Origin: an uncultured Gammaproteobacteria bacterium | Lineage (GTDB): Bacteria > Patescibacteriota > Microgenomatia > UBA10105 > UBA927 | Direction of reading: 5' to 3' | DNA length: 64,000 nucleotides | Assembly (NCBI GenBank): GCA_964515005.1 | Contig: CAZEVT010000003.1 | Location: 12,815 to 76,814, forward strand | In this document: positions 1-64,000 of the stretch, in pieces | How positions within the stretch are numbered: the stretch's first letter is position 1 | How the letters are laid out: each line of letters starts with the position of its first letter | Program-made: the position numbers and the translations under genes | Notes under the pieces: model-generated | Told to the model about the DNA's origin: nothing | Database searches by the model: none | What the model saw: the letters and a program-made list of their open reading frames with translations, nothing else

Positions 1-2
1 TG

Positions 3-1391
3 TTTTCCACAAGGCTGCCATCGGCAGTCATGGGAATCCTGGCGGTATTGGGGACATATGTACTGGTTCGCGAGCTTTTTGGGAGGAAAAAAGGAGAGGC
101 AGTACCGCTTTTGTCTTCATTTTTGCTTGCAATTTCTCCCTGGCACATTCAGTTTTCCCGAATTGCATTTGAGGCAAATACAGGGATCACGATAAATATT
201 TGGGCTGTGGCGGCATTTCTTGCAGGACTCCGGAGGCGGATATTTCTTCCTGTTTCCGCGGTACTTTTTGGGGTGGGGCTTTATGCATACCACAGTGAAC
301 GTGTCTTTTTGCCACTCATGGTTATTTTTTTGCTGGTTCTCTGTCGCAAGCAGTTGTTCACCTCTGAAAACAAAAAATATGTTGCGGCTGCGATTGTTGT
401 TGGCTTACTCGTGACTATTCCTCTTATTCCCGTATTTTTTAACAAGTCTGCGCTCCTTCGGGCACGAGGGACAAGTTCGTTTACTGATCAGAATAATCTG
501 CTTGCGCGCACCATTGCCAAAATTGAACAGGATCGGAGTGTTGGAGACAGAATGGGAGAGTTGTTGGATAACAGGCGTTTGGTTTGGGTCAAGACGGTGG
601 CCTCCGGATATCTATCTCACTTTTCATTGCAATGGTTGTTTTTAACCGGGGATAATCCGAGACACCACGCGCCTGACATGGGACTCATGTATCTTTGGGA
701 GCTTCCTTTTTTGCTCTACGGCATATACTGGGTCGCCAAGAATGTAAAGGGTCCAACACGCAGTGTTCTTTTTGGATGGTTTTTACTGGCTCCTATTGCG
801 GCCGCCCCCACAACCGGACTTCCCCATGCTATCCGAACGCTTGTTTTTCTGCCCACATTTCAGATATTCACGGCCCTTGGAATTGTTGCCATCGTGACAG
901 CCAGAAAAGGCGTATACAAAAACCTAGCCGCGTATTGCATTATATTCCTCTATGGACTATTTGTGGTGTTTAATTTCGCTTATTATATCGATAAATATTT
1001 TGTACATATGAATCCCGAGTTTTCTGAATATTGGCAATACGGATATGAGGATGCCGTAACGGAGACCGAAAAGATTAAGGGGAAGTATGAAAAAGTCGTC
1101 GTGTCAAATAAACTCGAGCAATCGTATATGTTTTTCCTTTTTTACACGAAATATGATCCCAATAAGTATCTGGCAGGTGGCGGCACGAAATCGGGGAGTT
1201 TTGAGGAGGCACAAAACAAGTTCGACACCTACGAGTTTCGAAAAATAATATGGTCAAATGAGCGGCGTGACGGAACCATTTTGTACGTCGGAGCGCCCGG
1301 CGACATGCCCCACGGAAACGTCAAAAATATTACATTTTTGAACGGGAAGCCGGCAATAGAAATGGCTGATCAGCCAAACGGAGCACCATGA
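3..1391 (+). CDS. Polytopic membrane protein, GT-C-like glycosyltransferase (5' truncated by window edge)
   Basis: The ORF runs open to position 3. Multiple TM helices are followed by a soluble C-terminal domain. It has an S-x-H-I-x-F-S-R loop motif resembling the GT-C domain of the 45246 ORF, and its C-terminal region resembles the 1388 and 6757 proteins. Confidence 0.4.
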   Translation, partial: FSTRLPSAVMGILAVLGTYVLVRELFGRKKGEAVPLLSSFLLAISPWHIQFSRIAFEANTGITINIWAVAAFLAGLRRRIFLPVSAVLFGVGLYAYHSERVFLPLMVIFLLVLCRKQLFTSENKKYVAAAIVVGLLVTIPLIPVFFNKSALLRARGTSSFTDQNNLLARTIAKIEQDRSVGDRMGELLDNRRLVWVKTVASGYLSHFSLQWLFLTGDNPRHHAPDMGLMYLWELPFLLYGIYWVAKNVKGPTRSVLFGWFLLAPIAAAPTTGLPHAIRTLVFLPTFQIFTALGIVAIVTARKGVYKNLAAYCIIFLYGLFVVFNFAYYIDKYFVHMNPEFSEYWQYGYEDAVTETEKIKGKYEKVVVSNKLEQSYMFFLFYTKYDPNKYLAGGGTKSGSFEEAQNKFDTYEFRKIIWSNERRDGTILYVGAPGDMPHGNVKNITFLNGKPAIEMADQPNGAP

Positions 1392-2908
1392 AAAAAATAT
1401 GGATTATTATTGCAATAGTTTTTTTATGGGGAGTGGGTCTTCGTGCTGTGGAGGTATTGAATGGCAACTATTTATTTGGATTTGATATCGGGCGTGACTT
1501 ACTCGTGGCGCGCGATATTGTTGAACATCATAAGTTAACCCTGATTGGTGCGGAAATTGGGTCGGGGAGCGCCGGAATTAACGGTATATTTCAGGGGCCG
1601 GGATATTACTATTTGCTTGCCGTTGTGTATTGGCTTTTCCGCGGTGATCCGTACGGAGTACTCCTTACGATGTTTGCGTTTGGTGTTGCCACGCTCATCG
1701 CCACGTACGTCACGGTGTCCCGCATGTTTGACCGGGTGGTGGCAACACTTGCACTCTTTCTTGTCGGCATATCGCCGCTTATTGTCTCACAGTCGCGGTT
1801 TATTTGGTCGCCGCACCCCGCCTCACTCCTGATTGTTTTTCTTTTGTTTCTTGCATACATGATTCCTACGCGGCCACGCTTATACGCTCCCGCTGCGGTA
1901 TTTCTTGCCGGACTGACGTATCACTTTGAGTTTGCCATGACGGTGCCTATTGTCATGGCTTTGTTTTTGTCGCTTCCCCTCATATTCCGTGTTAAAGATG
2001 TCAGGACATACCTGTACTCTGCCGCGAGCGTGGTGTTGGCGTTTAGTCCTCTGATCGGATTTGAAATGCGTCACGGATGGATGGCTGTGAAGTCAGCGCT
2101 CTCCTACAGCGCGCCTCAAGGGCCTGTGGGTAGTGACGTCTGGTTCCTCCGCATAACCGATCATATGGGTCCGTATATTGCCAACGCGGCAAACTCCTTT
2201 ATACAGGAACATGGACTATTACATGAAAAGTTTTTTGTTGCTCTATCGGGCGCGTTACTCGTTGCGCTTGTTATATTCGCATGGAAAACCAAGAACAAGA
2301 TGCATCGTATGTTTTTCCAATTCTCCTTGCTTCTTTTGGCTACCTCGTATGTCGTACTTCTTTTCCTTAACAATTTCATTTGGGACTACTATCTTATTCA
2401 CGCGCATTTTATCTATATCTATGTTTTTGCCTACTGGCTCGCGTTGACCTTCCGCACAATGAAAAAATCCGTTTTTTCAAAAGCTGCATTCGTGGTACTT
2501 TCGATCTTTCTTTTATCCATGGTCGTATCATCCATTTGGCGCATGAGAGTAAGCTACACCTACGATATTCGCGATTTGGGGGGCGTTGAAAAAATACAGG
2601 GGAAAAAGACGGCAATTGATTACGTCTACACGGACGCCAAGGGGCAACCATTTTCCGAATTTACCTTTATGGCTCCTATCTATACATACCCCTACGAGTA
2701 TCTATTTGAGACGTATGGGAGAAAGAAATACGGATATGCACCGGGGACCGAAAAGAAAGGACTTGTATATCTCATCATCGAGCCTGATGCCTCCAAACCC
2801 TGGACGTATAAAGGGTGGCTTGAAACCGTGATTGTTGATGGAGAAATACTTGATACGGTGACGCTGCCGACCGGGCACATTATACAAAAGCGTATGTTTC
2901 CGCTATGA
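1388..2908 (+). CDS. GT-C fold membrane glycosyltransferase, ArnT/PMT (GT39/83)-like; paralog of 6757..8232
   Basis: 506 aa with an N-terminal TM and the loop motif GFDIGRDLLVARDIVEHHKLTLIG, then about 10 TM helices and a soluble C-terminal domain ending KKYGYAPG...YLIIEPD. Clear paralogy to the 6757 ORF (GPEQGRDFLAIRDIAVNHKLTLIG ... KKYGYLPD...YVVIQRD). Confidence 0.55.
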   Translation: MKKIWIIIAIVFLWGVGLRAVEVLNGNYLFGFDIGRDLLVARDIVEHHKLTLIGAEIGSGSAGINGIFQGPGYYYLLAVVYWLFRGDPYGVLLTMFAFGVATLIATYVTVSRMFDRVVATLALFLVGISPLIVSQSRFIWSPHPASLLIVFLLFLAYMIPTRPRLYAPAAVFLAGLTYHFEFAMTVPIVMALFLSLPLIFRVKDVRTYLYSAASVVLAFSPLIGFEMRHGWMAVKSALSYSAPQGPVGSDVWFLRITDHMGPYIANAANSFIQEHGLLHEKFFVALSGALLVALVIFAWKTKNKMHRMFFQFSLLLLATSYVVLLFLNNFIWDYYLIHAHFIYIYVFAYWLALTFRTMKKSVFSKAAFVVLSIFLLSMVVSSIWRMRVSYTYDIRDLGGVEKIQGKKTAIDYVYTDAKGQPFSEFTFMAPIYTYPYEYLFETYGRKKYGYAPGTEKKGLVYLIIEPDASKPWTYKGWLETVIVDGEILDTVTLPTGHIIQKRMFPL

Positions 2909-4497
2909 AAAAGTTACTCCATAATCCATTGTTTTGGGTAATCGCGGCCTCGCTGCTGCCGATTTTGAGTCTCCTTAACTCGGGCATGCCGGTTGTGCAT
3001 GACGGGCAAGATCATGTCGCGCGGATTGCCAATTTTTATGCAGCCCTCAAAGACGGGATTCTCGTGCCGAGGTGGGCCGCAAACCTCAATTGGGGATACG
3101 GACATCCGGTTCTTATGTTTTTGTACCCGCTGCCCTCGTACCTAGCCAGCCTGTTTCATTTCATAGGATTTTCTCTGGTTGATAGTACAAAGCTAGTGTT
3201 TGGGCTGTCTTTTGTGGCAAGCGCCCTGACTATGTATCTATGGATGCGTGCGGCTTTCGACAAGAACGCGGCGGTTATTGCTGCAGTTTTGTATACATTA
3301 GCTCCCTACCGGTTTGTCGATCTATATGTTCGCGGGGCAATAGGAGAACACCTTGCGTTCGTTTTCCCTCCACTTATATTGTATTTTTTACAGAAGCGTT
3401 CGTTTATTGGCATGTCGGTATCTCTTGCCGCGCTCATTCTTTCCCATAATGCTGTTGCACTTATGTTTCTGCCCATTATCGGGCTCTACGCACTTTATAT
3501 TCTGATTTTTGAAGAGAAGAAAAAGTGGTTGTTTACTGTTCATTGTTTTTTGTCCTTTATTCTGGGTTTTTCCCTGTCTGCCTTTTTTTGGGTCCCTGCA
3601 CTTTTAGAAGGGAGGTTTACTCTCCGCGATATCGTGACTGCGGGTGAGGCACTCAGGCGGTTTGTCCCCTGGTCACAGTTTTTTTACTCTCCGTGGAACT
3701 ACGGGGGAACAGATACGCTGACGAAGTCACTGGGGATCCCGCAGTGGGTGGGGATCATTGGAGCGCTCTTCCTACTTACCAAAACGAAAGAGAAGAAACG
3801 GAAAGTGCTTATTGCGGGTTCGTTCGTGGCTCTGACCGTTTCAATCTTTATGATGACGGAATGGTCACGCCCGATTTGGGCATCAATCAGAATACTGCAA
3901 AATTTCCAGTTTCCTTGGCGGTTTCTTTCGGTGTCTGTGTTTATGGCAGCCTTTCTCGGAGGGATAGCTTTCGCCCAGACAAAAAAATTATTTCTTATTC
4001 TCTACTGCCTATGTATTATTTTCGTAACTTTTCTTATGTGGCATCCAAAAGGATACCAAATTCATGAAGACTCATTGTATTCCGGTGTGTACTCAAGTAC
4101 GACGGATACGGGAGAAAGCAGCCCTATCTGGTCGGTCAGGTTTATGGAGCATGCGCCGGCAGCTCATTTGGAGGTGATCGATGGAAAAGCAACGGTGAAG
4201 GAAACGAAGCGCACGACGACGATTCACGAATATGAGCTTGTCGTCGACAAACCCACGCTGATGCTTGAAAACACCGTGTATTTTCCTGGGTGGATGATAT
4301 ATCTGAATGGGGTTCCCACAGATATTCAGTTCCAAAACCCGAATTACCGCGGACTTATGACGTTTCGAGTGACCGAAGACACAAAATCAGTGCGCGTGGC
4401 GTTTGAGGACACTAAAGTCCGCAAAACCGCAAACGTGATAAGCTTAACATCACTTGTATTTCTGTTTGGACTATTCGTATGGCAAAAAAGAAGATAA
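2905..4497 (+). CDS. Polytopic membrane protein, PTPS-related/YfhO-like putative glycosyltransferase; paralog of 8229..9803
   Basis: 530 aa. N-terminal TM then HDGQDHVARI...PRWAANLNWGYGHP, many TM helices, and a C-terminal extracytoplasmic domain with YFPGW and a terminal TM anchor. Shares these motifs with the 8229 ORF (HDGEYHIIRI...PRWAPDMNSGYGIP...YFPGW). The family name is tentative. Confidence 0.45.
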   Translation: MKKLLHNPLFWVIAASLLPILSLLNSGMPVVHDGQDHVARIANFYAALKDGILVPRWAANLNWGYGHPVLMFLYPLPSYLASLFHFIGFSLVDSTKLVFGLSFVASALTMYLWMRAAFDKNAAVIAAVLYTLAPYRFVDLYVRGAIGEHLAFVFPPLILYFLQKRSFIGMSVSLAALILSHNAVALMFLPIIGLYALYILIFEEKKKWLFTVHCFLSFILGFSLSAFFWVPALLEGRFTLRDIVTAGEALRRFVPWSQFFYSPWNYGGTDTLTKSLGIPQWVGIIGALFLLTKTKEKKRKVLIAGSFVALTVSIFMMTEWSRPIWASIRILQNFQFPWRFLSVSVFMAAFLGGIAFAQTKKLFLILYCLCIIFVTFLMWHPKGYQIHEDSLYSGVYSSTTDTGESSPIWSVRFMEHAPAAHLEVIDGKATVKETKRTTTIHEYELVVDKPTLMLENTVYFPGWMIYLNGVPTDIQFQNPNYRGLMTFRVTEDTKSVRVAFEDTKVRKTANVISLTSLVFLFGLFVWQKRR

Positions 4498-5693
4498 CAC
4501 TATCTATTGCTATGGCGGTATACAACGAAGAGGCAAACCTTGAGTCTTGCCTTTCGTCCGTCGCCTCATTTGCCGATGAAATAGTGATAGTTGACGGAGG
4601 TTCGACAGATCGAACGCGCGAAATAGCCAAAAAGTTTACTTCAAAAATTATTCGCACAGATAATCCTCCGATGTTCCACCTCAACAAACAGAAGGCGCTT
4701 GACGCGTGTGGTGGGGATTGGATTTTGCAGCTTGATGCAGATGAAACAATACCGGCCGAGCTTAAGAAAGAAATTCTTGAGGCAGTGCGCGACGGGTCTA
4801 AAAACGGCTACTACATTCCGCGCAAGAATTACTTCTGGGGTCATTGGATGCGGAAAGGCGGTCAATATCCCGATTACGTGATACGTTTGGTTCGCCGCGG
4901 CAGGGCAAGGTTTCCTTCAAAAACCGTCCACGAGCAGATAGAAGTAGACGGTAAAGTCGGGCACTTAACCCATCCGATGGATCACCTGTCGTACCGAACC
5001 AAGGAGGACTACTTCCGAAAGGCGGATACATATACAACACTCACCGCGCTCGAGATGAAAAAGAATGGAACCCCCAAGAATGCGTGGACGTGGTTACTCT
5101 ATAATATAGTGAAGCCTAAAATGACGTTTCTATCCTTGTTCATCCGACACAAAGGATTTATGGATGGTCGGTACGGACTTATATTTGCCTATTACTCCGC
5201 ACTTCATTTTCCGATTGCCTACAAAAAGTTTTTAAAGTTATTACTTATAACGATTTTCTTTTTAATAGTTACATTCCCCGCACATGCTGACTATGTACTT
5301 CCGTATCCGTCATTTATGCCGGGAAATAAATTGTACAAAGTAACCAGAATTATCGATACGCTTAAGAAGTATTGGTATTTCGGTACTATTGCACAAGCAA
5401 AATATCATTTGGCGCTTTCTGATAAATATTTAGTAGAGGCAAAAACGCTTATGGAGTACAAGCAGTATCTTTTGGGAGTAGACGCCTTGGTACGGTCTGA
5501 CAACGAATTTAAGGCATTGCAACAAACACCGATTGTTAAGGAGGCCGCTGCCGCTCATAAAAAAACCTTATCCGAACTTTTGATAACTACCCCAAAAACA
5601 TTTATCTGGAGTCCGGAGCAATCACCCGCAACAGAGCTTAACTTGGGGCGGATGATACAAACCTCTATTGATCTACGAACGCTATGGCAGTAG
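4479..5693 (+). CDS. GT2 family glycosyltransferase with C-terminal TM segment and extra domain
   Basis: N-terminal SIAMAVYNEE...IVIVDGGSTDRT...LQLDADE is a GT-A (DxD) signature. A hydrophobic helix (LLLITIFFLIVTF) and about 130 aa follow the catalytic domain. Confidence 0.8.
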   Translation: MAKKKITLSIAMAVYNEEANLESCLSSVASFADEIVIVDGGSTDRTREIAKKFTSKIIRTDNPPMFHLNKQKALDACGGDWILQLDADETIPAELKKEILEAVRDGSKNGYYIPRKNYFWGHWMRKGGQYPDYVIRLVRRGRARFPSKTVHEQIEVDGKVGHLTHPMDHLSYRTKEDYFRKADTYTTLTALEMKKNGTPKNAWTWLLYNIVKPKMTFLSLFIRHKGFMDGRYGLIFAYYSALHFPIAYKKFLKLLLITIFFLIVTFPAHADYVLPYPSFMPGNKLYKVTRIIDTLKKYWYFGTIAQAKYHLALSDKYLVEAKTLMEYKQYLLGVDALVRSDNEFKALQQTPIVKEAAAAHKKTLSELLITTPKTFIWSPEQSPATELNLGRMIQTSIDLRTLWQ

Positions 5694-6787
5694 GATTATT
5701 TATCATAACGCTCGCGGCGCTTGGTATATTCTCCTACGGTTTTACGGACCCCAATCTGACACTATCCACGAATCCGTTGTTCCTGCGTTTACACGAGCCT
5801 CTTTTCAACATGGTGTACCACCAACGGCCAACTGCGACGATCCTTTTTCTCTCGCTCCTTTTGATTTTGTTTGTCTGTTATCTATGGTTTCTAAAAAACA
5901 GAGAGAAAATTTTTCCTTCTTGGAACGTAACGCTTAAGATTTTGTTGGTTTCCTCAGTGATGTTTGTTTTTTCATACCCGGCACTTACGTACGATCTTTT
6001 TAACTATATGGCAACGGCAAAAGTTGCGTATCACTATGGAGAAAATCCATACGTGGTAATGCCGGTGGAGATTCCTAATGAACCAAATCTAGCCTTCACG
6101 AGAGCCGCGAATAAATTCGCGCTCTATGGGCCGGTATGGCTTTTGCTTAGCGCGATTCCGCACTTCGTGGGAGCCGGCAATGTCTGGTTGACGATTATCG
6201 CGTTTAAATTTATGAACGCCGTCGTATATCTGGGATTTAGTTATTTCATCTGGCGCATGACGAAAAATCTGACAAACGTAATATTTTTCGCGCTCAATCC
6301 ACTGGTGCTTATCGAAGTCCTTATGAACGGCCATAACGATATCTACATGATGGTACTTGCACTTTTGGGAATTTGGTTTTGGCAAAAGGGAAAGAAAATA
6401 AATGGCATCATAACGTTAGTTGCTTCTTGGTTTATAAAGGGCGCAACGCTACCTCTCATTTTTGTGATGAACAAATCGCTGGTTTGGTCCTACTGGATTC
6501 TAGCAGCCGTATTTTTTATTCTCGCGCCTTTACGCGAAGAGTTGTATCCATGGTATGCGGTTTGGCTTATTATGACAGCTTCATTACTGCCTATGAAGAC
6601 CCATCGGTTTCTCGCGGCTTTTACGCTTGTTCTGTCTTTTGCACTGGAACTGCGGCATCTTCCGTATATGTGGATGGGGTATTATGAAGGACCAGGGCCG
6701 ATGTTAAGGCTCGCACTTACTGTTGTACCGGTAGGTGTGTTTCTCGTGGGCCACGTATGGATAAAAAAACTAAGATTTTTCTCATAG
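5684..6787 (+). CDS. Polytopic membrane protein, possible GT-C (GT87/DUF2029-like) glycosyltransferase
   Basis: 367 aa with about 10 predicted TM helices and conserved loop residues (NGHND). No soluble domain. The call is made by architecture and context only. Confidence 0.3.
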   Translation: MAVGLFIITLAALGIFSYGFTDPNLTLSTNPLFLRLHEPLFNMVYHQRPTATILFLSLLLILFVCYLWFLKNREKIFPSWNVTLKILLVSSVMFVFSYPALTYDLFNYMATAKVAYHYGENPYVVMPVEIPNEPNLAFTRAANKFALYGPVWLLLSAIPHFVGAGNVWLTIIAFKFMNAVVYLGFSYFIWRMTKNLTNVIFFALNPLVLIEVLMNGHNDIYMMVLALLGIWFWQKGKKINGIITLVASWFIKGATLPLIFVMNKSLVWSYWILAAVFFILAPLREELYPWYAVWLIMTASLLPMKTHRFLAAFTLVLSFALELRHLPYMWMGYYEGPGPMLRLALTVVPVGVFLVGHVWIKKLRFFS

Positions 6788-8232
6788 GACTTGCTATTAT
6801 TGCATTCGTTTTGCGATGGTACCTGATGCCGGATCAATTGTTTTTTGGCCCGGAGCAGGGAAGGGATTTCTTGGCCATCCGCGATATCGCGGTCAACCAT
6901 AAATTGACGCTCATCGGCTCCAAAACAGACATTGACGGAGTTTTTCACGGCCCGATTTTTTACTATCTTGCATCCGTCCCGTTTGCGCTTTCCCAGGGAA
7001 ACCCTCTTGGCGTTTCTGCGTTTTTTATATTCATTCAGAGTATTACTGTATTTTTGGCGTACCTGCTTGCATACGAATTAACCAAAAGTCGCCGTGCGGG
7101 ACTCATTGCCGCCACCCTTTTTGCTGTGAGTTATTTGTTAATCGTGTATGCCCGCTGGCTTTCCAATCCTCCGCTCTCCATTCCGCTCTCTTTATTATTT
7201 ATCCTTTCCTTACTTCGGTTTGTGCGCGGTCGTCCGTGGTATCTGGTCGCGGCCGCATTCGTATATGGAATGATCGGACAGGCAGAGTTTATTAATTATT
7301 TACTCTTTGCGGTTATCGGGGTAATTACCTGCTTCATGTACCGGAAAACGGTGGTGCGAACCAGGCCGCTCATTCTCGCCGCGGCCGCAGCAGTGGGTGT
7401 ACTGACATCACTTATCACCTATGTGGCGTTTGATCTTCGGCACGAATTTCTTGTATCCAATGCAGTTGCGGGCCTGCTTATGGGTAAAACCGGATACCGG
7501 TTGGATTTTTTTGGTTCGATAGCGGGAGCATTCAAAATGTTGTGGGAGCAAGCATCAGCAATTCTCGGGTTTTCCGGCCGCACCGCCGGATTTATGTTGA
7601 TTGTTGGGATTGCGTTTGTCTTAATCCGGGCGACGAAAAAGAATCCGGATCACCGCATCCTCGCCGTATGGATATTCGCGCCGCCCGTCGTATTTTCACT
7701 TCTTCGGCATGCAATGCTCGAGCAGTTGTACGCGGGGGTTATCGCCGGACTCCTTATTGGCCTTTCCCTCCTTATTGAATCCATCATGCGGTGGAATGCA
7801 AGGCTCGGGCGAGTACTACTACTTCTGTCCATTGTCATGAGTTTGAGCGTTGTGTACAGGAATCTTCCTATCAATAGGAACGTTTTTTTTCAGGGACCGC
7901 AACCGGCCGTGAGGTATTCGGATCAACTTGCCGCTATCGATTGGGTATACGAACGTGCACAAGGAAGACCCTTTTCTTTTCAGGCATACACAATTCCGTA
8001 CTTTTGGCAGGATGCATGGACATATCTTCTTGGGTATTACGGCAATAAGAAATACGGGTATCTGCCGGATGACCAAGGACGAAAGCTGATGTACGTAGTC
8101 ATCCAAAGGGATACACTTGACCCCGGATTCCAGAAAAAATGGTATGAGGAAACGGTGTCAAAATGGGGGACACGAACGAGTCAGGAAACTATCGGTGAAT
8201 ATCGCGTAGAAGAACTCGCCGTAGGCCTATGA
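6757..8232 (+). CDS. GT-C fold membrane glycosyltransferase, ArnT/PMT-like; paralog of 1388..2908
   Basis: 491 aa with the same N-terminal loop motif and C-terminal KKYGY...D domain as the 1388 ORF. Confidence 0.55.
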   Translation: MDKKTKIFLIGLAIIAFVLRWYLMPDQLFFGPEQGRDFLAIRDIAVNHKLTLIGSKTDIDGVFHGPIFYYLASVPFALSQGNPLGVSAFFIFIQSITVFLAYLLAYELTKSRRAGLIAATLFAVSYLLIVYARWLSNPPLSIPLSLLFILSLLRFVRGRPWYLVAAAFVYGMIGQAEFINYLLFAVIGVITCFMYRKTVVRTRPLILAAAAAVGVLTSLITYVAFDLRHEFLVSNAVAGLLMGKTGYRLDFFGSIAGAFKMLWEQASAILGFSGRTAGFMLIVGIAFVLIRATKKNPDHRILAVWIFAPPVVFSLLRHAMLEQLYAGVIAGLLIGLSLLIESIMRWNARLGRVLLLLSIVMSLSVVYRNLPINRNVFFQGPQPAVRYSDQLAAIDWVYERAQGRPFSFQAYTIPYFWQDAWTYLLGYYGNKKYGYLPDDQGRKLMYVVIQRDTLDPGFQKKWYEETVSKWGTRTSQETIGEYRVEELAVGL

Positions 8233-9803
8233 AAAAACGTATAACCATTATCGCCGCTTGTATGGTTATTGTCGGCGTCAGCTATGCGGTGCTGCCTCTT
8301 TTCGGTCGCTCCTATATTCCGACTCATGACGGGGAATATCACATTATTCGCATTGTGGAGTTTGCAAAGATGCTTGGCGCCGGGTACGTGATACCAAGAT
8401 GGGCCCCAGACATGAATAGTGGCTACGGTATACCGATTTTTAACTACCATTATCCATTGCCTAATTATATCGGATCGTTTGTTCGCATATTTACGAATGA
8501 TGCTGTCTATGCATTTCAAATGAGCATGGGTTTAGGCTATATAGCCCTTGCCGCCGGCGCATTATTATGGCTTTCGGCGATGTTTGGGGCCGTTGCTGCG
8601 CTCGTGGGTACGACGGTCGCGATGTTTGTTCCGTATCTATTTGTGGATCTCTATGTGCGCGGTTCAATCGGTGAGGTTTGGGCGATAGCGTTTCTTTTCC
8701 TGGCACTCAACTTTATAGAAAAAAAGAAGTATATATGGTTCGCGGTGGCTTTAGGGTTTCTTATCTTAAGCCACAATATTTTAGCAATGCTTTTTACTGC
8801 CTTTATCTTTTTTTACCTCTTCATCCAAGACCGCAGAGCCATTCTCTGGATGTTGGGAGGATTGGGATTGTCTGCATTTTTCTGGTTGCCGGCCGTCCTG
8901 GAGCAGAAGTTTGTGGTCGGCCTCAATACCGTTAACTTTCGTGAGCATTTCGTTGCCATCCACGAACTACTCATACCTTCCTGGGGGACCGAGTTTTCCG
9001 GAACAGGAAGCGTGGGAAATAAAATATCTTTTCAGATAGGCTTGGCGCCGATACTGGTGATGGCAGGCGCGCTCTGGGCGTTTCGCCGGGAAAAATCAAA
9101 ACCGCCAAAACGACTCATTATGTTATTTGCGACAGTGATAAGTCTTGGTGTCCTACTTATGCTTCCCATGTTTACGGCTTTCTGGGAATGGGTGAAACCC
9201 TTACAACTCATGCAGTATCCCTGGAGGCTACTGTCGTTTGTCATTCCTGTTGCAGGCTTTGCCGCGGCATACTGGGTAAGTAAGCTAAAAAGACAGTGGT
9301 TGGGGTTGTTTGTTGGGTTGATTGCCGTGTTTTTTGCCGCAGCCTACGCCCGGCCGGTTTTGTATCAACCGAGGAATGAAGCGTATTATCTTTCTCGCGC
9401 AAACTTCACCGATGGAACGTCATCCATGGGCAATAGTTTTTCTACCATTTGGACTGGCTGGAAAAACAGTCGATCGTCGTCTCCCGCAACCGTTAAAAAC
9501 GGAGTTTTAGTGGAGGCGTCGCCTACAAAGTATTTGGATAAGAAATTTTTGGTTTCCATGGATAAAGAAGGGTCGGTTGTCGTCAATACGCTTTATTTTC
9601 CCGGTTGGAAGGCGTTTGTCGATGGCCGAGAAACACCCATTGCCTACACGGGTCATGGTCTTATTGAACTAGCTGTTCCGTCTGGTGAACATACTATCGT
9701 TGTCGCATTCACAGATACCTTGCCCAGAAAAGCAGGTAATATAGTCTCACTCGTTAGTTTGGCGGTACTGTTGTTTTTAGGGTATACTCGCAGAAGAAAA
9801 TGA
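8229..9803 (+). CDS. Polytopic membrane protein, PTPS-related/YfhO-like; paralog of 2905..4497
   Basis: 524 aa with the HDGEYH...PRWAPDMNSGYGIP motif block, many TM helices, a C-terminal YFPGW domain and a terminal TM anchor. Confidence 0.45.
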   Translation: MKKRITIIAACMVIVGVSYAVLPLFGRSYIPTHDGEYHIIRIVEFAKMLGAGYVIPRWAPDMNSGYGIPIFNYHYPLPNYIGSFVRIFTNDAVYAFQMSMGLGYIALAAGALLWLSAMFGAVAALVGTTVAMFVPYLFVDLYVRGSIGEVWAIAFLFLALNFIEKKKYIWFAVALGFLILSHNILAMLFTAFIFFYLFIQDRRAILWMLGGLGLSAFFWLPAVLEQKFVVGLNTVNFREHFVAIHELLIPSWGTEFSGTGSVGNKISFQIGLAPILVMAGALWAFRREKSKPPKRLIMLFATVISLGVLLMLPMFTAFWEWVKPLQLMQYPWRLLSFVIPVAGFAAAYWVSKLKRQWLGLFVGLIAVFFAAAYARPVLYQPRNEAYYLSRANFTDGTSSMGNSFSTIWTGWKNSRSSSPATVKNGVLVEASPTKYLDKKFLVSMDKEGSVVVNTLYFPGWKAFVDGRETPIAYTGHGLIELAVPSGEHTIVVAFTDTLPRKAGNIVSLVSLAVLLFLGYTRRRK

Positions 9804-10840
9804 ACATTGCTATTGACACGTCACCTCTTCATACCGAGCACGGTAGGCGTGGCGTGGGGACCTACGCTAAGAATCTAATCGCTTCATTGAAACAGTACGC
9901 AAGTGAACATTCGTATACTTTATTTACCCGAAAACAAAATATACCCATTAATGCGGATATAGTCCATTATCCGTACTTTGATCCGTTTTTTTTGACGCTC
10001 CCCATCATTAAGCCAAAACCCACGGTCGTGACCGTCCATGATCTTACGCCGCTTGTATTTCCGGGCAAATTTCCCGCCGGGCTTCGCGGGGGGGTGAAAT
10101 GGCAAATTCAAAAACAGTCACTATTGGGAGCCAAAAGAATATTGACGGATTCGGAATATTCCAAACGCGACATCGAGAGAATAATCGGTATCTCCCCATC
10201 CCGCATAGACGCTATTCACCTGGCGCCGGATCCACAATTTATTCGGGTTACAGATGTCAAACTTTTGACGGCAGTCAAGAAAAAATTTGAACTACCTGAC
10301 CGCTTTGTGTTGTATGTTGGGGACGTCAACTGGAACAAAAACGTTCAAGGGCTTCTCAAGGCGTTCGCGCAGTTGGCGCCAAAGGCGAAGCTGGTATTGG
10401 TTGGTGCGGCTTTTACAAATCCGGGGCTTGCCGAAACCAAAGACATACAAAGAGTTATACAATCGCTGAATGTAGCCCAATCAGTAATACTTACTGGCTT
10501 TGTTTCGGGTCGGGAACTTTCGGCTCTTTATTCACTTGCGACCTGTCTTGTTCTCCCTTCTTTTTACGAGGGATTCGGATTCCCGATGCTCGAGGCTATG
10601 GCGTGCGGTTGTCCGGTGGTTACGGCGACTACCTCATCGCTTCGGGAAATAGCCGGTCCTGCCATTGGGGTTCAGCCGGAACGCATAGAGTCGATCGCAG
10701 AGGGGATGTCACACATATTTACTTTGACGCCGAGTGAGCGCGAAAAACTGGTAGGCGAGGGAGATGCATGGGTGAGGAGGTTCACCTGGAAGAAGACTGC
10801 ACGGCAAACGGTCGCCTCATATGAAAGGGCCATGCAGTGA
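9800..10840 (+). CDS. GT4 family glycosyltransferase (GT-B)
   Basis: C-terminal EGFGFPMLEAMACGCPVV motif (the E-x7-E region) and an N-terminal MNIAIDTS...GVGTY start, both typical of GT4. Confidence 0.85.
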   Translation: MNIAIDTSPLHTEHGRRGVGTYAKNLIASLKQYASEHSYTLFTRKQNIPINADIVHYPYFDPFFLTLPIIKPKPTVVTVHDLTPLVFPGKFPAGLRGGVKWQIQKQSLLGAKRILTDSEYSKRDIERIIGISPSRIDAIHLAPDPQFIRVTDVKLLTAVKKKFELPDRFVLYVGDVNWNKNVQGLLKAFAQLAPKAKLVLVGAAFTNPGLAETKDIQRVIQSLNVAQSVILTGFVSGRELSALYSLATCLVLPSFYEGFGFPMLEAMACGCPVVTATTSSLREIAGPAIGVQPERIESIAEGMSHIFTLTPSEREKLVGEGDAWVRRFTWKKTARQTVASYERAMQ

Positions 10841-11523
10841 AAAAACTTTCGATTATTATTCCGGTCTATAACGAAGAGAAAACAGTCGCGGAAATTCTTA
10901 CCCGCGTTTGGCGGGCTCCGCTTGCCGGGTGGGAGAGGGAAATTATCGTCATCGACGACGGATCAACGGATACCACGAGGAAAATTTTAAAATCCTGGGA
11001 GAAAAAGGTGACCGTCCTGTATAGGTCGAAGAACGAAGGGAAGGGAAGCGCGGTAACGATGGGACTACGCAAATCTTCGGGCGATATTATCCTCATGCAG
11101 GATGCGGATCTGGAATATAGCCCGGATGATTACCCGGTACTCCTGACGCCATTTGAAAATGATCACGTCAACATTGTCTACGGCTCACGATTTCTAGGCC
11201 CCCATCTTTCGACCATGTTTATCTATGCCCAGGGGAACAAGTTTGTGACGCTCGTGACCAATCTCTTGTTTAATACAAACATTACCGATATGGAAACAGG
11301 ATATAAAGTGTTCCGGAAAAAAGTTCTTGAAGGTATAACTATTCGCGCCAAACGATTTGATGTTGAACCCGAGCTCACCGCCAAGGTGCTGAAGAAAGGG
11401 TATCAGATTTATGAAGTCCCCATATCCTATTTTGGTCGCAAGTTTTCAGAGGGAAAGAAGCTTACATGGAGAGACGGCGTCGTAGCGCTCTGGACGCTTA
11501 TCAAATTACGATTCGTAGACTAA
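10837..11523 (+). CDS. GT2 polyprenyl-phosphate glycosyltransferase (DPM1/GtrB-like)
   Basis: IIIPVYNEE...IIVIDDGSTDTT...MQDADLEY over 228 aa, the size and motifs of dolichyl/undecaprenyl-phosphate sugar synthases. Confidence 0.8.
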   Translation: MKKLSIIIPVYNEEKTVAEILTRVWRAPLAGWEREIIVIDDGSTDTTRKILKSWEKKVTVLYRSKNEGKGSAVTMGLRKSSGDIILMQDADLEYSPDDYPVLLTPFENDHVNIVYGSRFLGPHLSTMFIYAQGNKFVTLVTNLLFNTNITDMETGYKVFRKKVLEGITIRAKRFDVEPELTAKVLKKGYQIYEVPISYFGRKFSEGKKLTWRDGVVALWTLIKLRFVD

Positions 11524-11532
11524 CCAAGTTTT

Positions 11533-12792
11533 ATGCATCTTAGAGGATTAATTCAGAAAGTCATGTCGCATACTCTCGCCAAGAGTAGTGCAATTGTGTT
11601 TGCCGGAACCATGACGGCAAATGTTTTTGCGTACGTTTATCACCTGCTAATGGGAAGGCTTCTGGGTCCGGCTGGATACGGCGAGCTGTCATCGCTTATT
11701 TCTCTTTTGTACGTATTTTCCGTACCACTGACCGTTGCCAATACGGTAATTGTGAAATACGTTTCCGGTTTTAAGGCGCGAGGGGAAATGGGTCAGGCAA
11801 AATTCCTTTTTTTGAAGTTGACAAAGGTGTTCGCCGTAATTAGCATCATGGGATTTCCCATCGCATACATTGCGGCTCCGACTATCGCATCTTTTCTTCA
11901 TTTGAATTCCCCAGTATTATTTGTTTGGGTCTATCTTCTTTTGGTTTTATCACTTTTGACCGTGGCTGCACTCGGCACACTTACGGGATACCAGAAGTTT
12001 ATCTGGGTCAGCGTGCTTGGGGCTGCAGGACTTCTTCTTAAAGTGGTTTTGAGTATTCCTGCAGTTTCCTGGGGTGTATCCGGGGTTTTGGGCGCTGCGG
12101 TGCTCGCAAGTTTTGTGGGATACGTATGGTTTTTTATTCCGCTTCGGTTTATTCTTCGGGCGAAAGCAAAACCAACCGGGTTAACCGGGAGAGACGCATT
12201 TCGGTATGCGGTGCCGACTTTTCTGACGCTCTTGGGAATAACTTCGCTCTATTCAACAGATATCATTCTCGTGCGTCATTTCTTTGATATGGAAGCTGCG
12301 GGTTTGTACGCGGCACTTGCGGTTCTTGGAAAAATTATCTTTTATGCGTCATCGGCGGTAGGCGTCGTGCTGTTTCCGGTCGTCTCGGAACGCGTGGCGC
12401 GAGGTACTGCAACTCACAAGCTCATTGTGATTGCCGCAGGCAGCGTGGCTTTGCTCTCTCTGGTTCTTACGGCAATATATTTCGTTTTTCCCCATGTCAT
12501 CATAAGCCTACTCTTCGGTAATGCGTACGCGGGAGGTGCGCAGTACTTGGGGCTGTTCGGGGTGTTTCTGGCGCTTTTTTCAATCGGCAACATTATCGCG
12601 CTGTCGTGCCTGGCGCTAGGGAAAACCGGTATAGGAGTCGTCACTATGATTCCCGCGCTGCTCCAGATCGTGGGTATCGGTCTATTTCACGAGAGTATCT
12701 CCTCTGTTATACTTCTCAACATTGCGGTTTCTGCCTTATTTGTTCTTTTATCAGGCGGATATTATTTGAAGACAGCCTATGAAAAAGTTTAG
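11533..12792 (+). CDS. MOP-superfamily polysaccharide flippase (Wzx-like)
   Basis: 419 aa with about 12 TM helices. The N-terminal RLLGPAGYGELS matches the Polysacc_synt R-x-LG-x-E-x-YG signature. Confidence 0.55.
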   Translation: MHLRGLIQKVMSHTLAKSSAIVFAGTMTANVFAYVYHLLMGRLLGPAGYGELSSLISLLYVFSVPLTVANTVIVKYVSGFKARGEMGQAKFLFLKLTKVFAVISIMGFPIAYIAAPTIASFLHLNSPVLFVWVYLLLVLSLLTVAALGTLTGYQKFIWVSVLGAAGLLLKVVLSIPAVSWGVSGVLGAAVLASFVGYVWFFIPLRFILRAKAKPTGLTGRDAFRYAVPTFLTLLGITSLYSTDIILVRHFFDMEAAGLYAALAVLGKIIFYASSAVGVVLFPVVSERVARGTATHKLIVIAAGSVALLSLVLTAIYFVFPHVIISLLFGNAYAGGAQYLGLFGVFLALFSIGNIIALSCLALGKTGIGVVTMIPALLQIVGIGLFHESISSVILLNIAVSALFVLLSGGYYLKTAYEKV

Positions 12793-13570
12793 TCTTATCA
12801 TCCCGGTATACCGGCAGGAAAAAACCATTAAGAGAGATATAGAAGAAGTGTTGGCGACTCTCAAGGGTACCGGGCGCGACTTTGAAATTATTCCCGTTAT
12901 CGACGGGTGGCTGGATAATAGTCTCAAAGAGGCCAGGAAAGTCAAAGATTCACGCGTGCGCGTCGTAGGATACGCAACCAACCATGGAAAGGGGTACGCA
13001 GTACGATATGGATTTTCCGAGGCTCGAGGGGACGTTATCGGATTTAAAGATGGAGGGATGGACCTTAAAGTCAAAGCACTTCCTTTGATGCTTGCGCAAT
13101 TCGAATTTCAGCAGGCAGACATCGTTATCGGCAGTAAACGTCATCCGGATTCGAAAGTTGAATATCCGTTTATTCGGAGAATTATTTCGTGGGGTTACCA
13201 GAAGTTTGCTAAATTACTTTTCGGATTGGATGTGACCGATACGCAGGTAGGGATGAAAATCTACAAGCGGCGTGTCCTTGAAGACGTTCTTCCCAGACTC
13301 TTGGTAAAGCAATTTGCCTTTGATATTGAAATATTGGCCGTTGCCTACCATCTGGGGTACAAAAAGATTTTTGAGGCGCCGGTCGAGATAGACCTTTTTA
13401 CCTCAAAATCGAGTATTGTGTGGGAGAAAATGCTTAAGATTATCTTCAACGTGCTCAATGACACATTTGCGGTATTTTACCGCCTACGGATACGCCGCTA
13501 CTACGATGACGCGAGTAAACGGAAGTGGCGTTTTGATCCGGAACTGAATTTCCGCATAAACATCGGCTAA
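12779..13570 (+). CDS. GT2 family glycosyltransferase
   Basis: LIIPVYRQE...IIPVIDGWLDNS...GFKDGGMD is a GT-A-like fold, 263 aa. Confidence 0.7.
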   Translation: MKKFSLIIPVYRQEKTIKRDIEEVLATLKGTGRDFEIIPVIDGWLDNSLKEARKVKDSRVRVVGYATNHGKGYAVRYGFSEARGDVIGFKDGGMDLKVKALPLMLAQFEFQQADIVIGSKRHPDSKVEYPFIRRIISWGYQKFAKLLFGLDVTDTQVGMKIYKRRVLEDVLPRLLVKQFAFDIEILAVAYHLGYKKIFEAPVEIDLFTSKSSIVWEKMLKIIFNVLNDTFAVFYRLRIRRYYDDASKRKWRFDPELNFRINIG

Positions 13571-13573
13571 CCT

Positions 13574-14686
13574 ATGAACATCCTCATTCTCAACTGGAGG
13601 GATGTACGCCATCCAAAATCTGGGGGCGCGGAGCTTGTTACCATGGAGCACGCGAAAGGGTGGGTTGCTGCCGGTCATAGGGTCACGTGGCTTACCGCAA
13701 GCTACCCGGGAGCCGCAAAAGAGAGCATAGTCGAAGGCGTTCATTTTGTCAGACGTTGGGGGTCACTCTCCGTATATCTTTACGCGCCGATCTATCTTTT
13801 GGCCAATGCAAGACTTGTGGATGTCATTGTGGACGAAGTGCACGGTTTTCCATTTTTTTCTCCTTTGTTTACATGGAAGCCTGTGGTCGTGTTTATTCAT
13901 GAAATAGCGGGTGAAATATGGGATTATATGTTCCCATTTCCAAAAAATATCATCGGGAAATTTTTGGAGCGTTGGTATTTCCGGCTGTACAGACATTGTT
14001 TGTTTTGGACGGACGCGGACTCTACCGTCTCGGAGCTAGTCGAACGAGGGATTCCGCGCACGCAGTGTGTGGCAATACCATGCCCTGTTATCAGGGTACA
14101 GGGGACAGGGTACAGGGGACAGGAAAAAGAAAAGAGTCCGACGTATATTTTTGTTTCGCGAGTCGTCCGGATGAAAGGCGTAGAGGAAATCATTAAAGCG
14201 TTTTCTTTTATCGCGCGCGCGCAAGATGACGCGAGGCTGTGGATCGTTGGCCTTGGCGAACCTGCCTATATTGAGGAGTTGAATCGTATGATGCACGAAT
14301 ATAAGATACAACATCATGTTAAATTTTTTGGAAATGTTTCTGAAAAACGCAAATTTAATCTTATGGCGCGAGCACAACTTCTTTTGCATGCATCTGTGAA
14401 GGAAGGTTGGGGACTTGTTGTGCTGGAAGCGGCATCCATGGGGACTCCCGCAATCGTTTACAATGTGTCAGGCCTCAAAGACGTGGTGAAAAATGGCAGG
14501 ACTGGAATTGTCATTAAAAATAACTCTCCGCACGATATGGCAGAGGAAGCAGTCAAACTTATCGGTGACATGAAACGGTACCGCCAGTATCAAGAAAACG
14601 GAATGATATGGGTGAATAGCCTTAGATGGAAGGATGCCGTCGGCGAAAGCTTGCGGGTCCTTAAAAGAGTCCGTACTGTCCAATAA
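13574..14686 (+). CDS. GT4 family glycosyltransferase
   Basis: EGWGLVVLEAASMGTPAIV motif, an N-terminal ILILNW...SGGAE start, and a short internal tandem repeat. Confidence 0.85.
   Translation: MNILILNWRDVRHPKSGGAELVTMEHAKGWVAAGHRVTWLTASYPGAAKESIVEGVHFVRRWGSLSVYLYAPIYLLANARLVDVIVDEVHGFPFFSPLFTWKPVVVFIHEIAGEIWDYMFPFPKNIIGKFLERWYFRLYRHCLFWTDADSTVSELVERGIPRTQCVAIPCPVIRVQGTGYRGQEKEKSPTYIFVSRVVRMKGVEEIIKAFSFIARAQDDARLWIVGLGEPAYIEELNRMMHEYKIQHHVKFFGNVSEKRKFNLMARAQLLLHASVKEGWGLVVLEAASMGTPAIVYNVSGLKDVVKNGRTGIVIKNNSPHDMAEEAVKLIGDMKRYRQYQENGMIWVNSLRWKDAVGESLRVLKRVRTVQ
14093..14123 (+). repeat. 14-bp direct tandem repeat (AGGGTACAGGGGAC x2.2) inside GT4 gene
   Basis: The repeat spans 14093-14123 and encodes QGTGYRGQ in the inter-domain linker. 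Confidence 0.7.
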
Positions 14687-14707
14687 GGAAGATTTGTTTT
14701 ATAATCA

Positions 14708-15832
14708 GTGCCTACTATGAAGGTGCCTTTTGTTGATCTAAAAATTCAATACGCGCATCTAAAAACAGATATCGATCGCGCCGTTCGTGAAGTGTTCGTT
14801 GAGTCACAATTTATCAATGGGAAAGGCGTGTCGCTGTTTGAAAAAGAATTTGCCAAATATGTCGGTGTAAAGCATTGTATCGCATTAAACTCCGGCACCG
14901 ATGCACTCATTCTCGGTTTTCGTGCGCTTGGCCTTTCGTCGGGCGATGAAGTTATCGTGCCGGTCCATACGTACATTGCGACGGCTCTCGGCGCTTCCGA
15001 AAACGGCTTGCGCCCGGTTTTTGTGGACATGGACCCCATAGATTCCGGTATGGATCTGACAGACCTTAAGAAAAAAATTTCCCCGAAGACCCGCGCAATT
15101 ATTGCGGTTCATCTTTTTGGACAGCCGGAAAAGATGGATGAGTTGAAAAAAATCATCAAAAAAACCGGCAGGAAGATATATCTAGTTGAGGACGCGTGTC
15201 AAGCACATGGAGCACTATATAAAGGCAAGCACGCGGGTTCCTTCGGCGAATTTGCCGCCTTTTCTTTTTATCCGGGTAAAAATCTTGGAGCATATGGTGA
15301 CGCGGGAGCAGTTGTTACCAACAATGCAAATCTTGCCCGTAAGGTACGCCTCCTTCGTGAATATGGGCAGCGCAAAAAATACGTCCATGATACGGTTGGC
15401 GTGAATTCCCGTCTGGATACGCTTCAGGCGGCGTTTCTTCGGACAAAGTTGCCGTATCTTACCGCATGGAATAAAACCCGCCAGGCATGGGCCCAGTATT
15501 ATTCTGAGCGGCTTCGCGGGATTGTCGAGAAGACTCCTCCGTATTTTGCCGATAGGACAAGCGTATTTCATCTTTATGTGGTGCAAGTGCCCAGGCGCAA
15601 TGCGCTCATGCGGACGCTTCTCGCTCAAGGGATATTAACGCTTATTCATTATCCGACGCCGCTTCACTTGCAAAAGGCATACAAACATCTCGGATACAAA
15701 AAAGGCGATTTCCCGGAGGCAGAGAAAGCTTCCCGCCGGATTATTTCTCTTCCCATGTATCCGGATCTTACAAAAAAACAGGTTGATCTCGTCATTGCCG
15801 CGATAAAAAAATTCTATGGACGTTCAGTATGA
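14708..15832 (+). CDS. DegT/DnrJ/EryC1/StrS-family PLP-dependent sugar aminotransferase
   Basis: N-terminal VPFVDLKIQY...NGKGVSLFEKEFAKYVG...ALNSGTDAL is highly characteristic of this family. Start is GTG at 14708, or ATG at 14717. Confidence 0.9.
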   Translation: MPTMKVPFVDLKIQYAHLKTDIDRAVREVFVESQFINGKGVSLFEKEFAKYVGVKHCIALNSGTDALILGFRALGLSSGDEVIVPVHTYIATALGASENGLRPVFVDMDPIDSGMDLTDLKKKISPKTRAIIAVHLFGQPEKMDELKKIIKKTGRKIYLVEDACQAHGALYKGKHAGSFGEFAAFSFYPGKNLGAYGDAGAVVTNNANLARKVRLLREYGQRKKYVHDTVGVNSRLDTLQAAFLRTKLPYLTAWNKTRQAWAQYYSERLRGIVEKTPPYFADRTSVFHLYVVQVPRRNALMRTLLAQGILTLIHYPTPLHLQKAYKHLGYKKGDFPEAEKASRRIISLPMYPDLTKKQVDLVIAAIKKFYGRSV

Positions 15833-16662
15833 AAAGTCCGAAAGTTTCCATAGTCATTACGACAAAAAATGAATCCGGGCACATTGAGCTGTGTCTGCAA
15901 AGCATTAAGGATCAAACATACCGCAATATAGAAATTATCGTAGTCGATAATGGATCGCGCGACCAAACGAAAGAGATAGCCAAACGTTATACTAAACGTG
16001 TATTTGATGCAGGCCCGGAGCGTTCAGCACAGCGTAATTTCGGTGCGAAAAAGGCGAGAGGGAGGTTCCTGTTGTTTCTCGATGCGGATATGATTCTGAC
16101 GCCGGATGTTGTGGCCCGATGCGCGAAGATAACTCAAAAAAACGATTACATCGCGGTGGTCGTACCCGAAAAGTCATTCGGAAGCGGGTTTTGGGCAAAG
16201 TGTAAAGCGCTAGAGCGATCCTACTATGAACACGTTGATTGGATAGAGTCGGCCAGGTTTTTCCAGAAAAAAGCATTTGATAGTATAGGCGGGTACGACG
16301 AAGCGCTTACGGGTCCCGAAGATTTTGAACTCCCCCAGCGAATAAAAGCACGTTTTGGGAATCATGCTGTAGGAAGAATTACTGCGTATATACTGCACGA
16401 TGAGGGAAAACTCTCTCTTGCGAAATTGCTTCGGAAAAAATACTATTACGGAATGCGGATGCGTCGGTACAGCCAAACACAAGGAAGCCGGGAATATTTC
16501 CAAAAGCAGTCAAACATTTTCTTGCGATACGAATTGTATTTTAAGCGCCCAGGTATGTTCATTCGCGACCCGCTCCACGCATTCGGTATGTTAATCATGA
16601 AGTTATTGGAGATGGTTGCCATGGCATTGGGAACTATTCAGAGAAGGGAGCACTATGCGTAA
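15829..16662 (+). CDS. GT2 family glycosyltransferase
   Basis: VSIVITTKNE...IIVVDNGSRDQT...FLDADM. Confidence 0.85.
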   Translation: MKSPKVSIVITTKNESGHIELCLQSIKDQTYRNIEIIVVDNGSRDQTKEIAKRYTKRVFDAGPERSAQRNFGAKKARGRFLLFLDADMILTPDVVARCAKITQKNDYIAVVVPEKSFGSGFWAKCKALERSYYEHVDWIESARFFQKKAFDSIGGYDEALTGPEDFELPQRIKARFGNHAVGRITAYILHDEGKLSLAKLLRKKYYYGMRMRRYSQTQGSREYFQKQSNIFLRYELYFKRPGMFIRDPLHAFGMLIMKLLEMVAMALGTIQRREHYA

Positions 16663-17590
16663 GACCGATAGAATATTCGTTGCAGGAGGGCAGAGTGGAT
16701 TGGTTGGCACTGCCATCATAAGGAGTCTACACTCCAAGGGATATACAAACATCATACTAAAAACGAGGAAAGAACTGGATTTGTTAAATCAAAAAGATGT
16801 GGAGAAGTTTTTTGCTGCCCATAAGCCGGATTACGTGTTTTTGGCAGCGGCCAAAGTGGGCGGCATCCTGGCCAACAGCACAAAGAAAGCGGATTTTATC
16901 TACGACAACATTCAGATTCAGACAAATGTAATCTATAGCGCCTGGAAGTACAAAACAAAGAAGCTGTTGTTTTTGGGGAGTTCGTGTATATATCCCAGAC
17001 TTGCCAAGCAACCGATCAAGGAAAGCTATTTTATGACCGGCCGCTTGGAGCCGACGAACGATGCATATGCGATAGCTAAAATAGCCGGTATCAAAATGTG
17101 TCAGTCGTTCAATGATCAATTCAAAACCAATTTCATATCCGTCATGCCGACAAACCTTTATGGACCGAACGACAACTTTGATCTGAATGATTCACACGTT
17201 CTACCTGCGATGATCCGAAAATTTCACGACGCGAAAACTGCTCACGCGAAAGAAGTGGTCTTGTGGGGAGATGGGAGCGCTAGAAGGGAATTTCTCTATG
17301 TTGATGATATGGCGGACGCGTGCGTCTACCTCATGGAGCATTACAACAACTCTGAGATTATTAATATTGGCTACGGGGGCGATCAAACGATAAAGTCGCT
17401 GGCGCAAACGGTAAAGCGTATCGTTGGCTTCAAGTATCAAATTCGCTGGGATAAAACCAAGCCAAACGGGACACCCCGAAAACAGCTTGATGTGACAAAG
17501 CTGTTTCGGTTCGGTTGGCGACCGACCGTAAAACTGGAAGATGGCATCCGGATGGAGTATGAGTGGTTTTTGCAAAATAGAGCACAATGA
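16655..17590 (+). CDS. fcl: GDP-L-fucose synthase (GDP-4-keto-6-deoxy-D-mannose 3,5-epimerase/4-reductase)
   Basis: IFVAGGQSGLVGTAI, IYDNIQIQTNVI and EPTNDAYAIAKIAG blocks as in Fcl/WcaG. The likely true start is ATG 16655 (MRKTDRIF), not the upstream ATG in the ORF track. Confidence 0.85.
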   Translation: MRKTDRIFVAGGQSGLVGTAIIRSLHSKGYTNIILKTRKELDLLNQKDVEKFFAAHKPDYVFLAAAKVGGILANSTKKADFIYDNIQIQTNVIYSAWKYKTKKLLFLGSSCIYPRLAKQPIKESYFMTGRLEPTNDAYAIAKIAGIKMCQSFNDQFKTNFISVMPTNLYGPNDNFDLNDSHVLPAMIRKFHDAKTAHAKEVVLWGDGSARREFLYVDDMADACVYLMEHYNNSEIINIGYGGDQTIKSLAQTVKRIVGFKYQIRWDKTKPNGTPRKQLDVTKLFRFGWRPTVKLEDGIRMEYEWFLQNRAQ

Positions 17591-18306
17591 ATCTCCTCAA
17601 ACGCTACGGACCCCTTCTTCTTATTTCCTTTATTGCGAGTGAGGGGTATGCGCTTCTCTGGCGCCGCCCGATACTACGATCCTTCAGTCAAAATAGGGAG
17701 GATCTCGTTCTCGACCGCCTTACCGGGCACAAAAAGCGTGGTTTTTATGTAGATGTGGGCGCGTATGATCCATACCGATTCAGTAACACCATGCGATTTT
17801 ACCTGCGCGGATGGCGGGGAATTAACATAGAGCCGGATACAGAGCGTTGGTTGCGGTTCCGAAAGACGCGGAGGCGCGATGTGAATCTGAATATTGGTAT
17901 AGCCGGGAGTCGCGGGAGACTCACATATTATCGTATCGATCCTGCGACGCTTTCCACATTCGAGGCCCGTCACGCGGCAGCATACCTAAGGCAGGGATTT
18001 ACCATTTTGGAGAAAATCAAGGTTGCCGTATTGCCTCTTCGAGATGTTTTTTTTGAGCATGCGAACGATGTACCTATAGACTTTATGAGCATAGATGTCG
18101 AGGGCATGGAGCAGAATGTATTGGCAAGTAACGACTGGAAACGCTTCCGACCCCATTTTCTCTGTATAGAATCTGCGGATTATTCAAAAAAAGGTGAATC
18201 CAAAGATGATAACAAAGACATCGTCGCTTTTCTCAAAAAAGTTGGGTATGCAAAGATCTTTGATAACGGATTAAATTCAATGTATACCGACACACACCAT
18301 GGATAA
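17587..18306 (+). CDS. FkbM-family methyltransferase
   Basis: GFYVDVGAYDP...SNT and NIEPD motifs, 239 aa. Confidence 0.6.
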   Translation: MNLLKRYGPLLLISFIASEGYALLWRRPILRSFSQNREDLVLDRLTGHKKRGFYVDVGAYDPYRFSNTMRFYLRGWRGINIEPDTERWLRFRKTRRRDVNLNIGIAGSRGRLTYYRIDPATLSTFEARHAAAYLRQGFTILEKIKVAVLPLRDVFFEHANDVPIDFMSIDVEGMEQNVLASNDWKRFRPHFLCIESADYSKKGESKDDNKDIVAFLKKVGYAKIFDNGLNSMYTDTHHG

Positions 18307-19177
18307 AGCATTTATTCAATTACTCGCATGCCCGAAGTGCAAAGGAAAAATTATATCGGTTGGGAAGGCACGGCTTCGTTGCAGCAATTGCAATATATAT
18401 TACTCGGTGAAGCACGGTATACCCGTGATGGTTGATTTGAAGCATCTGCCGGAACACTTGCGAGGACAGGTTTCTTATTTTAATGCTGAAGCTAAATCTT
18501 ACGGGATATCGTATACGATGGAAGACTGGCAAAAAAAATATATTGAGAGAATTTTCCGCCAGGTTGACCGAATCAAAGGAAAGATTTTAGTAGATGATGC
18601 TTGCGGGTCCGGCTATGTGACTATTGAGGCCGCCAAACGCGGCGTCCAGGTGATTGCATGTGACCTCAATTTAGTAGCGCTTACAAGACTCCGGCGATTG
18701 GCGCAAGATTTGGAGCTCACCGATAGGGTTTTTTTGGTTTGTTGCTCATCAGAAGCGCTTCCCATACGAAGCGCCAGCGCGGACCTGATCGTCGCGAATG
18801 CAATTTTGGAACACCTTCCGAACGAAAAAGAAGCGATTGCTGATATAACGCGGATTTCCAAAAAGGGCGCGGTTGCCATGATTACGGTGCCTATCGCATA
18901 TTACCTTCTGAATCCCTTGTTTCTAGTGGTAAATTATCTCCATGATAAACGAATAGGCCATTTACGACGGTATACAAAAGAATCGATTCTTGGGCGCTTC
19001 CGGGGGTGGAAGTTTGTGACCCTGTACTATACTGGGCACACGGTTAAAGTCCTGAAAACGCTTGTCAATCAGATCGCGCCCATATTTGATCCGCGGAACA
19101 TAGAGCAGGAAGACGAGAGACGTGCCTCTCAAAAATTGTTTGCGACTAACGTAAGCGTTCTATTACGAAAGCAATAA
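18299..19177 (+). CDS. Class I SAM-dependent methyltransferase with N-terminal Trm112-like zinc ribbon
   Basis: CPKC...CSNC ribbon, then the DDACGSGYVT SAM motif I and an acidic-loop motif. Confidence 0.7.
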   Translation: MDKAFIQLLACPKCKGKIISVGKARLRCSNCNIYYSVKHGIPVMVDLKHLPEHLRGQVSYFNAEAKSYGISYTMEDWQKKYIERIFRQVDRIKGKILVDDACGSGYVTIEAAKRGVQVIACDLNLVALTRLRRLAQDLELTDRVFLVCCSSEALPIRSASADLIVANAILEHLPNEKEAIADITRISKKGAVAMITVPIAYYLLNPLFLVVNYLHDKRIGHLRRYTKESILGRFRGWKFVTLYYTGHTVKVLKTLVNQIAPIFDPRNIEQEDERRASQKLFATNVSVLLRKQ

Positions 19178-19178
19178 C

Positions 19179-20213
19179 ATGGTAGACAAATTAGTTTCGA
19201 TTATTATCGTCAATTGGAACGGCATTAAATGGCTACCGGGGTGTTTTGGGTCGCTTGCGGCGCAGGACTACAAAAACCATGAAATTATTTTTGTCGATAA
19301 TGCCTCGAAGGATGAATCTGTATCGTGGGTTAGAAAACATTATCCAAAAACAAAAATTGTTATAAATAAAGAAAATCTCGGTTTTGCCGATGCCAATAAC
19401 GTAGGCTTCAGGAAAGCAAAAGGGAAATATATATTGTTTCTAAATAATGACACGAGGGTTACTAAAACATTCTTAAACGAGTTGGTGAAAGTTATCGAAA
19501 GCCACAAAAAAATTGCAGGAGTGCAAAGCAAAATTCTCCTCATGGACCATCCAGATACCCACGATAGCGTGGGCGCGTTTCTAACGCCGACGGGATTTCT
19601 TTACCACTATGGCTTTGGGAAAAAGGACCAAAAAAAATATGACAAGCAAATTGATCTTTATACCGCTAAAGGCGCCTGTATGATGTTTAAAAAAGTAGTT
19701 CTGGATCGAGTGACGGTGAATAGTGATATTTTCGACCCGGACTATTTTGCCTACTTTGAAGAATCTGACATGTGTCACAGGGTGTGGCTGGCGGGTTACA
19801 GGATCGTCTATGCCTACGATTCGGTAATTTACCATAAGATGGGCGCCACAAGCGCAGGCATGAATAATGCATTCATCCAGTATCATTCTTTTAAAAACAG
19901 GATCCGCTCATATCTCAAAAACTTCGGTACGCTATGGCTCTGGACCATTTTACCTGTTCATTTGGTGCTTTGCGAGATCTATGCGATCGCTTCGTATCTA
20001 CGGGGCAACTGGGCACTCGGATGGGCAATAGAGCGTGCCTACTGGTGGAATATAAAGCATTTTTCGGAAACGGTATCGATTAGGCGGAAAATCCAACGTG
20101 ATATTCGGATTGTTCCCGATTCGGCTATAGAAAACTTACTATTAGTTAGACCAAGACTTACCTATTATAAAAATCTAATTTCAGGGGACTTAGTTTCCTA
20201 TGAAGATAAGTAA
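19179..20213 (+). CDS. GT2 family glycosyltransferase (rhamnosyltransferase-like)
   Basis: VSIIIVNWNG...IIFVDNASKDES...LNNDT. Confidence 0.85.
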   Translation: MVDKLVSIIIVNWNGIKWLPGCFGSLAAQDYKNHEIIFVDNASKDESVSWVRKHYPKTKIVINKENLGFADANNVGFRKAKGKYILFLNNDTRVTKTFLNELVKVIESHKKIAGVQSKILLMDHPDTHDSVGAFLTPTGFLYHYGFGKKDQKKYDKQIDLYTAKGACMMFKKVVLDRVTVNSDIFDPDYFAYFEESDMCHRVWLAGYRIVYAYDSVIYHKMGATSAGMNNAFIQYHSFKNRIRSYLKNFGTLWLWTILPVHLVLCEIYAIASYLRGNWALGWAIERAYWWNIKHFSETVSIRRKIQRDIRIVPDSAIENLLLVRPRLTYYKNLISGDLVSYEDK

Positions 20214-20946
20214 CAACACCATTAAAAAATCGCAAAGGGAAGAGTTTAATAGCTTGCTTCGTGAAGCAAGGCAAGAATACAGCTCTTTTGTTGAGGACTT
20301 TGCATCACGACATGAGCTTAATACACTTTTACGTTTTATGCCAAACTTGTCCTCGTCTTCAATTTTAGACATTGGCTGTGGGAGGGGTCGTTTTGCAATC
20401 CCTATCGCAAAAATAGCTAAAAATGTTGTCGGCATAGATACGTCTGATTACTCAATTAAATTATTTTGTGGTCAGATAAAAAAAGAACGCCTTCAAAATA
20501 TCTCAGCCCGTGTCATGGATTTTCATGATTTACCAAACGAAAAGAAATTTGATTATGTCCTCATGGTAAACGCGGTTCACCACATTCCGGAAATGAAAGT
20601 GTTACTGGAAAAAGTACGAAAGGTTCTCCGGAAGAACGGTAGACTCATCATTTATGAATTTAACCCGCTCAATCCCCTTTATATACCATTTTTAATTTAT
20701 TATAAACAGGCTTCAATGCATATGAATAGGGAATACTTCCGTAGTAATATATGGACGATGGGTAGGATTTTCGGTCGCTCGAACTATTCTGAAGTCAGTA
20801 AGTTTAGATACGGATTCCTGCCAACGGTTCTCTATAATGTCTCACCGATTTTTGTGAAGATAAATACAGCACTTAATTCCATACCATTGTTGAATCAGCT
20901 CTGTGCGTTTCATATACTTTCGTATAAAATAAGAACACGTGAATAA
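20200..20946 (+). CDS. Class I SAM-dependent methyltransferase
   Basis: ILDIGCGRGRF motif I, with DxxxxxxxxAxxxL and LxxGG-type motifs downstream. Confidence 0.7.
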   Translation: MKISNNTIKKSQREEFNSLLREARQEYSSFVEDFASRHELNTLLRFMPNLSSSSILDIGCGRGRFAIPIAKIAKNVVGIDTSDYSIKLFCGQIKKERLQNISARVMDFHDLPNEKKFDYVLMVNAVHHIPEMKVLLEKVRKVLRKNGRLIIYEFNPLNPLYIPFLIYYKQASMHMNREYFRSNIWTMGRIFGRSNYSEVSKFRYGFLPTVLYNVSPIFVKINTALNSIPLLNQLCAFHILSYKIRTRE

Positions 20947-20980
20947 AAATGACAAATAAACTATATTTTAGTACAGAATT

Positions 20981-22036
20981 CTAAACTTTATACAGAGATT
21001 CAAAGACATGTTGGGAAACCGTAGATGTCCTTTCGAAAATAGTTTTCCAATGTTTCCTTATTGGATAATCATTTTTTGTAATTCGCAACTGATCCTTAAG
21101 ATTTTCATTATCGTAATACTGTTTTGTATAGAATATTCCTTTACACTTCTTATCGATAAGAGAAAAATAATTTTCAATCTGCGGCATGGTCATTTCTTGG
21201 AACGAGTAGATATTGATAAATACGTCAAGGGATTCATCCGCTATGTTTGTTAATTGCCAGGGTGCGAGAAAAACTATTTTGTATTTTGATAATAACGCTC
21301 GGTCAAACTTTTTCATTCTTCGTGAGGCATCATACGTAAGAACCTTATGACGGGGAAAAAGTCGGGACAGGTAATACTGTGAGAGTATCAGTGACCCGGG
21401 AAGATCCACGATAATATATGTGGATTTTGGAATAGCTTTCGAACTTACATATCCGAGTCTGCCATAGCCCGCGCCCAGCTCGGCCACAATGATGTGTTTA
21501 TGTTTTGTTTTAATACGAGGGTATATGGTATAAAATTCATCAAGTGACTGAAGAAGGTCGTATGACATTACCGTTCCGTTAATATCATACGTAACAGGAT
21601 TTCCAATTCGAGGCTCTTCCAATGTATGTAATAAATGGAGAGAATCCCGTTTTCGTATAAGTTGCCAGTACGCCCACAAAAACATCTTGTAGAATCTGGG
21701 GTTTGTTGGAGCAAAGGCAGAAAAGGTCCTATTATATCTCTGTGTTTTAAAATTCTTGATGTCTTCAACATACAACACCCGTTCGAACTGATTATATAAA
21801 TCTTCCCAGTGGATAGAGGGTTTATACACCGGGTCGGCCTTTTCCATGTCGGCACGTAAGCCCTCTAGTTGTTTTAGAAGTCTTACATTTTTAGATGTTT
21901 TGATAGATTTAACGAAAATAAACCTTGCATATAACGAAAATTCCTCCCAAATTCTCTTTGGTATTGCGGATATGAGGCGTGGTTCCATTTTGATATACGT
22001 AAAATATTCCTTAAGAAATATAAGCGTTCTTTTCAT
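20981..22036 (-). CDS. Putative SAM-dependent (sugar O-) methyltransferase-like protein
   Basis: Contains IIVAELGAGYGRLGY, a motif-I-like glycine loop. The rest is unassignable by eye. Low-GC codon usage. Confidence 0.35.
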   Translation of the reverse strand: MKRTLIFLKEYFTYIKMEPRLISAIPKRIWEEFSLYARFIFVKSIKTSKNVRLLKQLEGLRADMEKADPVYKPSIHWEDLYNQFERVLYVEDIKNFKTQRYNRTFSAFAPTNPRFYKMFLWAYWQLIRKRDSLHLLHTLEEPRIGNPVTYDINGTVMSYDLLQSLDEFYTIYPRIKTKHKHIIVAELGAGYGRLGYVSSKAIPKSTYIIVDLPGSLILSQYYLSRLFPRHKVLTYDASRRMKKFDRALLSKYKIVFLAPWQLTNIADESLDVFINIYSFQEMTMPQIENYFSLIDKKCKGIFYTKQYYDNENLKDQLRITKNDYPIRKHWKTIFERTSTVSQHVFESLYKV

Positions 22037-22087
22037 ATTTTGATCCCCAAGTATAACACAAAAGTATTCGAGGAAGAGTGAATAAGG

Positions 22088-22093
22088 TATAAT
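22088..22093 (+). promoter_or_regulatory. TATAAT -10 box 6 nt upstream of ATG 22100 (leaderless geometry)
   Basis: A perfect TATAAT in the divergent spacer between the 20981(-) and 22100(+) genes. Confidence 0.35.
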
Positions 22094-22099
22094 TAGACA

Positions 22100-22882
22100 A
22101 TGACATCCAATGATTTGACCATATTGTTTTTGTCTTGTGACAAATATTCTGATTTGTGGCGGCCCCTTCTCTACTGCTTGCGCAAATATTGGAAAAATTG
22201 TCCCTACCCGTTATACCTGGGAAGCAATACCATGCCCCTAAAAGACAAACAGATACAAACGATACTCTCCGGACCGGACACAGATTGGTCCTCAAGCCTT
22301 CAAGCAATCCTCAAACAGATAACCACACCATATGTTTTTATCTGGCTAGATGACATTTTCCCGATTAAGAGAATCCAATCACAGGATTTTGCTGAGGCGC
22401 TGGAGTTTATGAAAAAACATGATGGCAAACATATGCATATGTTGCCCTCGCCGAAACCGGACAGCAAAACATCCGATGGACAGTATGGCCTCTATGAGAA
22501 AGGCACCCCGTATAGGTGCACCGCATTGGGTTTTTGGAAAGTCTCCTATTTACAAGATTTACTAATTCATAGAGAAAACCCTTGGAATTTTGAAGTCATG
22601 GGATCGTATCGAAGCTCATATGTAGATGGTTTTTATTGCACGATGAGGCCATTATTTCAGTCGCTTCATGTGATTGAGAAAGGACGGATTTTCCGAGCCG
22701 CATATGAGTACTGCCACGCTCATTCGATACCTTTATCAATAGGGAATCGGTCAGTACTTGCCAGTGCATTTCAATTGAGAAGCGAAATTCAGAAATTTTA
22801 TTTTAACAGCGTGAAGCATATTCCTTGGAAGATCCGCGTATCTATGATGAACGTATTGCGAAAATTGCTTATTAGTTATTAA
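22100..22882 (+). CDS. Hypothetical protein, possible GT-A-like nucleotide-sugar transferase
   Basis: 260 aa, soluble, with LSCDKYSDLW and IWLDDIF (DxD-like) motifs. No confident family. Confidence 0.3.
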   Translation: MTSNDLTILFLSCDKYSDLWRPLLYCLRKYWKNCPYPLYLGSNTMPLKDKQIQTILSGPDTDWSSSLQAILKQITTPYVFIWLDDIFPIKRIQSQDFAEALEFMKKHDGKHMHMLPSPKPDSKTSDGQYGLYEKGTPYRCTALGFWKVSYLQDLLIHRENPWNFEVMGSYRSSYVDGFYCTMRPLFQSLHVIEKGRIFRAAYEYCHAHSIPLSIGNRSVLASAFQLRSEIQKFYFNSVKHIPWKIRVSMMNVLRKLLISY

Positions 22883-22903
22883 TAGTTTGTGTATAATGAC
22901 GAT

Positions 22904-23872
22904 ATGAAAAAAGCACTCGTTACCGGAGCAGGCGGCTTTATCGGTCACCATCTAGTCAAAAGGCTTGCTGGGGAAGGATTTTGGGTTCAGGGTGTTGATC
23001 TTAAAAAACCGGAGTATAGTAAATCAGGAGCAGATGAATTTATTATCGGAGATCTTCGTGACCAAAAATTTTGTCAGAAAATTTTAAACCACACATTTGA
23101 TGAAGTATATCAGCTAGCAGCCGATATGGGCGGTGCAGGCTATATATTTACCGGAGACCATGATGCGGATGTCATGCGTAATTCTGCACAGATTAATCTC
23201 AATATGCTTCATTTTGGACGACTTGTGAAGATCAAAAAAATCTTCTTTTCTTCGTCAGCATGTATTTATCCGGAGCGGAACCAGGTAGACCCAAACAACC
23301 CAAACTGTTCAGAAGAGTCAGCCTACCCTGCGGCTCCCGATAGCGAATACGGCTGGGAAAAACTCTTTGGCGAGCGCATGTTTCTCGCATACAGTCGGAA
23401 TTATGGAATGGAAGTACGTATCGCTCGCTTTCACAACATATTTGGGCCAGAAGGCAGCTGGAACAACGGTAAGGAGAAAGTGCCATCAGCAATATGCAGG
23501 AAAGTGGCCGAGGCAAAAGACGGCGGAACTATAAAGATGTGGGGGGATGGAAAACAGACAAGGTCTTTCCTCTATATAGATGAATGCCTTCATGGCGTAA
23601 GGAAGTTAATGAATAGTAAGTTTACAGGGCCTGTGAACATTGGTTCAGAAGAAATGGTTTCTATAAACGGATTAGCTAAAATGATTATGGAAATAGCAGG
23701 AAAGAAGTTGAAAATAAAACACATTCCAGGACCACAAGGGGTGAGAGGCAGAAAATCAGATAATAGATTAATTCAAGAGAAGCTTGGTTGGACGCCGACT
23801 GCGTCTTTGAAAAGCGGACTGGAAAAAACGTATATTTGGATTGATGAACAAGTTCATAAATCCGGCAAATAA
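22904..23872 (+). CDS. gme: GDP-mannose 3,5-epimerase-like SDR (GME family)
   Basis: A long collinear match to the GME signature: AADMGGAGYI, SSSACIYPE, RFHNIFGP.G.W, MWGDGKQTRSF, IDECLHG, IPGPQGVRGRKSDN, KLGW. ATG 22904 (MKKALVTGAGGF) lies 6 nt after a TATAAT box; the ORF track's GTG start at 22889 is less likely. Confidence 0.8.
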   Translation: MKKALVTGAGGFIGHHLVKRLAGEGFWVQGVDLKKPEYSKSGADEFIIGDLRDQKFCQKILNHTFDEVYQLAADMGGAGYIFTGDHDADVMRNSAQINLNMLHFGRLVKIKKIFFSSSACIYPERNQVDPNNPNCSEESAYPAAPDSEYGWEKLFGERMFLAYSRNYGMEVRIARFHNIFGPEGSWNNGKEKVPSAICRKVAEAKDGGTIKMWGDGKQTRSFLYIDECLHGVRKLMNSKFTGPVNIGSEEMVSINGLAKMIMEIAGKKLKIKHIPGPQGVRGRKSDNRLIQEKLGWTPTASLKSGLEKTYIWIDEQVHKSGK

Positions 23873-23891
23873 TTAGAAGAAGGATATTTAT

Positions 23892-24716
23892 ATGATCACA
23901 AATTTAGTTATAGGTTCTGAGGGCGGAATCGGTACCTCGTTATGTAAATTCCTCGAAAAAAAGAATGAAAAGGTAGTACATTTTGATATTAAGAAAGATG
24001 AAAAAGAGGACGGGAGAGTTTTTAAATTCGATTTTAAAAATATAGATAATGTTTATTTTCTCGCTTGGGATGTCGGAGGTTCAAAATATTTATACGAGTC
24101 TAAAGTGCAAATGTCCCAGCTTAAGTGGAATTTGCAGTTAATGGCCAATATTTTTGAGCACATCGAAAAAGACAAGAAAAAATTTTTGTTTGTTTCCAGC
24201 CAGTTATCCGAAGAGTGCGATACGGTCTATGGCGTAACCAAAAGGCTAGGAGAAGTCTGGACGCATTTACTTAAAGGAGCGTGCGTCAGAGTGTGGAATG
24301 CCTACGGGGTAATGGAAGAGCAAAATATAAAAAGTCATGTTATCTCAGATTTTATTTCTCAGGCCCTATTAAGTGGAAAAATTAAAATGATGACAAATGG
24401 AGAAGAATGGCGTCAATTTACGCATATAGACGACGTCTGCAATGCATTTTACATGGCTTTACGTACCAATAATTTGCGTAGAACTGTGTACGATGCAAGT
24501 AGCTACGAATGGGTTCGCATAATTGATATCGCGCAAATAATTTGTGATTTAACCGGTGCAAAATACTATCCTGGAAGGACAAAAGGTCACGATCCACTGC
24601 CGTCACTCAATATGGGGAGATTACCCGGGTGGCTGCCTCGTGTTGCATTAAGGGACGGCATACAGAATATGATCTATCAAACACAGAAATCATTACAACA
24701 TGTTAAAAAGAAATGA
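23892..24716 (+). CDS. SDR-fold NAD(P)-dependent sugar epimerase/reductase (RmlD-like size)
   Basis: N-terminal glycine-rich GSEGGIGTSL and a YGVTK (YxxxK) catalytic motif, 274 aa. Confidence 0.5.
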   Translation: MITNLVIGSEGGIGTSLCKFLEKKNEKVVHFDIKKDEKEDGRVFKFDFKNIDNVYFLAWDVGGSKYLYESKVQMSQLKWNLQLMANIFEHIEKDKKKFLFVSSQLSEECDTVYGVTKRLGEVWTHLLKGACVRVWNAYGVMEEQNIKSHVISDFISQALLSGKIKMMTNGEEWRQFTHIDDVCNAFYMALRTNNLRRTVYDASSYEWVRIIDIAQIICDLTGAKYYPGRTKGHDPLPSLNMGRLPGWLPRVALRDGIQNMIYQTQKSLQHVKKK

Positions 24717-24718
24717 TA

Positions 24719-25711
24719 TCACCGATACAATTTAGATAGATAATTGTTGACAAGGGCCTTTGTCGTGTAGCTTGCATGGGCTTTTTTATACGCGCTTTCG
24801 ATAATCCCCTCATATTTTTTATAATTACTAAGTATTTCTTGAAGTTTTTCATCTAGCTTGCCATACTCATAATAAATAAAATCCTTACCGGGTTCGAAGA
24901 AGTTTTCAATAATGTTAAAAGGATCTTTCCGGCAAAGAATAAGCGTTCGGCACAAGGCGCTTTCAAATATCCTATTCTTCACCTGCGGTATTACAATATT
25001 TTTATTACTAAACATCTCCCAGAAACGATACCATGGCGGAATGAATCGGAAGGCCTCGTTTTTGCGCCAGTCCTTTGTCCTCCAGATGAAAAAAATGTGA
25101 TCAGCCCGCGGAAATAATAAGTTGTGAACTAGGGCTACCTTGCTTTGCGCGAGTAATTTGAGTTTGTCTGGGTACGATACGTCAAAATTGGTGACAAGGT
25201 TGTGCACGCGTTGTGAAACAAATCTGTAGTTATAGTTGCTCATAGTTTGGATGTCCTCCAGAATGCTCGATGAGACTATGCTACCTATGTAAATGATGTC
25301 GAATAGTTTTTTGGTTTTTGGCGGGATATACTCCTCGTTGATAGGGTAAAAGATCGGAACTCTCTTATTATTATGTTGTCTTTTATTTAGCCATGTTGCC
25401 GTATAGGGGCAGATAGTGAAAATTTTATCAAAGTACCGATCATAACTGTCTGTGTCGTCAGGAAGACAAAACTTATTCGGTTCTTCAAATTCCAATCGTA
25501 CGAGCTTACCGGACAGAATGTTGTTTAATTCATTTTTAGATAAATTAAATTGATCCCATTGATAATATTGACCGAAGCCACCCTCTATTAAAACAAAATC
25601 CGCGCATTGTTTTTCGAATTGTTTAAGATGGTAAAATTGTCTTAAATCATCACGGCGCCCTATGTTTTTACCCGTTGGAAGAACCCGCATACTATATTCT
25701 CCTTTTTGCAT
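24719..25711 (-). CDS. Hypothetical protein (candidate novel glycosyltransferase, e.g. fucosyltransferase-like)
   Basis: 330 aa, soluble, with no recognisable motif. It sits among nucleotide-sugar and methyltransferase genes. Confidence 0.3.
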   Translation of the reverse strand: MQKGEYSMRVLPTGKNIGRRDDLRQFYHLKQFEKQCADFVLIEGGFGQYYQWDQFNLSKNELNNILSGKLVRLEFEEPNKFCLPDDTDSYDRYFDKIFTICPYTATWLNKRQHNNKRVPIFYPINEEYIPPKTKKLFDIIYIGSIVSSSILEDIQTMSNYNYRFVSQRVHNLVTNFDVSYPDKLKLLAQSKVALVHNLLFPRADHIFFIWRTKDWRKNEAFRFIPPWYRFWEMFSNKNIVIPQVKNRIFESALCRTLILCRKDPFNIIENFFEPGKDFIYYEYGKLDEKLQEILSNYKKYEGIIESAYKKAHASYTTKALVNNYLSKLYR

Positions 25712-26681
25712 AGAGCTCTATGCTGTCTCCAACCTTAAAAAGGTCTAAAAGAGGTGATAATGAGAACATTTCCAGTAATTTAACAGGAATTGTATATATG
25801 CTGGAGTTTAGTCTGAATATCCGAAGAAAACTTCGGGAGAATATGCCCGAAGATTTCGTTCTCACATAGACAACACGAAATCCATTGTTTCTCATAAGGT
25901 GGGTAAGTCCTCTTATTGTATGATGCGTCCGGTGAAATGGAAGGTGTAAAAACATGTACCCTCCGCAGAGGCGTATGAGCGTTTCATAATTAGGAACACC
26001 AATAATCAGTTCGCCATTTTTCTTCAGAAATTTGTGTGCCCTTTTCAGTTCTGTATTTGGATCGACCAAGTGTTCGACCACGTGGTTTAATCGTACGATG
26101 TCGAACTTCGTATGGAGTTTTGCGACGGCTTCAAGATCAAGGTACGCCCGTATTCCATGGGACCTAAGTTTCTTAACTAATTTTTTGTCAATTTCTGTCC
26201 CGTATGCCGTGCATCCGGCCTTTTGCGCAATTTTGAGAAAATGACCCCCGCCACAGCCAATGTCTAATATTTTGATTCCTGTTGCAGTTTTGGTAGTGAA
26301 TAGTGGGTACGTTTGGAAAAGATAAGTGAAGAAAGGAAAAGTAAGAAACTTTTTTAGAATTAGCCCTTTCGTACTGAGACATGCAGTCATTACTTGTTCT
26401 TCAATGTACACGAGTAGTCTATAAGCGAGGGTATTACTAATTTTATCGTCGTGGGTATACCCGCTATAGTTTTTATAAATTTTATTCAGTTGCGTCTCCG
26501 TGTAGAACGGATAGGAATATCCCGTTCCACAACGGCGGCAGGTGTATATAGTATCGCACGTCGAAAAATCGTCGCGATATACCTGCGAATTGAAAACGAG
26601 ATTTTTTGTGATTGGAGCACTACACACTATACAGCGACCGTGTTTGTAGGTTTGATAATAATCGCTTAAGATCGTTTTCAT
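25692..26681 (-). CDS. SAM-dependent methyltransferase with N-terminal zinc-ribbon (C-methyltransferase-like architecture)
   Basis: CIVC...CRRC ribbon, then ILDIGCGGGHF motif I. Confidence 0.65.
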   Translation of the reverse strand: MKTILSDYYQTYKHGRCIVCSAPITKNLVFNSQVYRDDFSTCDTIYTCRRCGTGYSYPFYTETQLNKIYKNYSGYTHDDKISNTLAYRLLVYIEEQVMTACLSTKGLILKKFLTFPFFTYLFQTYPLFTTKTATGIKILDIGCGGGHFLKIAQKAGCTAYGTEIDKKLVKKLRSHGIRAYLDLEAVAKLHTKFDIVRLNHVVEHLVDPNTELKRAHKFLKKNGELIIGVPNYETLIRLCGGYMFLHLPFHRTHHTIRGLTHLMRNNGFRVVYVRTKSSGIFSRSFLRIFRLNSSIYTIPVKLLEMFSLSPLLDLFKVGDSIELYAKRRI

Positions 26682-26690
26682 CTGACCAGT

Positions 26691-27554
26691 CTAGCTAATT
26701 CGCGAATGCTTGTCCAGGCGCCAGAAGCTGTTATAGACTGTCTTTTTAGTTAACTTTATACCACGATGAGCCAGATAGGGCAGAAGTCCCAGCGAATGCT
26801 GTGTCTTGACGTCCTCTACCAATAAAGTAGTATTTCTCGCTTTTTGAATGAGTCGCTTGCTTCCCTGTAACACTTTGATCTCGTGACCTTCAACGTCGAG
26901 TTTAATAAAGATGTCGGATTTATCGACGTGAGGAAAATGACTTACGTAATTATCAAGCATCTCGGTTTTGATAGTTATCTTTCGTGAGGTTGGAAAACTG
27001 ACGATCATTTTTTGCGGCGGATAGTAATAGAATTTTTGTGTGGCACTTTTATTACTTAATGCCTTCCGAAACAACGTGACGTTATGGAGTCTATTTATAC
27101 GAATATTTTCCTCTAATAATGAGAAGTTTTCCGGGTCGGGTTCAAATGCGTAGATTGCCATATTTTTTGAATCTTTTCGAAATCTATTTCCAATGGTTAC
27201 GGTATATTTTCCGAATTGAGCTCCTATGTCTATAAATATTACCCGACGATTTTGCACCAGCGAATCCGAAATTCGGCGAATAAGTTCTTCAATATCTAAC
27301 CGTTCAAATGCGGGAGAAGTTACTTTTACATCCCAACAAATATCTCTGATGCGAAAATCACCGAATTTTGTCTTAAGGAGCAATTTTTTGGTAAAGTCTG
27401 ATGCAAAGTTTTTCCGGTTAATCACTAAATAGAGGTAATAGAATTCGTTTATAAGAAAACGAAACCGCGGATTTCGACACTCAAGAGGTGACAGAAGATT
27501 ATAGAAGGCTAAAGAAAAATAAAATCTTAACTTTGAAAGACCGGAAAATTGCAT
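26691..27554 (-). CDS. FkbM-family methyltransferase
   Basis: FIDIGAQFGKYT...AFEPDPENF. Confidence 0.65.
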   Translation of the reverse strand: MQFSGLSKLRFYFSLAFYNLLSPLECRNPRFRFLINEFYYLYLVINRKNFASDFTKKLLLKTKFGDFRIRDICWDVKVTSPAFERLDIEELIRRISDSLVQNRRVIFIDIGAQFGKYTVTIGNRFRKDSKNMAIYAFEPDPENFSLLEENIRINRLHNVTLFRKALSNKSATQKFYYYPPQKMIVSFPTSRKITIKTEMLDNYVSHFPHVDKSDIFIKLDVEGHEIKVLQGSKRLIQKARNTTLLVEDVKTQHSLGLLPYLAHRGIKLTKKTVYNSFWRLDKHSRIS

Positions 27555-27632
27555 ACGGTACAGTATAGCTCCTTTTGATTAGCTTTGGAAGGTAATATGA
27601 TACAATTCCTAAGACTTATTTGAAAAGGACGT

Positions 27633-28751
27633 ATGCGTAATAGAAGTATTTACATCTTCATCGGTACGACCGCTGAACTTATCAAACTTGTCCCGGTAAT
27701 CAGGGAGCTTAAAAGACGAAAGATCGTCTTTACCGTCGTTGCATCCGGGCAAAATGATATATATTTTGAAGAATTTGCTGCGGAGTTAGGTAATGTGGAA
27801 ATATCATATGCTGTAACCCCGAAGGGAAAAGAGCCTTCCCTCGTGTTTTTTTTCTTTTGGGCGGTGAGAACCTTTTTTTCACTTATAATGGGAATGAAGG
27901 GACATTTTCAGGGATTAAATAAAACGAACTCATTTTTTATTGTACATGGCGATACAGTTTCATCTCTTATAGGATCACTCGTTGCATCTATGTATGGTCT
28001 TAAACTTGTGCACATCGAGTCAGGACTTAGATCTTTCAATTTTTTGGAGCCTTTTCCTGAAGAACTGTGTCGTTACATAATCTCACGGTTAGCCGATATT
28101 CATTTTTGCCCGAATGCGTGGGCAGTAGATAATCTCAACCTCGTTAAAGGTGTAAAGGTAAATACATATGAAAATACTCTCATAGAAACGTACTGGTCCG
28201 CGCTAAAAACAGCTAGCGACCATCCACTTGTTCACCAACTTCAGAAGCAAAAAACTCCATATTTTGTACTGGTTGTCCATAGACAAGAGCATGTTTTATT
28301 CGGACAAAAGCGAACTGCAGAAGAGCTTAAGTTTGTACTGAACACGGTGCCAAAAAATATGCGATGTATATTTCTCGTTCATGATTTATCTTCGAATTTC
28401 ATCCGGTCTTTGAGTCTGGTCCTATCTCAGAAAGTAGCTGCCAACATGATCCGCGTCGGGCGATTATCGTATCTGGACTTCATGCACTTATTGCGGGGAT
28501 CAGAATTTATGATTACTGATGGCGGCAGTAATCAAGAAGAAATGTACTATATGGGTAAACCGTGTTTACTCCTCCGAGGGACAACCGAACGCGTAGAAGG
28601 GTTAGGGAAAAATGTTATGTTAAGCAAAAACAAGAAGAAAACAATTATGCAATTTTTACGCAATTATAATACGTATAAAAGACGGTCAGTAAAGTTGGAC
28701 CTGCGCCCGTCGGATATAATAGTTGACTATTTATTTAATCATGGCTCATAA
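27633..28751 (+). CDS. UDP-N-acetylglucosamine 2-epimerase-like (WecB/NeuC family)
   Basis: HGDTVSSL...HIESGLRSFN..EPFPEE matches the Epimerase_2 signature. 372 aa. Confidence 0.7.
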   Translation: MRNRSIYIFIGTTAELIKLVPVIRELKRRKIVFTVVASGQNDIYFEEFAAELGNVEISYAVTPKGKEPSLVFFFFWAVRTFFSLIMGMKGHFQGLNKTNSFFIVHGDTVSSLIGSLVASMYGLKLVHIESGLRSFNFLEPFPEELCRYIISRLADIHFCPNAWAVDNLNLVKGVKVNTYENTLIETYWSALKTASDHPLVHQLQKQKTPYFVLVVHRQEHVLFGQKRTAEELKFVLNTVPKNMRCIFLVHDLSSNFIRSLSLVLSQKVAANMIRVGRLSYLDFMHLLRGSEFMITDGGSNQEEMYYMGKPCLLLRGTTERVEGLGKNVMLSKNKKKTIMQFLRNYNTYKRRSVKLDLRPSDIIVDYLFNHGS

Positions 28752-29790
28752 ATCAATTTTGAGTATCGTTATCGCAACGTTTAATTCAGAACGACTCCTT
28801 CCACGTGTGCTAGATTCCATTGCGAAACAAACGTATCCGAGTTCGAAAATAGAAATCCTCACTATTGACGGTGGTTCGACGGACGGGACAAGGGAAATTG
28901 CAAGGTCGTACGGCTGTAGAGTTATCGACAATCCGAAGACGCTCCCCGCATGGGCCAAATATATTGGATACACACATGCCCGCAGTGCGTACCTGATGTA
29001 TCTGGACAGTGATGAGATTATTGAAAGCACTCAGAGTATCAAGAGAAAAATTAATATCCTTCAGTCAAACCCATCGGTTCATGCCGTAACCGGAAGTGGG
29101 TATAAAAGCCCCAAGAGCTATTCTATTTTAAATGATTATATCAATGAATATGGAGACCCGTTTTCGTTTTTCATGTACCGCCTCTCAAAGAGCTATCGAT
29201 TTTTTGTGAGATCGATGAAGACTACATATTCGATCGTGGAGGAAAATAAGGATCATATTATTTTTGACTTTTCTCATTGTCGTGAGTTGCCAATTTTTGA
29301 ATTGGCAGCAATGGGGAGTATCGTAGATCTTCAATATTTGAGAACAAATTTTCCAAATATTTTGAAGAGTCCTGGCTTGATTTGGCATTTTTTCCATTTG
29401 CTTGTTTCCAAAGGCACATACATCGCAATAACCAAAAATGACGCACTCGTTCATTACTCTGTCAATTCGCTTCGTCACTATCTTCGCAAGATTACTTCTC
29501 GTGTGATAACAAATGTTTATACCCCTGCCAAAGAAGGATTTAAGGGGAGAGATGAATTAGCAGCTGGATACGGGTACATTAAACGATATTTATTCTTTCC
29601 CTACACGTTTTCAATCATATTACCTTTGATCGACAGCATATATTTATCGTTAACACGACACAATTTCGGTTACCTTGTGCATGTGCCCTTGTGTATCTAT
29701 ACCGCCAGTTTAATTATGTATTATTCGGTATTAAAGCTATTTGGTAGTCAACCGATTTTCAGATCGTACGGTGGGGCGCAACCTTTATGA
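28744..29790 (+). CDS. GT2 family glycosyltransferase with C-terminal TM helices
   Basis: LSIVIATFNSE...ILTIDGGSTDGT...YLDSDE. The likely start is ATG 28744. Confidence 0.8.
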   Translation, partial: AHKSILSIVIATFNSERLLPRVLDSIAKQTYPSSKIEILTIDGGSTDGTREIARSYGCRVIDNPKTLPAWAKYIGYTHARSAYLMYLDSDEIIESTQSIKRKINILQSNPSVHAVTGSGYKSPKSYSILNDYINEYGDPFSFFMYRLSKSYRFFVRSMKTTYSIVEENKDHIIFDFSHCRELPIFELAAMGSIVDLQYLRTNFPNILKSPGLIWHFFHLLVSKGTYIAITKNDALVHYSVNSLRHYLRKITSRVITNVYTPAKEGFKGRDELAAGYGYIKRYLFFPYTFSIILPLIDSIYLSLTRHNFGYLVHVPLCIYTASLIMYYSVLKLFGSQPIFRSYGGAQPL

Positions 29791-31700
29791 AATCTTACTT
29801 CACAAGAAATAAATTTTCTTTTCTTGCACTAATAGTTGCTATTATATTTTTTATCATTCCCTTTTTTTGGCTGAAGCCCGGATTTGTGGATCTGGGAGGG
29901 GACGCCGGGAGATTATATTTTCTTGATCCTCTCGCTGTTGCGCGGAATTTGTATTCGTATAGTAATTTAGCCTGGGCAACCTCTCACGCCATCATTCCTT
30001 ATGAATTATTTTTGGCTTTTTTGCATAGATTCATTACATCTCCGACAAACATGATTGTTTTGGAACATGGTGTGCAGCTGTCACTGGCGTTTCTTTTTAT
30101 GTTTCTCGTTATACGAGATATACTCTCACTATCGTCGCGACGGTCAGATGTACGTGTAGGATGGGTGAGCATTGCCGGTGGTCTTGTGTACGTTGGATTC
30201 GTTACGAGCATGGGCTGGGCTACATCGCTGCCGAGCCTCAATCAAGTATTTCTCAATCCGCTTCTTTTTTATCTGCTTTTGCGATATTGTCTGAACCGCT
30301 CGTTTTGGTATATGCCGACCATTCTTCTTCTCACTCTCTTATATTCCATAAACTTCGGGTTTTCATCGATGCCCCAGATTATGTCCTTCTATCCGTTGGT
30401 CATAGGGTTTCTTTTGATCGTACTTTCGCGTCTGTTTGGGCGGTCAATTCCATGGCGCGGCTTACTCACCCTGGGATTGCTTTTTGTAGGACTCCATTCT
30501 TTTCATATCATACCAACTATAGCATCCATAGTGGACACAAGTACGACGACGCATTCTTATGTTCTTAGTGATCAGTCGATACAGTATTCGGGTGTACATT
30601 ATTTCGCCGTTAACCATGAGGCACTTGGAAAAATTAGCACAGAATTGTTTGCGCCGTCCAAGGGGAGCCAGAATTTGCTCATTCTCTTGATTCCTATAAT
30701 TATTCTTCTGGGATTCATGGGACGCCCGTCAAAACTCCTAGCGGTAGTCGGGATATTTTTTGCAGTGACCTTTTTCCTCGTTTCCGCAAATATTACGAAG
30801 CTCGGAGTCGAATTGTATCAAAAACTGTTTTATATTCCCGGATTTATGATGTTTCGGTCGTTTAACGAAAAGTGGTATCCGGTTTTCGCGTTCTTCTACG
30901 TACTGCTTTTTGCATTTTCATTCTATTCGCTTGTCAAAAACAAAAAACCATGGATCGTTGTTGCGTTGTCCTTAATACTCATCGGGTCAACCATATATCG
31001 CATCATTCCTTTCTTACAGGGGAAAGCAATCGATGTTCCGCACTATCAATCTAAAAACGTGTCGACGGTATTTTCGATGGATCCGGACTTGATGGATACG
31101 GTTTCATTTGTACGCATACTGCCGGAAGGAAAAGTTTTGACCTTACCTCTCACTTTTCCATATTATCAGATTGCCTACGGTAAAGAGGGTGGAGCGTATG
31201 TGGGCGTCTCCATGATTATAAATTTGGCAGGCAGAGAGGATTTTACGGGATTTTGGCGTTTTGGTGAGTACGCACAGGGCATGTTTGACGCCATTCATGA
31301 CGAGGACGTGAACCGTATTCTACAGATTCTTTCCAGCCTTAAAGTGCGTTACGTTTTTTATAATTCAGACTCCCGCATCATGGATAATTTTCCAGATTAC
31401 CCGTATATATACCCGGGTCTCATGTACTCATCGAAAGATCAGTTGCCGGCCATTCGTGATCAGGCTGCATATAAATCGTTTTTGGCAAAATTACCGCTAA
31501 AAAAGATATATGAAAAAGGATTTTATTCACTGTACGAAATTGGCTATGCTCATCCGCCTGTATATACGTCGAATTTTGAGACACCAGCACGAGAAAATCA
31601 ATATTTTTTTATCGGACGCCTCCTCAGCGTAGCAACACTCGTTATATTCGGTTTGCTTATTTTTCGAGAGCTGGTTCGGAGGCGCAATGAAAAGAACTAA
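29787..31700 (+). CDS. Large polytopic membrane protein, unnamed GT-C-like family (paralog group with 33602 and 36581)
   Basis: 637 aa. N-terminal TM then the GGDAGRLYFLDP loop, about 12 TM helices, an internal YIPGFMMFRSF motif, a C-terminal soluble domain and a terminal TM anchor. Confidence 0.45.
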   Translation: MKSYFTRNKFSFLALIVAIIFFIIPFFWLKPGFVDLGGDAGRLYFLDPLAVARNLYSYSNLAWATSHAIIPYELFLAFLHRFITSPTNMIVLEHGVQLSLAFLFMFLVIRDILSLSSRRSDVRVGWVSIAGGLVYVGFVTSMGWATSLPSLNQVFLNPLLFYLLLRYCLNRSFWYMPTILLLTLLYSINFGFSSMPQIMSFYPLVIGFLLIVLSRLFGRSIPWRGLLTLGLLFVGLHSFHIIPTIASIVDTSTTTHSYVLSDQSIQYSGVHYFAVNHEALGKISTELFAPSKGSQNLLILLIPIIILLGFMGRPSKLLAVVGIFFAVTFFLVSANITKLGVELYQKLFYIPGFMMFRSFNEKWYPVFAFFYVLLFAFSFYSLVKNKKPWIVVALSLILIGSTIYRIIPFLQGKAIDVPHYQSKNVSTVFSMDPDLMDTVSFVRILPEGKVLTLPLTFPYYQIAYGKEGGAYVGVSMIINLAGREDFTGFWRFGEYAQGMFDAIHDEDVNRILQILSSLKVRYVFYNSDSRIMDNFPDYPYIYPGLMYSSKDQLPAIRDQAAYKSFLAKLPLKKIYEKGFYSLYEIGYAHPPVYTSNFETPARENQYFFIGRLLSVATLVIFGLLIFRELVRRRNEKN

Positions 31701-32019
31701 AGCACTAACAACCATTTCACTTTTTCTAATTCCGCTTATAATCGGTGTTGTGTTTGTGGACCTCTCGGGGACATTTTCGTATAGCGATCTTCCTTTTGCG
31801 ATAGCATTTTTGCTATATATTACGTTTGTATTCCTTCAGCGCGCAAAAAGCAGAACTGCCTTTATTATGAGTCTGTTTTTTCTTGCATGGATGGGGCTTT
31901 CGTACGTTCCGACCGGCGCGAGCGTATTGACGGAGCGGATAGGGGAATGGTTTTACTTGTTTTTCGTATTCGGACTTATACAGTACAATAAGGAAGTTTG
32001 GCATATTCCAACGCCATGA
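31687..32019 (+). CDS. Small integral membrane protein (3-4 TM)
   Basis: 110 aa, hydrophobic, translationally coupled to the flanking genes. Confidence 0.35.
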   Translation: MKRTKALTTISLFLIPLIIGVVFVDLSGTFSYSDLPFAIAFLLYITFVFLQRAKSRTAFIMSLFFLAWMGLSYVPTGASVLTERIGEWFYLFFVFGLIQYNKEVWHIPTP

Positions 32020-32687
32020 ATCGACAACAATCATTTTACGATAAGATTCCAGAATATGTTGAATTACAGGGCTATAACCCTGATAAAATCCGATTTATTC
32101 TCGATTCCGTTGACACAGGACTACGCATCTTGGATGTAGGATGCAACAACGGATTTATTGGGTCCATGCTTTTGAGAAAAAAGAATGACGTATACGGAAT
32201 TGACATAGCAGAACATAAAATACGCAGAGCGAAGAAGCGCGGGGTAAAAGCCATTGTAATTGATGTAGAAAATGAAAGCTTCCCGTTCAGATCAAATTAT
32301 TTTGACATTGTGCTGCTTACGGATGTTATAGAACATGTATTTGACACGGATTTGCTGTTACAAAAAATTTACAAGGTGCTTAAACCGGGAGGAACCCTCC
32401 TTATTACGACCCCCAATGTTGCATCGCTCGGCAGACGACTGATGCTTCTGTTCGGAATAAATCCGTTTTTGGAATATTCGACTCGCTACATCGACTATGT
32501 GCCTCGTCCGGTCGGCCATATAAGATATTACACGCATTCTGACCTTCGTCGTCAGCTGGAGCGCAATAATTACCGAAGCGTCATCACCAAAGGCGATCGT
32601 GTTAACTTTATTCTATTTTCGAATATATTTGCAGCGTTTTTGTTTCCGTCGTTGTCAGTCGATATACTTTGCCGAGCCACGAAATAA
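31998..32687 (+). CDS. Class I SAM-dependent methyltransferase
   Basis: ILDVGCNNGF motif I and the VLKPGGTLLITTPN motif. Confidence 0.75.
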   Translation: MAYSNAMNRQQSFYDKIPEYVELQGYNPDKIRFILDSVDTGLRILDVGCNNGFIGSMLLRKKNDVYGIDIAEHKIRRAKKRGVKAIVIDVENESFPFRSNYFDIVLLTDVIEHVFDTDLLLQKIYKVLKPGGTLLITTPNVASLGRRLMLLFGINPFLEYSTRYIDYVPRPVGHIRYYTHSDLRRQLERNNYRSVITKGDRVNFILFSNIFAAFLFPSLSVDILCRATK

Positions 32688-32691
32688 TTCT

Positions 32692-33612
32692 ATGCATTGT
32701 ATTGTTTGCGGTTACACCGCCTGGACATACGTATTTGCCGCACAAGATCGGATGTTCGGATTACCCGGGCAGTTCCGTGAGTACCGGTGCACTCACTGTG
32801 GATTGATGCGTTTATACCCGAAACCATCAAAGGAACAGTTAAAAAAATATTATCCATCCGCGTCGTACTACTCGTACAGGAAGACACGAAATTATAATTT
32901 TTTCAGGAGCCTGCGATCGTATCTCATATCTCATTTATACCGACCTTCCGTATGGTCTGTCATTATCGAGATATTTGTGACAGTTCCCGCGATGCCCCGC
33001 ATACGCCGCGGTCGCATACTTGATGTCGGATGCGGGAGTGGGGAGACCATGTCACTCCTTCAATCGGTAGGATGGGATGTGTATGGACTGGATATTGATA
33101 AGAACGCCATTGGCGTTGCGCGAACACAGGGGTTGCAGCATGCGTCCGTCGGTTCTCATGAAGATATAGGGAAATACCCGGATCATTTTTTCGATGTCAT
33201 ACGCATGTATCACGTTATTGAACATTTATCCGATCCTTTGCTCTGTCTTCGACTTGCACGTAGAAAGCTTAAGTCAGGCGGAGAGATAATTGTCGGTACA
33301 CCAAACGAAGCGAGCTTTGTTGCGAGAGTCGCCAGACAATATTGGTATAATTTGGATTGCCCGAGGCATCTCTATTTGTTCACCCCACAAACGCTCGGCC
33401 TGCTGTTGAAAAAAGCCAAGTTTACGAGTCTTCAGATGAATTTTTGTTCAGCTGGAGGGGTCGTGGGGAGCATGCAATACGTATGTAACGAAATATTCTC
33501 TAAAGATATTAATTTAATAAATCGATTGTGGGTCGTTTTATTGGTTTACCCGTTTGAGTGGTTCCTCGATCGATTGGAGCTTGGTGACGTCTTTGTGACA
33601 TATGCGAAGTAA
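32692..33612 (+). CDS. SAM-dependent methyltransferase with N-terminal zinc ribbon
   Basis: CIVCGY...CTHCG ribbon, then ILDVGCGSGE motif I. The likely start is ATG 32692. Confidence 0.7.
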   Translation: MHCIVCGYTAWTYVFAAQDRMFGLPGQFREYRCTHCGLMRLYPKPSKEQLKKYYPSASYYSYRKTRNYNFFRSLRSYLISHLYRPSVWSVIIEIFVTVPAMPRIRRGRILDVGCGSGETMSLLQSVGWDVYGLDIDKNAIGVARTQGLQHASVGSHEDIGKYPDHFFDVIRMYHVIEHLSDPLLCLRLARRKLKSGGEIIVGTPNEASFVARVARQYWYNLDCPRHLYLFTPQTLGLLLKKAKFTSLQMNFCSAGGVVGSMQYVCNEIFSKDINLINRLWVVLLVYPFEWFLDRLELGDVFVTYAK

Positions 33613-36571
33613 TATGTGGAAAAAATTCATCGCGTTTTTGTACCGTAACTTTGAATACGCTTTTGTCATCATTCTTGCATTCCCACCGCTCCTTTGGTTT
33701 CGCGACGGGTATGTACTCTTAGGTCACGATGCCGGGTTCCGACTCGATTATCTCTCTCAGCTTCCCAATGTATTCTATTCTTGGAATTCTACATATAACT
33801 TCGGAATTGACTGGAGCATGTTTAAGGGATTTCTCGTAACTCAATTTCCGGAAGTTACGTTTTCCGTTCTGACAGGTTCATTTGCCGTAGGAGAAAAACT
33901 GTCTCTCATTTTCTGGTTTGCGCTTATGGGCATAGGGATGTTGACCCTGCTTCGGAGTGTATTTCCGGCACCAACATACAGATTATTTAGATTATTTTCA
34001 AGCACCTTTTACATGTATAACTTTTTTATCCTGAGCGGTTGGACTATTGGCGAACGAGCGAAATTCTCCCTCTGGGCTGCGTTGCCGATTGGACTGCTTT
34101 TGATATACAACGTATTTGTCCGCAATCATTCCGTTATCCGAAACGGAATATGTTTCGGGTTGCTGTACTTTTTCCTTAACGGCGGAGGTGTTCTGCCGTT
34201 GTATGGCGGCACCGTCGTCGTTTTGGGTCTGGCATTTGTCTACTTCACGATACTGAGATTTAGAAAAGACGGATGGAGTGCGGTATGGTTTTGTAGCAAG
34301 GTGATATCGGCTTTTGTACTTCCGTTTGTCTTGTTGAACGCCTATTATATAGTTCCAAATGTTGGACTGCTAAAAACTAGCTACGGTTCTTCTGTTGCGG
34401 CTCAAGGGGGTATAGACGGACTTATCGCATGGGAGCGGGGTATTAGCCAAAATGCGTCGTTTTTTAACGTCATTCGGCTTCAGGGGTTACCTGATTGGTC
34501 GCCAGGCGCCGCGCAGCAGTATATCCATGCTTTTCTTACTAATCCATTTTTGATTATTTTCAGTTTTATTCCCATTGTTTCTATTATTCTGGGGTTTGCA
34601 TGGATACGGTTTGCCAACAGCACAAAAGAACAGCGGTTATTGGTAATATTCCTCATTCTCCTTCTCCCGTTTGGTCTGGTGTTAACAATGGGAACGCATC
34701 CACCGACCGGAATTCTGTACGAATTTGCCATGAAAAAGATTCCAGGGTTTGTGATGCTGCGTTCCAGTTTTTATAAGTTTGCGCCGGCTTTTTGGTTTCC
34801 TATGATTGTACTTTCCGGCTATTTTTTGAATCAACTTTTACTTCGAGTAAAGAAAAGCCCAAAGGTATATCAGATTATAGGCATATGCGCAATCATTGGT
34901 CTTTTGGCCTATCATTATCCGTTTTTTACCACAGACGCATTTACACTATCCGATAATTTTTCTACCCGCGTACGAATTCCGTCATATCTGGCTGACATTA
35001 CCACTCAAGTGAAGAGTCACGTGGAGGAAAGCAGCGCGATTCTTGTCGTGCCCAAAATGGAAATGTATTTTCCTGACTTACCGGTGGATACGTATACTTG
35101 GGGCTATTTCAGCCTGGATATTTTACCCCGTAATGCAATCAACAGACGGTTTATTGCGAATGATGGGCACAACCCGATAGTTCAAAGTCTTTATAACGCG
35201 CTCTATGCAGGCGATGCAGAAGCGACAACATACCTTGCGGGAGTTCTTCGCATCGATTACATTCTTTGGCGTGGGGACGCGAGACTGAGCGTGCAAACAC
35301 AGCTATATGATTCTCCTGATATAGCCAAGACTTTACTCGATACGAATCCGGATTTTAAGCGTATATTTGAAACCGAGTCATGGAGTTTATATAAAATTAT
35401 TCGGCAAGAAGTCGAGCAAAAAATATATGCTACCACATCGGTCGCCGCGTATCGGGGATCGGACGAGGCCGCCGGATTTCTCATACAGGATAAAGAGGTT
35501 CGTGATACGCTCACATTGGCAAAAATTCAGGATACCAGTCAACTTCAGAACATGCCGTATCAACGTCTGTTCTTTGAGGCAGAATGCAGTATGTGTGTGA
35601 AAAACGAATTTCAGAGTCTTGTCGACTCAATTGCTCTACCCAATAAACGTCTGACTCCGGCGTCTCCACTGTTTATGTTTGAAACATGGCGACAAAGCCA
35701 GCTTACGAAGCGCGTAGCTAACCTACCAAACGAACGCATAGACGCAGATCTCGCATTAGCGCAAAACTTTCTCTCTTATGTGAACGCGTTGAACAGACCA
35801 GAGTATTTTGTGCAGTACCTATCATACATGAATGATGCGATGGGTACCTGGGATGGATTCAAGGGGAGAGATAGGAATACGTATGCGATTCGATTACTCG
35901 CGTATATAGAGTCCCATGTGCATGCGCTCGCATCTCTCCAGGGGATGTCCGGTGCCGATGCTGTTTCTCAACGACTTGATGAAATGACGAAGAATTTGCA
36001 GAGGAACGTCTGGATGTCCGAAGGCAGTACATACAGATACATGATTTTGCTTGATGAAGAAGGCACGTATGAGTTGGAAATGAATACAAATCCGTCTGAC
36101 GTTGTGCACATATCACTAGATGGGGTAACACATCAATTAGGTTCACCTGCACGTTTGACATCCGGTTTGCATACAATAGAGGTATCCTTGGTTGACGAGC
36201 ATGTTTGGCGGCCGTATGTGTTTTTGAAAAAATCTATCCAACGCGATTTCGGTAGTCCTCCGCACATTACCTTTACAAAATTGAATCCGACCAAATATAT
36301 CGCGCATGTGAATAACAGTTCGGATCGCCAATTTTTGTTAGTGTTTAAGGAGCAGTATGATCCCCGGTGGACGACATCCATCACGGGTGCGACACACGTC
36401 ATGGTCGATGGATTTGCGAATGGGTGGATTATCAATACACCGGGAGTATACGATGTTGAAGTGTACTATATGCCGCAGGGTTATTTTTATATTGGTCTTG
36501 TTATTACTGGAGGCACGATACTTATTATCGGAATAGCGTATGGTATGTCTATAATGAAGCGTAGAAAATAG
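33602..36571 (+). CDS. Very large membrane protein, unnamed GT-C-like family, with ~600-aa extracytoplasmic C-terminal domain
   Basis: 989 aa. N-terminal GHDAGFRLDY loop, KIPGFVMLRSSF motif, multiple TM helices, a long soluble region and a C-terminal TM anchor (GGTILIIGIAYG). Confidence 0.45.
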   Translation: MRSNMWKKFIAFLYRNFEYAFVIILAFPPLLWFRDGYVLLGHDAGFRLDYLSQLPNVFYSWNSTYNFGIDWSMFKGFLVTQFPEVTFSVLTGSFAVGEKLSLIFWFALMGIGMLTLLRSVFPAPTYRLFRLFSSTFYMYNFFILSGWTIGERAKFSLWAALPIGLLLIYNVFVRNHSVIRNGICFGLLYFFLNGGGVLPLYGGTVVVLGLAFVYFTILRFRKDGWSAVWFCSKVISAFVLPFVLLNAYYIVPNVGLLKTSYGSSVAAQGGIDGLIAWERGISQNASFFNVIRLQGLPDWSPGAAQQYIHAFLTNPFLIIFSFIPIVSIILGFAWIRFANSTKEQRLLVIFLILLLPFGLVLTMGTHPPTGILYEFAMKKIPGFVMLRSSFYKFAPAFWFPMIVLSGYFLNQLLLRVKKSPKVYQIIGICAIIGLLAYHYPFFTTDAFTLSDNFSTRVRIPSYLADITTQVKSHVEESSAILVVPKMEMYFPDLPVDTYTWGYFSLDILPRNAINRRFIANDGHNPIVQSLYNALYAGDAEATTYLAGVLRIDYILWRGDARLSVQTQLYDSPDIAKTLLDTNPDFKRIFETESWSLYKIIRQEVEQKIYATTSVAAYRGSDEAAGFLIQDKEVRDTLTLAKIQDTSQLQNMPYQRLFFEAECSMCVKNEFQSLVDSIALPNKRLTPASPLFMFETWRQSQLTKRVANLPNERIDADLALAQNFLSYVNALNRPEYFVQYLSYMNDAMGTWDGFKGRDRNTYAIRLLAYIESHVHALASLQGMSGADAVSQRLDEMTKNLQRNVWMSEGSTYRYMILLDEEGTYELEMNTNPSDVVHISLDGVTHQLGSPARLTSGLHTIEVSLVDEHVWRPYVFLKKSIQRDFGSPPHITFTKLNPTKYIAHVNNSSDRQFLLVFKEQYDPRWTTSITGATHVMVDGFANGWIINTPGVYDVEVYYMPQGYFYIGLVITGGTILIIGIAYGMSIMKRRK

Positions 36572-36580
36572 TATAACAAT

Positions 36581-38092
36581 ATGTTTCTTTGGTATTTTGC
36601 TTCAGGCGATTTGGAGTTTTTTTGGAAAGAACAGTTGCAGGTTCTTTCATGGTTGCCTCAAGTGTTTCGTGAAGACATCGGATTTGGATTTAATATGCTT
36701 CTGAGCCTGTGGCTCGACTACCCGTTCCGAATTGTATTGAAGATACTATCCGGCATGGGTTTATCCTGGTTTATTATAGAAAAATTATTGTGGCTGTCGG
36801 TTTTATTACTCGCTGTCTATTCATCCTATCTATTGGCGTCACGTATATTGGGGAAAAACGTGTTTACGTATTTGGCGCCCGTCATCTATGCCACAAACAG
36901 TTACTTCTTGCTTCTTTTCAGCGGGGGACAGTTGGGGGTTGCGTTTGCGTACGCAATCGCACCGTTTGTTCTGATGAAATTTTTGCAAGGCAAGGCTATA
37001 GCAAATGGTCTGTGGCTCGCGCTTTTGGTTGTATTCGATCTTCGTATTGCATATTTGGTTGTTGGCGCAATTGTGTTATATCTGATACTTGAGAAGAAAT
37101 TTAGCTCGTTTTATTCTTTAGGAATTTCCCTCGCGGTTGCGGCGAGTGTACATCTGTATTGGATTTTACCCACAGTGTTGGCCAGTCGCGGAACTGCAGG
37201 TTTAGGAGAGCAATTTACCAACCCCGGCATGCTCAAGTTTTTGAGTTTTGCGGATTTCTCACATACGCTCGCGCTTCTCCATCCCAACTGGCCGGAGAAT
37301 TTGTTTGGAAAGGTGTATTTCTTGCAGCCGGAGTTTTTACTCTTGCCAATCATTGCATTTTCCGCGCTTTTATTTCGTGAACAAAAAATTCGTTTCTTTG
37401 CGCTACTGGCCCTAGTGGGAGCATTTTTTTCGAAAGGAGTTCAAGAACCCCTCGGGGGGATTTTCCAGTGGATGTTTACGTATATCCCTGGGTTTGTCAT
37501 GTTCCGAGATCCTACGAAATTCTATGTATTGACTGCAATCGGGTACTCTGTACTTATTCCGTTTGCTCTAAAACGAATGAACAAAATGATACTCTATATA
37601 TGTTTTATTCTTTTTTGGATTTTTACCGTGCGAGCTATCAATGTACGGCCGGTCCAACTTCCGCAGGAATATGTGCAGTTAAAAAATCTTCTTGTTTCGG
37701 ATGCCGTGCCGTCGCGGACGTTATGGATTCCGCAAAAAGAAAACTTCGCTTATTTTTCGGACATTCACCCGATTTTGATATCAACAGCAACTGCATCCAT
37801 AGATTCGAGCGTAAAATATGTTATTGTACCGACCGACGTGAATAAACGCATTTTTTTGAATGATTACAAATTTGATCTGTCAGTTCGAACAAAGCTGATT
37901 GATGAGCTAGGATTAACTTTAAACAGAAATCCGTCCTTTCGTGATCTTGCTGTATTTGAAAATCCAGATTTTACACAGATGCAGAGCACGGTGCCAGCGA
38001 TTGCAGTCAAGCAGCAACGATTGGCAAACGTGGGGCTCTTAGCCAGCATTGTTTCACTCGTTGGCTGGATAATCGCACGAAAAGTATTATGA
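36581..38092 (+). CDS. Polytopic membrane protein, same unnamed family (short form)
   Basis: 503 aa with SGDLEFFW near the N-terminus and a YIPGFVMFRDP motif. Lacks the long C-terminal domain. Confidence 0.4.
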   Translation: MFLWYFASGDLEFFWKEQLQVLSWLPQVFREDIGFGFNMLLSLWLDYPFRIVLKILSGMGLSWFIIEKLLWLSVLLLAVYSSYLLASRILGKNVFTYLAPVIYATNSYFLLLFSGGQLGVAFAYAIAPFVLMKFLQGKAIANGLWLALLVVFDLRIAYLVVGAIVLYLILEKKFSSFYSLGISLAVAASVHLYWILPTVLASRGTAGLGEQFTNPGMLKFLSFADFSHTLALLHPNWPENLFGKVYFLQPEFLLLPIIAFSALLFREQKIRFFALLALVGAFFSKGVQEPLGGIFQWMFTYIPGFVMFRDPTKFYVLTAIGYSVLIPFALKRMNKMILYICFILFWIFTVRAINVRPVQLPQEYVQLKNLLVSDAVPSRTLWIPQKENFAYFSDIHPILISTATASIDSSVKYVIVPTDVNKRIFLNDYKFDLSVRTKLIDELGLTLNRNPSFRDLAVFENPDFTQMQSTVPAIAVKQQRLANVGLLASIVSLVGWIIARKVL

Positions 38093-39936
38093 TACTTATT
38101 CTTATTTTTTATTTATTCTCAACGTTTTTCCTGGGCTGGACCATAGTCAAAAAGTGGTTTGGAGGCTTGCCGACACTTCTGTCAATTGTGGGCGCTTTTT
38201 TGCTGGGAACGGGGATAGGAGTACCGATTACCTATTTCCTGGCAGTTCTTTTTTCTAAAACTAGTGCGCCGATATTGTGGGGTACGATCACGGCTAGTGC
38301 AGCGGCAATTGTCATCAGATATCAGTTATCTCATCCAAAGGCTGATCGTCCTCTGGACGATGTTATCAACAAGAATAATAAAATATCTTTGAGCGAAATA
38401 GCTCTTATCGTATTCTCCATGGTTTTCAGCACGTGGCTTATGACCAAGACGTTTCACGGGAATACGGCAGGAGAGCTATTTGTGGGAAGTAATAATATTT
38501 TTGATTTTGGATTTATGGTTGGGCTCGTCCGGTCGATATCGTGGGGGTCAAATATTCCGATACAGGAACCGTTTTTTGCAGGGTTCCCGCTTTTTTACCA
38601 TTTTTTCTTCGCCTTTTGGGTCGCTCTATGGGAATATTTTGGCGTTCCCATAGTCTGGGCGATGAATATCCCGAGCATACTTTCGTTTACTGCGATGCTT
38701 GTCGTTATATATTATTTGCCTCAAATTATCGCAAAGCAAAAACCCCTGGTTGGATGGATTGCGGTTCTTTTGACCATCACCAATAGTTCACTCACATTTT
38801 GGAAGATTGTAGGCAAACAGGATATCTGGCATCTGTCGACCTATCCATTTGCCGGACCGTTTGACGGATCTACGATTTCCATTTTTGTGACGCTCAATAG
38901 CTACGTGAACCAGCGTCATTTGGCGTTTGCTATCGCATATACGTTGTTTTTATTTCTTGTCTTTATCGTCTGGTTACAGCAAAAGAAAATTTCTCTATCC
39001 CATTCAGTAAAGCTCGGTGTGCTTACTGGTGTTTTATTTTTGTGGAATACCGTGGTGTTTCTTTTGGCCGTCGGAATATTCGGGTTCGTATTTGTTATGC
39101 AAAAGCGATGGAAGTCGGTGATTGTCTTTGGGATGACTGCAGCAACTGTCGCAATTATCGTCTTAGCGCCACAGGCAACGTTGCTATACAAAGTCTTACC
39201 ATTCTTGGGTTATCTGACAGAATCGCAGCGAAGTCTTTTCATACCCACGTGGAATATAGCGGAATACCTTTGGGAAAATTTGAGCATTCTCCCTGTCGTT
39301 GCTGTGTTGGGTTATATTGCTCTGACGAAAAAGACAAGACAATTTCTGCTGCCCTTTATTATTTTCTTTGTGGGCGCATGCATGCTTGCGACGGTCGGAA
39401 AGCGCGGATTTGATCAAAAGCTTCTATCATTTTTTATCATCGGTATCAATGTACTCGCCGCGGTTGGGCTGATGTGGTTGTGGGAGAGGCGCACCGTATT
39501 TTTTCGGGCATGTGCGATTGGTTTGTGCGTTATGCTGACCGTTTCGGGAGTCATAGATCTCTTTCCGATAAAAAACGAATTCGCATACCCTTTAATCGGG
39601 AAAGACAGCCTTCCGCTTATTTCGTGGATTCGGACGAATACAAACAAAAATTCAGTTTTTGTCTCGTATGAGGATATGATTGACCCGGTCGTGCTTGGAG
39701 GCAGAACGAATTACTATGGATTTTTCAAGAATGTCGGTCAATATGACCGTTCTGCGGATGTCAGACGTATATATGCAGGAGATGTTTCTTACGCAAAGAC
39801 GATCGGCATATCCTATATCCTCGTGCCGAAATGGCAGAAAAACGATTTTCCGTATGTGGCTGATACAGAGAATTTACGGAAACGCGTGGGAGTTGCATAC
39901 GAAGACAGCCGCTTCACCGTGTTTGCTATTGAGTAA
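38089..39936 (+). CDS. Polytopic membrane protein with C-terminal soluble domain (possible GT-C glycosyltransferase)
   Basis: 615 aa, about 13 TM helices, conserved loop residues. No assignable family. Confidence 0.35.
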   Translation: MILILIFYLFSTFFLGWTIVKKWFGGLPTLLSIVGAFLLGTGIGVPITYFLAVLFSKTSAPILWGTITASAAAIVIRYQLSHPKADRPLDDVINKNNKISLSEIALIVFSMVFSTWLMTKTFHGNTAGELFVGSNNIFDFGFMVGLVRSISWGSNIPIQEPFFAGFPLFYHFFFAFWVALWEYFGVPIVWAMNIPSILSFTAMLVVIYYLPQIIAKQKPLVGWIAVLLTITNSSLTFWKIVGKQDIWHLSTYPFAGPFDGSTISIFVTLNSYVNQRHLAFAIAYTLFLFLVFIVWLQQKKISLSHSVKLGVLTGVLFLWNTVVFLLAVGIFGFVFVMQKRWKSVIVFGMTAATVAIIVLAPQATLLYKVLPFLGYLTESQRSLFIPTWNIAEYLWENLSILPVVAVLGYIALTKKTRQFLLPFIIFFVGACMLATVGKRGFDQKLLSFFIIGINVLAAVGLMWLWERRTVFFRACAIGLCVMLTVSGVIDLFPIKNEFAYPLIGKDSLPLISWIRTNTNKNSVFVSYEDMIDPVVLGGRTNYYGFFKNVGQYDRSADVRRIYAGDVSYAKTIGISYILVPKWQKNDFPYVADTENLRKRVGVAYEDSRFTVFAIE

Positions 39937-39953
39937 TTTGATAGAATAAGATT

Positions 39954-40895
39954 ATGGACACCAAAACCGCAGTTGTGACCGGTGGAGCAGGATTTATAGG
40001 ATCACACCTTGTTGATGCTCTTCTTTTGGCAGGTCACAAGGTTATTTGTGTCGATAATCTACTGACCGGGTCAGAAGCCAATCTCCAGAAAGCGAAAAAA
40101 AATCCCAATTTTTCATTCATAAACCACGATATTATTGAGTCTCCTCCTGACGTTCCAGACGGCGTTGACTTTGTATTTCATCTGGCGTCTCCGGCCTCGC
40201 CCGTGGATTTTAAGAAACTTGCCGAAGAAATAGCACTCGTGAACTCCGTGGGATCCATCAATATGCTGAAGTTTGCCAAAGAGAAAGGCGCACGATACTT
40301 AGAAGCCTCGACGTCAGAGGTGTACGGAGACCCTAAGGAGCACCCGCAGAAGGAAACCTATTGGGGTAATGTCAACCCCAACGGTATCAGGTCCTGCTAT
40401 GATGAGTCAAAACGTTTTGCCGAGGCCATGACCATGCTATACCTCCGAAAATATGGGTTGGATGCCCGAATTGTACGGATTTTCAACACCTACGGACCGA
40501 GAATGAGGAAGGATGACGGTCGGGTGGTATCCAATTTCATCAATCAGGCCATTTCAGGAACTCCGCTGACGATCTATGGCGACGGGACGCAAACGCGTTC
40601 TTTTTGTTTTGTTTCGGATCTTGTTGACGGGCTCATGAAGGCGATGATGAGCGATCACACCAAAGGCGTCGTATTTAACTTGGGCAACCCAGAGGAGTAT
40701 CAGGTAAAAGAACTGGCAGAAAAGATAAAGACACTTACTGCTTCTTCTTCGCCCATTGAACACGGAGAACTTCCGGAAGATGACCCCACGCAGAGGAAGC
40801 CCGATATAACGAAAGCAAAAACGATACTCGGTTGGGAGCCAAAAGTTACGGTCGACCAGGGACTCAAGATGACGATTGAGTATTACAAAAAATGA
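39954..40895 (+). CDS. uxs: UDP-glucuronate decarboxylase (UDP-xylose synthase-type SDR)
   Basis: VTGGAGFIGSHL, YDESKR, and the RVVSNFI.QA..G.PLTIYGDGTQTRSF block typical of UXS/ArnA-decarboxylase enzymes. Confidence 0.9.
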   Translation: MDTKTAVVTGGAGFIGSHLVDALLLAGHKVICVDNLLTGSEANLQKAKKNPNFSFINHDIIESPPDVPDGVDFVFHLASPASPVDFKKLAEEIALVNSVGSINMLKFAKEKGARYLEASTSEVYGDPKEHPQKETYWGNVNPNGIRSCYDESKRFAEAMTMLYLRKYGLDARIVRIFNTYGPRMRKDDGRVVSNFINQAISGTPLTIYGDGTQTRSFCFVSDLVDGLMKAMMSDHTKGVVFNLGNPEEYQVKELAEKIKTLTASSSPIEHGELPEDDPTQRKPDITKAKTILGWEPKVTVDQGLKMTIEYYKK

Positions 40896-41089
40896 AGCCC
40901 CAGGACATAGGATTTTTCGTGGTATTTGTCGTACTGCTAATTGCGAAACGGCCAAAATTTCTACTAATCGCGGGACTCATTAGCTTTATACTTGCCATTC
41001 CTCTTTTTGCCACGTGGACGTTTTTTACCGCCGAGCGCCTTACTTGGTATGGTGCGGCATTCATCTTTGCTTCACTTCTGCTAAAATAA
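40892..41089 (+). CDS. Small membrane protein (2 TM)
   Basis: 65 aa, hydrophobic, lying between uxs and galE with an ATGA overlap. Confidence 0.3.
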   Translation: MKPQDIGFFVVFVVLLIAKRPKFLLIAGLISFILAIPLFATWTFFTAERLTWYGAAFIFASLLLK

Positions 41090-41093
41090 GCTC

Positions 41094-42071
41094 ATGAACG
41101 TTCTGGTGACCGGCGGGGCCGGGTATATCGGCAGCCATATGGTTCGGATGCTTAGCGCCCGCGGATTTAAGCCGATAGTTTTTGACAGCCTTGAATATGG
41201 CCACAAGGCGGCAATTCCAAAGGAGACTCCGCTTGTCGTTGGCAATGTGAAGGATAAAGCGGCTCTTGAGACTGTTTTTTCAAAAAAAAAGATCGACGCG
41301 GTCATCCATTTTGCCGGGTATCTGATGGTCGAGGAGTCAGTGCGGGACCCCATCAAATACATGAAAAACAACGTCATCTACCCGGTGACGCTTCTTAATG
41401 TCATGCGTGACCACAATGTAGACAAGATTATTTTTTCCTCGAGCGCCGCTGTGTACGGCAATCCCGAAAAAGTACCCATACCAGAAGACCACCCCAAAAA
41501 TCCTTCTAGCCCGTATGGACTCTCTAAATGGTGTTTTGAAGAGCTCCTGGGCGCGCTGAAGTTTAGGGCAATTTCTTTAAGATATTTTAATGCTTGTGGC
41601 GCGAGTCTCGATGGCGCTCATGGAGAAGACCACAGCCCGGAAACCCATATTATTCCGGTTGCAATAAGTACGGCCTTGGGCAAACAAAAAGAGTTTGCCC
41701 TGTATGGCACCGATTATCCGACCCGCGACGGGTCGTGCCTACGGGACTATATTCACATCGAGGATCTGTGCGAGGCCCATATTTTGGCGCTTGAGGCGCT
41801 TGTAAAGGGTCATGGGACGGATGTGTATAATGTGGCAACCGGGGACGGAACCACCAATAAAGAGGTTGTTGCGGCAGTTAAGAAGGCCACTGGTGTTGAT
41901 TTTCCGGTAAAAGAAGCCGCTCGTCGTCCAGGCGACCCTCATAGTTTAGTCGCAGACCCCACGAAATTCAAAAAAGAATTCGGCTGGCAGCCGAAATACT
42001 CGGATATCAATGCAATAGTCGAAACCGCCTGGCAGTGGCATAGTAAACATCCAAAAGGGTATGCCGGGTAG
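41094..42071 (+). CDS. galE: UDP-glucose 4-epimerase
   Basis: VLVTGGAGYIGSH, SSSAAVYG, the YGLSK catalytic motif, and RYFNACGA. Confidence 0.9.
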   Translation: MNVLVTGGAGYIGSHMVRMLSARGFKPIVFDSLEYGHKAAIPKETPLVVGNVKDKAALETVFSKKKIDAVIHFAGYLMVEESVRDPIKYMKNNVIYPVTLLNVMRDHNVDKIIFSSSAAVYGNPEKVPIPEDHPKNPSSPYGLSKWCFEELLGALKFRAISLRYFNACGASLDGAHGEDHSPETHIIPVAISTALGKQKEFALYGTDYPTRDGSCLRDYIHIEDLCEAHILALEALVKGHGTDVYNVATGDGTTNKEVVAAVKKATGVDFPVKEAARRPGDPHSLVADPTKFKKEFGWQPKYSDINAIVETAWQWHSKHPKGYAG

Positions 42072-42207
42072 TAGAATTTCGACACGCTTAATACTTTGCC
42101 CGTATAAGCGAAAGACTACTTGGATCATTTACAGGCAACTTTTATAATGAAAGGACCGTGAGGTTTCGTTAAGCGTAAAAGGCAAAGGTCGAAATTTCAC
42201 AACCCGG
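42064..42207. repeat. 20-bp imperfect terminal inverted repeat bracketing a ~100-bp spacer (MITE-like or structured element)
   Basis: CCGGGTAGTAGAATTTCGAC (42064-42083) is matched by the reverse complement of GTCGAAATTTCACAACCCGG (42188-42207), 17 of 20 positions. Confidence 0.5.
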
Positions 42208-42208
42208 T

Positions 42209-42742
42209 ATGAAGATAGGGATTGATATTAGTCAGATAGTACACGAGGGAACTGGCGTGGCAACCTATGTGCGGCGCATGGTGGAAACGCTACTGAAAAC
42301 TGATAAAAAGAATGAGTACGTTTTGTTTGGTGCATCTCTGCGGTTGCGAGGTGAATTTCAGTCATTTTACAATACATTGCCCCACGAACGGGTTCGGCTA
42401 GTTACGGTTCCCATTCCGCCGACACTGCTTGACATTCTATGGAACCGACTCCATGTTATGCCGGTTGAGAAATTTATCGGTCCCGTGGATGTATTTTGGA
42501 GCAGCGACTGGACCCAACCGCCAATGAGTGCAAAGGGGGTAACGACGATTCACGATCTTACAACCATGAAGTTTCCGAGTGAAATGGACGGACGTATCGT
42601 GCAAACACACGCACGAAGGCTTGCGTGGGTGAAAAAAGAATGTCAGGCAATTTTTTGCGACAGTGAATCTACAAAAAAAGACGTGATGAAACTTCTGGGT
42701 TTTCCGGGAGACAAATTACATGTCATATATCCAGGCATATGA
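42209..42742 (+). CDS. GT4 N-terminal-domain-only protein (half glycosyltransferase; possible remnant)
   Basis: 177 aa with MKIGIDIS...TIHDLT...VIYPGI, then a stop exactly at the GT-B inter-domain boundary. Homologous to the N-half at 51730. Confidence 0.55.
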   Translation: MKIGIDISQIVHEGTGVATYVRRMVETLLKTDKKNEYVLFGASLRLRGEFQSFYNTLPHERVRLVTVPIPPTLLDILWNRLHVMPVEKFIGPVDVFWSSDWTQPPMSAKGVTTIHDLTTMKFPSEMDGRIVQTHARRLAWVKKECQAIFCDSESTKKDVMKLLGFPGDKLHVIYPGI

Positions 42743-43845
42743 ATATTGGAATAGATGGCTATGAAGCAAATATTGAAAATCGAGTCGGAATTGGACGTTA
42801 TGCCTTTGAAATTCTTACGCATCTTTATCCGATAGCCGGGCACCATACGGTAACGGTATTTTTACCATCAAAACCTCTCCCACATATGCCGAAAGAAACA
42901 TCACGCTGGCGCTACCGGGTTGCCGGACCGGCAAACTTATGGACATTTATCGGGTTGCCCTGGGCCATGAAAGCGGTGCATCTGGATGTTATGTATTCGC
43001 CGACGCATTATATTCCTAGGTTTACGTCCGCGCCTCGGGTTATGGCGATTATGGATATTTCCTATCTCAAATATCCCGAGCTTTTTGAGGTCAAAGACCT
43101 CTATCAGCTGCAGCACTGGACGGCATATTCGGTGGCCCACGCCCGGTCGATTTTTACGATCAGCCAGGCCTCCAAAAATGATATAATAGATGCATACAAC
43201 GTACCGGCCTCCAAGGTCGTCGTGACGTATCCCGGTTTTACTATGACTACTGCGTCAAATGTCCCAAGTAAATATAAGATATCAAAAAACTATATTCTGT
43301 CGGTCGGAACAATCCAGCCTCGAAAAAACTTCACGAAGCTCATTGAAGCGTTTGCACTGTTCGTTAAGGAAAACAAGCAAAAGTTTGCAGATTTGGAGCT
43401 TGTGATCATCGGGAAAAAGGGATGGCTTTACGGAGAGATTCTTGAAGCTCCGAAAAAATACGGAGTCGCGGAGCGTGTAAAATTCTTGGATTTTGTGCCG
43501 GAATCTGACTTGCCGAGTTTTTACGCGCATGCCTTATGCTTTGCGCTTCCGAGCTTATACGAGGGATTCGGATTGACCGTTTTGGAGGCGATGGCATACA
43601 GGTGCCCGGTCGTCGTTTCCCGCGTATCCAGTTTACCGGAAATTGCGGGAAAGGCAGGGGTCTATGTAGACCCCGAGAGCGCCCAAAGCATTGCCGAGGG
43701 GCTTTTGACTGCCGTGCGGCAAAGAAATCTAGTGCAGGGAACAAGCAGGGTTCGCGTGGGGCGCGAGCAAGTCAGTAAGTTTACATGGGAAAAGGCAGCT
43801 AGGCAAACACTGGCGGTTCTTGAAGATGTAGGAGGGAAATCATGA
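42739..43845 (+). CDS. GT4 family glycosyltransferase
   Basis: Full length, with [18 protein letters not shown]. Confidence 0.85.
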
Positions 43846-44405
43846 GACTATTTATCGATTTTTGGGTATTTCTTTGTACACTCACGGGGTATATCCCTAG
43901 CCACATCATTCGACTGTTTTTGTATCGGACACTGTTTGGTGTACGAATAGGCAAAGATTCTTCCATACACTGGCGGGCCGAGTTTAATCAACCTATGGGT
44001 GTTAGTATCGGACATAATACCGTCATTGGAAACGATGCATTTTTGGACGGGCGGATGAAGCAGTTTTTGTCATATCGCAAAACCCATGGGTCGCCGCTGA
44101 CAATCGGCAACAACGTTTCGATTGCGGGAGAGGTGCGCATCTACACCATGGAACATGATATCGACTCTCCTGACTTTACCGAAGTGGGCACACCGGTCGT
44201 TATCGACGACTACGCGGTTATAGGAACGCGCGTCACGATCCTTCCCGGGGTACACATCGGAAAGGGTGCAGTTGTGGCATCGGGCGCCGTAGTGACGAAG
44301 GATGTCGGTGAGTATGAAGTCGTAGGAGGGGTGCCTGCCAAACTCATCAAAGAAAGGTCCAAAGATCTCCGCTACACACTGAAATTTGCGAGGCTCTTTC
44401 AGTAA
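43842..44405 (+). CDS. Hexapeptide-repeat (left-handed beta-helix) sugar O-acetyltransferase
   Basis: Tandem [LIV]-G-x-x-x-x hexapeptides ([38 protein letters not shown]), 187 aa. Confidence 0.8.
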
Positions 44406-44407
44406 GT

Positions 44408-45277
44408 ATGGATCTATCCATCATCATCCCCAGTTTTAACACAAAACACCTCACCACGCGCTGCCTGCGGTCTATTGTCGAGACCCTCAAGCGGTCTACG
44501 CTCACATACGAGATTATTGTCATAGATAACGCGTCAACAGACGGTACCGTTTCGGTTTTGAACAATGATTTTCCTCAAGTAATAAAAATACTCAATAAGA
44601 CTAATGTAGGCTATGGTACAGCCAACAACCAAGGATTAGCCGCGGCAAAGGGCACGTATGCCCTGATGCTCAATTCCGACATTGATGCGTTAAACGGCTC
44701 ATTAGAAAACCTTATGGACTTTGCCAAAACCCATCCTAAATCGTTTGTCGGCGGCAAGCTATACAACGAAGACGGATCGCTGCAGCCTTCATGCGGTCCG
44801 ATGTTTACTCCGTGGTACGTCTTTCTTATGCTTTTTTTCCAGGCTGATGAGCTTCGCGTGACCCGGTATTCGCCCGACGAAGTGAAGAGGGTTGAATGGG
44901 TATCTGGTGCGTGCCTGTTGGGCACCAAAAAGGCGTTTTATGACGTCGGGCTATTTGATCAGAGTATTTTTATGTATATGGACGAGATTGAGCTTTTGTA
45001 CCGTGCTGGCAAAAAGGGTTACAAGGTCTGGTTTATCCCGGACGCCCGCTTTATCCATACGGGTGCGGCTTCAAGCGGCAACAAGCGCTCGCCGGTCAAA
45101 AACATTTTTCGGGGGCTCATGTTTTTCTACCGCAAGCACTATTCGCCGTTTGCCGTCATGATGTTGAAGGGCATGCTGACTCTCAAGGCGTATATCGCCA
45201 TTACAATCGGGAAATTGTTGAAAAAACAGGATTTGGTTCAAATTTATGAAGAAGGCCTTCAACTGGTTAACGAGTAA
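44408..45277 (+). CDS. GT2 family glycosyltransferase
   Basis: LSIIIPSFNT...IIVIDNASTDGT...LNSDID. Confidence 0.85.
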   Translation: MDLSIIIPSFNTKHLTTRCLRSIVETLKRSTLTYEIIVIDNASTDGTVSVLNNDFPQVIKILNKTNVGYGTANNQGLAAAKGTYALMLNSDIDALNGSLENLMDFAKTHPKSFVGGKLYNEDGSLQPSCGPMFTPWYVFLMLFFQADELRVTRYSPDEVKRVEWVSGACLLGTKKAFYDVGLFDQSIFMYMDEIELLYRAGKKGYKVWFIPDARFIHTGAASSGNKRSPVKNIFRGLMFFYRKHYSPFAVMMLKGMLTLKAYIAITIGKLLKKQDLVQIYEEGLQLVNE

Positions 45278-48242
45278 TATAGGACTGCTTGCCATCCTAT
45301 TTTTCACGGCGTTTATTCCGCTGTATCCCAAGCTGCCGCTGATCAATGTGATCCGGACCTGGGTGTATGTGCGGCTTGAGGATTTTCTGGTCGCCGCGGC
45401 AATCGGCATCTATATCCTCATTCGCTTCCGGCGCAGGAGTATCCCCAAAACGCCGCTCACGTGGCCCATTCTTTTCTACTGGAGCATAGGAACGGTTTCT
45501 GCGGTATTTTCACTCCTTTTTATAGGGCCGCACCTGGAGGGGTACTTTCCGCATCTGGTTGCGCTGCACTTTATCCGGCGCGTTGAGTACATGATGCTCT
45601 TTTTCATGGCCTACGACGTCATTGTTCATGAAAAATCCCGTGTTAATGCTTTAGTGTGGACGCTTGCCGCAACGATGCTGGGCATCATCATTTACGGGGC
45701 CGCGCAGAAGTTTTTGGGATGGCCGGCGTATCTGACCATGAATGAGGAATTTGCCAAAGGGATTCCTCTGCGGCTTCCGCCGACAGCCCGCATTCCTTCG
45801 ACTTTCGGGGGGCATTATGATCTTGCGGCCTACATTGTACTTACTATCCCTATTTTGGCGACGCTTGTATTTGCAGTACAAAAGTTTTGGCAGAAAATTG
45901 TTTTTTTCGCGCTGTCGGTGGGGGCGCTTGTACTTCTTCTTTTTACTGCGTCCCGTACCTCGTTTCTTGTCTATTTGATTGCCGTATCCGCCACGCTTTG
46001 GTGGTACAAAAAGAAATGGTTTATTGTCCCGGTCATCCTTTTTAGTTTTTGGCTTCTCAATTACGTCGGAGTGGCGACTGACCGGTTCTACAAGACGTTT
46101 CGTTTTTCTGACATCATCGTAGATCTATCCACAGGAAGACCAGTGGGGACGCTCGATAAGCTTGAGGGGACAAGCGCAGTTATCAAGGAATCCGAATCTC
46201 CGGCAGAAGAAAGTTTACCCACGGGTAGTCAGTACATCGGGCTTCCCTCCGGCCAGTTGGCGCAGGAACAGGCCAAAACGATAGAAATATACAAAAGCCT
46301 AGATTTGGCCACTGCGTCGGGAGAAATCGCCACTATCTCTGGCAGTTTCCTCATCCAGAAAGCGCTCGTCTATGACATATCCATAACGACCAGATTTCAG
46401 GGGCAGTGGCCCAAAGCTCTCGCGGCTTTCAAAAGAAACATTTTTTTGGGAAGCGGGTATTCGACGCTTTCACTTGCCGCAGACGGAGACTACATGCGGA
46501 TGCTTGGAGAAACCGGTCTTTTGGGAACCATAGCATTTTTGGGAATTATTGTCGCGGCGTTTGTCTTTTTCTTCCGAAGGAAAGAGACACTTAGCGGTAT
46601 TCCCAAAGCGTATGTTGTTGGGGTATTCGGCGGACTCACCGGGCTACTACTCAACGGCATCCTCATAGACGTCTTTGAGGCGTCCAAAGTCGCATTTTCA
46701 CTATGGCTTCTTTTAGGAGTCGCGATGGCTCTTTTGGCGGTAAAAGAACTGTCACCGAGGAGTTATTTCAAGCTCATGTGGAAAGCGCTGACTTCAAACG
46801 CCGCTTTGCTTTTTTACCTTTTTACGGCAGGCGCGGTACTATTCGGAAGCGCCGTGTCGCATTATTTTTTGGGTGATGACTTCACGTGGCTCAAATGGGC
46901 GACGCAAACCTCATTTGCCGATATATCCCAACTGTTTACCGATTCTGAAGGATTTTTCTACCGTCCTATCCCCAAGCTTTGGTACATGATTCTCTATGCG
47001 TTGTTTTGGCTCAAACCCGAAGGGTACCATGTCATGTCGATCATTCTTTTAGGTGCAAGTTCGTACCTTTTGTTTCTCATCATGCGCCTCACCGGCGTTA
47101 AGCGCACGTTCGCGTTTCTTGCCAGCTTACTCTTTGCCGTGCTTTCGATTCATCATGAAAATGTGTTTTGGATATCCGGGCACAGCAGTTTGCTCTCCGG
47201 AGTATTTTTGTTTGGGAGCATATACGCATACCTTAGGCAGGCGGGTGGCCGCGGAATTTGGAGGGCGGGGCTATGGGTGTTTTCGATGATCCTGGTGATG
47301 CTCTCCATGCTTTCCTATGACGGCATGCTGGTGGCGCCCATAATTCTATCTCTTGTCGGGTGGTTTGTGGTGAAGAAAAAACACGTTACCACATTCATTC
47401 CACTTCTTGCGATTCCTCTGTACTGGTGGGTGCGTACCGCAAGTGGAGCGGTACCGCCTTCCGGGGATTATGGATATAGGCTCAGCGCATTACCCTTTAA
47501 TATTCTGGGCAACAGTGTCGGATATATTGTTTCCGCGTTTTTGGGTCCCCGTATCATGGAAGTTATGAGTGGAGTTCGCACCTATCTGCGGGAAAATCAA
47601 ATGATTGCAGCGGGAGGGGGGGCACTCACTATCGCGGCATTTTCGTTTGTCGCATGGAAGGTAAGGCGCGAAATCGGCACGTATAAAAACGCACTTATAT
47701 GGTTGATTGCGGGGTTTGTTGCCTTGGCTGCCTACGTCGGATTGGGCGGGATGAGCGAACGCTACACATTTGCCGCAAGCGGCTTTTTCGTGATATCTGC
47801 AGGAGCATATGTGTCCACATTGTGGGAGAAAGGCACACGAACGATTTGGAAAATAATTGTGGCCTTTTCGTTTGTCGCACTTATTGTTTGGAACATCGCA
47901 GAAGTGACACGTGTAAGCCGCGATTGGAAAAAAGCTGGTGAGACTTCGCAGCGCTCACTCGTGACGTTGAGCAAAATGTTTTTCCCTCTTAAAGAACAAA
48001 AAAGCTTTGTATTTATCAATATGCCGATTCGCTATGGCCGCGCCTGGATATTTCCGACGGGACTTGCGGATCCGTTGTGGCACGTTTTTCGTTTAAGTGA
48101 TTGGCGCTATACCGTAACGAATGTTTCTACCCCGCAGGAAGCCTATGCGTTGCCCATCACCCAGGGGTATACACCGGAAGTCTTTATTTTCGACAATTTT
48201 ACCCTAAAGCGACTCGTGAAAGAGATTCAGGTAGTTCAATAG
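45246..48242 (+). CDS. Fusion membrane protein: O-antigen ligase/polymerase-like (Wzy_C) domain + second GT-C-like polytopic domain
   Basis: 998 aa. The N-half carries FTASRTSF and STFGGHYDLAAY loop motifs typical of the WaaL/Wzy_C family. The C-half (about aa 500 onward) is a further TM bundle of roughly 12 helices with an SIHHENVFWISGH loop. Confidence 0.5.
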   Translation: MKKAFNWLTSNIGLLAILFFTAFIPLYPKLPLINVIRTWVYVRLEDFLVAAAIGIYILIRFRRRSIPKTPLTWPILFYWSIGTVSAVFSLLFIGPHLEGYFPHLVALHFIRRVEYMMLFFMAYDVIVHEKSRVNALVWTLAATMLGIIIYGAAQKFLGWPAYLTMNEEFAKGIPLRLPPTARIPSTFGGHYDLAAYIVLTIPILATLVFAVQKFWQKIVFFALSVGALVLLLFTASRTSFLVYLIAVSATLWWYKKKWFIVPVILFSFWLLNYVGVATDRFYKTFRFSDIIVDLSTGRPVGTLDKLEGTSAVIKESESPAEESLPTGSQYIGLPSGQLAQEQAKTIEIYKSLDLATASGEIATISGSFLIQKALVYDISITTRFQGQWPKALAAFKRNIFLGSGYSTLSLAADGDYMRMLGETGLLGTIAFLGIIVAAFVFFFRRKETLSGIPKAYVVGVFGGLTGLLLNGILIDVFEASKVAFSLWLLLGVAMALLAVKELSPRSYFKLMWKALTSNAALLFYLFTAGAVLFGSAVSHYFLGDDFTWLKWATQTSFADISQLFTDSEGFFYRPIPKLWYMILYALFWLKPEGYHVMSIILLGASSYLLFLIMRLTGVKRTFAFLASLLFAVLSIHHENVFWISGHSSLLSGVFLFGSIYAYLRQAGGRGIWRAGLWVFSMILVMLSMLSYDGMLVAPIILSLVGWFVVKKKHVTTFIPLLAIPLYWWVRTASGAVPPSGDYGYRLSALPFNILGNSVGYIVSAFLGPRIMEVMSGVRTYLRENQMIAAGGGALTIAAFSFVAWKVRREIGTYKNALIWLIAGFVALAAYVGLGGMSERYTFAASGFFVISAGAYVSTLWEKGTRTIWKIIVAFSFVALIVWNIAEVTRVSRDWKKAGETSQRSLVTLSKMFFPLKEQKSFVFINMPIRYGRAWIFPTGLADPLWHVFRLSDWRYTVTNVSTPQEAYALPITQGYTPEVFIFDNFTLKRLVKEIQVVQ

Positions 48243-48244
48243 CT

Positions 48245-49687
48245 ATGGGAAATCAAAAAAACAGGTTTTTCGGTGTTTGGCTTACGGCAATAGCAATCGT
48301 TGCTTTTGCTCTGCGCCTCTACCATATCAACGGCCCGGTTGCCGACTGGCACAGCTGGCGTCAGTCGGATACGGCCGCAGTTGCGCGTAATTTTCTGCGG
48401 TTTGGGATTGATCCGTTGCATCCGAGGTATGACGACCTGTCCAATATTCAGTCCGGGAAAGACAATCCCATGGGATGGCGGATGGTGGAGTTTCCCATCT
48501 ATCAGACGATAGGTGCGTTTCTTGCCCAATCATTTCCGGGACTCACCATTGAAGTTTGGTTGCGTCTGGTAACTATAGTGGCATCGGTCGGAACGACAGT
48601 ACTGGTTGGCCTTTTGGCCGCAGAATTTATTTCTCCCTTAACCGGAATTATTGCCGCGGGCATCTATGCAGTTCTTCCTTACAGCGTCTATTACGGCCGC
48701 GCGATTCTTCCGGATTCCTTTATGGTATTTTGGGGGGTATTCAGTCTGTGGCTTCTCACACGCGGGAAAGGCTATCCGTGGATTATCGCCAGCGCCGCGG
48801 CCGGGGGAGTTGCGCTTTTATCCAAACCCATGGCCGCGTTTCTTCTTATCCCTGTTCCATATATTGTATTTCGGCAGTTCGGGTTTTCCCGGCAGCTTTT
48901 TGCTCGACTCTTTATATATGCTCTGATAAGTCTCGTTCCACTTATACTTTGGCGCAGGTGGATATTGCAGTTTCCTGAAGGCATTGCCGTCAGCTCGTGG
49001 CTCTTAAACGGAAATGGCATTCGGTTCAAAGGGGCCTGGTTTCGGTGGCTATTTGCCGAGCGCATCGGCAATCTTATTCTGGGGTATTGGGGCCTCATTC
49101 CCTTCGGGCTAGGGCTTGCGGCGTCGGTTACCAAAAAAGAAGGCTGGTTTTTCCGTTTTTGGGCAATCGGGGTTTTGACCTACTTTATTGTCTTTGCCTC
49201 GGGTAACGTGCAGCACGATTATTATCAAATCCTCATCATTCCCGCCCTTGCCATATTTACGGCCAAGGGAATCGTTTCACTTCTCCAATATAAGCGGTCG
49301 GGAATGGTCGTTGCCGCATTGAGTCTTCTTGCGATGCTGGGGTTTTCCTGGTACACCATCCGCACGTACTATTGGATAAACCGCCCGGAAATCGTCGAAG
49401 CGGGGAAGGCCACGGACGCGATGATACCTCGGGACGCCAAAGTGATCGCCTCCTATAACGGGGATACGACATTCTTGTATCAGACCGGCAGGCAAGGTTG
49501 GCCTTTGGGATTTGAAATTGACAAGAAAATCGCGATGGGGGCAACGCACTATGTGACAGTTTCGCCAAGTGACAGTGACGGCGAGACCAAAGACTTGGCA
49601 AATCGGTATACCGTGCTTGTTCGGAACGAAAAATTTGCGATTATTGACCTGACGAGGCCCCGCCTACCGGCGGGCAAGCCAAAATGA
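48245..49687 (+). CDS. GT39/83-family (ArnT/PMT_2-like) membrane glycosyltransferase
   Basis: WHSWRQSDTAAVARNF motif near the first loop and about 11 TM helices. The likely start is ATG 48245, 3 nt after the upstream stop. Confidence 0.7.
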   Translation: MGNQKNRFFGVWLTAIAIVAFALRLYHINGPVADWHSWRQSDTAAVARNFLRFGIDPLHPRYDDLSNIQSGKDNPMGWRMVEFPIYQTIGAFLAQSFPGLTIEVWLRLVTIVASVGTTVLVGLLAAEFISPLTGIIAAGIYAVLPYSVYYGRAILPDSFMVFWGVFSLWLLTRGKGYPWIIASAAAGGVALLSKPMAAFLLIPVPYIVFRQFGFSRQLFARLFIYALISLVPLILWRRWILQFPEGIAVSSWLLNGNGIRFKGAWFRWLFAERIGNLILGYWGLIPFGLGLAASVTKKEGWFFRFWAIGVLTYFIVFASGNVQHDYYQILIIPALAIFTAKGIVSLLQYKRSGMVVAALSLLAMLGFSWYTIRTYYWINRPEIVEAGKATDAMIPRDAKVIASYNGDTTFLYQTGRQGWPLGFEIDKKIAMGATHYVTVSPSDSDGETKDLANRYTVLVRNEKFAIIDLTRPRLPAGKPK

Positions 49688-50874
49688 AAATTCTTTTTGT
49701 TTCAGCCGTCCTGCCGTACCCCTTGCATTCCGGGGGACAGATCCGGATATATAATCTGCTGAAACGGTTGGGGAAGAAGCACGAGATTCACCTCTATTCC
49801 TTTATCCGGTCGGAAAGTGAAAAAAAGTATCTTCCGAAGTTATCATTTTGCAAAAAGGTCGTCACGGTTCTGCGAGGCCGTGTATGGCAGCCGAAATATC
49901 TGTTCAAAGCAATAACCAGCTCGTACCCTTTGTTATGGAGTAGTTACGATAACCGGGAGATGTTTGGGCTTTTGTCAGGCGAGATTGGCCGCGACAACTA
50001 TGATCTTGTCCATATAGAGCCGGGATATGTGTTCCCGTCGCTCCCCCCGATTGATATTCCTTTGGTGGTGTCCGAACATAATATTGAGCATACGGTCTAT
50101 GCGGCATACGTGGGCACGCTGCCGAAAGTACTAGGACCCTTTCTTTCCCGTGACGTGGAAAAAATAAAACAATGGGAAGAAAAGGTCTGGAAGCGCGCCA
50201 GTCACGTGACTGCAGTCTATGAAGGCGATCAGAAGCATATTGCTTCGATTATTGATCTCAAAAGGGTGAGCATTGTTGGGAACGGCGTTGACCTTGCGCA
50301 GTTCCTTTTCCTGCCGAAAAAGACCCTTTCTCAAAAGGAATTAACATTCCTGTATGTCGGTAACTTTTTGTGGATCGAGAATATTGACGCGGTCGAGTAT
50401 CTCCTCAAGAAGGTTTGGCCCGTTATTATGCAACACTATCCGGGCGCGCGGTTGCGGATTGTGGGGAAGCATCTTCCTCTACGGCTTCGCCTCCTCGGGG
50501 GATCCCCCTCGGTTTCATTTTTTGAACATGTTGAGGAAATTTACAAGGAATATCAATCGGCCGATATTCTTCTTGCGCCCATCCGGGTCGGCGGAGGAAC
50601 AAAATATAAACTGATCGAGGCAATGGGCAGCGGCTTGCCGGTCATCACGACAAGCATTGGCGCACAGGGCATCGAACACAAAGGATCACGGGGACTCCTG
50701 GTTGCTGATTCTCCCGAAGAAGCGCTACAATCCGTGAGGACGCTTCTCGATAATACAAAGAGGATATTTTTGGTGACCAATGCGCGGTCTGTCATTGAGA
50801 AATCTTTTTCCTGGGACGTGATTGCCAAACAACTGGAAGGGGTCTGGAAGCAAACCTATGAACACGGCAACTGA
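49684..50874 (+). CDS. GT4 family glycosyltransferase
   Basis: GG.KYKLIEAMGSGLPVITT C-terminal motif and an N-terminal MKILFVS...SGGQ start. Confidence 0.8.
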   Translation: MKILFVSAVLPYPLHSGGQIRIYNLLKRLGKKHEIHLYSFIRSESEKKYLPKLSFCKKVVTVLRGRVWQPKYLFKAITSSYPLLWSSYDNREMFGLLSGEIGRDNYDLVHIEPGYVFPSLPPIDIPLVVSEHNIEHTVYAAYVGTLPKVLGPFLSRDVEKIKQWEEKVWKRASHVTAVYEGDQKHIASIIDLKRVSIVGNGVDLAQFLFLPKKTLSQKELTFLYVGNFLWIENIDAVEYLLKKVWPVIMQHYPGARLRIVGKHLPLRLRLLGGSPSVSFFEHVEEIYKEYQSADILLAPIRVGGGTKYKLIEAMGSGLPVITTSIGAQGIEHKGSRGLLVADSPEEALQSVRTLLDNTKRIFLVTNARSVIEKSFSWDVIAKQLEGVWKQTYEHGN

Positions 50875-51733
50875 ACTTTCGATCATCATCGTCAACTTTA
50901 ATACCAAAGACATCACTCGCGCATGTCTGGATTCCATACGGAAATGGTCGGAAGGGCGCCCGTGGGAAATCATCATGGTCGACAACGGCTCGACTGACGG
51001 CAGCGTCGAGATGCTCGAGAAGTACCCGGGAATTACCCTCATTTTAAACAAAAAAAATTTGGGATTTGCGAAGGCGAATAACAAAGGGATAAAGGTTGCC
51101 AAGGGAAAATATATCCTCCTTTTGAATTCCGATACAGAGATCCATCAGGATTCCGTCCAAACCATGCTGCGATTTATGGATGGGCATCTGAAGGCAGGCG
51201 CGGCTACGTGCAAGCTGGAACTCATGGACGGCACAATGGATCCTGCGTGCCACCGGGGATTTCCTACTCCCTGGGCATCATTGAGCTATCTTCTCGGACT
51301 TGAGAAACTGTTCCCAAAATCCCGGCTATTTGCCGGCTATCACCTTGGGTACAAAAATATGGATATTCCGCACCAGGTGGATTGCGTAAGCGGTGCCTTT
51401 TTTATGGCCCGCCGCGAAGCGATTGACGCGGTAGGAGTACTTGACGAAGATTATTTTTTCTATGCCGAAGATATCGACTGGGCATACCGTTTCAAGAAAA
51501 AAGGGTGGGAGATCTGGTTTAATCCGGAAGCCACGGTTCTGCATAAGAAGAAACAAAGCGGGAGGGCAAATGTACTACGATCTCGACAAATCAAAACCGA
51601 GATGTACTTCCATACGTACAACTGGCTCTTCTTTAAAAAACACTATGCGAAAAAATATGGTCCGTTGGTCTCGATCCCCGTGAGCATTTTTTATACGATC
51701 CGCTTGTTTTTGCTCAAAAACTTTTCTCTATGA
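50858..51733 (+). CDS. GT2 family glycosyltransferase
   Basis: LSIIIVNFNT...IIMVDNGSTDGS...LNSDTE. The likely start is ATG 50858. Confidence 0.85.
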   Translation: MNTATELSIIIVNFNTKDITRACLDSIRKWSEGRPWEIIMVDNGSTDGSVEMLEKYPGITLILNKKNLGFAKANNKGIKVAKGKYILLLNSDTEIHQDSVQTMLRFMDGHLKAGAATCKLELMDGTMDPACHRGFPTPWASLSYLLGLEKLFPKSRLFAGYHLGYKNMDIPHQVDCVSGAFFMARREAIDAVGVLDEDYFFYAEDIDWAYRFKKKGWEIWFNPEATVLHKKKQSGRANVLRSRQIKTEMYFHTYNWLFFKKHYAKKYGPLVSIPVSIFYTIRLFLLKNFSL

Positions 51734-52260
51734 AGATTGGCATTGATGCGCGCCTTATCGACGAAACCGGAGTTGGGAGATATATCCGGAACCTTATAGT
51801 GGAACTGGGAAAGATTGATAAGACAAATTCATACGTTGTCTTTTTACGGAAACGTTCCTACGGCGATTTCGTTGCGCCGAATGCGCGCTGGCAAAAACGG
51901 CTTGCGGACGTGCCATGGCATAGCGTCGCCGAACAATTATTTATGCCGGCGATATTTAATGGGGGGAAATTGGATCTCCTCCATGTGCCGTACTTCAACG
52001 TCCCGCTTTTGTACTTTGGGAAATTTATTGTGACGATCCATGATTTAACCGTTCTTCACGTTCATACCGGTAAGGCAAGTACCCTCCCATATTTTTTCTA
52101 TCAAATCCGGCGGTTGGGATATCATCTGTCACTACTAAAAGCGCTTTCCTGGGCAGAAAAGATTATTGCGGTGTCGGGGGCAACGAAGAAAGAAATTACC
52201 GATCATTTTGATGTGCTGCCCGCGGATATTACGGTGATTTACGAAGGGGGATCGTTATGA
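51730..52260 (+). CDS. GT4 glycosyltransferase, N-terminal half (split gene)
   Basis: 176 aa with MKIGIDAR...TIHDLT...VIYEGGSL, then a stop. A G5 tract lies at 52246-52250 just before the stop. Confidence 0.6.
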   Translation: MKIGIDARLIDETGVGRYIRNLIVELGKIDKTNSYVVFLRKRSYGDFVAPNARWQKRLADVPWHSVAEQLFMPAIFNGGKLDLLHVPYFNVPLLYFGKFIVTIHDLTVLHVHTGKASTLPYFFYQIRRLGYHLSLLKALSWAEKIIAVSGATKKEITDHFDVLPADITVIYEGGSL

Positions 52261-52775
52261 AGACGCCGTATTTTCTCTATGTTGGAAATGCATATCCTCA
52301 TAAAAACCTGGAAATTCTTATAGACGCATTTGCTGCGCTCGGCGGCGATACCACGCTTGTCCTGGTGGGAAAAGATGATTATTTTTATAAACGGCTGAAA
52401 CAAAGTGAACGAGTGAAGACGCTGGGAAACAGAATTGTTTTTAAAACGAGTGTATCGGATAGAGAACTGGGAAGTTTGTACCGCGATGCGCAAGCATTTG
52501 TATTTCCGTCGCTCATGGAAGGCTTCGGATTGCCTGCCATCGAAGCACTTGCCCATGGTTGTCCGGTCATTTGTTCGGATATACCCGTCTTTCATGAGAT
52601 TCTTGGTGAGGCAGCAACATACTTCGATCCGAACGACGTCGACCGCCTTACAAAAATTCTCGCGGTTGCCCTAGAAAAAAGACCCAGAGTCGACGGGAGT
52701 ATCGTAAAGAAGTATTCCTGGCAAAAAATGGCTAAGGAGACATTATCTGTATATGAAAATCGGTCTCGTCTATGA
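52257..52775 (+). CDS. GT4 glycosyltransferase, C-terminal half (split gene)
   Basis: 172 aa with PYFLYVGN...EGFGLPAIEALAHGCPVI. Starts 4 bp inside the preceding half's stop. Confidence 0.65.
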   Translation: MKTPYFLYVGNAYPHKNLEILIDAFAALGGDTTLVLVGKDDYFYKRLKQSERVKTLGNRIVFKTSVSDRELGSLYRDAQAFVFPSLMEGFGLPAIEALAHGCPVICSDIPVFHEILGEAATYFDPNDVDRLTKILAVALEKRPRVDGSIVKKYSWQKMAKETLSVYENRSRL

Positions 52776-53871
52776 CCGCGTAAATAAATGGGGCGGGGCT
52801 GAGCGGGTTCTTCTTGCGCTCCATGAGATTTGGCCGGAGGCGCCGCTTTATACTGCGGTCTACGACGAGAAACGTGCATCATGGGCAAAGGTATTTGAGG
52901 TTCATCCTTCGTTCCTGCAGCATATTCCCTTCGCCAAAAATAATCACGAGTTTTATCCATGGTTTACTCCCATGGCCTTTGAAACGTTTCGCTTTGACGG
53001 ATATGATGCAGTGCTTTCAGTGACGTCTGCGGAGGCTAAAAATATTATTACCAAGCCCGGTACCGTGCATATATGCTACTCCCTGACCCCGACGCGATAT
53101 CTTTGGAGCGGAGAGAAAGAATATGTAAAATATTCAGATCAAATTTCATCACACATGTTTCGTCTGTGGAGGGCGACGCTCAAACGATGGGACCAGGTTG
53201 CGGCTTCGCGACCCGATTATTATCTTGCCATTTCCAACCATGTTGCGGGTCGCATAAGGAAATACTACCAGCGGGAAACAGAAAAAGTTATCTATCCGCC
53301 GGTTGATCTTCAGATGTTTCGGCCAGAGGCCGATCAGCCTTTGGCTGATACGCCGAATGGTAAAGGCGACTATTTTCTTTGTGTTGCAAGGCTCGTGCCG
53401 TATAAACGTGTGGACCTTGTCATAGATGCGTTTAACAAATTAGGCTGGCTGCTCAAAATTATCGGCAGGGGTAGAAGCGAGTCATCGCTTCGGCAAAAGG
53501 CAAAAAAGAATATTGAATTTGTCGGTGGTGATTTGACAGATGAAGAAGTCCGTGCCTATTATCAAAAGGCCCGTGCTTTTGTGTTTGGGGGCGTCGAAGA
53601 CTTTGGTATTGTATCGCTTGAGGCTCAAGCATGCGGCAAGCCGGTGATTTGCCCGCGGGACTCCGGAATGGCGGAAACCGTGATGGAGGGCAAAACCGGA
53701 GAATTGTTCAGCGAGCAGTCAGTCGGTTCGCTTACCGCCGCGTTGCGAAAGTTTGATAAAGGGTGGTATGATAGCGACTTCTGCCGCACAAACGCAGAAA
53801 AATTTTCTATGGACCGATTTAAAAAAGAAATGAAGGAGACTGTGATGAGGTTGGCGACACATACACTATGA
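52753..53871 (+). CDS. GT4 family glycosyltransferase
   Basis: EDFGIVSLEAQACGKPVI motif, with an N-terminal MKIGLVYD...WGGAE start. Confidence 0.8.
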   Translation: MKIGLVYDRVNKWGGAERVLLALHEIWPEAPLYTAVYDEKRASWAKVFEVHPSFLQHIPFAKNNHEFYPWFTPMAFETFRFDGYDAVLSVTSAEAKNIITKPGTVHICYSLTPTRYLWSGEKEYVKYSDQISSHMFRLWRATLKRWDQVAASRPDYYLAISNHVAGRIRKYYQRETEKVIYPPVDLQMFRPEADQPLADTPNGKGDYFLCVARLVPYKRVDLVIDAFNKLGWLLKIIGRGRSESSLRQKAKKNIEFVGGDLTDEEVRAYYQKARAFVFGGVEDFGIVSLEAQACGKPVICPRDSGMAETVMEGKTGELFSEQSVGSLTAALRKFDKGWYDSDFCRTNAEKFSMDRFKKEMKETVMRLATHTL

Positions 53872-54950
53872 AGGCAATAATATTCGCAGGCGGAGTAGGC
53901 ACAAGGCTGTGGCCGCTTTCCCGAAAAAAATCCCCCAAGCAATTTGAAAAAATTGTCGGCAACAAGTCGACCCTCCAGTTGGCTGCGCAGCGTCTTCTCC
54001 CTGATTTTTCCTGGAAAGACATCTATGTTTCGACCGGCAAGCCGTACGTTGAACTGATTCAAAAACAGCTCCCCGAGGTGCCTGCCGATCAGGTTATTGG
54101 TGAACCCGAGATGCGGGATGTTGGGCCTGCCGTCGGCCTTATAACGTCGCTTCTTGTGAAAAAGTCGCCCCTTGAGCCAATGGTCATCCTTTGGAGCGAT
54201 CATCTGGTCAAAAAAGACGCGCTGTTTCGAAAAGTTCTCATGGCCGCGGGGGATATAGTGAAAAAAGAACCCGACCGCATTATTTTTGTTGCCCAAAAGC
54301 CGCGATTTGCTAGTGAAAACCTGGGATGGATTGATTATGGAAAAGAAATGCAGCGGGAAAACGGCGTTCCGTTTCACGCATTTGTCGACTTTCAATACCG
54401 CCCGGACGGGGCCACTGCCAAACGCTACTTGGAAAGCGGCCATCATGCGTGGAATCTCGGGTACTTCGTCACGACCCCGCAATTTTTGTGGAAACAATAC
54501 GAGCGGTTTGCCCCGAATGTTCACCAAGGACTATCCCGGATTGCCGATGCCTGGGGCACTACGCGATTTGAAGAAGTTCTTGCCGAGGTATACCCGACGC
54601 TTGAGAAAATCAGCTTTGACAACGCGATTCTGGAAAAACTCGACCCGGGGGGTGCGCTGGTTGTTTCTGAAAACATCGGATGGAGTGATATTGGCGCGTG
54701 GGAAGCGCTCAAGGAGGCGCTTCAGGAGGCGGAGGACAAAAATGTCACGCAGGGAAAAGTGATTCTAACCGATACGTCCGATTCGCTTGTTTATAACTAC
54801 ACGGATCAGACCATCGCAACGATTGACGTTGATGATATGCTCATCGTTACGACCGATGACGTGGTACTCGTCTGCAAGAAATCATCGGTACCCAAAATAA
54901 AAAAACTGGTCGAAAGCTTGAAAGGGACAGAGCACGAGCATCTGACATAA
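53868..54950 (+). CDS. manC: Mannose-1-phosphate guanylyltransferase (GDP-mannose pyrophosphorylase)
   Basis: AIIFAGGVGTRLWPLSR...PKQF N-terminal signature, 360 aa. Confidence 0.8.
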   Translation: MKAIIFAGGVGTRLWPLSRKKSPKQFEKIVGNKSTLQLAAQRLLPDFSWKDIYVSTGKPYVELIQKQLPEVPADQVIGEPEMRDVGPAVGLITSLLVKKSPLEPMVILWSDHLVKKDALFRKVLMAAGDIVKKEPDRIIFVAQKPRFASENLGWIDYGKEMQRENGVPFHAFVDFQYRPDGATAKRYLESGHHAWNLGYFVTTPQFLWKQYERFAPNVHQGLSRIADAWGTTRFEEVLAEVYPTLEKISFDNAILEKLDPGGALVVSENIGWSDIGAWEALKEALQEAEDKNVTQGKVILTDTSDSLVYNYTDQTIATIDVDDMLIVTTDDVVLVCKKSSVPKIKKLVESLKGTEHEHLT

Positions 54951-54957
54951 GCCTTCT

Positions 54958-55596
54958 ATGGGATATTCGTCGACGAAGCGGTGTATCGATATAGGCGGAA
55001 GTGTACTTTTGGGAGTATTCTTTTTTCCCATTTCTCTTGTGACGGCACTAGCCATTTACTTGGATTCCCCCGGACCGATATTTGCCGACACCCCCCAGCG
55101 GGTAGGAAAAGGGGGCAAACTCTTTAAGCTCTATAAATTCCGTTCGATGGTCGTCCATGCGCATGAAAAGCTGCGGAGCGACCCGAAGCTGGCGAAGCTT
55201 TACAGCGAATACAAGAAAAACAGCTACAAGCTTCTGGATGATCCGCGGGTGACCCACGTCGGCCGCTTAATCCGCAAGCACTCACTCGACGAAATTCCCC
55301 AACTTCTCAACGTCATGCGGGGCGACATGAGCCTTGTTGGGCCCCGGCCGTATTACCCGGATGAGCTCGTTGAACAGCAGCGAAAGTATCCGCATACGAA
55401 AGACTTGGTGAAAGTCGTGCTTTCGGCAAAGCCCGGTATTACCGGCCACTGGCAGGTGTCTGGGCGAAGCGAAGTTAACTTTGACAAGCGGATAAAAATG
55501 GATGCAGACTACGTCAAAAAGCGTTCGCTTCTTATGGACATATCGATTCTTCTGAAAAGCCCCTGGGCCATGATCTCGGGCAAAGGCGCGGTGTAG
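54958..55596 (+). CDS. Polyprenyl-phosphate hexose-1-phosphate transferase (bacterial sugar transferase, PglC/WbaP C-domain type)
   Basis: KRCIDI, a single TM, and [21 protein letters not shown]. Confidence 0.85.
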
Positions 55597-55599
55597 CGG

Positions 55600-55628
55600 T
55601 TGACAAGAATTGGGTAATACGCGAAAAT
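55600..55628 (+). promoter_or_regulatory. Candidate promoter TTGACA-N17-GAAAAT, 6 nt before ATG 55635
   Basis: Exact -35 hexamer, a 17-nt spacer and an A/T-rich -10-like hexamer. Leaderless geometry. Confidence 0.35.
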
Positions 55629-55634
55629 AATACA

Positions 55635-57638
55635 ATGCCCGAGGAGCTCAAAAAAATAGAACTGGAGACGACGCCTCGGCCAAAGGCCGACCAGCCTCTG
55701 GCTGGTGTACCCGCTTTGAACTCCATGAACAAGAAACCATTTCCCTGGAAATTTATTTTCATTCCTTTAGGCGTCATCCTTGTTTTCCTCGTTGTGATCG
55801 GACTCATGTTGCTTCCGCTTCGCGGCGTTATGGCCAAAGCCCAAAACGTTGCGCAAACCGGTCGTATCCTTGGGGATGCCGTGAAAAGCCAGGACCTGGT
55901 GAAGGCAAAAGAAGGGCTTGCAGCGACAAGGAAAAGTCTTGAGGAGCTTCGGAGTGAGTACGGCAAAATAAAACCGCTTATGGTCGTTCCTCTTCTCGGC
56001 GCGTATATAAAAGATGGCGATCACGCAATCAAAGCAGGGTTTGCCGGACTTGATGCGGGGGACAAGGCCATCGAAGCACTCGAGCCCAATGCGGACATTC
56101 TGGGACTCAAAGGCAAAAGCACATTTGTCTCGGGGACCGCCGATGACCGGATCCAGACAGCAGTCAAAACCATGAACGCGCTCGTGCCAAAAATAAATGA
56201 AATGGCCGGAAGCATCGATACCTTACGACGCGAAATCGACGCGATAGATCCCGCGCGCTACCCCGACCACATCGGCAAGACGTCCATTCGGCCGCGCCTC
56301 GTGGGAATCAAAGAAGTCATTGAAAATGCGGCGAATTTGTTTGTGAATGCACAGCCTTTACTCGTGAATCTACCCAAACTTCTTGGCGAGCCCGATGAAA
56401 AGCGCTACCTCGTGCTTTTCCAAAACGACAAGGAACTTCGGTCAACAGGCGGATTCATCACCGCCTACGCACAGTTCCGGTTTGTACGGGGCAAAGCAAT
56501 TTTGGAAAAATCAGATGATATCTACGCGCTTGATGCCGCCAAGACCAAGAAGTTTGAAGCACCCCGGGAAATTTCCACGTTCCACAAAGGTGTCTATGAG
56601 CTCCACATCCGCGACTCAAATCTTTCGCCCGATTTCAAGACGTCCATGCTGAAGTTTGAAGAAATGTACAACACCACATCTGGTAAAGAAAAAATTGACG
56701 GTATTTGGGCGATGGACACGCATGTACTGGTCGAGGCATTGAAGATTTTAGGCCCCATGAACGTATACGGCCGCGTGTTTAGTGCAGAAATTGACAAGCG
56801 GTGCGATTGCCCCAAGGCAGTCTACGAACTTGAGGATTATTCGACGCGCCCGGTCAACTATGTGAAGACCGCGCGCAAAGATATTATCGGTGTCCTTCTT
56901 CAGACTATTTTGCAGCAGGCCTTGGGCGTTTCCCCTTCCAAGTACTGGGGACCGCTTTTCCAGATGCTCATTACGGAAATTAACGAAAAGCATGTCCTTG
57001 CATACTTCCATGATCCTGCCGCCCAGAAGGCCGCGGAAAGCTTCAATATGGCAGGTCGCATTATGGCGGCAACCGACACGGCGACGCTTTTGAAGTATGA
57101 AGAGGGCAACGGCTGGGACTATCTCCACGTCAACCACAGCAATATGAGCGGCGCTAAAGCCAATATGTTTGTATCGGAGAAAATTACCAAAGACACGACC
57201 GTAAATACCGACGGAACGGTGATCACTAAATTAACCGTCGATTATAAAAATCCCTACAAAGGAAGCGACTGCGGACTCGAGTCCGGAGGGCTCTGCCTTA
57301 ACGCGCCGCTTCGCAATTGGGTGCGGGTGTTTGCGCCAGCAGGAAGCAAGCTCGTTGAGAGTAAAGGCACTCAGTCGCCCAAAGACAGCAAAGCGACGCC
57401 CATGGAGACCTATGACTCACTGGGAAAAACTGTGTTTGAAGGGTTCCTCATCGTCAACCCATTGGGGACAGCGAAGCTTGAGCTGACGTATACGTCACCG
57501 GTTTCCCAGGTAGACGGGAAATACAAGCTCCTTATCCAGCGCCAGCCGGGATCTGACGATCAGGAGTTTATTCTCAAGCTCGGCGGTAAAGAAAGAAAGA
57601 AATTTATCCTCAAAACTGATACGGAGGTAGTATTGTAG
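55635..57638 (+). CDS. Membrane-anchored extracytoplasmic protein, possibly DUF4012-like
   Basis: N-terminal TM anchor, a 600-aa soluble domain, and an LVLFQNDKELRSTGGFI motif. The family assignment is tentative. Confidence 0.4.
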   Translation: MPEELKKIELETTPRPKADQPLAGVPALNSMNKKPFPWKFIFIPLGVILVFLVVIGLMLLPLRGVMAKAQNVAQTGRILGDAVKSQDLVKAKEGLAATRKSLEELRSEYGKIKPLMVVPLLGAYIKDGDHAIKAGFAGLDAGDKAIEALEPNADILGLKGKSTFVSGTADDRIQTAVKTMNALVPKINEMAGSIDTLRREIDAIDPARYPDHIGKTSIRPRLVGIKEVIENAANLFVNAQPLLVNLPKLLGEPDEKRYLVLFQNDKELRSTGGFITAYAQFRFVRGKAILEKSDDIYALDAAKTKKFEAPREISTFHKGVYELHIRDSNLSPDFKTSMLKFEEMYNTTSGKEKIDGIWAMDTHVLVEALKILGPMNVYGRVFSAEIDKRCDCPKAVYELEDYSTRPVNYVKTARKDIIGVLLQTILQQALGVSPSKYWGPLFQMLITEINEKHVLAYFHDPAAQKAAESFNMAGRIMAATDTATLLKYEEGNGWDYLHVNHSNMSGAKANMFVSEKITKDTTVNTDGTVITKLTVDYKNPYKGSDCGLESGGLCLNAPLRNWVRVFAPAGSKLVESKGTQSPKDSKATPMETYDSLGKTVFEGFLIVNPLGTAKLELTYTSPVSQVDGKYKLLIQRQPGSDDQEFILKLGGKERKKFILKTDTEVVL

Positions 57639-57655
57639 CCGCTAGACATACCCGC

Positions 57656-58201
57656 GTGTATACGGCGGAGGGAATAGTGCTGAAGCGAAAGAGTATTGGA
57701 GAAGCCGATCGCATGGTTTCCCTGTTTACCAAAAAGTATGGCAAGGTGAGAGTATTGGCCCGGGGCGTTCGGAAAGTAAGTAGCCGGCGCGGTCCTCACA
57801 TAGAAGTGTTCAACCACGTGATTGCCACCATCCATAAAGGTGAGCATCAGGAATCGCTTTCTGAAGTTTCCCCTCTTGGAACGTTTGAAAATATACGAGG
57901 AGATCTTACGCGCATCGCGGCGGCATATTATCTCTGCGAACTCATCGACGGGCTCCTGCCCGAAGGACAAGTACACGAGGACGTGTTTAGGCTCTTGTCG
58001 GATGCGCTCACGACTCTCGGTACGGTTGAAACAAACCGGGTCGAGGTCCTCCGTGACCGGTTTGCCGCAGCGCTTCTTCGAATGCTTGGGTTTCTTGAAA
58101 AGGGAAAAAAGCCGCCGGGGCAGGATATAAATGCCTATGTCGAACACCTTTTGGAGCGTAGGCTCAAAACCGTGCGTCTGGCTTCACAGCTTAACATTTG
58201 A
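57656..58201 (+). CDS. recO: DNA repair protein RecO (short form)
   Basis: N-terminal EGIVLKR...GEADR..SLFT...G..R OB-fold pattern. GTG start. 181 aa. Confidence 0.7.
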   Translation: MYTAEGIVLKRKSIGEADRMVSLFTKKYGKVRVLARGVRKVSSRRGPHIEVFNHVIATIHKGEHQESLSEVSPLGTFENIRGDLTRIAAAYYLCELIDGLLPEGQVHEDVFRLLSDALTTLGTVETNRVEVLRDRFAAALLRMLGFLEKGKKPPGQDINAYVEHLLERRLKTVRLASQLNI

Positions 58202-58213
58202 TACTATGTATCC

Positions 58214-59833
58214 ATGACCAACCTCGATAGTATTGTTGCCCTTGCCAAACGCCGCGGTTTTATTTACCCCGGATCAGAAATCTACGGAGGTCTTGCAAAC
58301 GCTTGGGATTATGGTCCTGTAGGGGTTGAACTGAAAAACAACATTAAAAATTTATGGTGGAAAAAATTCGTTCATGGGCGCGATGATATCGTTGGGCTCG
58401 ATGCTGCCATAATGATGAATAGAAAAGTATGGGAAGCCTCTGGTCACGTCAACAATTTTACTGATCCGTTAGTGGAATGCCTAAATTGTCATTATAGGGA
58501 TAGGGTTGATCAGATATTGCCAACAGATAAGTTGGTAAATTTTAGAAGTATTGTTTTGAGTGATATCGAAAAACAACAAAAAAAATTAAATGATAGTCTT
58601 GCCGGAATAACGAGTATTCCAAAAGTTATTGAAAGAATCGAATCAGCAACATATTTGAATGAAGCGCAAAAAAGAGAATTTATTAAATCGTTAAAAGGGG
58701 TAAAAGATGCGGAATTGAATTCCTCTGTAATTAGTAATACCCGATTGAGCAAAATAATCGAAGACGTAGGAAAGTCATTTAAATATGAGGGTGAATTAAC
58801 TCAATTTATTCTAAATACATATACGCCGTGCCCGAATTGTGAAAGGAAAAACATTTGGACACAGCCTAAAAGTTTTAATTTGATGTTTAAAACAAACATG
58901 GGACCAATTGATGACAGTTCTTCGTTAGTGTACCTTCGTCCAGAGACTGCGCAGGCTATGTTTATAGACTTTAAATCTGTTCTAGACACAACAAGAATGA
59001 CTATTCCTTTTGGAATTGCTCAAATTGGCAAAGCGTTTCGTAATGAAATAACAACAGGAAATTATATATTTAGAACAAGAGAATTTGAACAGATGGAGAT
59101 AGAATATTTTATTCCAGAACCAACAAATAAGAATGATTGGCTAGATTATTTTATCGAGTGGAAGAACGAATTTTACGAATGGTTTAAACTAATTGGTCTT
59201 GATGTAAATAAAATTAAAGAATACGACGTTCCTGAATACGAGCTTGCCCACTATTCTAAAAAGACGATTGATTTTGAATACGAATTTCCCTTTGGATTAA
59301 AAGAACTTTATGGTCTCGCCTATAGAACAAATTTTGATTTAAAAAATCATGAAAGAATGTCAGGTAATATAATGAAATATAGAGATAATCTGACTGCGGA
59401 AGAGTATTATCCTCATGTAATAGAGCCGACTTGGGGTGTAGATAGAACAGTGCTCGCAGTATTATGTGATGCTTATAGGGAAGAAGGAGAGAATGAAAAA
59501 AAACGGATATATTTAAAAATAAAACCTATCTTGGCACCATATAAGATAGCAGTCTTTCCATTAGTTCGTAACAGAGAAGATATAGTCGATAAAGCGCGAA
59601 GTGTTTATAAAAAACTAAAGCAAAAGTATAATGTGATTTGGGATGACAGAGGTAATATTGGTAAACGGTATTATTCGCAGGATGAAATTGGTACACCTTG
59701 GTGTGTTACAGTTGATCATCAGACGCTTGAGGATGATACCGTGACTATCCGCGACCGGGATACGACCGAGCAGGATCGGGTCAATATTTCCAAGCTAACG
59801 GAATATATTGACGAAAGGCTACGCAGCCTGTAA
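58214..59833 (+). CDS. glyQS: Glycine--tRNA ligase, single-chain (alpha2) type
   Basis: RRGFIYPGSEIYGGLANAWDYGP, VGLD.AI, FRNEI and the class II motifs. Includes an internal AT-rich insertion-like segment. Confidence 0.9.
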   Translation: MTNLDSIVALAKRRGFIYPGSEIYGGLANAWDYGPVGVELKNNIKNLWWKKFVHGRDDIVGLDAAIMMNRKVWEASGHVNNFTDPLVECLNCHYRDRVDQILPTDKLVNFRSIVLSDIEKQQKKLNDSLAGITSIPKVIERIESATYLNEAQKREFIKSLKGVKDAELNSSVISNTRLSKIIEDVGKSFKYEGELTQFILNTYTPCPNCERKNIWTQPKSFNLMFKTNMGPIDDSSSLVYLRPETAQAMFIDFKSVLDTTRMTIPFGIAQIGKAFRNEITTGNYIFRTREFEQMEIEYFIPEPTNKNDWLDYFIEWKNEFYEWFKLIGLDVNKIKEYDVPEYELAHYSKKTIDFEYEFPFGLKELYGLAYRTNFDLKNHERMSGNIMKYRDNLTAEEYYPHVIEPTWGVDRTVLAVLCDAYREEGENEKKRIYLKIKPILAPYKIAVFPLVRNREDIVDKARSVYKKLKQKYNVIWDDRGNIGKRYYSQDEIGTPWCVTVDHQTLEDDTVTIRDRDTTEQDRVNISKLTEYIDERLRSL

Positions 59834-59842
59834 GCTGGTTCT

Positions 59843-60301
59843 ATGAACAAGAAAATAGGAATTATTGTTGGAGTTTTAGCACTTCTACTCGTTGTAACCG
59901 GCGTGGTTGTCTACAAGGCGGTGTTTTCCCAAAAACCTGCGGTTGTTGAGGAGGTCATCGATGAACCGTTGCCGCCTGCGGATGCCACAATTTCCGTGGA
60001 GATTACCAAAAGCAAAGTGAGAGAAAATACACTGGTGTTGACGGTTTCGGGATTGGGATCCAACTATTCAACACTTGCATATGAGATAAGCTACGAAACC
60101 CAGGGAGTAGTGCAGGGAGTCACGAGCCAACCGCTTGTTTTATCAGGAAAAGATACGTTTGTGCGGGATGATATCTATCTTGGTACGTGTTCTGGGAAAG
60201 TCTGTAAGCCACATCTAGGAGTCAAAAAGGTTTCGGTCGTTATCGAATTTACCGACTCTTCCGGCCAAAAGAGCCAGTTTTCGAAAGATTATACGCTGTA
60301 A
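59843..60301 (+). CDS. Hypothetical signal-anchored exported protein
   Basis: N-terminal hydrophobic helix, then a Ser/Thr/Val-rich beta-like domain, 152 aa. Confidence 0.35.
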   Translation: MNKKIGIIVGVLALLLVVTGVVVYKAVFSQKPAVVEEVIDEPLPPADATISVEITKSKVRENTLVLTVSGLGSNYSTLAYEISYETQGVVQGVTSQPLVLSGKDTFVRDDIYLGTCSGKVCKPHLGVKKVSVVIEFTDSSGQKSQFSKDYTL

Positions 60302-60495
60302 TGTTTGCCAAAACGTGGTTCGAGATTTTATCGGAATTATTCGTAAACCTTGCAGCCGGTTGGTTTGCAGTGGTATTTATTGAACCGCAGTTCGGCTCTG
60401 TGGGGACTGTTTGGTTCTTGATTCACAGATTTATACTTGGTATGCTTTCATTGTCCTTTGCGAAATTACTTCGCGACGAAAGTAAAAAGCTATGA
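60301..60495 (+). CDS. Small hydrophobic protein
   Basis: 64 aa with 2 predicted TM helices, ATGA-coupled to the flanking genes. Confidence 0.3.
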   Translation: MFAKTWFEILSELFVNLAAGWFAVVFIEPQFGSVGTVWFLIHRFILGMLSLSFAKLLRDESKKL

Positions 60496-60617
60496 TGAAT
60501 TTCAGTCAGATTACAAATAACATTGCCGTTTTATACTCATTGGCATTTATCATTGTGCTTTTAATGTATATTGCCTTTTATAAAAAATCTCCTCGGCAAA
60601 AATCTGGACGGAAATAA
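60492..60617 (+). CDS. Possible 41-aa single-TM micro-protein
   Basis: ATG overlaps the upstream stop (ATGA). The ORF is MMNFSQITNNIAVLYSLAFIIVLLMYIAFYKKSPRQKSGRK. It is not in the ORF track (<60 aa). Confidence 0.2.
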   Translation: MMNFSQITNNIAVLYSLAFIIVLLMYIAFYKKSPRQKSGRK

Positions 60618-60672
60618 GACAAAGACAGTTTTCCAAATATTACTACCTGTAGGCAGTTTAGATTGATAAAAC

Positions 60673-60701
60673 TTGACAAACTAGAGCGTCAAGAGTACTA
60701 T
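60673..60701 (+). promoter_or_regulatory. Sigma70-like promoter TTGACA-N17-TACTAT
   Basis: Exact TTGACA at 60673-60678, a 17-nt spacer, and TACTAT at 60696-60701. ATG 60709 lies 7 nt downstream. Confidence 0.5.
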
Positions 60702-60708
60702 GGGCGAC

Positions 60709-61092
60709 ATGAAGCGCGAGATTGACCTAACGCAGCAAACGTTTTTTAAATCCCGTTTACCCCAAGAAGGACCTCTGTCTGGTGTTAGGTCATATCATTC
60801 CGGAGTGTTTCAGCAAGAAAGTTTGCCAGAATTTGGAATACTTGTTGTAGAAAAAGCAGAGAGGAATTATTTCAAGAAAAAGGTAAAAACTATTCCAGTA
60901 ACTGACATCACTGATCCTGATACTCAGGTATGGTTAACAGGATCGCCTAAAGCACTATCAGTGAAGCTAGCGGAGCCACCTGCCGGATTTGTTCAGGATA
61001 CAGAAGGAGCGAGAATTGCGTTGGAAAAAGGTGGGTTTCTAGAAGAACAGCCAGCGCTTCTTGTAGTTCCTGACAAAAAATTCGACTACTAA
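60709..61092 (+). CDS. Hypothetical soluble protein (probably leaderless; track ORF starts at 60700)
   Basis: A TTGACA-N17-TACTAT promoter overlaps the 60700 ATG. The in-frame ATG at 60709 sits 7 nt after the -10 box, so 60709 is the preferred start. Confidence 0.35.
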   Translation: MKREIDLTQQTFFKSRLPQEGPLSGVRSYHSGVFQQESLPEFGILVVEKAERNYFKKKVKTIPVTDITDPDTQVWLTGSPKALSVKLAEPPAGFVQDTEGARIALEKGGFLEEQPALLVVPDKKFDY

Positions 61093-61172
61093 ATCGCTAA
61101 TTTTCTCCCTAACTCTACAGGTAGCGTATATTTTACCCTCATAACTCAACCTGTTATTTCGTGAAATACCCC

Positions 61173-61235
61173 TTGACATTCCGTGAAAAATGGGTGACTA
61201 TGGATATGGATGGGAAGATATGGTAGAGTTAGGGA
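61173..61235 (+). promoter_or_regulatory. mraZ promoter region with 10-bp-phased TGG(G/A/T) direct repeats (putative MraZ operator)
   Basis: TTGACA at 61173-61178. TGGG/TGGA/TGGG/TGGT/AGGG begin at 61191, 61201, 61211, 61221 and 61231. TAGAGT sits 6 nt before the mraZ ATG. Confidence 0.5.
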
Positions 61236-61646
61236 ATGAAGTTGTTCCTTGGTGAATACGATCATGCACTGGACGATCGGGGCCGTATAACGCTCCCGAG
61301 AAAGATTCGGCAAGAGTTAGGAGACGAAAGGGAATTGGTACTTGCGCGCGGGTTTGATACATGCATTTTTGGGTTTGACCGGTCCAGTTGGGAACGAGAA
61401 GCGGGAAAGCACCTTGAAACACCGGTGACCGATGAAAAAGGAAGGAGTTTGCGCCGCTATCTGTTTTCAGGGGCGCAAAAAGCGGACATAGACAAGCTTG
61501 GTCGTATTCTTTTGCCTGCCCAGCTCAAGGAATATGCTTCGATTTCCCGTAATGTAGCAATCATAGGCGCCGGAGACCATTTTGAGATTTGGGACAAGAA
61601 GAAATGGGACACATATGAAGCCACACATACCGGTTCTCCTGCGTGA
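61236..61646 (+). CDS. mraZ: Transcriptional regulator MraZ
   Basis: Two DxxGR-type half-domain motifs (LDDRGRITLP and IDKLGRILLP), 136 aa, at the head of rsmH-ftsL-ftsI. Confidence 0.9.
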   Translation: MKLFLGEYDHALDDRGRITLPRKIRQELGDERELVLARGFDTCIFGFDRSSWEREAGKHLETPVTDEKGRSLRRYLFSGAQKADIDKLGRILLPAQLKEYASISRNVAIIGAGDHFEIWDKKKWDTYEATHTGSPA

Positions 61647-62406
61647 AGCCGTTGACGGGCTCCAAGTAACCCCAGGGAAGCGTTTTATCGATGCGACGTA
61701 CGGTGGCGGTGGACATGCACGAGAGATTGAGCGGCTAGGTGGGCAAGTGTTGGGAATAGATACTGATCCGGACGCTGGGGCAATACTCGGAAACTTTAGA
61801 AATATTGAAAAAATAGCGATTGAGTATGGATTTGGTGAAGTTGATGGGATCTTATTTGATTTGGGAGTATCGAGCCATCAGCTGGATACGGCAGAAAGAG
61901 GCTTTAGTTATAGGTTCGGAGACGCGCCGCTGGACTCGCGACTCAATCAAAGTGAAGGGATCACCGCCGCGGAATACTTAAAAACAGTGAGTGAAAACGA
62001 ATTATATGAAACTTTGGCAACGTTTGGTGAAGAAGAGCATAGTCGGGCAATTGCTGTTGCTATTATCAGGGCCCGTCACTTAAGTCCGGTGGCAACAACC
62101 GGAGATCTTTTAAAAATTGTCGGCAAAAACGCCGCATCTCGGGTATTTCAGGCACTACGCATTGCCATAAATGATGAGCTTCATGCTCTCAAAGATGGCC
62201 TGCAAGGGGCGAAGGCACTTTTAAAGCCAGGAGGAAGACTCGTTGTTATCAGCTTTCATTCATTGGAAGACCGGATCGTAAAGTTATTTTTACAATCCGA
62301 TGCATGGAAGGTGATAACGAAAAAACCAATAACGCCAAGCGAAGAGGAAATAAGAGAAAATATACGGTCAAGAAGCGCAAAAATGCGGATTGCCGAAAGA
62401 ATATGA
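61615..62406 (+). CDS. rsmH: 16S rRNA (cytosine1402-N4)-methyltransferase RsmH (MraW)
   Basis: HIPVLL.E, DAT.G.GGH and FDLGVSSHQLD signature. The likely start is ATG 61615. Confidence 0.9.
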   Translation: MKPHIPVLLREAVDGLQVTPGKRFIDATYGGGGHAREIERLGGQVLGIDTDPDAGAILGNFRNIEKIAIEYGFGEVDGILFDLGVSSHQLDTAERGFSYRFGDAPLDSRLNQSEGITAAEYLKTVSENELYETLATFGEEEHSRAIAVAIIRARHLSPVATTGDLLKIVGKNAASRVFQALRIAINDELHALKDGLQGAKALLKPGGRLVVISFHSLEDRIVKLFLQSDAWKVITKKPITPSEEEIRENIRSRSAKMRIAERI

Positions 62407-62699
62407 ACATTCTAAGAACCATAGCAAAAACTATCCCGGTATTCGTCATTCTTCTTATCGTGGCCCAGATTATCTGGAGTAATACCCTCGTCGGATCCGG
62501 CCGTGAGGTTCTGGCTATTGATGCTGCCATTTCAGAACTTCGCCAGGCCAACGGTCAGCTCGGCGAACAAGTGGCCTCGGCAAGCAGTCTCGTTACCGTC
62601 GCGGCTAAGTCCAAAGAACTGGGGCTCGTCGAGCCTTCAAAGGGCCAATTTGTTATGATAGGAAGTGAGACCCTGCCTGTGGCTCTTGCCCGCCCGTAA
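62403..62699 (+). CDS. ftsL: Cell division protein FtsL-like (single TM + short coiled region)
   Basis: 98 aa from ATG 62403 (ATGA overlap with rsmH). N-terminal TM, positioned between rsmH and ftsI. Confidence 0.5.
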   Translation: MNILRTIAKTIPVFVILLIVAQIIWSNTLVGSGREVLAIDAAISELRQANGQLGEQVASASSLVTVAAKSKELGLVEPSKGQFVMIGSETLPVALARP

Positions 62700-62708
62700 C
62701 TCTCACTT

Positions 62709-64000
62709 ATGTGGAGGATTTGGTCGCTATTTGCCGCTTTCGCTTTCATTTTCTTTATTATTATCTCCCGTCTCTTTTACTGGCAGATTATCGCGGGTGA
62801 CCGGCTCCGGACCGAGGCGGCGGCGCAGTACAAGCTGCAGCTGACGATTCCGGCGGCGCGCGGCACCATTGCAGACACGGGCGGCAGCCCTCTTGCTATG
62901 AACGAGGAGGCGTATCTGGTCTATGCCCAGCCCAAGGAGATTACCGATATGCTTACGTTTTCCCGTCTGGTTGCGCCAGTTCTGTCTGCTGAAGAGGCGT
63001 CTGTTTCTTCGCAGCTTTTGATTCCCGGCCGCGTCTGGGTACCTTTGGCGCATAAAATTGATAATGAGATTGCGGATGAGCTAAAAAAACTGAATCTTAC
63101 CGGCCTCGGGTTTGAACGGGAAGCAAAACGGTACTACCCCGAGGCGTCGATGGCTGCCCACTTACTGGGATTTGTGGGAGCCGACGAGATAGGGCGCGAT
63201 TTGGGATACTTTGGCCTCGAAGGCTACTATGACCGCGAGCTTCGGGGAAGAGACGGCAGCATTACGCTTGAAAAAGATGTCGCAGGCGCGGCAATTCTGG
63301 TTGGCGACACCAAACGGATTGAAGCAGAAGACGGCCGGTCACTTGTTCTCTGGACCGACCGGACGGTACAACAAATTGTCGAGAAGCGGCTGGCGGCCGG
63401 AATTCAAAAGTACGGCGCCAAGGAGGGGTCGGTGGTCGTCATGGATCCCAAAACGGGCGGGATTCTTGCCATGGCTTCCGCCCCGGGCTACGATCCGGCG
63501 GATTTCAGCGCGTTTGATAAATTGCTCTACAAAAATCCGATCGTTGCATCCGCGTATGAGCCGGGAAGTACGTTTAAAGTGCTTGTGATGAGCGCCGCGT
63601 TAAATGAGAAGGCGGTGAAGGCGGATACGAAAATGAATGAAGACGGGCCAGTGCAGGTGGGAGAATATGCCATCCGCACCTGGAATAACGAGTATCACGG
63701 GCAGCAGTCAATGACGGAAGTCATACAGCACTCATCAAACGTCGGCATGGTATTTGCCGCCCAAAAGCTCGGGAAGGACAAATTTGTGCAGTACCTCCAT
63801 GATTTCGGGATTGGAGAGGCAACGGGCATAGACCTACAGGAGGAAGGTTCACCTGAACTGCGGGATGACCGCGACTGGCGCGAAATCGATCTTGCGACTG
63901 CCGCGTTCGGTCAGGGGGTCGCGGTGACCCCTATCCAGATGGCGCGCGCGGTTGCGGCGATTGCCAATGGAGGAGCCATCATGGAGCCGCATATGGTGCG
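62709..64000 (+). CDS. ftsI: Peptidoglycan D,D-transpeptidase FtsI / PBP (3' truncated by window edge)
   Basis: N-terminal TM, RG.I.D..G..LA, VVVMDPKTGGILAMAS, the STFK active-site motif and the HSSNVG (SxN) motif. The ORF is open to the end of the window. Confidence 0.85.
   Translation, partial: MWRIWSLFAAFAFIFFIIISRLFYWQIIAGDRLRTEAAAQYKLQLTIPAARGTIADTGGSPLAMNEEAYLVYAQPKEITDMLTFSRLVAPVLSAEEASVSSQLLIPGRVWVPLAHKIDNEIADELKKLNLTGLGFEREAKRYYPEASMAAHLLGFVGADEIGRDLGYFGLEGYYDRELRGRDGSITLEKDVAGAAILVGDTKRIEAEDGRSLVLWTDRTVQQIVEKRLAAGIQKYGAKEGSVVVMDPKTGGILAMASAPGYDPADFSAFDKLLYKNPIVASAYEPGSTFKVLVMSAALNEKAVKADTKMNEDGPVQVGEYAIRTWNNEYHGQQSMTEVIQHSSNVGMVFAAQKLGKDKFVQYLHDFGIGEATGIDLQEEGSPELRDDRDWREIDLATAAFGQGVAVTPIQMARAVAAIANGGAIMEPHMV

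Follow-up and report, generated by a model that had tools for sequence, protein, structure and literature searches.

A conserved super-locus rich in GT-C-type glycosyltransferases in a CPR bacterium, possibly devoted to a cell-envelope glycopolymer

We analysed a window of 64,000 nucleotides from a Microgenomates-type member of the CPR/Patescibacteria, a host with a tiny genome of about 1 Mb. Most of it is a single conserved super-locus, and in our judgement there is an even chance that this locus builds, in two stages, a heavily modified glycopolymer of complex structure for the cell envelope, which would be either a lipoglycan or a secondary cell-wall polysaccharide. If this reading is true, a bacterium with such a small genome devotes a run of adjoining genes of at least 57 kb to a surface sugar polymer, including about eleven membrane glycosyltransferases of the kind employed in mycobacterial cell-wall synthesis. 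We found no published description of such a locus in the literature.

Layout and conservation of the locus

A first-pass annotation had described a ~57 kb glycan-assembly locus with nearly all genes co-directional and many overlapping, and our analysis agrees. From the 52 ORFs in positions 1-57638 (Table 1; genes are named by their first position), 48 lie on the + strand, 33 of the 51 junctions overlap (16 with the 4-nt ATGA type) and just three neighbouring pairs are more than 60 nt apart. The left window edge cuts the locus, which extends beyond it, so its size is a minimum; the first ORF has a full length of 548 aa and is complete in the relative L082, with one more paralog upstream. At the other end, the proposed adjacency to the division/cell-wall (dcw) cluster is also seen in relatives and holds only in a loose sense, since a 3.6 kb stretch with RecO, small ORFs and a class II aaRS separates the locus from the first dcw genes. 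The PBP of this flank carries an STFK motif, and its gene exceeds the window end.

Relatives keep the gene order, which was seen in several MAGs and about 30 metagenomic contigs at identities as low as 35-40% and recurs across dozens of independent contigs; the genes are not scattered among relatives, as they might have been had the proposal of one locus been wrong. Three blocks are conserved: a 5' block (in about 30 contigs), an AftD-like core with UXS and GalE, and a 3' block, which adjoins RecO/aaRS in relatives too. In GCA_040960765.1 the core is contiguous with the 3' block, with the order unchanged, and in L107 the 5' block continues into the start of the core. Besides, L085 carries a PEP-utilizer gene and extra proteins of 528 aa and 415 aa, L004 lacks 44408 and 45246, and the content of a low-GC block at 20-30 kb varies among relatives. 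The slot of 6757 is occupied by a 38089-like paralog in some of them.

Table 1. Features of the window, with supporting matches and counterparts in relatives
Positions	Strand	Feature	Evidence	Relatives
1..1391	+	GT-C, PMT_2 type, cut at window edge	PMT_2 27.7 bits vs cutoff 26.1	
1388..2908	+	GT-C, PMT_2-like, 8 TM	PMT_2 21 bits, under cutoff	
2905..4497	+	GT-C, PTPS_related/YfhO type	PF10131 63 bits	
4479..5693	+	GT2, one TM segment, extracytoplasmic DUF5667 tail		Orthologs at syntenic loci, 41-77% identity
5684..6787	+	8-TM protein, probable GT87-like GT-C	TIGR03459 MptA E 6e-8	
6757..8232	+	GT-C, PMT_2 type, 10 TM	PMT_2 26.9 bits vs 26.1	
8229..9803	+	GT-C, PTPS_related/YfhO type	PF10131 35.5 bits; YfhO across C-terminus	160 related metagenomic stretches
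9800..10840	+	GT4		
10837..11523	+	GT2 resembling polyprenyl-phosphate-hexose synthases		65-79% identity
11533..12792	+	Wzx/MOP-type flippase, 10 TM	Polysacc_synt 34.2 bits vs 28.2	
12779..13570	+	GT2 resembling PpgS/PgfS/ArnC polyprenyl-phosphate-sugar synthases		48-77% identity
13574..14686	+	GT4		
14708..15832	+	DegT/DnrJ/EryC1 sugar aminotransferase	381 bits	
15829..16662	+	GT2 with C-terminal TM segment		
16616..17590	+	GDP-L-fucose synthase-like SDR	NF047922 E 3.6e-141, 470 bits vs cutoff 500	
17587..20946	+	FkbM methyltransferase 17587; class I methyltransferases 18299, 20200; GT2 19179		
20981..22036	-	Sugar O-methyltransferase, NanM type	TIGR04371 E 3e-45, 155 bits vs cutoff 44	
22100..22882	+	260-aa ORF, no assigned function	No Pfam/NCBIfam match of note	
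22889..24716	+	Two SDR epimerase/dehydratase-family enzymes (22889, 23892)		
24719..27554	-	Trio in low-GC variable block: Glyco_trans_1_2 protein 24719, class I methyltransferase 25692, FkbM methyltransferase 26691		
27633..28751	+	WecB-like UDP-GlcNAc 2-epimerase	Epimerase_2 147 bits; TIGR00236 E 1e-44, below cutoff	
28723..29790	+	GT2		L085 ortholog, 59% identical
29787..31700	+	AftD-like GT-C without Pfam match (family A3)	hhalign vs AftD-like family A1 100%, E 4e-42	L085 ortholog, 69% identity
31687..32019	+	Small membrane ORF, 110 aa, conserved		106-110 aa gene in L084, L169, L170
31998..33612	+	Two class I methyltransferases (31998, 32599)		
33602..36571	+	AftD-like GT-C	Membrane domain, extracytoplasmic domains, C-terminal TM segment	
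36581..38092	+	AftD/YfhO-like GT-C without Pfam match (family A4)	hhalign vs A1 99.9%, E 1.4e-33	Family of 1900 cluster representatives
38089..39936	+	GT-C fold protein, 12 TM, family without Pfam model		
39954..40895	+	UDP-glucuronate decarboxylase (UDP-xylose synthase)	Human UXS1 structures 4gll/2b69, E 3e-103	74-77% identity
40892..41089	+	65-aa membrane ORF, conserved, between two SDR genes		65-73 aa gene there in L085, L087, L170
41094..42071	+	GalE-family UDP-hexose/pentose 4-epimerase	8wxk E 5.5e-106	76-79% identity
42209..42742	+	GT4 N-terminal domain alone, kept as separate gene		L085 178 aa, 73% identity; L170 173 aa
42739..45277	+	GT4 42739, then hexapeptide acetyltransferase 43842, GT2 44408		Order identical in L170
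45246..48242	+	998-aa, 18-TM protein; N half Wzy_C/O-antigen-ligase-like, C half unassigned, with 'GDDFTW' motif		L170 ortholog, 1033 aa
48101..49687	+	GT-C, PMT/PMT_2 type	PMT 32.4 bits vs 22.7; PMT_2 28.5 vs 26.1	L002, L004 orthologs, 42-43% identity
49684..51733	+	GT4 49684 and GT2 50822		
51730..52775	+	GT4 split by frame change (N half 51730-52260, C half 52257-52775)		One 379-aa ORF in L002
52753..53871	+	GT4		
53868..54950	+	ManC-like sugar-1-phosphate nucleotidyltransferase	NTP_transferase and ManC beta-helix	
54958..55596	+	Small phosphoglycosyltransferase (Bac_transf), priming enzyme	195 bits	50-70% identity
55635..57638	+	DUF4012 protein; N-terminal TM segment, large extracytoplasmic part	Pfam 79 bits	Always after priming enzyme (L002-L004, L012, L030, L062)
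57656..64000	+	Flank outside locus: RecO, class II aaRS, small ORFs, MraZ, RsmH, FtsL-like ORF, PBP		

Large membrane proteins

The locus encodes twelve large polytopic membrane proteins, each predicted to have 7 to 18 TM segments except the first ORF, which is truncated and has fewer. Ten of the twelve are supported as GT-C enzymes by Pfam, by predicted fold or by profile-profile comparison, with three of the PMT_2 type, one PMT, two PTPS_related/YfhO and three AftD-like. Regarding the earlier count of at least eleven GT-C-like proteins, an eleventh (5684) is probable, and membership cannot be shown for 45246. HMM searches, which could have revealed transporters or unrelated families, upheld the claim, and five membrane proteins score above the gathering thresholds of the Pfam models PMT_2, PMT or PTPS_related.

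Four membrane proteins had no Pfam match; three of them belong to families homologous to the AftD-like family (hhalign E 4e-42, 1e-33), and a few members of the 36581 family match GT-C_AftD, PTPS_related or YfhO. The GT-C families were interlinked by hhalign at ≥90% probability, with the exception of 5684, while the Wzx flippase, taken as negative control, gave no profile link to them. For instance, the 1388 family profile matched the 6757 family at 100%, and 2905, which is 30% identical to 8229, matched the 36581 family at 97%. In 29787, G38-D39 is invariant after TM1. Several of these families have had no annotation to date, and sequence identity to AftD is only 9-15%.

Two of 14 members of the 5684 family match Pfam GT87 at 5e-4, and D104, within an 'SYDIFNY' motif, is invariant; by sequence, this protein is probably a GT87-like GT-C. 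The predicted fold of 38089 gave STT3B as top structural match, with PglB and AglB also high; AftD, ALG12 and AftA scored almost equally, so only the GT-C fold is held in common with STT3/PglB/AglB. The WWDYG-type motif of these oligosaccharyltransferases was absent from every ORF searched. Finally, 45246 gave 20-22 bits for Wzy_C, below the Pfam cutoff of 31.7, weakly suggesting an O-antigen-ligase-like protein; its C half matched the AftD-like family at only 48% in hhalign.

Other enzymes and a candidate two-stage pathway

Pfam/NCBIfam searches bore out the proposed eight GT2 (4479, 10837, 12779, 15829, 19179, 28723, 44408 and 50822) and six intact GT4 plus halves: five are two-domain GT4 (9800, 13574, 42739, 49684 and 52753), the sixth GT4/GT-B is the minus-strand Glyco_trans_1_2 protein 24719, and the halves are 42209, 51730 and 52257. 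A flippase (Wzx 11533), a priming enzyme (Bac_transf 54958), an aminotransferase (DegT 14708) and an acetyltransferase (hexapeptide 43842) had also been rightly recognized, as had eight methyltransferases (17587, 18299, 20200, 31998 and 32599, with 20981, 25692 and 26691 on the minus strand). Nucleotide-sugar enzymes are present as proposed, although they number seven instead of six (16616, 22889, 23892, 27633, 39954, 41094 and 53868). GT2 10837 matched AglJ (7e-33), Dol-P-hexose transferase (2e-18), ArnC (6e-18) and PpgS (3e-15), with all the polyprenyl-phosphate-sugar synthase assignments, for 12779 as well, below the NCBIfam equivalog cutoffs. Since two GT2 resemble such synthases, the lipid-linked logic suggested earlier is strengthened.

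The genes most likely serve a two-stage lipid-linked pathway working like mycobacterial arabinogalactan/LAM assembly. That all genes take part in one pathway is inferred, as are the sequence of its reactions, its donors, its product and its acceptor. Judging from protein families, 54958 would prime polyprenyl phosphate on the cytoplasmic face, and GT4 and GT2 enzymes would extend the chain. The locus could supply GDP-Man (53868), GDP-6-deoxyhexose (16616, 22889), UDP-Xyl (39954), 4-epimers (41094), ManNAc (27633) and an acetamido sugar (14708 with 43842), and the eight methyltransferases would O-methylate the glycan. UDP-glucose dehydrogenase, required upstream of UXS, is absent from the window. 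The intermediate would then be flipped across the membrane by Wzx and, on the outer face, polymerised or ligated by the Wzy_C-like 45246, after which ten or eleven GT-C enzymes would attach more residues or build branches. As donors these enzymes would use polyprenyl-phosphate monosaccharides made by the ArnC/PpgS/AglJ-like 10837 and 12779, and GT2 with C-terminal TM segments are perhaps additional makers.

We counted the priming enzyme, the flippase, the synthase-like GT2 and the nucleotide-sugar enzymes (UXS, GalE, Fcl, ManC and WecB-like) in favor of a lipid-linked pathway, and co-direction, overlaps and block-wise gene order in favor of one unit. Against the glycopolymer, PMT_2-type GT-C may also glycosylate proteins or lipid A, the low-GC block differs among relatives, and co-location with co-direction is no proof of one pathway. 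Pfam found no LCP domain in the window, and no ligase to peptidoglycan was identified.

Alternative readings and known systems

One could argue that surface proteins (S-layer, type IV pilins, adhesins) are O-glycosylated instead, both by PMT-like GT-C with polyprenyl-phosphate sugars and en bloc, with the Wzy_C-domain protein as a PglL/PilO-type O-oligosaccharyltransferase; we consider this rather unlikely. Four proteins match PMT/PMT_2, the protein O-mannosyltransferase families, Wzy_C (a domain of PglL/PilO-type O-OTases) is weakly present in 45246, and 38089, given its structural matches, might move a lipid-linked glycan to protein. TfpW, a GT-C arabinosyltransferase, glycosylates Pseudomonas pilins. 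Harvey 2018, cited in PMC11623550, reportedly deals with pilin glycosylation as a phage defence. Glycosylation of pilins is suspected, yet untested, in Saccharibacteria (PMC11623550). On the other hand, the locus holds no PMT-type targets or pilin genes, nor any candidate gene for an acceptor protein, the OST motif is missing, and five of the enzymes (three AftD-like, two YfhO/PTPS-like) are similar to glycosyltransferases acting on polysaccharides or teichoic acids. PMT_2 also includes ArnT-like lipid and glycan transferases, and with 25 or more transferases the locus has more than protein-glycosylation systems are known to require.

It is more doubtful still that the locus is a glycosylation island, where a streamlined genome has brought several independent pathways next to each other, for example an AftD-like pentose polymer, a Wzx/Wzy-type polysaccharide and a three-component system for decoration by GT2 and GT-C. 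The separate conservation of the three blocks, the genes gained or lost between them (as in L085 and L004) and the variable low-GC block would fit such an island, whereas the single priming enzyme and single Wzx in the whole 57 kb, the continuously overlapping, co-directional junctions and the contiguity of blocks in GCA_040960765.1 and L107 speak against it. We give almost no credence to an ordinary O-antigen or capsule cluster in which the large membrane proteins would belong to transporter or unrelated families. This could draw on the four proteins without Pfam match and on one NCBIfam match to MmpA 'trehalose lipid delivery', but that match spans only residues 253-391, with 40.7 bits vs a cutoff of 210, and we know of no ordinary O-antigen cluster with GT-C other than a ligase or polymerase. 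Our results support that the membrane proteins are not transporters; folds and profiles place them in GT-C, and the transporter or unrelated-family identity was rejected.

The two-stage glycopolymer pathway has its closest likeness in mycobacterial and corynebacterial arabinogalactan and LM/LAM, where WecA priming and cytoplasmic GTs are followed by the periplasmic GT-C AftA-D, EmbA-C, MptA/B and PimE, which use decaprenyl-phosphate sugars from Ppm1/PpgS-type GT2. Shared are the PpgS/Ppm-type-like GT2, the priming phosphoglycosyltransferase and the inside/outside logic. In contrast, here the host is a CPR bacterium and thus from another phylum, the genes are gathered in one co-directional locus and not scattered, there are a Wzx flippase and a Wzy_C protein, the window has no UbiA/DprE1/DprE2 arabinose-donor genes, and we predict a heavily O-methylated glycan with amino sugars, Man, Fuc and Xyl (perhaps L-Ara). 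The Gram-positive three-component glycosylation of teichoic acids (CsbB/GtrB GT2, small flippase, YfhO/GtcA GT-C) is similar in that PTPS_related/YfhO-type GT-C (2905, 8229) adjoin GT2 here, and the conserved 65-aa and 110-aa membrane ORFs could serve as flippase partners; the locus differs by at least ten GT-C rather than one, inside a full priming/Wzx pathway, and by the lack of a Pfam match to GtrA.

The Arn pathway for lipid A Ara4N has several counterparts in the locus, namely PMT_2/ArnT-like GT-C, an ArnC-like GT2, a DegT aminotransferase and the SDR decarboxylase 39954, which is related to the C-terminal domain of ArnA (E 1e-22), but 39954 is far nearer to UDP-xylose synthase and neither formyltransferase nor deformylase is present. 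The CPR envelope has been argued to be Gram-positive-like (PMC6744442), and lipid A is not thought to be present in these bacteria. Finally, Wzx/Wzy O-antigen and capsule loci also combine Bac_transf priming, GT4/GT2, nucleotide-sugar genes, Wzx and a Wzy_C-like protein with a low-GC central block that varies, whereas here there is no Wzz or tyrosine-kinase co-polymerase, DUF4012 takes that position, and about 11 GT-C and the eight methyltransferases are added, in a locus three to four times what we take to be the usual size.

Layout and gene content of the locus

Between positions 1 and 57638 of the window we counted 52 ORFs, 48 of them on the plus strand. The genes are tightly packed: 33 of the 51 junctions overlap, 16 of these being of the ATGA type, with just three gaps of more than 60 nt between genes. 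Scans for tRNAs and Rfam families gave no matches, and a promoter/terminator scan of the 19-34 kb region did no better than on shuffled sequence and is uninformative on operon boundaries. Regarding tandem repeats, the scan gave nothing relevant; one short repeat lies within a GT4 gene (see table).

When each ORF was scanned against Pfam and NCBIfam, the gene inventory of the first-pass annotation was reproduced. The scans returned its eight GT2 and its eight methyltransferases, the eighth being the minus-strand NanM-type sugar O-methyltransferase 20981 (E 3e-45; genes are named by their start coordinate), together with the Wzx/MOP flippase 11533, the small Bac_transf priming enzyme 54958, the DegT aminotransferase 14708 and the hexapeptide-type acetyltransferase 43842. 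The reported six intact GT4 and additional halves correspond to five two-domain GT4, one Glyco_trans_1_2 protein and three GT4 half-genes. Nucleotide-sugar enzymes are present as described, but they number seven instead of six. At least eleven large polytopic membrane proteins had been noted, and a hydropathy scan gives twelve, not counting the flippase.

The locus continues beyond the left edge of the window: the first ORF encodes a 548-aa PMT_2 protein in full, and L082, another metagenomic version of this DNA, has a further paralog in front of it. On the downstream side come RecO, a class II aaRS, small ORFs, MraZ, RsmH, an FtsL-like ORF and a PBP with an STFK motif. The dcw genes are thus near the locus but not next to it, as had been stated, since RecO, the aaRS and small ORFs come first.

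Coordinates of selected features in the window and in related stretches (L002, L085, L169 and L170)
Feature	Position	Match, size or context
UDP-xylose synthase (UXS)	39954	3e-103 vs human UXS1
GalE-family 4-epimerase	41094	5.5e-106
GDP-fucose-synthase-like enzyme		3.6e-141
Further sugar-supply enzymes: ManC; WecB-like epimerase
GT2 with DUF5667 as extracytoplasmic tail	4479-5693
Wzy_C-like protein	45246-48242	998 aa, 18 TM; conserved C half with 'GDDFTW' motif
Wzy_C-like protein in L170	16893-19994
Place of the 33602 ortholog in L169	14944-18098	two ORFs (734 and 320 aa), no Pfam match
Split GT4 gene	51730-52775	N half and C half, frame change at ATGA junction
Ortholog of the split GT4 gene in L002	3338-4477	one 379-aa ORF
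Lone GT4 N-terminal domain gene	42209-42742	173-178 aa over the three stretches
Lone GT4 N-terminal domain gene in L085	22047-22583	73% identity
Lone GT4 N-terminal domain gene in L170	13889-14410
Small membrane ORF, 65 aa	40892-41089	between UXS and GalE
Small membrane ORF, 110 aa	31687-32019	after GT-C 29787
Tandem repeat CAGGGGA/CAGGGTA	14092-14123	4.6 copies, within GT4 gene 13574-14686
Class II aaRS	58214-59833	539 aa

Some of the smaller genes deserve a comment. The split GT4 gene could stem from a frameshift or a sequencing error, or the enzyme could genuinely consist of two pieces. The lone GT4 N-terminal domain, which directly precedes a full GT4 in the window and in L170, is no pseudogene and may act as a regulatory or partner subunit. 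The 65-aa and 110-aa membrane ORFs have no family match and hold fixed positions in several relatives; both could encode small flippase or partner subunits.

The GT-C membrane proteins

Pfam gathering scores were passed directly by 1-1391 and 6757 (PMT_2, 27.7 and 26.9 bits against 26.1), 2905 and 8229 (PTPS_related, 63 and 35.5 against 26.4) and 48101 (PMT, 32.4 against 22.7 bits), while 1388, 29787, 33602, 36581, 38089, 5684 and 45246 did not reach a GT-C score in this way. We take PTPS_related and YfhO to be members of the GT-C clan. Protein 1388 falls just under the PMT_2 cutoff, and its family profile matches that of the 6757 family with 100% probability in hhalign. No Pfam match was obtained on 29787, 33602, 36581 or 38089; in hhalign, nevertheless, the 29787 family (E 4e-42) and the 36581 family (E 1.4e-33) prove homologous to that of 33602. 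In a local all-against-all profile comparison, the PMT_2-type, PTPS/YfhO-type, AftD-type and 38089 families were interlinked at 90% or more, whereas the flippase 11533, our negative control, was linked to none of them.

The GT-C fold, defined here as an N-terminal multi-TM module, a long first outer loop and a variable C-terminal module, was recognised on predicted folds. The other proteins were tied to these by hhalign at 90% or more, with the exception of 5684 and 45246, for which profile comparison gave no tie to the other GT-C families. Candidates for the acidic residue that GT-C enzymes conserve in their first extracytoplasmic loop are an invariant Asp shortly after TM1 in the 33602 (D43), 29787 (D39), 36581 (D10) and 5684 (D104) families. 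D139 and D259 are invariant in 38089, in loops whose side of the membrane is uncertain. The tool-made family alignment of 38089 gave 30% in hhalign against the AftD-like family, and a second alignment, made with members from syntenic loci, reached 94-96%; the matter was decided by the fold search.

Protein 5684 matches TIGR03459 with an E value of 6e-8 (32 bits; cutoff 439), and two of its 14 orthologs match PF09594 at 5e-4, while a PDB profile search with it found nothing. By these weak matches, it is probably a GT87-like GT-C. As for 45246, Wzy_C scores 20-22 bits in its N half, under the cutoff of 31.7, and its C half reaches only 48% hhalign probability against the AftD-like family. This protein may be a ligase/polymerase-GT-C fusion. 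PDB sequence searches with 33602, 38089 and the DUF4012 protein as single queries, and with the 45246 alignment, returned nothing. In total there are ten supported GT-C, one probable and one ligase/polymerase-like protein; of the eleven GT-C initially claimed, ten are borne out by Pfam, hhalign and predicted folds, and the eleventh, 5684, is only probable. These folds and profiles rule out transporters. Identity among all internal paralogs is at most 37%, which makes them old paralogs and rules out recent tandem duplication.

The AftD family model PF11847 (GT-C_AftD) does not match 33602 itself, but it matches ten of its 38 homologs (best E 4e-12) and two of 30 members of the 36581 family. The architecture is AftD-like: it combines a GT-C membrane domain with large extracytoplasmic domains and has a TM segment at the C terminus. 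Using the predicted structure of 33602, the best three Foldseek matches were all AftD, with a query-normalised TM-score of 0.53, and a PDB profile search matched the AftD C-terminal region at E 0.07. AftD transfers arabinofuranose from decaprenyl-phospho-arabinose, and the genes of this donor pathway are absent within the window: we found no UbiA or DprE-type (arabinose-donor) domains among its ORFs, and we therefore call these proteins AftD-like and not AftD. In L169 (GCA_040960765.1), the two ORFs at the place of the 33602 ortholog suggest a split gene.

Gene order in relatives

Scattering of these genes in relatives would have argued against a common system. Synteny is, on the contrary, strong. 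The order of the 5' block (one to four PMT_2 genes, then 1388-2905-4479-5684, either 6757 or a 38089-like paralog, and 8229-GT4-GT2-Wzx-GT2-GT4) is found again in some 30 long contigs from metagenomes, with identity falling as low as 35-40%. The AftD-like core (GT2-29787-small ORF-methyltransferases-33602-36581-38089-UXS-65-aa ORF-GalE) was found in a 254-kb contig, in a 1.09-Mb contig and in GCA_040960765.1. In the latter the core is followed, as in the window, by the GT4 N-half, GT4, acetyltransferase, GT2 and a Wzy_C-type protein of about 1000 aa, then by a 433-aa ORF where the window has the PMT-type 48101, and by a GT4. Finally, the 3' end order ManC-priming enzyme-DUF4012-RecO-aaRS is kept in six related stretches (L002-L004, L030, L012 and L062).

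A variable block, put at 15-27 kb or at 20-30 kb, with a GC content of 0.37-0.40 against 0.43-0.51 elsewhere in the locus, contains all four minus-strand genes, and its methyltransferase, SDR and other modification gene content differs among relatives. This block has the look of a variable region of the serotype kind. A horizontal origin of the whole locus is ruled out by the even GC outside the 20-30 kb block and the vertically conserved order.

The unannotated GT-C families have named homologs in MAGs of the Microgenomates group, Gottesmanbacteria, Levybacteria, Amesbacteria and Parcubacteria, and the best relatives of the aaRS are Patescibacteria MAGs, at 62% identity or less. The aaRS aligns over its full length (~530 residues) with those of L002-L004 and some non-CPR genomes, whereas for most CPR homologs only ~330 residues fall in the main aligned segment; its N-terminal region appears variable. 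The MAGs L002 (CAZNVI010000002.1), L003 (CAZEJU010000013.1) and L004 (CAZJRC010000009.1) are titled 'uncultured Gammaproteobacteria' and show the CPR-type order of the window's 3' end, from GT-C to priming enzyme, DUF4012, RecO and aaRS. Their label looks doubtful.

Proposed pathway and its significance

The best-supported model has two stages. The priming enzyme, with GT4 and GT2 enzymes, would build a polyprenyl-PP-linked oligosaccharide in the cytoplasm, to be modified by amination, acetylation and O-methylation. Wzx would then flip it across the membrane, where the Wzy_C protein may polymerise or ligate the glycan and the GT-C enzymes would elaborate it on the outer face with polyprenyl-phosphate sugars. 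Polyprenyl-phosphate-sugar synthases make donors for GT-C enzymes, and this use of donors is predicted from the highly conserved GT2 10837 and 12779, on either side of the flippase, which resemble such synthases (AglJ, 7e-33; Dol-P-hexose transferase; ArnC; PpgS), all below equivalog cutoffs. UXS and GalE keep 74-79% identity across genomes in which the AftD-like protein keeps only 38-52%, which suggests that a pentose would be central to the product. The family and fold identities and the gene order are observed; how the steps follow one another, which donors are used, what is made and what it is attached to we infer. Neither an LCP ligase nor an acceptor gene occurs in the window. Tentatively, we propose that Microgenomates-type CPR bacteria make a lineage-defining, O-methylated envelope heteropolysaccharide or lipoglycan with pentose (xylose/arabinose), built outside the membrane by a GT-C battery that includes at least four families with no Pfam model on the window proteins.

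Functionally, the locus comes closest to mycobacterial arabinogalactan/LAM assembly, and it also has elements of Gram-positive three-component glycosylation and of Wzx/Wzy pathways. Of the latter, the priming enzyme (Bac_transf, 195 bits) and the flippase (Polysacc_synt, 34.2 bits against 28.2) are clear; Wzy_C is sub-threshold on 45246, no Wzz domain was found in the window, and DUF4012 holds the place beside the priming enzyme. The DUF4012 protein always comes next after that enzyme and may have a co-polymerase or ligase-like role; the family is enriched in CPR and Gram-positive bacteria and occurs in exopolysaccharide loci (PMC6744442). In comparison with the Arn (lipid A Ara4N) pathway, the decarboxylase here is UXS-like, and this pathway is ruled out, as no formyltransferase or deformylase domains occur among the window ORFs. 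Both a transporter set and an ordinary O-antigen cluster are refuted.

One could argue that the PMT-type families, the Wzy_C domain and the OST-like predicted fold of 38089 belong to a protein-glycosylation system. We consider this unlikely, given the AftD/YfhO-type enzymes and the absence from the window of an acceptor gene. Moreover, a regular-expression scan of all ORFs found no WWDYG motif, the hallmark looked for in STT3/PglB/AglB, which rules out an STT3-type OST. Since conservation holds block by block, with varying content in between, the locus might also be an island of several independent pathways; its single priming enzyme, single Wzx and contiguous junctions make this improbable.

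We found no description of this locus in the literature. Mannosyltransferases have been described, scattered, in Saccharibacteria and Peregrinibacteria (PMC6031116, PMC4736985), and glycosylation in Saccharibacteria is unexplored (PMC11623550). The enzyme classes are familiar; new are the lineage, the packaging, the number of GT-C and the four families that are missed or scarcely picked up by domain libraries; one of these families has about 1900 cluster representatives. The CPR/Patescibacteria envelope is chemically near-uncharacterised and is thought to underlie life attached to other microbes, and to our knowledge there are no cultured Microgenomates. If the proposal is true, it would be a non-actinobacterial parallel to the mycobacterial arabinogalactan/LAM strategy, in a locus taking up ~5% or more of a ~1 Mb genome and possibly serving host attachment or phage resistance. 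Relatives' contigs measure ~1.0-1.1 Mb, and the retention of at least 57 kb of packed, syntenic glycan genes in so small a genome implies strong selection. The locus offers a concrete, testable way into CPR envelope chemistry, with a parts list (priming enzyme, Wzx, lipid-sugar synthases, about eleven GT-C and predicted sugars) and structural models available for expression and assay.

The AftD-like architecture, known from mycobacteria, is widespread in CPR. DUF5667, the tail of GT2 4479, is also found in several AftD-like homologs (e.g. P0021 and P0027), and its presence in both ties this domain to the glycan system.

Follow-up and report, generated by a model that had tools for sequence, protein, structure and literature searches.

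The 64-kb stretch of DNA analysed here (the window) comes from the genome of a member of the Gottesmanbacteria (CPR), and most of it is given to surface glycan synthesis. CPR bacteria, or Patescibacteria, are mostly uncultured episymbionts with tiny genomes, and their cell surface mediates attachment to the host. Within a long cell-surface-sugar operon, two pairs of genes for GT-C glycosyltransferases follow one another in the same order, A1 before B1 and A2 before B2 (Table 1). This raises the question whether the pair was duplicated as a unit and whether its members depend on each other in function, as an earlier note on this DNA had proposed. The reading that in our view explains the data best, and that we regard as fairly probable as a whole, is a different one: independent GT-C enzymes working in series, encoded by a conserved glycan operon into which A2 has been inserted secondarily.

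Table 1. Genes of the GT-C array and of the segment downstream of it (positions in the window).
Gene	Coordinates	Strand	Size	Product and remarks
GTC0	3..1391	+		PMT_2-type GT-C glycosyltransferase (Pfam PMT_2 E=2e-9, 38.3 bits); first gene of the GT-C array; 5' end truncated by the window edge, full 548-aa ortholog in locus L001; 4-bp ATGA overlap with A1
A1	1388..2908	+	506 aa	GT-C of a large uncharacterised PMT_2-like subfamily, mostly CPR
B1	2905..4497	+	530 aa	PTPS_related (PF10131) GT-C glycosyltransferase
GT2-DUF5667 fusion	4479..5693	+		GT2 (GT-A) catalytic domain, TM helix and DUF5667 (Pfam Glycos_transf_2 and DUF5667)
MptA/MptB-like	5684..6787	+	367 aa	Small GT-C; weak match to NCBIfam TIGR03459 (MptA), E=6e-8
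A2	6757..8232	+	491 aa	Paralog of A1, in a separate deep A subclade
B2	8229..9803	+	524 aa	Paralog of B1; PTPS_related GT-C with YfhO-like C-terminal tail
GT4	9800..10840	+		Cytoplasmic GT-B glycosyltransferase (Pfam Glycos_transf_1 E=1e-30); conserved downstream partner of B2
Short GT2	10837..11523	+		Resembles polyprenyl-phosphate sugar synthases (AglJ, Dpm1, ArnC, PgfS)
Wzx-like	11533..12792	+		Polysaccharide flippase (Polysacc_synt, PF01943, 34.2 bits against a cut-off of 28.2)
Second short GT2	12779..13570	+		Paralog of the first short GT2 (BLASTP E=2e-25); Pfam GT2

The open reading frames of A1, B1, A2 and B2 have the bounds given by the earlier note, all on the forward strand, and together with GTC0 and the MptA-like gene they form an array of six GT-C genes, more than the two pairs. 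As evidenced by BLASTP, A1 and A2 are full-length paralogs with 28% identity over ~494 columns (E=1e-24), and the same holds for B1 and B2 with 30% identity over 531 columns (E=6e-65). In an all-against-all BLAST comparison of the open reading frames of the window, A2 was the sole match of A1, and B2 the sole match of B1. Smith-Waterman alignment gave a score of 329 for A1/A2 (z=32) and of 604 for B1/B2 (z=99) with means of ~46 for shuffled sequences, while the z-scores for A against B were only 0.3-2.1. An artefact of the composition of transmembrane segments was rejected on the basis of these shuffles and of the composition-adjusted BLAST E-values. Both paralog pairs are real but ancient, and the claim of diverged pairs in the same gene order is upheld. 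The sequence motifs quoted for them are present, with the correction that HHKLTLIG occurs in A1 only and reads NHKLTLIG in A2, so that the common block is HKLTLIG.

The family and fold assignments also stand: A is a borderline PMT_2 (GT39/GT83-like) GT-C and B a PTPS_related GT-C. AlphaFold models of A1 and B1 (pLDDT 91.1 and 90.3, respectively) both display the GT-C fold. Their top Foldseek matches in the PDB were all GT-C enzymes (STT3, AglB, PglB, ArnT, AftD and ALG12/9/3; probability 1.0, E-values of 1e-4 to 2e-6, TM-scores of 0.35-0.55), with STT3, AglB, ArnT and ALG12 retrieved by A1 and AftD, STT3, AglB, PglB and ArnT by B1. A sequence search of the PDB with A1 and B1 yielded no meaningful match. 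Both B proteins exceed the gathering threshold of PTPS_related (63.2 bits for B1 and 35.5 for B2, against 26.4). For PMT_2 (PF13231, threshold 26.1 bits), A1 remains below with 21.0 bits and A2 is barely above with 26.9; most A homologs bear a precomputed PF13231 assignment, and databases label them 'GT39 family' or 'ArnT-like'. Judging from the models, the resemblance of A to ArnT appears to be one of fold only. B2 falls short of the YfhO family (PF09586) with 23.4 bits against a threshold of 28.5, in a match that covers no more than ~50 positions at the end of the profile (774-824 of 835), and B1 has no match, while some B1 orthologs carry a precomputed one. In NCBIfam, A1 and B1 were without matches, and A2 and B2 had only weak ones below threshold (Agl23, PgfM1, AZOBR_p60025).

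A and B have the GT-C membrane core alone in common (hhalign 94.5%). The C-terminal outer domain of A1 is of the alpha/beta type and bears the motif KKYGY, and B1 ends in a beta-sandwich with the motif YFPGW, followed by the last TM helix. In both families it is the first outer loop where conservation concentrates. The end of TM1 falls near residue 24 in A1 and B1, and some 10 residues beyond it lies an invariant aspartate: D37 in the motif F-G-x3-G-R-D of the A family (92 sequences), and D33, invariant along with H37 and R40, in the motif H-D-G-x-D-H-x2-R of the B family (68 sequences). In GT-C enzymes, an acidic residue amid a dense invariant block of this loop is the hallmark of catalysis, and Asp37 in A and Asp33 in B are the putative catalytic residues. 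All four proteins are predicted to be catalytically competent GT-C glycosyltransferases of two remotely related subfamilies; fold and motif position are the basis for this predicted activity, as they are for the presumed donors and acceptors of both families.

We further compared the window with ~85 related loci. Note that the sampling was seeded on A-family motifs and is thus biased toward loci that contain A genes. Across Gottesman-, Levy-, Shapirobacteria and others, the Microgenomates share an operon in which PMT_2-like GT-C genes and one to four A-type genes are followed by B1, a GT2, a DUF5667 protein, an MptA-like GT-C (with PF26314, MptA_B_family, in relatives), B2, a GT4, a Dpm1-like GT2, a Wzx-like flippase and a further GT2. 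The gene upstream of B1, assigned in 37 loci, is A1 in 21, A3 in 5, A4 in 2, a short A-like gene in 4, GTC0 in 2, a second B1 in 2 and another gene in 1. Some A-type gene, from any of four subclades, thus precedes B1 in 32 loci (~86%), and a non-A gene, such as another GT-C, in 5. The 24 B2 orthologs follow the MptA-like GT-C in 15 cases, A2 in 4 and other genes in 5, among them a Dpy19-like gene in at least two loci (L009, L030); the next gene downstream is the GT4 in 21 of the 24. Solo A1-type genes exist as well. Masked sequence was rejected as the origin of loci with only an A gene, as these have an N content of ~0 and are flanked by unrelated genes. At 20-30 kb, the cluster in the window includes a low-GC block that is rich in methyltransferases and has genes on the opposite strand.

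Such variability could mean that the paralogs serve as alternatives and do not act in sequence, and that the GT-C array is a diversification hotspot that changes the surface glycan between strains, driven for example by phage or host pressure, with A2 as an optional decorating enzyme. The varying number of A-type genes per locus is in line with this, as are the tandem B1 duplicates in loci L009 and L011, the slot before B2 that holds an MptA-like, a Dpy19-like or an A2 gene, the repeated gain and loss of A2 among close relatives, and the low-GC block in the same cluster. The core order GTC0-A-B1-GT2-DUF5667-Mpt-B2-GT4-GT2-Wzx-GT2, however, is strongly kept over deep divergences and therefore points to a fixed core pathway. 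We consider diversification possible, if rather doubtful as the main explanation; it is compatible with serial action and does not exclude it.

The earlier note had rightly observed that stop and start codons overlap by 4 bp in each pair, and at both junctions, A1/B1 and A2/B2, an ATG start lies over a TGA stop (ATGA). The same type of overlap is found in the window at GTC0/A1, B2/GT4, GT4/GT2 and 14708/15829. Among the related loci, GT-C junctions overlap by 4 bp at rates of 42-52% (11/21 for A1-B1, 31/74 for GTC0-GTC0), with a lower rate for GTC0-A1 (9/28), and GT4-GT2 junctions do so in 100% of cases. As a specific mark of the pairs the ATGA coupling was therefore rejected, as overlaps occur throughout the operon. 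A mirror-tree analysis of 13 genomes, in which mis-assignment of A paralogs may blur the result, gave a partial r of 0.08 for A1-B1, and hence no special signal of co-evolution, versus 0.80 for the MptA-like protein and B2, which make a candidate co-evolving pair.

These values bear on the question whether the GT-C enzymes form defined heteromers, of an A-type protein with B1 or, following the hint from co-variation, of the MptA-like protein with B2, to which A2 would add an exchangeable third subunit. An obligate heteromer should be reflected in co-occurrence, which was not observed: no A2 adjoins B2 in 20 of 24 loci, B2 outlasts the loss of A2, and for A1 and B1 the solo A1-type genes and the five loci with a non-A gene before B1 lead to the same result. 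Of the earlier suggestion of a heterodimeric or sequentially acting pair, sequential action thus remains plausible, but an obligate pair does not. With A genes adjoining B1 in 32 of 37 loci, and one in two A1-B1 junctions overlapping by 4 bp, a partnership of A and B1, whether physical or kinetic, stays conceivable, and we rate defined heteromers as unlikely. If they did exist, Microgenomates would build a complex surface lipoglycan or glycoprotein wholly outside the membrane, with six to ten GT-C enzymes joined in a multi-subunit assembly line. We know of no such machine encoded by a single operon in bacteria.

The history of the A2-B2 adjacency was analyzed in neighbour-joining trees of 20-100 sequences. 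As evidenced by a bootstrapped tree of flanking genes, the arrangement is confined to one subclade of Gottesmanbacteria, where it is kept in seven sampled genomes down to ~49% A2 identity, and at least two nested lineages in this subclade are without A2 while B2 is kept (bootstrap 98-100). In a genome scan, only a single A-family locus each was found in two completely sequenced chromosomes where A2 is missing before B2, and none of the 120 A2 homologs listed is on a contig of their length. OY969569.1 and OY970230.1 are among the genomes without A2. In all non-Gottesman and basal Gottesman lineages sampled, B2 stands after the MptA-like gene, which is its ancestral upstream neighbour. Outside the A2-B2 arrangement, A2 orthologs have a GT2 as neighbour or precede other A genes in the array before B1, as in Levybacteria and others, or stand alone.

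An ancestral A-B module, encoding an obligate heterodimer or strictly coupled GT-C pair, might still have been duplicated as a unit, with A2 later lost or moved in most lineages. This would account for the identical order and ATGA coupling of both pairs in the window, for the similar divergence of the paralogs, for the frequent placement of an A gene before B1 and for the persistence of A2-B2 within its subclade, and heterodimeric GT-C enzymes are known (Pmt1-Pmt2, PDB 6p25; EmbA-EmbB). The distribution and loss of A2 next to B2, the position of A2 orthologs elsewhere, the changing neighbours of B1, the solo A genes, the low A1-B1 correlation and the unspecific overlaps all stand against it, and this model is already disfavoured and to our mind improbable. 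The proposed functional interdependence is not supported on the same grounds, and the check suggested in the earlier note, whether the pair is always adjacent, comes out negative for A2 and B2; the conspicuous 'duplicated pair' probably does not act as a unit. That one member of each pair is a scaffold or binds the acceptor instead of transferring sugar would fit the distinct C-terminal outer domains of A and B and the speculation in a review that smaller GT-Cs may need a second protein for acceptor recognition (PMC8035078), but given the invariant aspartate and dense invariant block in both families and the occurrence of A and B genes without each other, it is highly improbable.

We thus return to independent enzymes acting in series. 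The A1/A2 and B1/B2 splits would be old paralogies that arose as a tandem GT-C array evolved by birth and death of genes, and the repeated A-then-B order in this genome would be secondary: A2 probably entered the gap between the MptA-like gene and B2 in the common ancestor of a single Gottesmanbacteria subclade, and at least two later losses left B2 in place. The operon would be a conserved cell-surface glycan operon of the Microgenomates, in which GT2 enzymes of the cytoplasm would attach sugars to polyprenyl phosphate. The first short GT2, with NCBIfam matches to AglJ (7e-33), dolichyl-P hexose transferase (2e-18), ArnC (6e-18) and PgfS (4e-17) that are all below equivalog cut-offs, is the candidate synthase of a lipid-linked donor for the GT-C enzymes, and the second a possible further one. 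The lipid-linked sugars would then be flipped across the membrane (the gene for a Wzx-like protein lies close by), and each outward-facing GT-C may transfer a single sugar, in a linkage specific to that enzyme, to an acceptor outside the cytoplasm, presumably a growing glycopolymer, lipoglycan or glycoprotein.

The earlier note did not recognise the arrangement from described systems, yet related ones are known, in Pgf glycosylation (PMC12041528), in multi-component transmembrane glycosylation (PMC8035078) and in Pmt1-Pmt2 (PDB 6p25). The multi-component systems of Gram-positive bacteria combine a GT-A of the CsbB/GtrB type, a flippase of the GtrA/Wzx type and a GT-C of the YfhO/GtlB/GacL type (PMC8035078). 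Judged from its genes, the operon holds the same set, with Dpm1/CsbB-like GT2s, a Wzx-like flippase and GT-Cs of the PMT_2 and YfhO/PTPS_related types, and it would share the logic of a lipid-linked monosaccharide donor used outside the membrane. It differs in having at least six GT-C genes instead of one, none of which reaches the YfhO cut-off of Pfam. The characterised systems modify teichoic acids or rhamnans, neither of which CPR bacteria are known to produce. The Pgf operon for O-glycosylation in Streptococcus mutans (PgfS, PgfE, PgfM1, PgfM2) likewise unites two GT-Cs, with different and apparently successive roles, with a GT-A lipid-sugar synthase (PMC12041528). The tail of B2 has a weak similarity to the PgfM1 model (E=2e-4; 19 bits, far below the equivalog cut-off of 1,400), but both Pgf transferases, PgfM1 and PgfM2, measure ~900 aa and have a YfhO domain, whereas A and B represent two families (PMT_2-like and PTPS_related) of ~500 aa.

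A paralogous GT-C series that extends one glycan stepwise from polyprenyl-phosphate sugars is also found in mycobacteria (EmbA/B/C, AftA-D, MptA/B/C) and in the ER lumen (ALG3/9/12). The structural searches retrieved AftD, AftA, EmbC, ALG12, ALG9 and ALG3, among others, and the operon includes an MptA_B-family gene. The identity in the structural alignments is only 11-16%, however, the Emb proteins and AftD are much larger and have big carbohydrate-binding domains, and the mycobacterial GT-C genes do not form one operon. EmbA and EmbB are a heterodimer encoded by adjacent genes. With ArnT (GT83) and Pmt1-Pmt2 (GT39), the A family shares the GT-C fold, a weak PMT_2/PMT signal in Pfam for A1 and A2, and the acidic residue in loop 1, but A1 stays below the PMT_2 gathering score, MIR domains are absent, and Foldseek finds Pmt1-Pmt2 with an E-value of no better than 0.09. 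As far as we know, lipid A, the substrate of ArnT, is not expected in these organisms.

Literature searches for PF10131 and for Gottesmanbacteria with glycosyltransferase yielded nothing specific to the A or B families, and no paper was found in the library searched that links CPR bacteria with GT-C enzymes. The A family comprises ~1,985 clusters at 50% identity (E<=1e-30), and these ~2,000 clusters are without a characterised or solved member. We are thus dealing with new, uncharacterised members of known enzyme classes in an arrangement of known logic, modest as a discovery, but with an operon that is now mapped in its conserved core order, its variable slots and the candidate pair of the MptA-like protein and B2. 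Among its other genes, the GT2-DUF5667 fusion, with its TM helix at residues 251-269, has a split counterpart in relatives (L003, L004, L086, L087), consisting of a GT2 of ~256 aa and a small protein of ~160-200 aa. This pairing of a GT2 with a small membrane protein, fused in the window, recalls GacI/GacJ of the multi-component systems.

The four genes at issue are embedded in a longer run of GT-C and other glycosyltransferase genes (see table). All-vs-all BLAST among the 54 ORFs of the window returned A2 as the sole match of A1, aligning over its full length with 28% identity (E=1e-24), and B2 as the sole match of B1, at 30% identity (E=6e-65). A shuffle control gave z=32 for A1/A2 and z=99 for B1/B2, with A-versus-B pairs at 0.3-2.1, and excludes transmembrane composition as the cause of the similarity. 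The earlier note is thereby borne out on the paralogy, as it is on the coordinates and strand of the four genes, reproduced exactly in the ORF table, and on the 4-bp stop/start overlap within each pair, an ATGA (ATG over TGA) at both the A1/B1 and the A2/B2 junction. The shared motif blocks that it quoted were also found, except that 'HHKLTLIG' reads 'NHKLTLIG' in A2.

Genes of the two paralogous pairs and their GT-C/GT neighbours in the window
Gene	Coordinates	Strand	Length	Description
PMT_2 GT-C	3..1391			window starts inside the gene
A1	1388..2908	+	506 aa	PMT_2-like GT-C
B1	2905..4497	+	530 aa	PTPS_related GT-C
GT2-DUF5667	4479..5693			GT2 fused to DUF5667 membrane domain, between the pairs
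MptA-like	5684..6787			MptA/MptB-like GT-C, between the pairs
A2	6757..8232	+	491 aa	PMT_2-like GT-C
B2	8229..9803	+	524 aa	PTPS_related GT-C

At the level of families, both B proteins belong to PF10131 (PTPS_related; 63.2 bits for B1 and 35.5 for B2, cut-off 26.4), while the C-terminal tail of B2 matches YfhO below the threshold and the protein falls outside that family; the A proteins are borderline for PMT_2 (A1 21.0 and A2 26.9 bits against a cut-off of 26.1). A sequence search found no relatives of A or B in the PDB. AlphaFold models built from alignments of 92 (A1) and 68 (B1) sequences reached pLDDT values of 91.1 and 90.3, and their top Foldseek matches in the PDB were exclusively GT-C enzymes, namely STT3, AglB, PglB, ArnT, AftD, ALG12/9/3 and AftA (probability 1.0, E 1e-4 to 2e-6, TM 0.35-0.55, identity 11-16%). 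The predicted structures thus place A and B in the GT-C fold, which supports the original family assignment at fold level; both are therefore predicted GT-C transferases whose solved relatives are all distant. Profile-profile comparison (hhalign 94.5%, E=7.5e-8, 250 columns) showed that they have only the GT-C membrane core in common; the models end in an alpha/beta outer domain in A (~400-506) and in a beta-sandwich (~422-500) plus one final TM helix in B. Conservation in both families peaks in the first extracytoplasmic loop, immediately past TM1, with F30, G31, G35, D37, L52 and G54 plus G70 and P88 invariant in the A family, which comprises 1,985 representatives of 50%-identity clusters (E<=1e-30), and with D33, H37 and R40, then P55-R56-W57 and then G64-Y65-G66-x-P68 in the B family. 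As this loop is the site of the catalytic acidic residue in GT-C enzymes, we infer that A and B are probably active enzymes rather than accessory subunits.

The earlier note had further read the A-B pair as duplicated as a unit, and had taken this to point to functional interdependence. Using the A-family alignment, we drew 80 loci from genomes that represent GTDB species; nine more came from exact-protein look-ups, and every ORF was classified by phmmer with the window proteins as seeds. A conserved operon recurs across Gottesman-, Levy-, Shapirobacteria and others, in the order two to four PMT_2-like GT-Cs, one to four A-type genes, B1, a GT2 (~256 aa), a small DUF5667 protein, an MptA-like GT-C, B2, a GT4, a GT2 (228 aa), a Wzx-like flippase and a GT2 (263 aa). 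In neighbour-annotated trees of the A and B clades, the gene upstream of B2 is A2 in only 4 of 24 cases, MptA-like in 15 and another in 5, and the downstream gene is the GT4 in 21/24. Of the 37 genes upstream of B1, 21 are A1, five and two belong to a third and a fourth A subclade, and four are short A-like genes; two are further PMT_2 GT-Cs, two are tandem copies of B1 itself and one is a different gene. B genes do duplicate without an A gene, as two adjacent B1-type genes (544-576 aa) stand in two related genomes (L009 11492-14800, L011 11522-14800). A1-type genes occur solo in five loci (L018, L019, L022, L031, L044), in most at ~10001-11500, among unrelated neighbours and distant from B genes and glycan operons. 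Note that the slot before B2 holds a Dpy19-like (C-mannosyltransferase-type) GT-C in L030 (12449-13171; Pfam E=1.3e-10) and in L009 (18482-20092; a weak 0.009), and likewise in L011.

The position of A2 beside B2 has a narrow distribution. Outside the relatives of the window, A2-clade genes follow a Dpm1-like GT2 (L055, L060, L063, L069, L089), lie upstream of another A gene preceding B1 (L049, L064), precede a GT2 (L052) or stand apart from any cluster (L079, L080). Look-ups from A2 homologs found the order Mpt-A2-B2-GT4 kept down to ~49% A2 identity (L086-L088); a genome of Levybacteria whose A2 has 43% identity (L089) lacks it. A neighbour-joining tree of concatenated B1, GT2, B2 and GT4 (1,641 columns, 100 bootstraps) places the A2-B2 arrangement in a single subclade of Gottesmanbacteria only; inside it, MptA-like-B2 is kept without A2 in L016 (98%) and in L006/L007/L017, a clade with 100% support that is sister to the window plus L086. 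The most parsimonious reading of this tree is a single insertion of A2 beside B2, followed by at least two losses. Complete chromosomes are available for two genomes that lack A2; each has a single A-family locus in a genome scan, and none of the 120 A2 homologs listed falls on a contig of matching length, which suggests, short of proof, that A2 was lost rather than relocated. Duplication as a unit, and the interdependence read from it, are thus not supported, given these losses with B2 kept, the rarity of A2 before B2, the A2 genes near other neighbours, the solo A1-type genes and the varied predecessors of B1; the co-occurrence expected of an obligate heteromer was not found for the A/B pairs. 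Judged from these comparisons, the evolution of the locus is best described as birth-and-death of a tandem GT-C array.

The four-base start/stop overlap is a property of the whole operon, present in the window at GTC0/A1 (GTC0 being the PMT_2-type GT-C upstream of A1), A1/B1, A2/B2, B2/GT4 and GT4/GT2, and across loci at A1-B1 in 11/21 cases, Mpt-B2 in 7/15, B2-GT4 in 9/21, GTC0-GTC0 in 31/74, GT4-GT2 in 14/14 and GT2-DUF5667 in 11/13. A mirror-tree test on the 13 genomes holding all seven core genes, with partial r controlling for the other genes, lent no support to an A-B partnership: A1-B1 (r=0.54, partial r 0.08) ranks among the lowest values of the operon, and MptA-like/B2 (r=0.96, partial r 0.80) is the highest, in a crude test with n=13, non-independent pairs and possible mis-assignment of A paralogs. 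As MptA-like and B2 are also ancestral neighbours, a functional or physical partnership would be more plausible for them than for A-B.

A and B add new members, so far uncharacterised, to enzyme classes that are already known, and the type of pathway is a known one as well. We propose that the operon encodes a glycosylation scheme expanded to six or more GT-Cs, in which each enzyme would attach a single sugar, by a single linkage, to an extracytoplasmic glycan or glycoprotein as it grows. A1 and A2, like B1 and B2, would then be old paralogs that have each specialised in a step of their own, and A2 an optional step in some Gottesmanbacteria. This logic of one step per GT-C is that of the mycobacterial Mpt/Aft/Emb enzymes and of the ALG3/9/12 series in the ER lumen, both represented among the structural matches. 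That defined heteromeric GT-C complexes form an extracytoplasmic assembly line here seems unlikely to us. EmbA-EmbB is a heterodimeric GT-C. Another, Pmt1-Pmt2 (PDB 6p25), is among the Foldseek matches, and the Pgf system of S. mutans (PgfS, PgfM1, PgfM2) has two GT-Cs with successive roles in one operon (PMC12041528). The arrangement, which the earlier note had not recognised from described systems, therefore has precedent.

Downstream of B2, the window continues with the GT4, a short Dpm1/AglJ/ArnC/PgfS-like GT2, a Wzx-like flippase and a second short GT2, and the remainder holds sugar-nucleotide-modifying enzymes (a DegT aminotransferase, epimerases/dehydratases, a UDP-GlcNAc 2-epimerase), many methyltransferases, further GT2 and GT4, another PMT-type GT-C, a Wzy_C-like 998-aa protein and a DUF4012 protein. 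Source records name the homologs Candidatus Gottesmanbacteria / Microgenomates, i.e. CPR; many MAGs (L008, L010-L012, L014-L016, others) bear the operon, clearly of Microgenomates type, under the title 'uncultured Gammaproteobacteria bacterium', which in these deposited assemblies is most likely a mislabel or a placeholder. In the complete Gottesmanbacteria chromosome L004, a gene of the bAvd / 23S_rRNA_IVP family (20806-21183) lies between a GT2 and a GT4 inside the syntenic glycan cluster; bAvd is an accessory protein of diversity-generating retroelements.

GT2 and the DUF5667 protein are nearly always two genes in relatives (L003 13161-13931 and 13979-14467; L086 3787-4554 and 4551-5027), usually with a 4-bp overlap. 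In the window they form a putative fusion of 404 aa with an intervening TM helix, and this possible Rosetta-stone case suggests that GT2 and the small membrane protein may act jointly, recalling GacI/GacJ of lipid-linked GlcNAc synthesis. BLAST to the GT4 at 9800-10840 (residues 1-140 and 169-342) recognised an apparently split GT4 (N-half 51730-52260, C-half 52257-52775, 4-bp overlap) and an N-half-only fragment (42209-42742) before a full-length GT4 (42739-43845); these fragments may represent split genes, pseudogenes or what remains of a duplication. GC content is 0.37-0.41 at ~20000-30000 and 0.44-0.51 elsewhere, bar 58-60 kb (0.385). The low-GC block contains methyltransferases, epimerases, one GT and the opposite-strand genes of the window (20981-22036, 24719-27554), and could be a part of the glycan cluster that is variable or was acquired horizontally. 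Five large ORFs of 503-998 aa in the cluster encode uncharacterised, possibly membrane, proteins: Pfam gave no match for 29787-31700, 33602-36571, 36581-38092 and 38089-39936, and only a weak Wzy_C (O-antigen ligase/polymerase-like) match (E=5e-4) for 45246-48242.

Follow-up and report, generated by a model that had tools for sequence, protein, structure and literature searches.

Why does a stretch of some 20 kb in the middle of a surface-glycan locus differ in base composition from the DNA on either side, and was it exchanged as a cassette? In the window (the whole 64,000-nucleotide stretch of DNA analyzed here), this glycan locus spans at least ~57 kb, reaching the left end of the window and adjoining RecO, GlyRS, and the dcw cluster. 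Taking our proposal whole, including the inferred function, we consider it probable that the interval at 19.2 to 39.9 kb is the variable center of the locus, a mosaic exchanged by recombination. The host is probably a member of the Patescibacteria (CPR); the named homologues of its proteins are distant (Parcubacteria, Moranbacteria, Microgenomates, and Patescibacteria, 35 to 55% identity).

Sliding GC falls from 0.46 to 0.48 on the left to 0.37 to 0.40 at 19 to 30 kb and 0.42 to 0.45 at 30 to 40 kb, and then rises to 0.48 to 0.51 on the right. The best maximum-likelihood model with two change points put the borders at 19150 and 40150 (LLR of 127), and binary segmentation added a third break at 29875, giving a GC content of 0.464 on the left, 0.390 in segment A (19.1 to 29.9 kb), 0.433 in segment B (29.9 to 40.15 kb), and 0.490 on the right. 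When 250-bp blocks were permuted 1,000 times, the LLR never exceeded 32, compared to 124 observed; resolved in such blocks, the left border lies at 18.0 kb, and it is therefore located only to ~18.0 to 19.2 kb. Mean gene GC3 is 0.403 in segment A and 0.454 in segment B, whereas the left flank has 0.495 and the right 0.533 (Mann-Whitney p = 6e-7 and 2e-4); RSCU correlates at 0.81 between the two flanks, but segment A correlates with the left one at 0.43 and with the right one at 0.16. GC-corrected tetranucleotide correlations to the flanks are 0.73 to 0.82 inside the interval and 0.85 to 0.93 outside it. FYMINK amino acids are enriched and GARP amino acids depleted inside, indicating that the proteins themselves are AT shifted. 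The AT-rich stretch that the original prediction had placed by eye from about 19 to 20 kb to 33 to 39 kb is thus borne out by sliding GC and change points, and the codon usage and tetranucleotide profiles proposed as a check deviate as well; only its flanks "near 50% GC" were set too high (measured, 0.46 to 0.49).

Table 1. Genes of the low-GC interval and its borders, with the basis of each assignment
Coordinates	Strand	Product	Basis or remark
16616..17590	+	Fcl-like GDP-L-fucose synthase	NCBIfam NF047922, 470 bits (cutoff 500)
17587..18306	+	FkbM-family methyltransferase	PF05050, E = 1.3e-23
18299..19177	+	Trm112-like zinc-ribbon + class I methyltransferase	Pfam methyltransferase domains
19179..20213	+	GT2 glycosyltransferase	PF00535, E = 1e-27; first low-GC gene
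20200..20946	+	Class I SAM methyltransferase	PF13847/PF08241
20981..22036	-	NanM-like putative sugar O-methyltransferase	TIGR04371, 154.8 bits (cutoff 44)
22100..22882	+	GT-A-fold glycosyltransferase-like protein	AlphaFold2 model + Foldseek
22889..23872	+	GDP-mannose 3,5-epimerase (GME)	A. thaliana GME 2c59, E = 2.4e-99
23892..24716	+	Extended-SDR protein, short (274 aa)	PF01370, E = 5e-20
24719..25711	-	GT-B-type glycosyltransferase (Glyco_trans_1_2 C-terminal domain)	PF13524, E = 1e-8
25692..26681	-	Zinc-ribbon + class I methyltransferase	PF13489, E = 8e-22; CIVC...CRRC motif
26691..27554	-	FkbM-family methyltransferase	PF05050; TIGR01444, 83.5 bits
27633..28751	+	WecB-like UDP-GlcNAc 2-epimerase-family protein	PF02350, E = 8e-43
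28723..29790	+	GT2 glycosyltransferase	PF00535, E = 3e-21
29787..31700	+	Polytopic membrane protein, ~9 transmembrane segments + soluble domain	Hydropathy scan
31687..32019	+	110-aa membrane ORF	ORF list; fills apparent gap
31998..32687	+	Class I methyltransferase	PF13489, E = 1e-22
32599..33612	+	Zinc-ribbon + class I methyltransferase	PF13489, E = 1e-25; CIVC...CTHC motif
33602..36571	+	AftD-like GT-C membrane glycosyltransferase (989 aa)	AlphaFold2 + Foldseek
36581..38092	+	Polytopic membrane protein (503 aa), ~8 transmembrane segments	Function inferred from context only
38089..39936	+	Polytopic membrane protein (615 aa), ~13 transmembrane segments	Final low-GC gene
39954..40895	+	UDP-glucuronate decarboxylase (UXS)	Human UXS1, E = 3e-103
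61582		RsmH	Methyltransferase elsewhere in window

The genes (Table 1) were compared with those of the relatives T5 (L005/L012), T7 (L007), T8 (L008/L009), L094, and L095 and, at the right edge only, L013. Left of the interval, the Fcl-like protein is 78 to 81% identical in T5, T7, and T8, and the FkbM gene at 17587 is found in every relative examined; the 18299 product, encoded by the final gene ahead of the GC change point, is equidistant from T5, T7, and T8 (~59% identity each), has homologues carrying PF03966, and shows a CPKC...CSNC motif on direct reading. Within segment A, the GT2 gene at 19179 (82.6% identity to T5 versus 71.7% to T8) and the 22100 gene are retained in all five left-side syntenic relatives, and the 20200 methyltransferase gene occurs in T5 and T7 and not in T8, L094, or L095. 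The 22100 product has no Pfam family, but its AlphaFold2 model (pLDDT of 91) retrieved B4GALNT1, TarP, and the WrtF fucosyltransferase as top Foldseek matches (E ~1e-7), and residue D85 of its W-L-D-D motif is invariant; a methyltransferase assignment was rejected in favor of this GT-A fold. Two proteins that had been set down as unknown are thereby placed, one as this glycosyltransferase-like protein and the other as the NanM-like enzyme at 20981, of which T5 has a shorter copy elsewhere (L005 18495-19121, minus strand). The GME aligns over its full length with 2c59, and in that alignment the catalytic Ser, Cys, Tyr, and two Lys positions are conserved; it is 86% identical in T5, and the T7 and T8 genes are not orthologous. 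GME and the short SDR are also neighbors in T5 (80%) and L014 (70%), and among 80 GME loci this pairing recurs only in T5 and one contig of 35.5% GC. The GT-B gene at 24719 has a 79% identical counterpart on the same strand in T5 and 46% identical ones on the plus strand in T7 and L094, while the FkbM protein at 26691 is 66% identical in T5 and 50% in T8, on the minus strand in both. The WecB-like protein scores 153 bits against TIGR00236 (cutoff of 210), with its N-terminal 100 amino acids unmatched, and is closer to T8 (71%) than to T5 (64%). Family- and structure-based matches thus confirm the GME-like, SDR, and UDP-GlcNAc 2-epimerase-like genes originally predicted.

The right half of the interval pairs AftD-like GT-C membrane glycosyltransferase genes with methyltransferases. 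The 29787 product, a putative GT-C-like protein by architecture only, has no Pfam match and is 69% identical to its T5 counterpart. The 31687 ORF has its T5 homologue in the transmembrane domain of a membrane-anchored methyltransferase (60% identity to residues 4-103 of the L012 8057-9052 product), and the methyltransferase that follows at 31998, probably starting at the ATG at ~32016, is only 28% identical to the T5 methyltransferase domain in the same position; relative to T5, 31687-32687 is a domain-level swap. A JGI contig carries a 223-aa methyltransferase upstream of its 33602 homologue. The 32599 gene likely starts at the ATG at 32692, giving a 306-aa product, and is 67% identical to a 304-aa T5 protein. 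The AlphaFold2 model of the 33602 product (pLDDT of 88) matches mycobacterial AftD (Foldseek E = 1e-13, TMq of 0.55) and then STT3, AglB, and PglB; the protein itself has no Pfam match, and its homologues carry PF11847. The last two membrane proteins are 67% (36581, no Pfam match) and 56% (38089) identical in T5 and 79% and 61% identical in L013. With UXS (92% in L013, 77% in T5), the conserved right flank begins and GC is back to normal.

The family-supported minus-strand genes, namely, 20981-22036 and the three across 24719-27554, form two blocks separated by the plus-strand genes 22100-24716, and their confinement to the interval, as predicted, holds. Two long minus-strand ORFs elsewhere (53625-54527 and 57560-58147) were rejected as genes, being antisense to ManC and RecO. 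Seven of eight methyltransferases had been assigned to the interval; of the eight in the glycan locus, we find six inside it (20200, 20981, 25692, 26691, 31998, and 32599), with two just left of the border (17587 and 18299), so that the methyltransferase cluster spans the GC border. The two zinc-ribbon enzymes counted inside are there, with CxxC...CxxC motifs read directly at 25692 and 32599. In a profile search, no methyltransferase matched an equivalog model.

All five left-side syntenic relatives retain the flanks, and each has its own central gene set. The left block is conserved through the GT2 gene at 19179 and the 22100 gene, and later genes differ in every lineage, with central modules that include GME, DegT plus a C-methyltransferase, carbamoyltransferase plus ATP-grasp plus HAD, and acetyltransferases plus DegT; content variability thus begins after ~20.2 or 22.9 kb and not from 19179. 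Entering from the right, L013 goes from 97% (GalE) and 92% (UXS) identity through 79% and 61% to unrelated genes, and relative to T8 the genes at the right end of the locus are 88 to 91% identical and the inner ones 32 to 84%. In the central part sampled, GC dips at the syntenic position in T8 (from 0.50 to 0.36-0.42), L094 (from 0.53 to 0.40), and T5 and only slightly in L095; T7 has no dip and is uniformly low in GC. The comparison of relatives proposed earlier thus turned up no identical cassette common to all. Of the exchanged cassette itself, the variable center between conserved flanks stands, and the discrete recent insertion does not, as the whole interval, minus-strand trio included, is syntenic with T5.

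The main alternative is vertical inheritance of a fast-evolving center that drifted toward AT through weak expression, relaxed codon selection, or AT-biased mutation, with independent gene loss and gain, and with shifts of closest relative reflecting rate variation. It has points in its favor: protein identity to T5 across the interval (52 to 86%) is like that of the flank genes (51 to 87%), the amino acid shift is what such drift would leave, and the dip is old, since it is seen in several diverged relatives. Nucleotide identity to T5 in segment A is only ~70 to 74%, so that any exchange must be old or its donor unsampled. Yet we regard this alternative as unlikely, because entire functional modules give way, lineage by lineage, to unrelated ones in the same place, because a domain was swapped at 31687-32687, and because the closest relative changes along the sequence. 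Quartet and p-distance tests covered the left flank, 19179 plus 22100, 26691, and 27633, with T8 taken as the closer relative from four left-flank genes and the right-end genes. The left-flank genes group the window organism with T8 (73% bootstrap; p-distance difference of +0.085, CI of 0.063 to 0.108), genes 19179 and 22100 group it with T5 (100% bootstrap), gene 26691 also falls on the T5 side (-0.165, CI of -0.225 to -0.104), and gene 27633 returns to T8 (+0.068). T8 is thus nearer on the left and at 27633 and T5 nearer by 0.10 to 0.17 in between, with CIs that exclude zero, and rate variation gives no such change of sign. By these distances and quartets, genes 19179-27554 are of T5 type between flanks of T8 type, that is, a recombination mosaic.

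The interval is neither a mobile element nor a recent one-off insertion. A genomic island, integrated phage, or ICE remnant would suit the abrupt compositional step at each end and the local strand inversions, but it is very improbable: every interval ORF of ≥150 aa is a glycan enzyme or membrane protein, and none is an integrase, transposase, recombinase, or phage gene; a scan of the genes at 30 to 60301 and at 61582-62406 found neither an integrase nor a transposase match; the window has no tRNA and no Rfam match; the borders carry no direct or inverted repeats; and the genes at both ends stay in place in relatives. The only notable inverted repeat is a SAM-binding motif common to two methyltransferases. 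The three recovered copies of the window population are identical (one clonal population). That an assembler joined a low-GC piece from another organism, as a compositional step in a metagenome-assembled contig might suggest, is the least credible reading of all, because assemblies made independently from other samples (JGI 3300010391 and Logan SRR6155509) cross both junctions (12532-29177 and 37724-41188) with 0 or 1 mismatch, ORFs abut or overlap at both borders (19177/19179 and 39936/39954), and relatives share the gene order over them.

We therefore favor a recombinationally exchanged center, in which gene modules would have been replaced over a long time by homologous recombination between related lineages, anchored on the left by Fcl, FkbM, the zinc-ribbon methyltransferase, and partly the GT2 and GT-A-like genes and on the right by UXS and GalE. 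The low GC would then mark the exchanged gene pool, with the T5-type part of segment A (19.2 to 27.6 kb) coming from a lineage of ~42% GC into T8-type flanks (47 to 50% GC). Substrates are assigned by homology, and we infer the order of steps, the glycan acceptor, and any antigenic role. ManC, encoded within the locus at 53868, would provide GDP-mannose, which GME, perhaps with the short SDR, would convert to GDP-L-galactose or GDP-L-gulose; a lipid-linked glycan may receive this sugar, along with others that include a ManNAc-type one derived through WecB, from the GT2, GT-A-like, and GT-B enzymes, and the four segment A methyltransferases (class I, NanM-like, zinc-ribbon, and FkbM) could O-methylate its residues. 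The segment B set (29.8 to 39.9 kb), comprising the AftD-like GT-C, three more polytopic membrane proteins, the 110-aa membrane ORF, and two methyltransferases, may lengthen or modify the glycan on the external side of the membrane, drawing on polyprenyl-phosphate-linked donors. With GME and the WecB-like epimerase inside, the sugar enzymes suggest that L-galactose or L-gulose and ManNAc-type residues are methylated, not the 6-deoxyhexose originally predicted: the window's single deoxyhexose enzyme, the Fcl-like one, lies outside the interval at normal flank GC, and the window holds no GDP-mannose 4,6-dehydratase. The suggested C-methylation is likewise unsupported, as the window has no PF08421/PF08484 enzyme, though T8 has one.

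Parts of this machinery recall better-known systems. Our GME resembles the plant and bacterial enzymes of the GDP-L-galactose/GDP-L-gulose route in its full-length 2c59 match, its catalytic positions, and the presence of ManC in the locus, but differs in being paired with a 274-aa SDR. The mycobacterial envelope is built with the GT-C arabinofuranosyltransferase AftD and bears O-methylated sugars on glycopeptidolipids and lipoglycans; the AftD-like fold of the 33602 product, the PF11847 of its homologues, and the methyltransferases beside glycosyltransferases are alike, whereas sequence identity to AftD is ~9% and the window yielded no genes for arabinose or decaprenyl-phospho-arabinose. Hypervariable metagenomic islands (e.g., SAR11 HVR2) are also rich in glycosyltransferases and methyltransferases and, like our interval, are surface-glycan regions of deviant composition that differ between related metagenome-recovered genomes, but they are defined by read under-recruitment, and the three recovered copies of our population are identical. 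The interval may also be likened to the O-antigen (rfb) and capsule (cps) loci known from Enterobacteriaceae and streptococci, where low-GC serotype-specific centers lie between conserved flanks that serve as recombination anchors, with no mobility genes required. Here too, GC below that of the genome, conserved anchors, and different sets of glycosyltransferases, modification enzymes, and sugar-nucleotide genes at the same site in relatives come together. In contrast to rfb and cps, however, our locus varies between lineages of 50 to 90% protein identity and not between strains of one species, is far larger (~57 kb), abounds in GT-C membrane glycosyltransferases, packs eight methyltransferases into 16 kb, and belongs to an uncultured, probably CPR host without serology. 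The pattern is thus of the O-antigen or capsule type, familiar in kind but met in an unfamiliar lineage, and its interest comes from that lineage and from the gene content.

One glycan locus fills the window up to 57.6 kb, and its centre is a region of low GC, as had been claimed for the interval 19179-39936. In 2-kb windows, GC is 0.46-0.48 on the left, 0.37-0.40 at 19-30 kb, 0.42-0.45 up to 40 kb, and 0.48-0.51 from there on. An unsupervised two-change-point fit over 1-57.6 kb put the borders of this trough at 19150 and 40150 (LLR 127), and binary segmentation added an internal break at 29875, which divides it into two sub-segments, A and B. The largest LLR in 1,000 permutations of 250-bp blocks was 32, compared to 124 observed. 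Because the left border moved to 18.0 kb at the resolution of 250-bp blocks, it is placed only to ∼18.0-19.2 kb. The checks on codon and tetranucleotide usage deviate as well: mean GC3 reaches 0.495 and 0.533 for the flanks but only 0.403 for A and 0.454 for B (Mann-Whitney p 6e-7 and 2e-4), the RSCU profiles of the two flanks correlate at 0.81 with each other but at only 0.43 and 0.16 with that of A, and the correlation of GC-corrected tetranucleotide usage (5-kb windows) with the flanks is 0.73-0.82 inside compared to 0.85-0.93 outside. The compositional deviation is more than a matter of amino acid composition alone. Scans for promoter-like and terminator-like sites stayed at background (42 found with 40.5 expected, and 10 found with 10.1 expected).

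Features of the glycan locus and its surroundings (positions in the window; single numbers are gene starts)
Feature	Position	Strand	Remark
GT2 and GT4 glycosyltransferases, Wzx-like flippase, DegT aminotransferase, GalE, UXS, ManC, Bac_transf initiating transferase, DUF4012 protein			genes of the glycan locus
Left flank			GC 0.464
Segment A	19.1-29.9 kb		GC 0.390
Segment B	29.9-40.15 kb		GC 0.433
Right flank			GC 0.490
Polytopic, GT-C-like membrane proteins (∼12)	30-9803, 29787-39936, 45246-49687		matches to PMT_2, PTPS_related/YfhO, AftD-like or Wzy_C weak or none
DPM1/AglJ-like GT2	10837-11523		same locus
Fcl-like GDP-L-fucose synthase	16616-17590		outside interval; 470 bits, just below 500-bit cutoff
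FkbM methyltransferase	17587		directly left of border
Zinc-ribbon methyltransferase	18299		directly left of border
Methyltransferases (six)	20200, 20981, 25692, 26691, 31998, 32599		inside interval
NanM-like putative sugar O-methyltransferase	20981	-	TIGR04371, 155 bits (cutoff 44)
GT-A-fold protein	22100-22882
Predicted GDP-mannose 3,5-epimerase (GME)	22889-23872		similar to solved GMEs over its full length
Further minus-strand genes	24719, 25692, 26691	-	Pfam support
Membrane ORF	31687-32019		110 aa, three to four helices
Class I methyltransferase	31998-32687
Zinc-ribbon methyltransferase	32599-33612
AftD-like GT-C protein	33602-36571		989 aa
UDP-glucuronate decarboxylase (UXS)	39954		first normal-GC gene on the right; E = 3e-103
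N-domain-only GT4 ORF	42209-42742		before full GT4
Polytopic protein	45246-48242		998 aa, ∼20 transmembrane segments, weak Wzy_C/O-antigen-ligase match
Split GT4	51730-52775		N-domain (176 aa) and C-domain (172 aa) ORFs
Glycine-tRNA ligase (GlyRS)	58214-59833		539 aa; NF003211, 614 bits
RecO, GlyRS, RsmH			right of glycan locus

Homologue searches combined with genomic-context look-ups yielded five syntenic lineages, all uncultured (T5, T7, T8, L094, and L095), and a further relative, L013, for the right border only; the species-representative collection held no close genome. The only conspecific sequences found, three in number, are 99.99-100% identical, and the next relatives reach at most ∼90% in protein sequence. 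Since the named, more distant homologues fall in Parcubacteria, Moranbacteria, Microgenomates, and "Patescibacteria group" MAGs, the window organism probably belongs to the CPR. All five left-side loci share a left block (GT2, GT4, DegT ... Fcl, FkbM, zinc-ribbon methyltransferase, a GT2 like that at 19179, (methyltransferase), and a GT-A-like gene as at 22100), after which their contents part. The window and T5 continue with GME, an SDR gene, and then a minus-strand GT, zinc-ribbon methyltransferase, and FkbM; T8 with GT2, DegT, SDR, a TylC3-type C-methyltransferase, and then a minus-strand FkbM; T7 with an all-plus-strand set including an acetyltransferase and DegT; L095 with carbamoyltransferase, epimerase, methyltransferase, SDR, ATP-grasp, HAD, and DegT genes; and L094 with a plus-strand GT. 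Segment B, too, is ordered in T5 as in the window, with a membrane protein of 628 aa, two methyltransferases, a GT-C of 889 aa, membrane proteins of 499 and 609 aa, and then UXS and GalE; acetyltransferase/DegT genes and two further membrane proteins come in addition. In L013, UXS and a GalE fragment are 92% and 97% identical to those of the window; identity falls to 79% and 61% for the two adjoining genes within the interval, and beyond them the genes bear no relation to those of the window. The centre of the locus thus differs in content between conserved flanks, with no identical cassette present in all relatives, and its content-variable part begins after 20.2 or 22.9 kb rather than at 19179. 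GC dips at the syntenic place in relatives, from 0.50 to 0.36-0.42 in T8 and from 0.53 to 0.40 in L094, mildly in T5 and weakly in L095 (T7 is uniformly low). The window genome has thus not acquired its trough by a recent insertion; low GC is an old feature that recurs in this part of the locus.

Sequence distances indicate that the relationships of genes inside the interval conflict with those of its flank. Across the locus, identity between the window and T8 is 88-91% at the right-hand end (ManC, Bac_transf, and DUF4012) and 32-84% for the inner genes. At 12779, 13574, 16616, and 17587, the window is nearer to T8 than to T5 (p-distance difference +0.085, 95% CI 0.063-0.108), and the left-flank quartet joins it with T8 at 73% bootstrap. 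At 19179, 22100, and 26691, it is nearer to T5 (-0.105, -0.12, and -0.165, CIs excluding zero), with 100% bootstrap for the corresponding quartet, and at 27633 it is back with T8 (+0.068, CI 0.022-0.12); the gene at 18299 is equidistant from all relatives. This incongruence concerns 19179-27554; on the T8 side, the comparison covered the contig outside positions 64008-86219, the counterpart of window 29-45 kb. Purely vertical descent of fast-evolving, AT-drifting DNA would account for the old trough and for the synteny with T5 but leaves the sign reversal of the relative distances and the replacement of modules unexplained, and we regard it as unlikely but not negligible. A T5-like donor lineage would explain the composition of the window, because the T5 locus has a GC of ∼0.42, near that of segments A and B. 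Of the horizontally exchanged cassette in the original prediction, exchange itself is thus supported, by content variability and by the incongruence at 19179-27554, while a discrete, fresh insertion is not, given the age of the trough.

The exchange does not look like the work of a mobile element inserted in the glycan locus. No ORF in 19-40 kb matches an integrase, transposase, or recombinase in Pfam or NCBIfam, the window contains no tRNA and no Rfam RNA family, and no repeats were found at the borders, all of which makes such an element very improbable. By analogy with O-antigen and capsule loci, homologous recombination in conserved flanking genes is the implied mechanism. Least credible of all is an assembly chimera, contradicted by independently assembled contigs from two other samples that cross both junctions (12532-29177 and 37724-41188) with 0-1 mismatches; the junctions are genuine and no assembly artefacts.

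The interval also holds the sole minus-strand genes of the window (20981-27554), as claimed: those at 20981, 24719, 25692, and 26691 have family support, and no credible minus-strand gene was found elsewhere in the window. Methyltransferases are concentrated here, but six of the eight, instead of the predicted seven, lie inside; the genes at 17587 and 18299 fall outside the border, and the eight glycan methyltransferases occupy 16 kb on both sides of the GC step. The product of 22100, considered as the seventh, "atypical" methyltransferase, is ruled out as such by its GT-A fold. Apart from the NanM-like subfamily match of 20981, no methyltransferase has an NCBIfam equivalog match; as general class I, FkbM, or NanM-like SAM enzymes, they presumably O-methylate sugar hydroxyls. 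The 110-aa membrane ORF occupies an apparent 298-bp gap before 31998. Its counterpart in T5, at 60% identity, is the N-terminal transmembrane domain of a protein of 331 aa (L012 8057-9052) in which membrane anchor and methyltransferase are fused; the methyltransferase domain of this T5 protein shares only 28% identity with the methyltransferase next to the ORF in the window, and 31687-32687 looks like the result of a domain-level swap or gene fission. The starts called for 31998 and 32599 are likely too far upstream: the likeliest start of the former is an ATG at ∼32016, which coincides in part with the stop codon that ends the 110-aa ORF, and that of the latter an ATG at 32692, giving 306 aa compared to 304 aa in T5. 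A scan of genome contigs with the 18299 methyltransferase returned a single distant locus (47% identity) in a non-CPR genome, the Bdellovibrionales MAG CAZATJ010000002.1 (L004 7454-9264), where it adjoins an Fcl-like gene (67% identity). This arrangement suggests that fucose synthase and methyltransferase are functionally coupled and travel together between phyla.

From the gene content, we infer a pathway in which ManC would supply GDP-mannose, GME would convert it to GDP-L-galactose or GDP-L-gulose, and the short SDR beside GME may further modify the product; GT2, GT-A-like, and GT-B enzymes would assemble side chains, and the WecB-like epimerase points to a sugar of the ManNAc type. The product of 22889 is predicted to be a bona fide GDP-mannose 3,5-epimerase, with E = 2e-99 and 336 bits to 2c59 compared to 113 bits for the next family, UXS. 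In the HMMER alignment, a Ser, a Cys, the Tyr-x3-Lys, and a second Lys are all five identical, residues which we take to have the catalytic roles described for A. thaliana GME. Among the 80 loci returned by a scan of metagenome contigs with GME, 79 are unrelated GME contexts from diverse genomes (median GC 0.54); the GME-SDR pair occurs in one (Ga0105240_10038425, L014 142-1949, GC 0.355), at 73% and 70% identity, and recurs in T5, which hints that the module circulates in low-GC lineages. The prediction of methylated 6-deoxyhexose fared less well. No fucose-type GDP-6-deoxyhexose pathway is found inside the interval, and none of the five epimerase/dehydratase-family proteins scanned is a GDP-mannose 4,6-dehydratase (best match to TIGR01472 gmd 47.6 bits, cutoff 415); since the Fcl-like gene lies outside and the window lacks this dehydratase, the island itself does not encode such a sugar. 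Judged by family assignment, the Fcl-like enzyme must use a substrate made by a gene elsewhere or act on something else. C-methylation finds no support either, since an NDP-sugar C-methyltransferase of the TylC3 type (PF08421/PF08484), as carried by the T8 version of the region, is absent from all methyltransferases of the window.

Two glycosyltransferases deserve attention. The product of 22100 has a GT-A fold (AlphaFold2 pLDDT 91), with B4GALNT1, TarP, and the fucosyltransferase WrtF as best structural matches and an invariant Asp within a W-L-D-D motif. Its family, of proteins of ∼260 aa, numbers at least 236 homologues, is confidently predicted to adopt a GT-A fold, and lacks a Pfam model; homologues at 45-47% identity occur in Thiotrichaceae, Lutibacter, and Deltaproteobacteria MAGs, and in each of the five left-side relatives the gene stands beside those for GT2 and methyltransferase. 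The product of 33602, in which Asp43 is invariant, joins a soluble C-terminal domain to a GT-C membrane fold (pLDDT 88, pTM 0.82), and its top three Foldseek matches are mycobacterial AftD (E = 1e-13 to 6e-12), followed by oligosaccharyltransferases. It has no Pfam match at E <= 5, the AftD-type PF11847 being recorded only in more distant homologues, and is therefore not a sequence-level member; its model predicts a protein that folds and works like AftD. PDB sequence searches with the products of 22100, 33602, and 20981 were uninformative. T5 and a JGI contig likewise have a methyltransferase directly upstream of the GT-C homologue. The combination, in segment B, of methyltransferases with the AftD-like GT-C and three more polytopic proteins suggests extracytoplasmic addition of possibly methylated residues from polyprenyl-phosphate donors. 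Weak matches to PMT_2, PTPS_related, or Wzy_C were obtained for some of the dozen or so polytopic proteins of the locus; that at 5684 has none, and the four of segment B lack a Pfam match even at E <= 5. Together with the DPM1/AglJ-like GT2, these proteins would imply extensive extracytoplasmic glycosylation from polyprenyl-phosphate sugars.

Several observations concern genes outside the interval. The split GT4 is split likewise in T8 (L009 5054-6041), and the N-domain-only GT4 ORF is found in T5 too (L012 22047-22583); given this conservation, both are split genes and not sequencing errors. The polytopic protein at 45246 shares only 32% identity with the protein at the corresponding position in T8 (L009 3-1730), with neighbours at 59-62%, and may be a second replaced gene. 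GlyRS, a genuine ligase, has the lowest GC of the window (0.33 at 58326-59675; whole-gene GC3 0.30). Its ends are near-identical to those of the 417-aa T8 version and its middle is divergent (46% overall), with ∼105 residues (roughly 140-250) lacking a T8 counterpart; its neighbours are 88% (DUF4012), 69% (RecO), and 87% (59843) identical. Partial replacement or an insertion within this housekeeping gene may be the cause.

To our knowledge, the surface glycans of CPR/Patescibacteria are almost uncharacterised; literature searches on CPR glycan islands and by assembly and run accessions found no paper. Members of this group live on other microbes, to which they attach, and encounter phages. A tentative, on balance doubtful, extension is that CPR/Patescibacteria lineages draw on a common, circulating pool of low-GC glycan modules (here one for a heavily O-methylated L-hexose based on GME, and one of methyltransferase and AftD-like GT-C that acts outside the membrane), shuffled by recombination at one chromosomal hotspot beside the dcw cluster, that the hypervariable glycans are the determinant of recognition and evasion for phages or the episymbionts' host cells, and that the pairing of methyltransferase and GT-C is a not-yet-described route to methylated residues on lipid-linked donors.

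The phenomenon as such is expected; the points of note are the likely CPR host, the density of methyltransferases, the bacterial GME module, the unclassified GT-A family, and the pairing of AftD-like GT-C and methyltransferases. In pathogens, a low-GC, recombining, variable glycan centre underlies serotype diversity, and CPR/Patescibacteria would share it if our reading is correct. The recombination anchors could then be placed in Fcl, FkbM, and methyltransferase on the left and in UXS and GalE on the right, and the GME, the GT-A family, and the GT-C paired with methyltransferases would be concrete enzymes to study. By analogy, the interval works like the variable, low-GC region that recombination exchanges within a gene cluster for a surface polysaccharide, with a putative antigenic role. 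In three respects, composition, content variability, and phylogenetic incongruence, it resembles the centre of O-antigen and capsule clusters, which is low in GC and differs between serotypes, and it appears to work like the glycan "metagenomic islands" of uncultured bacteria.
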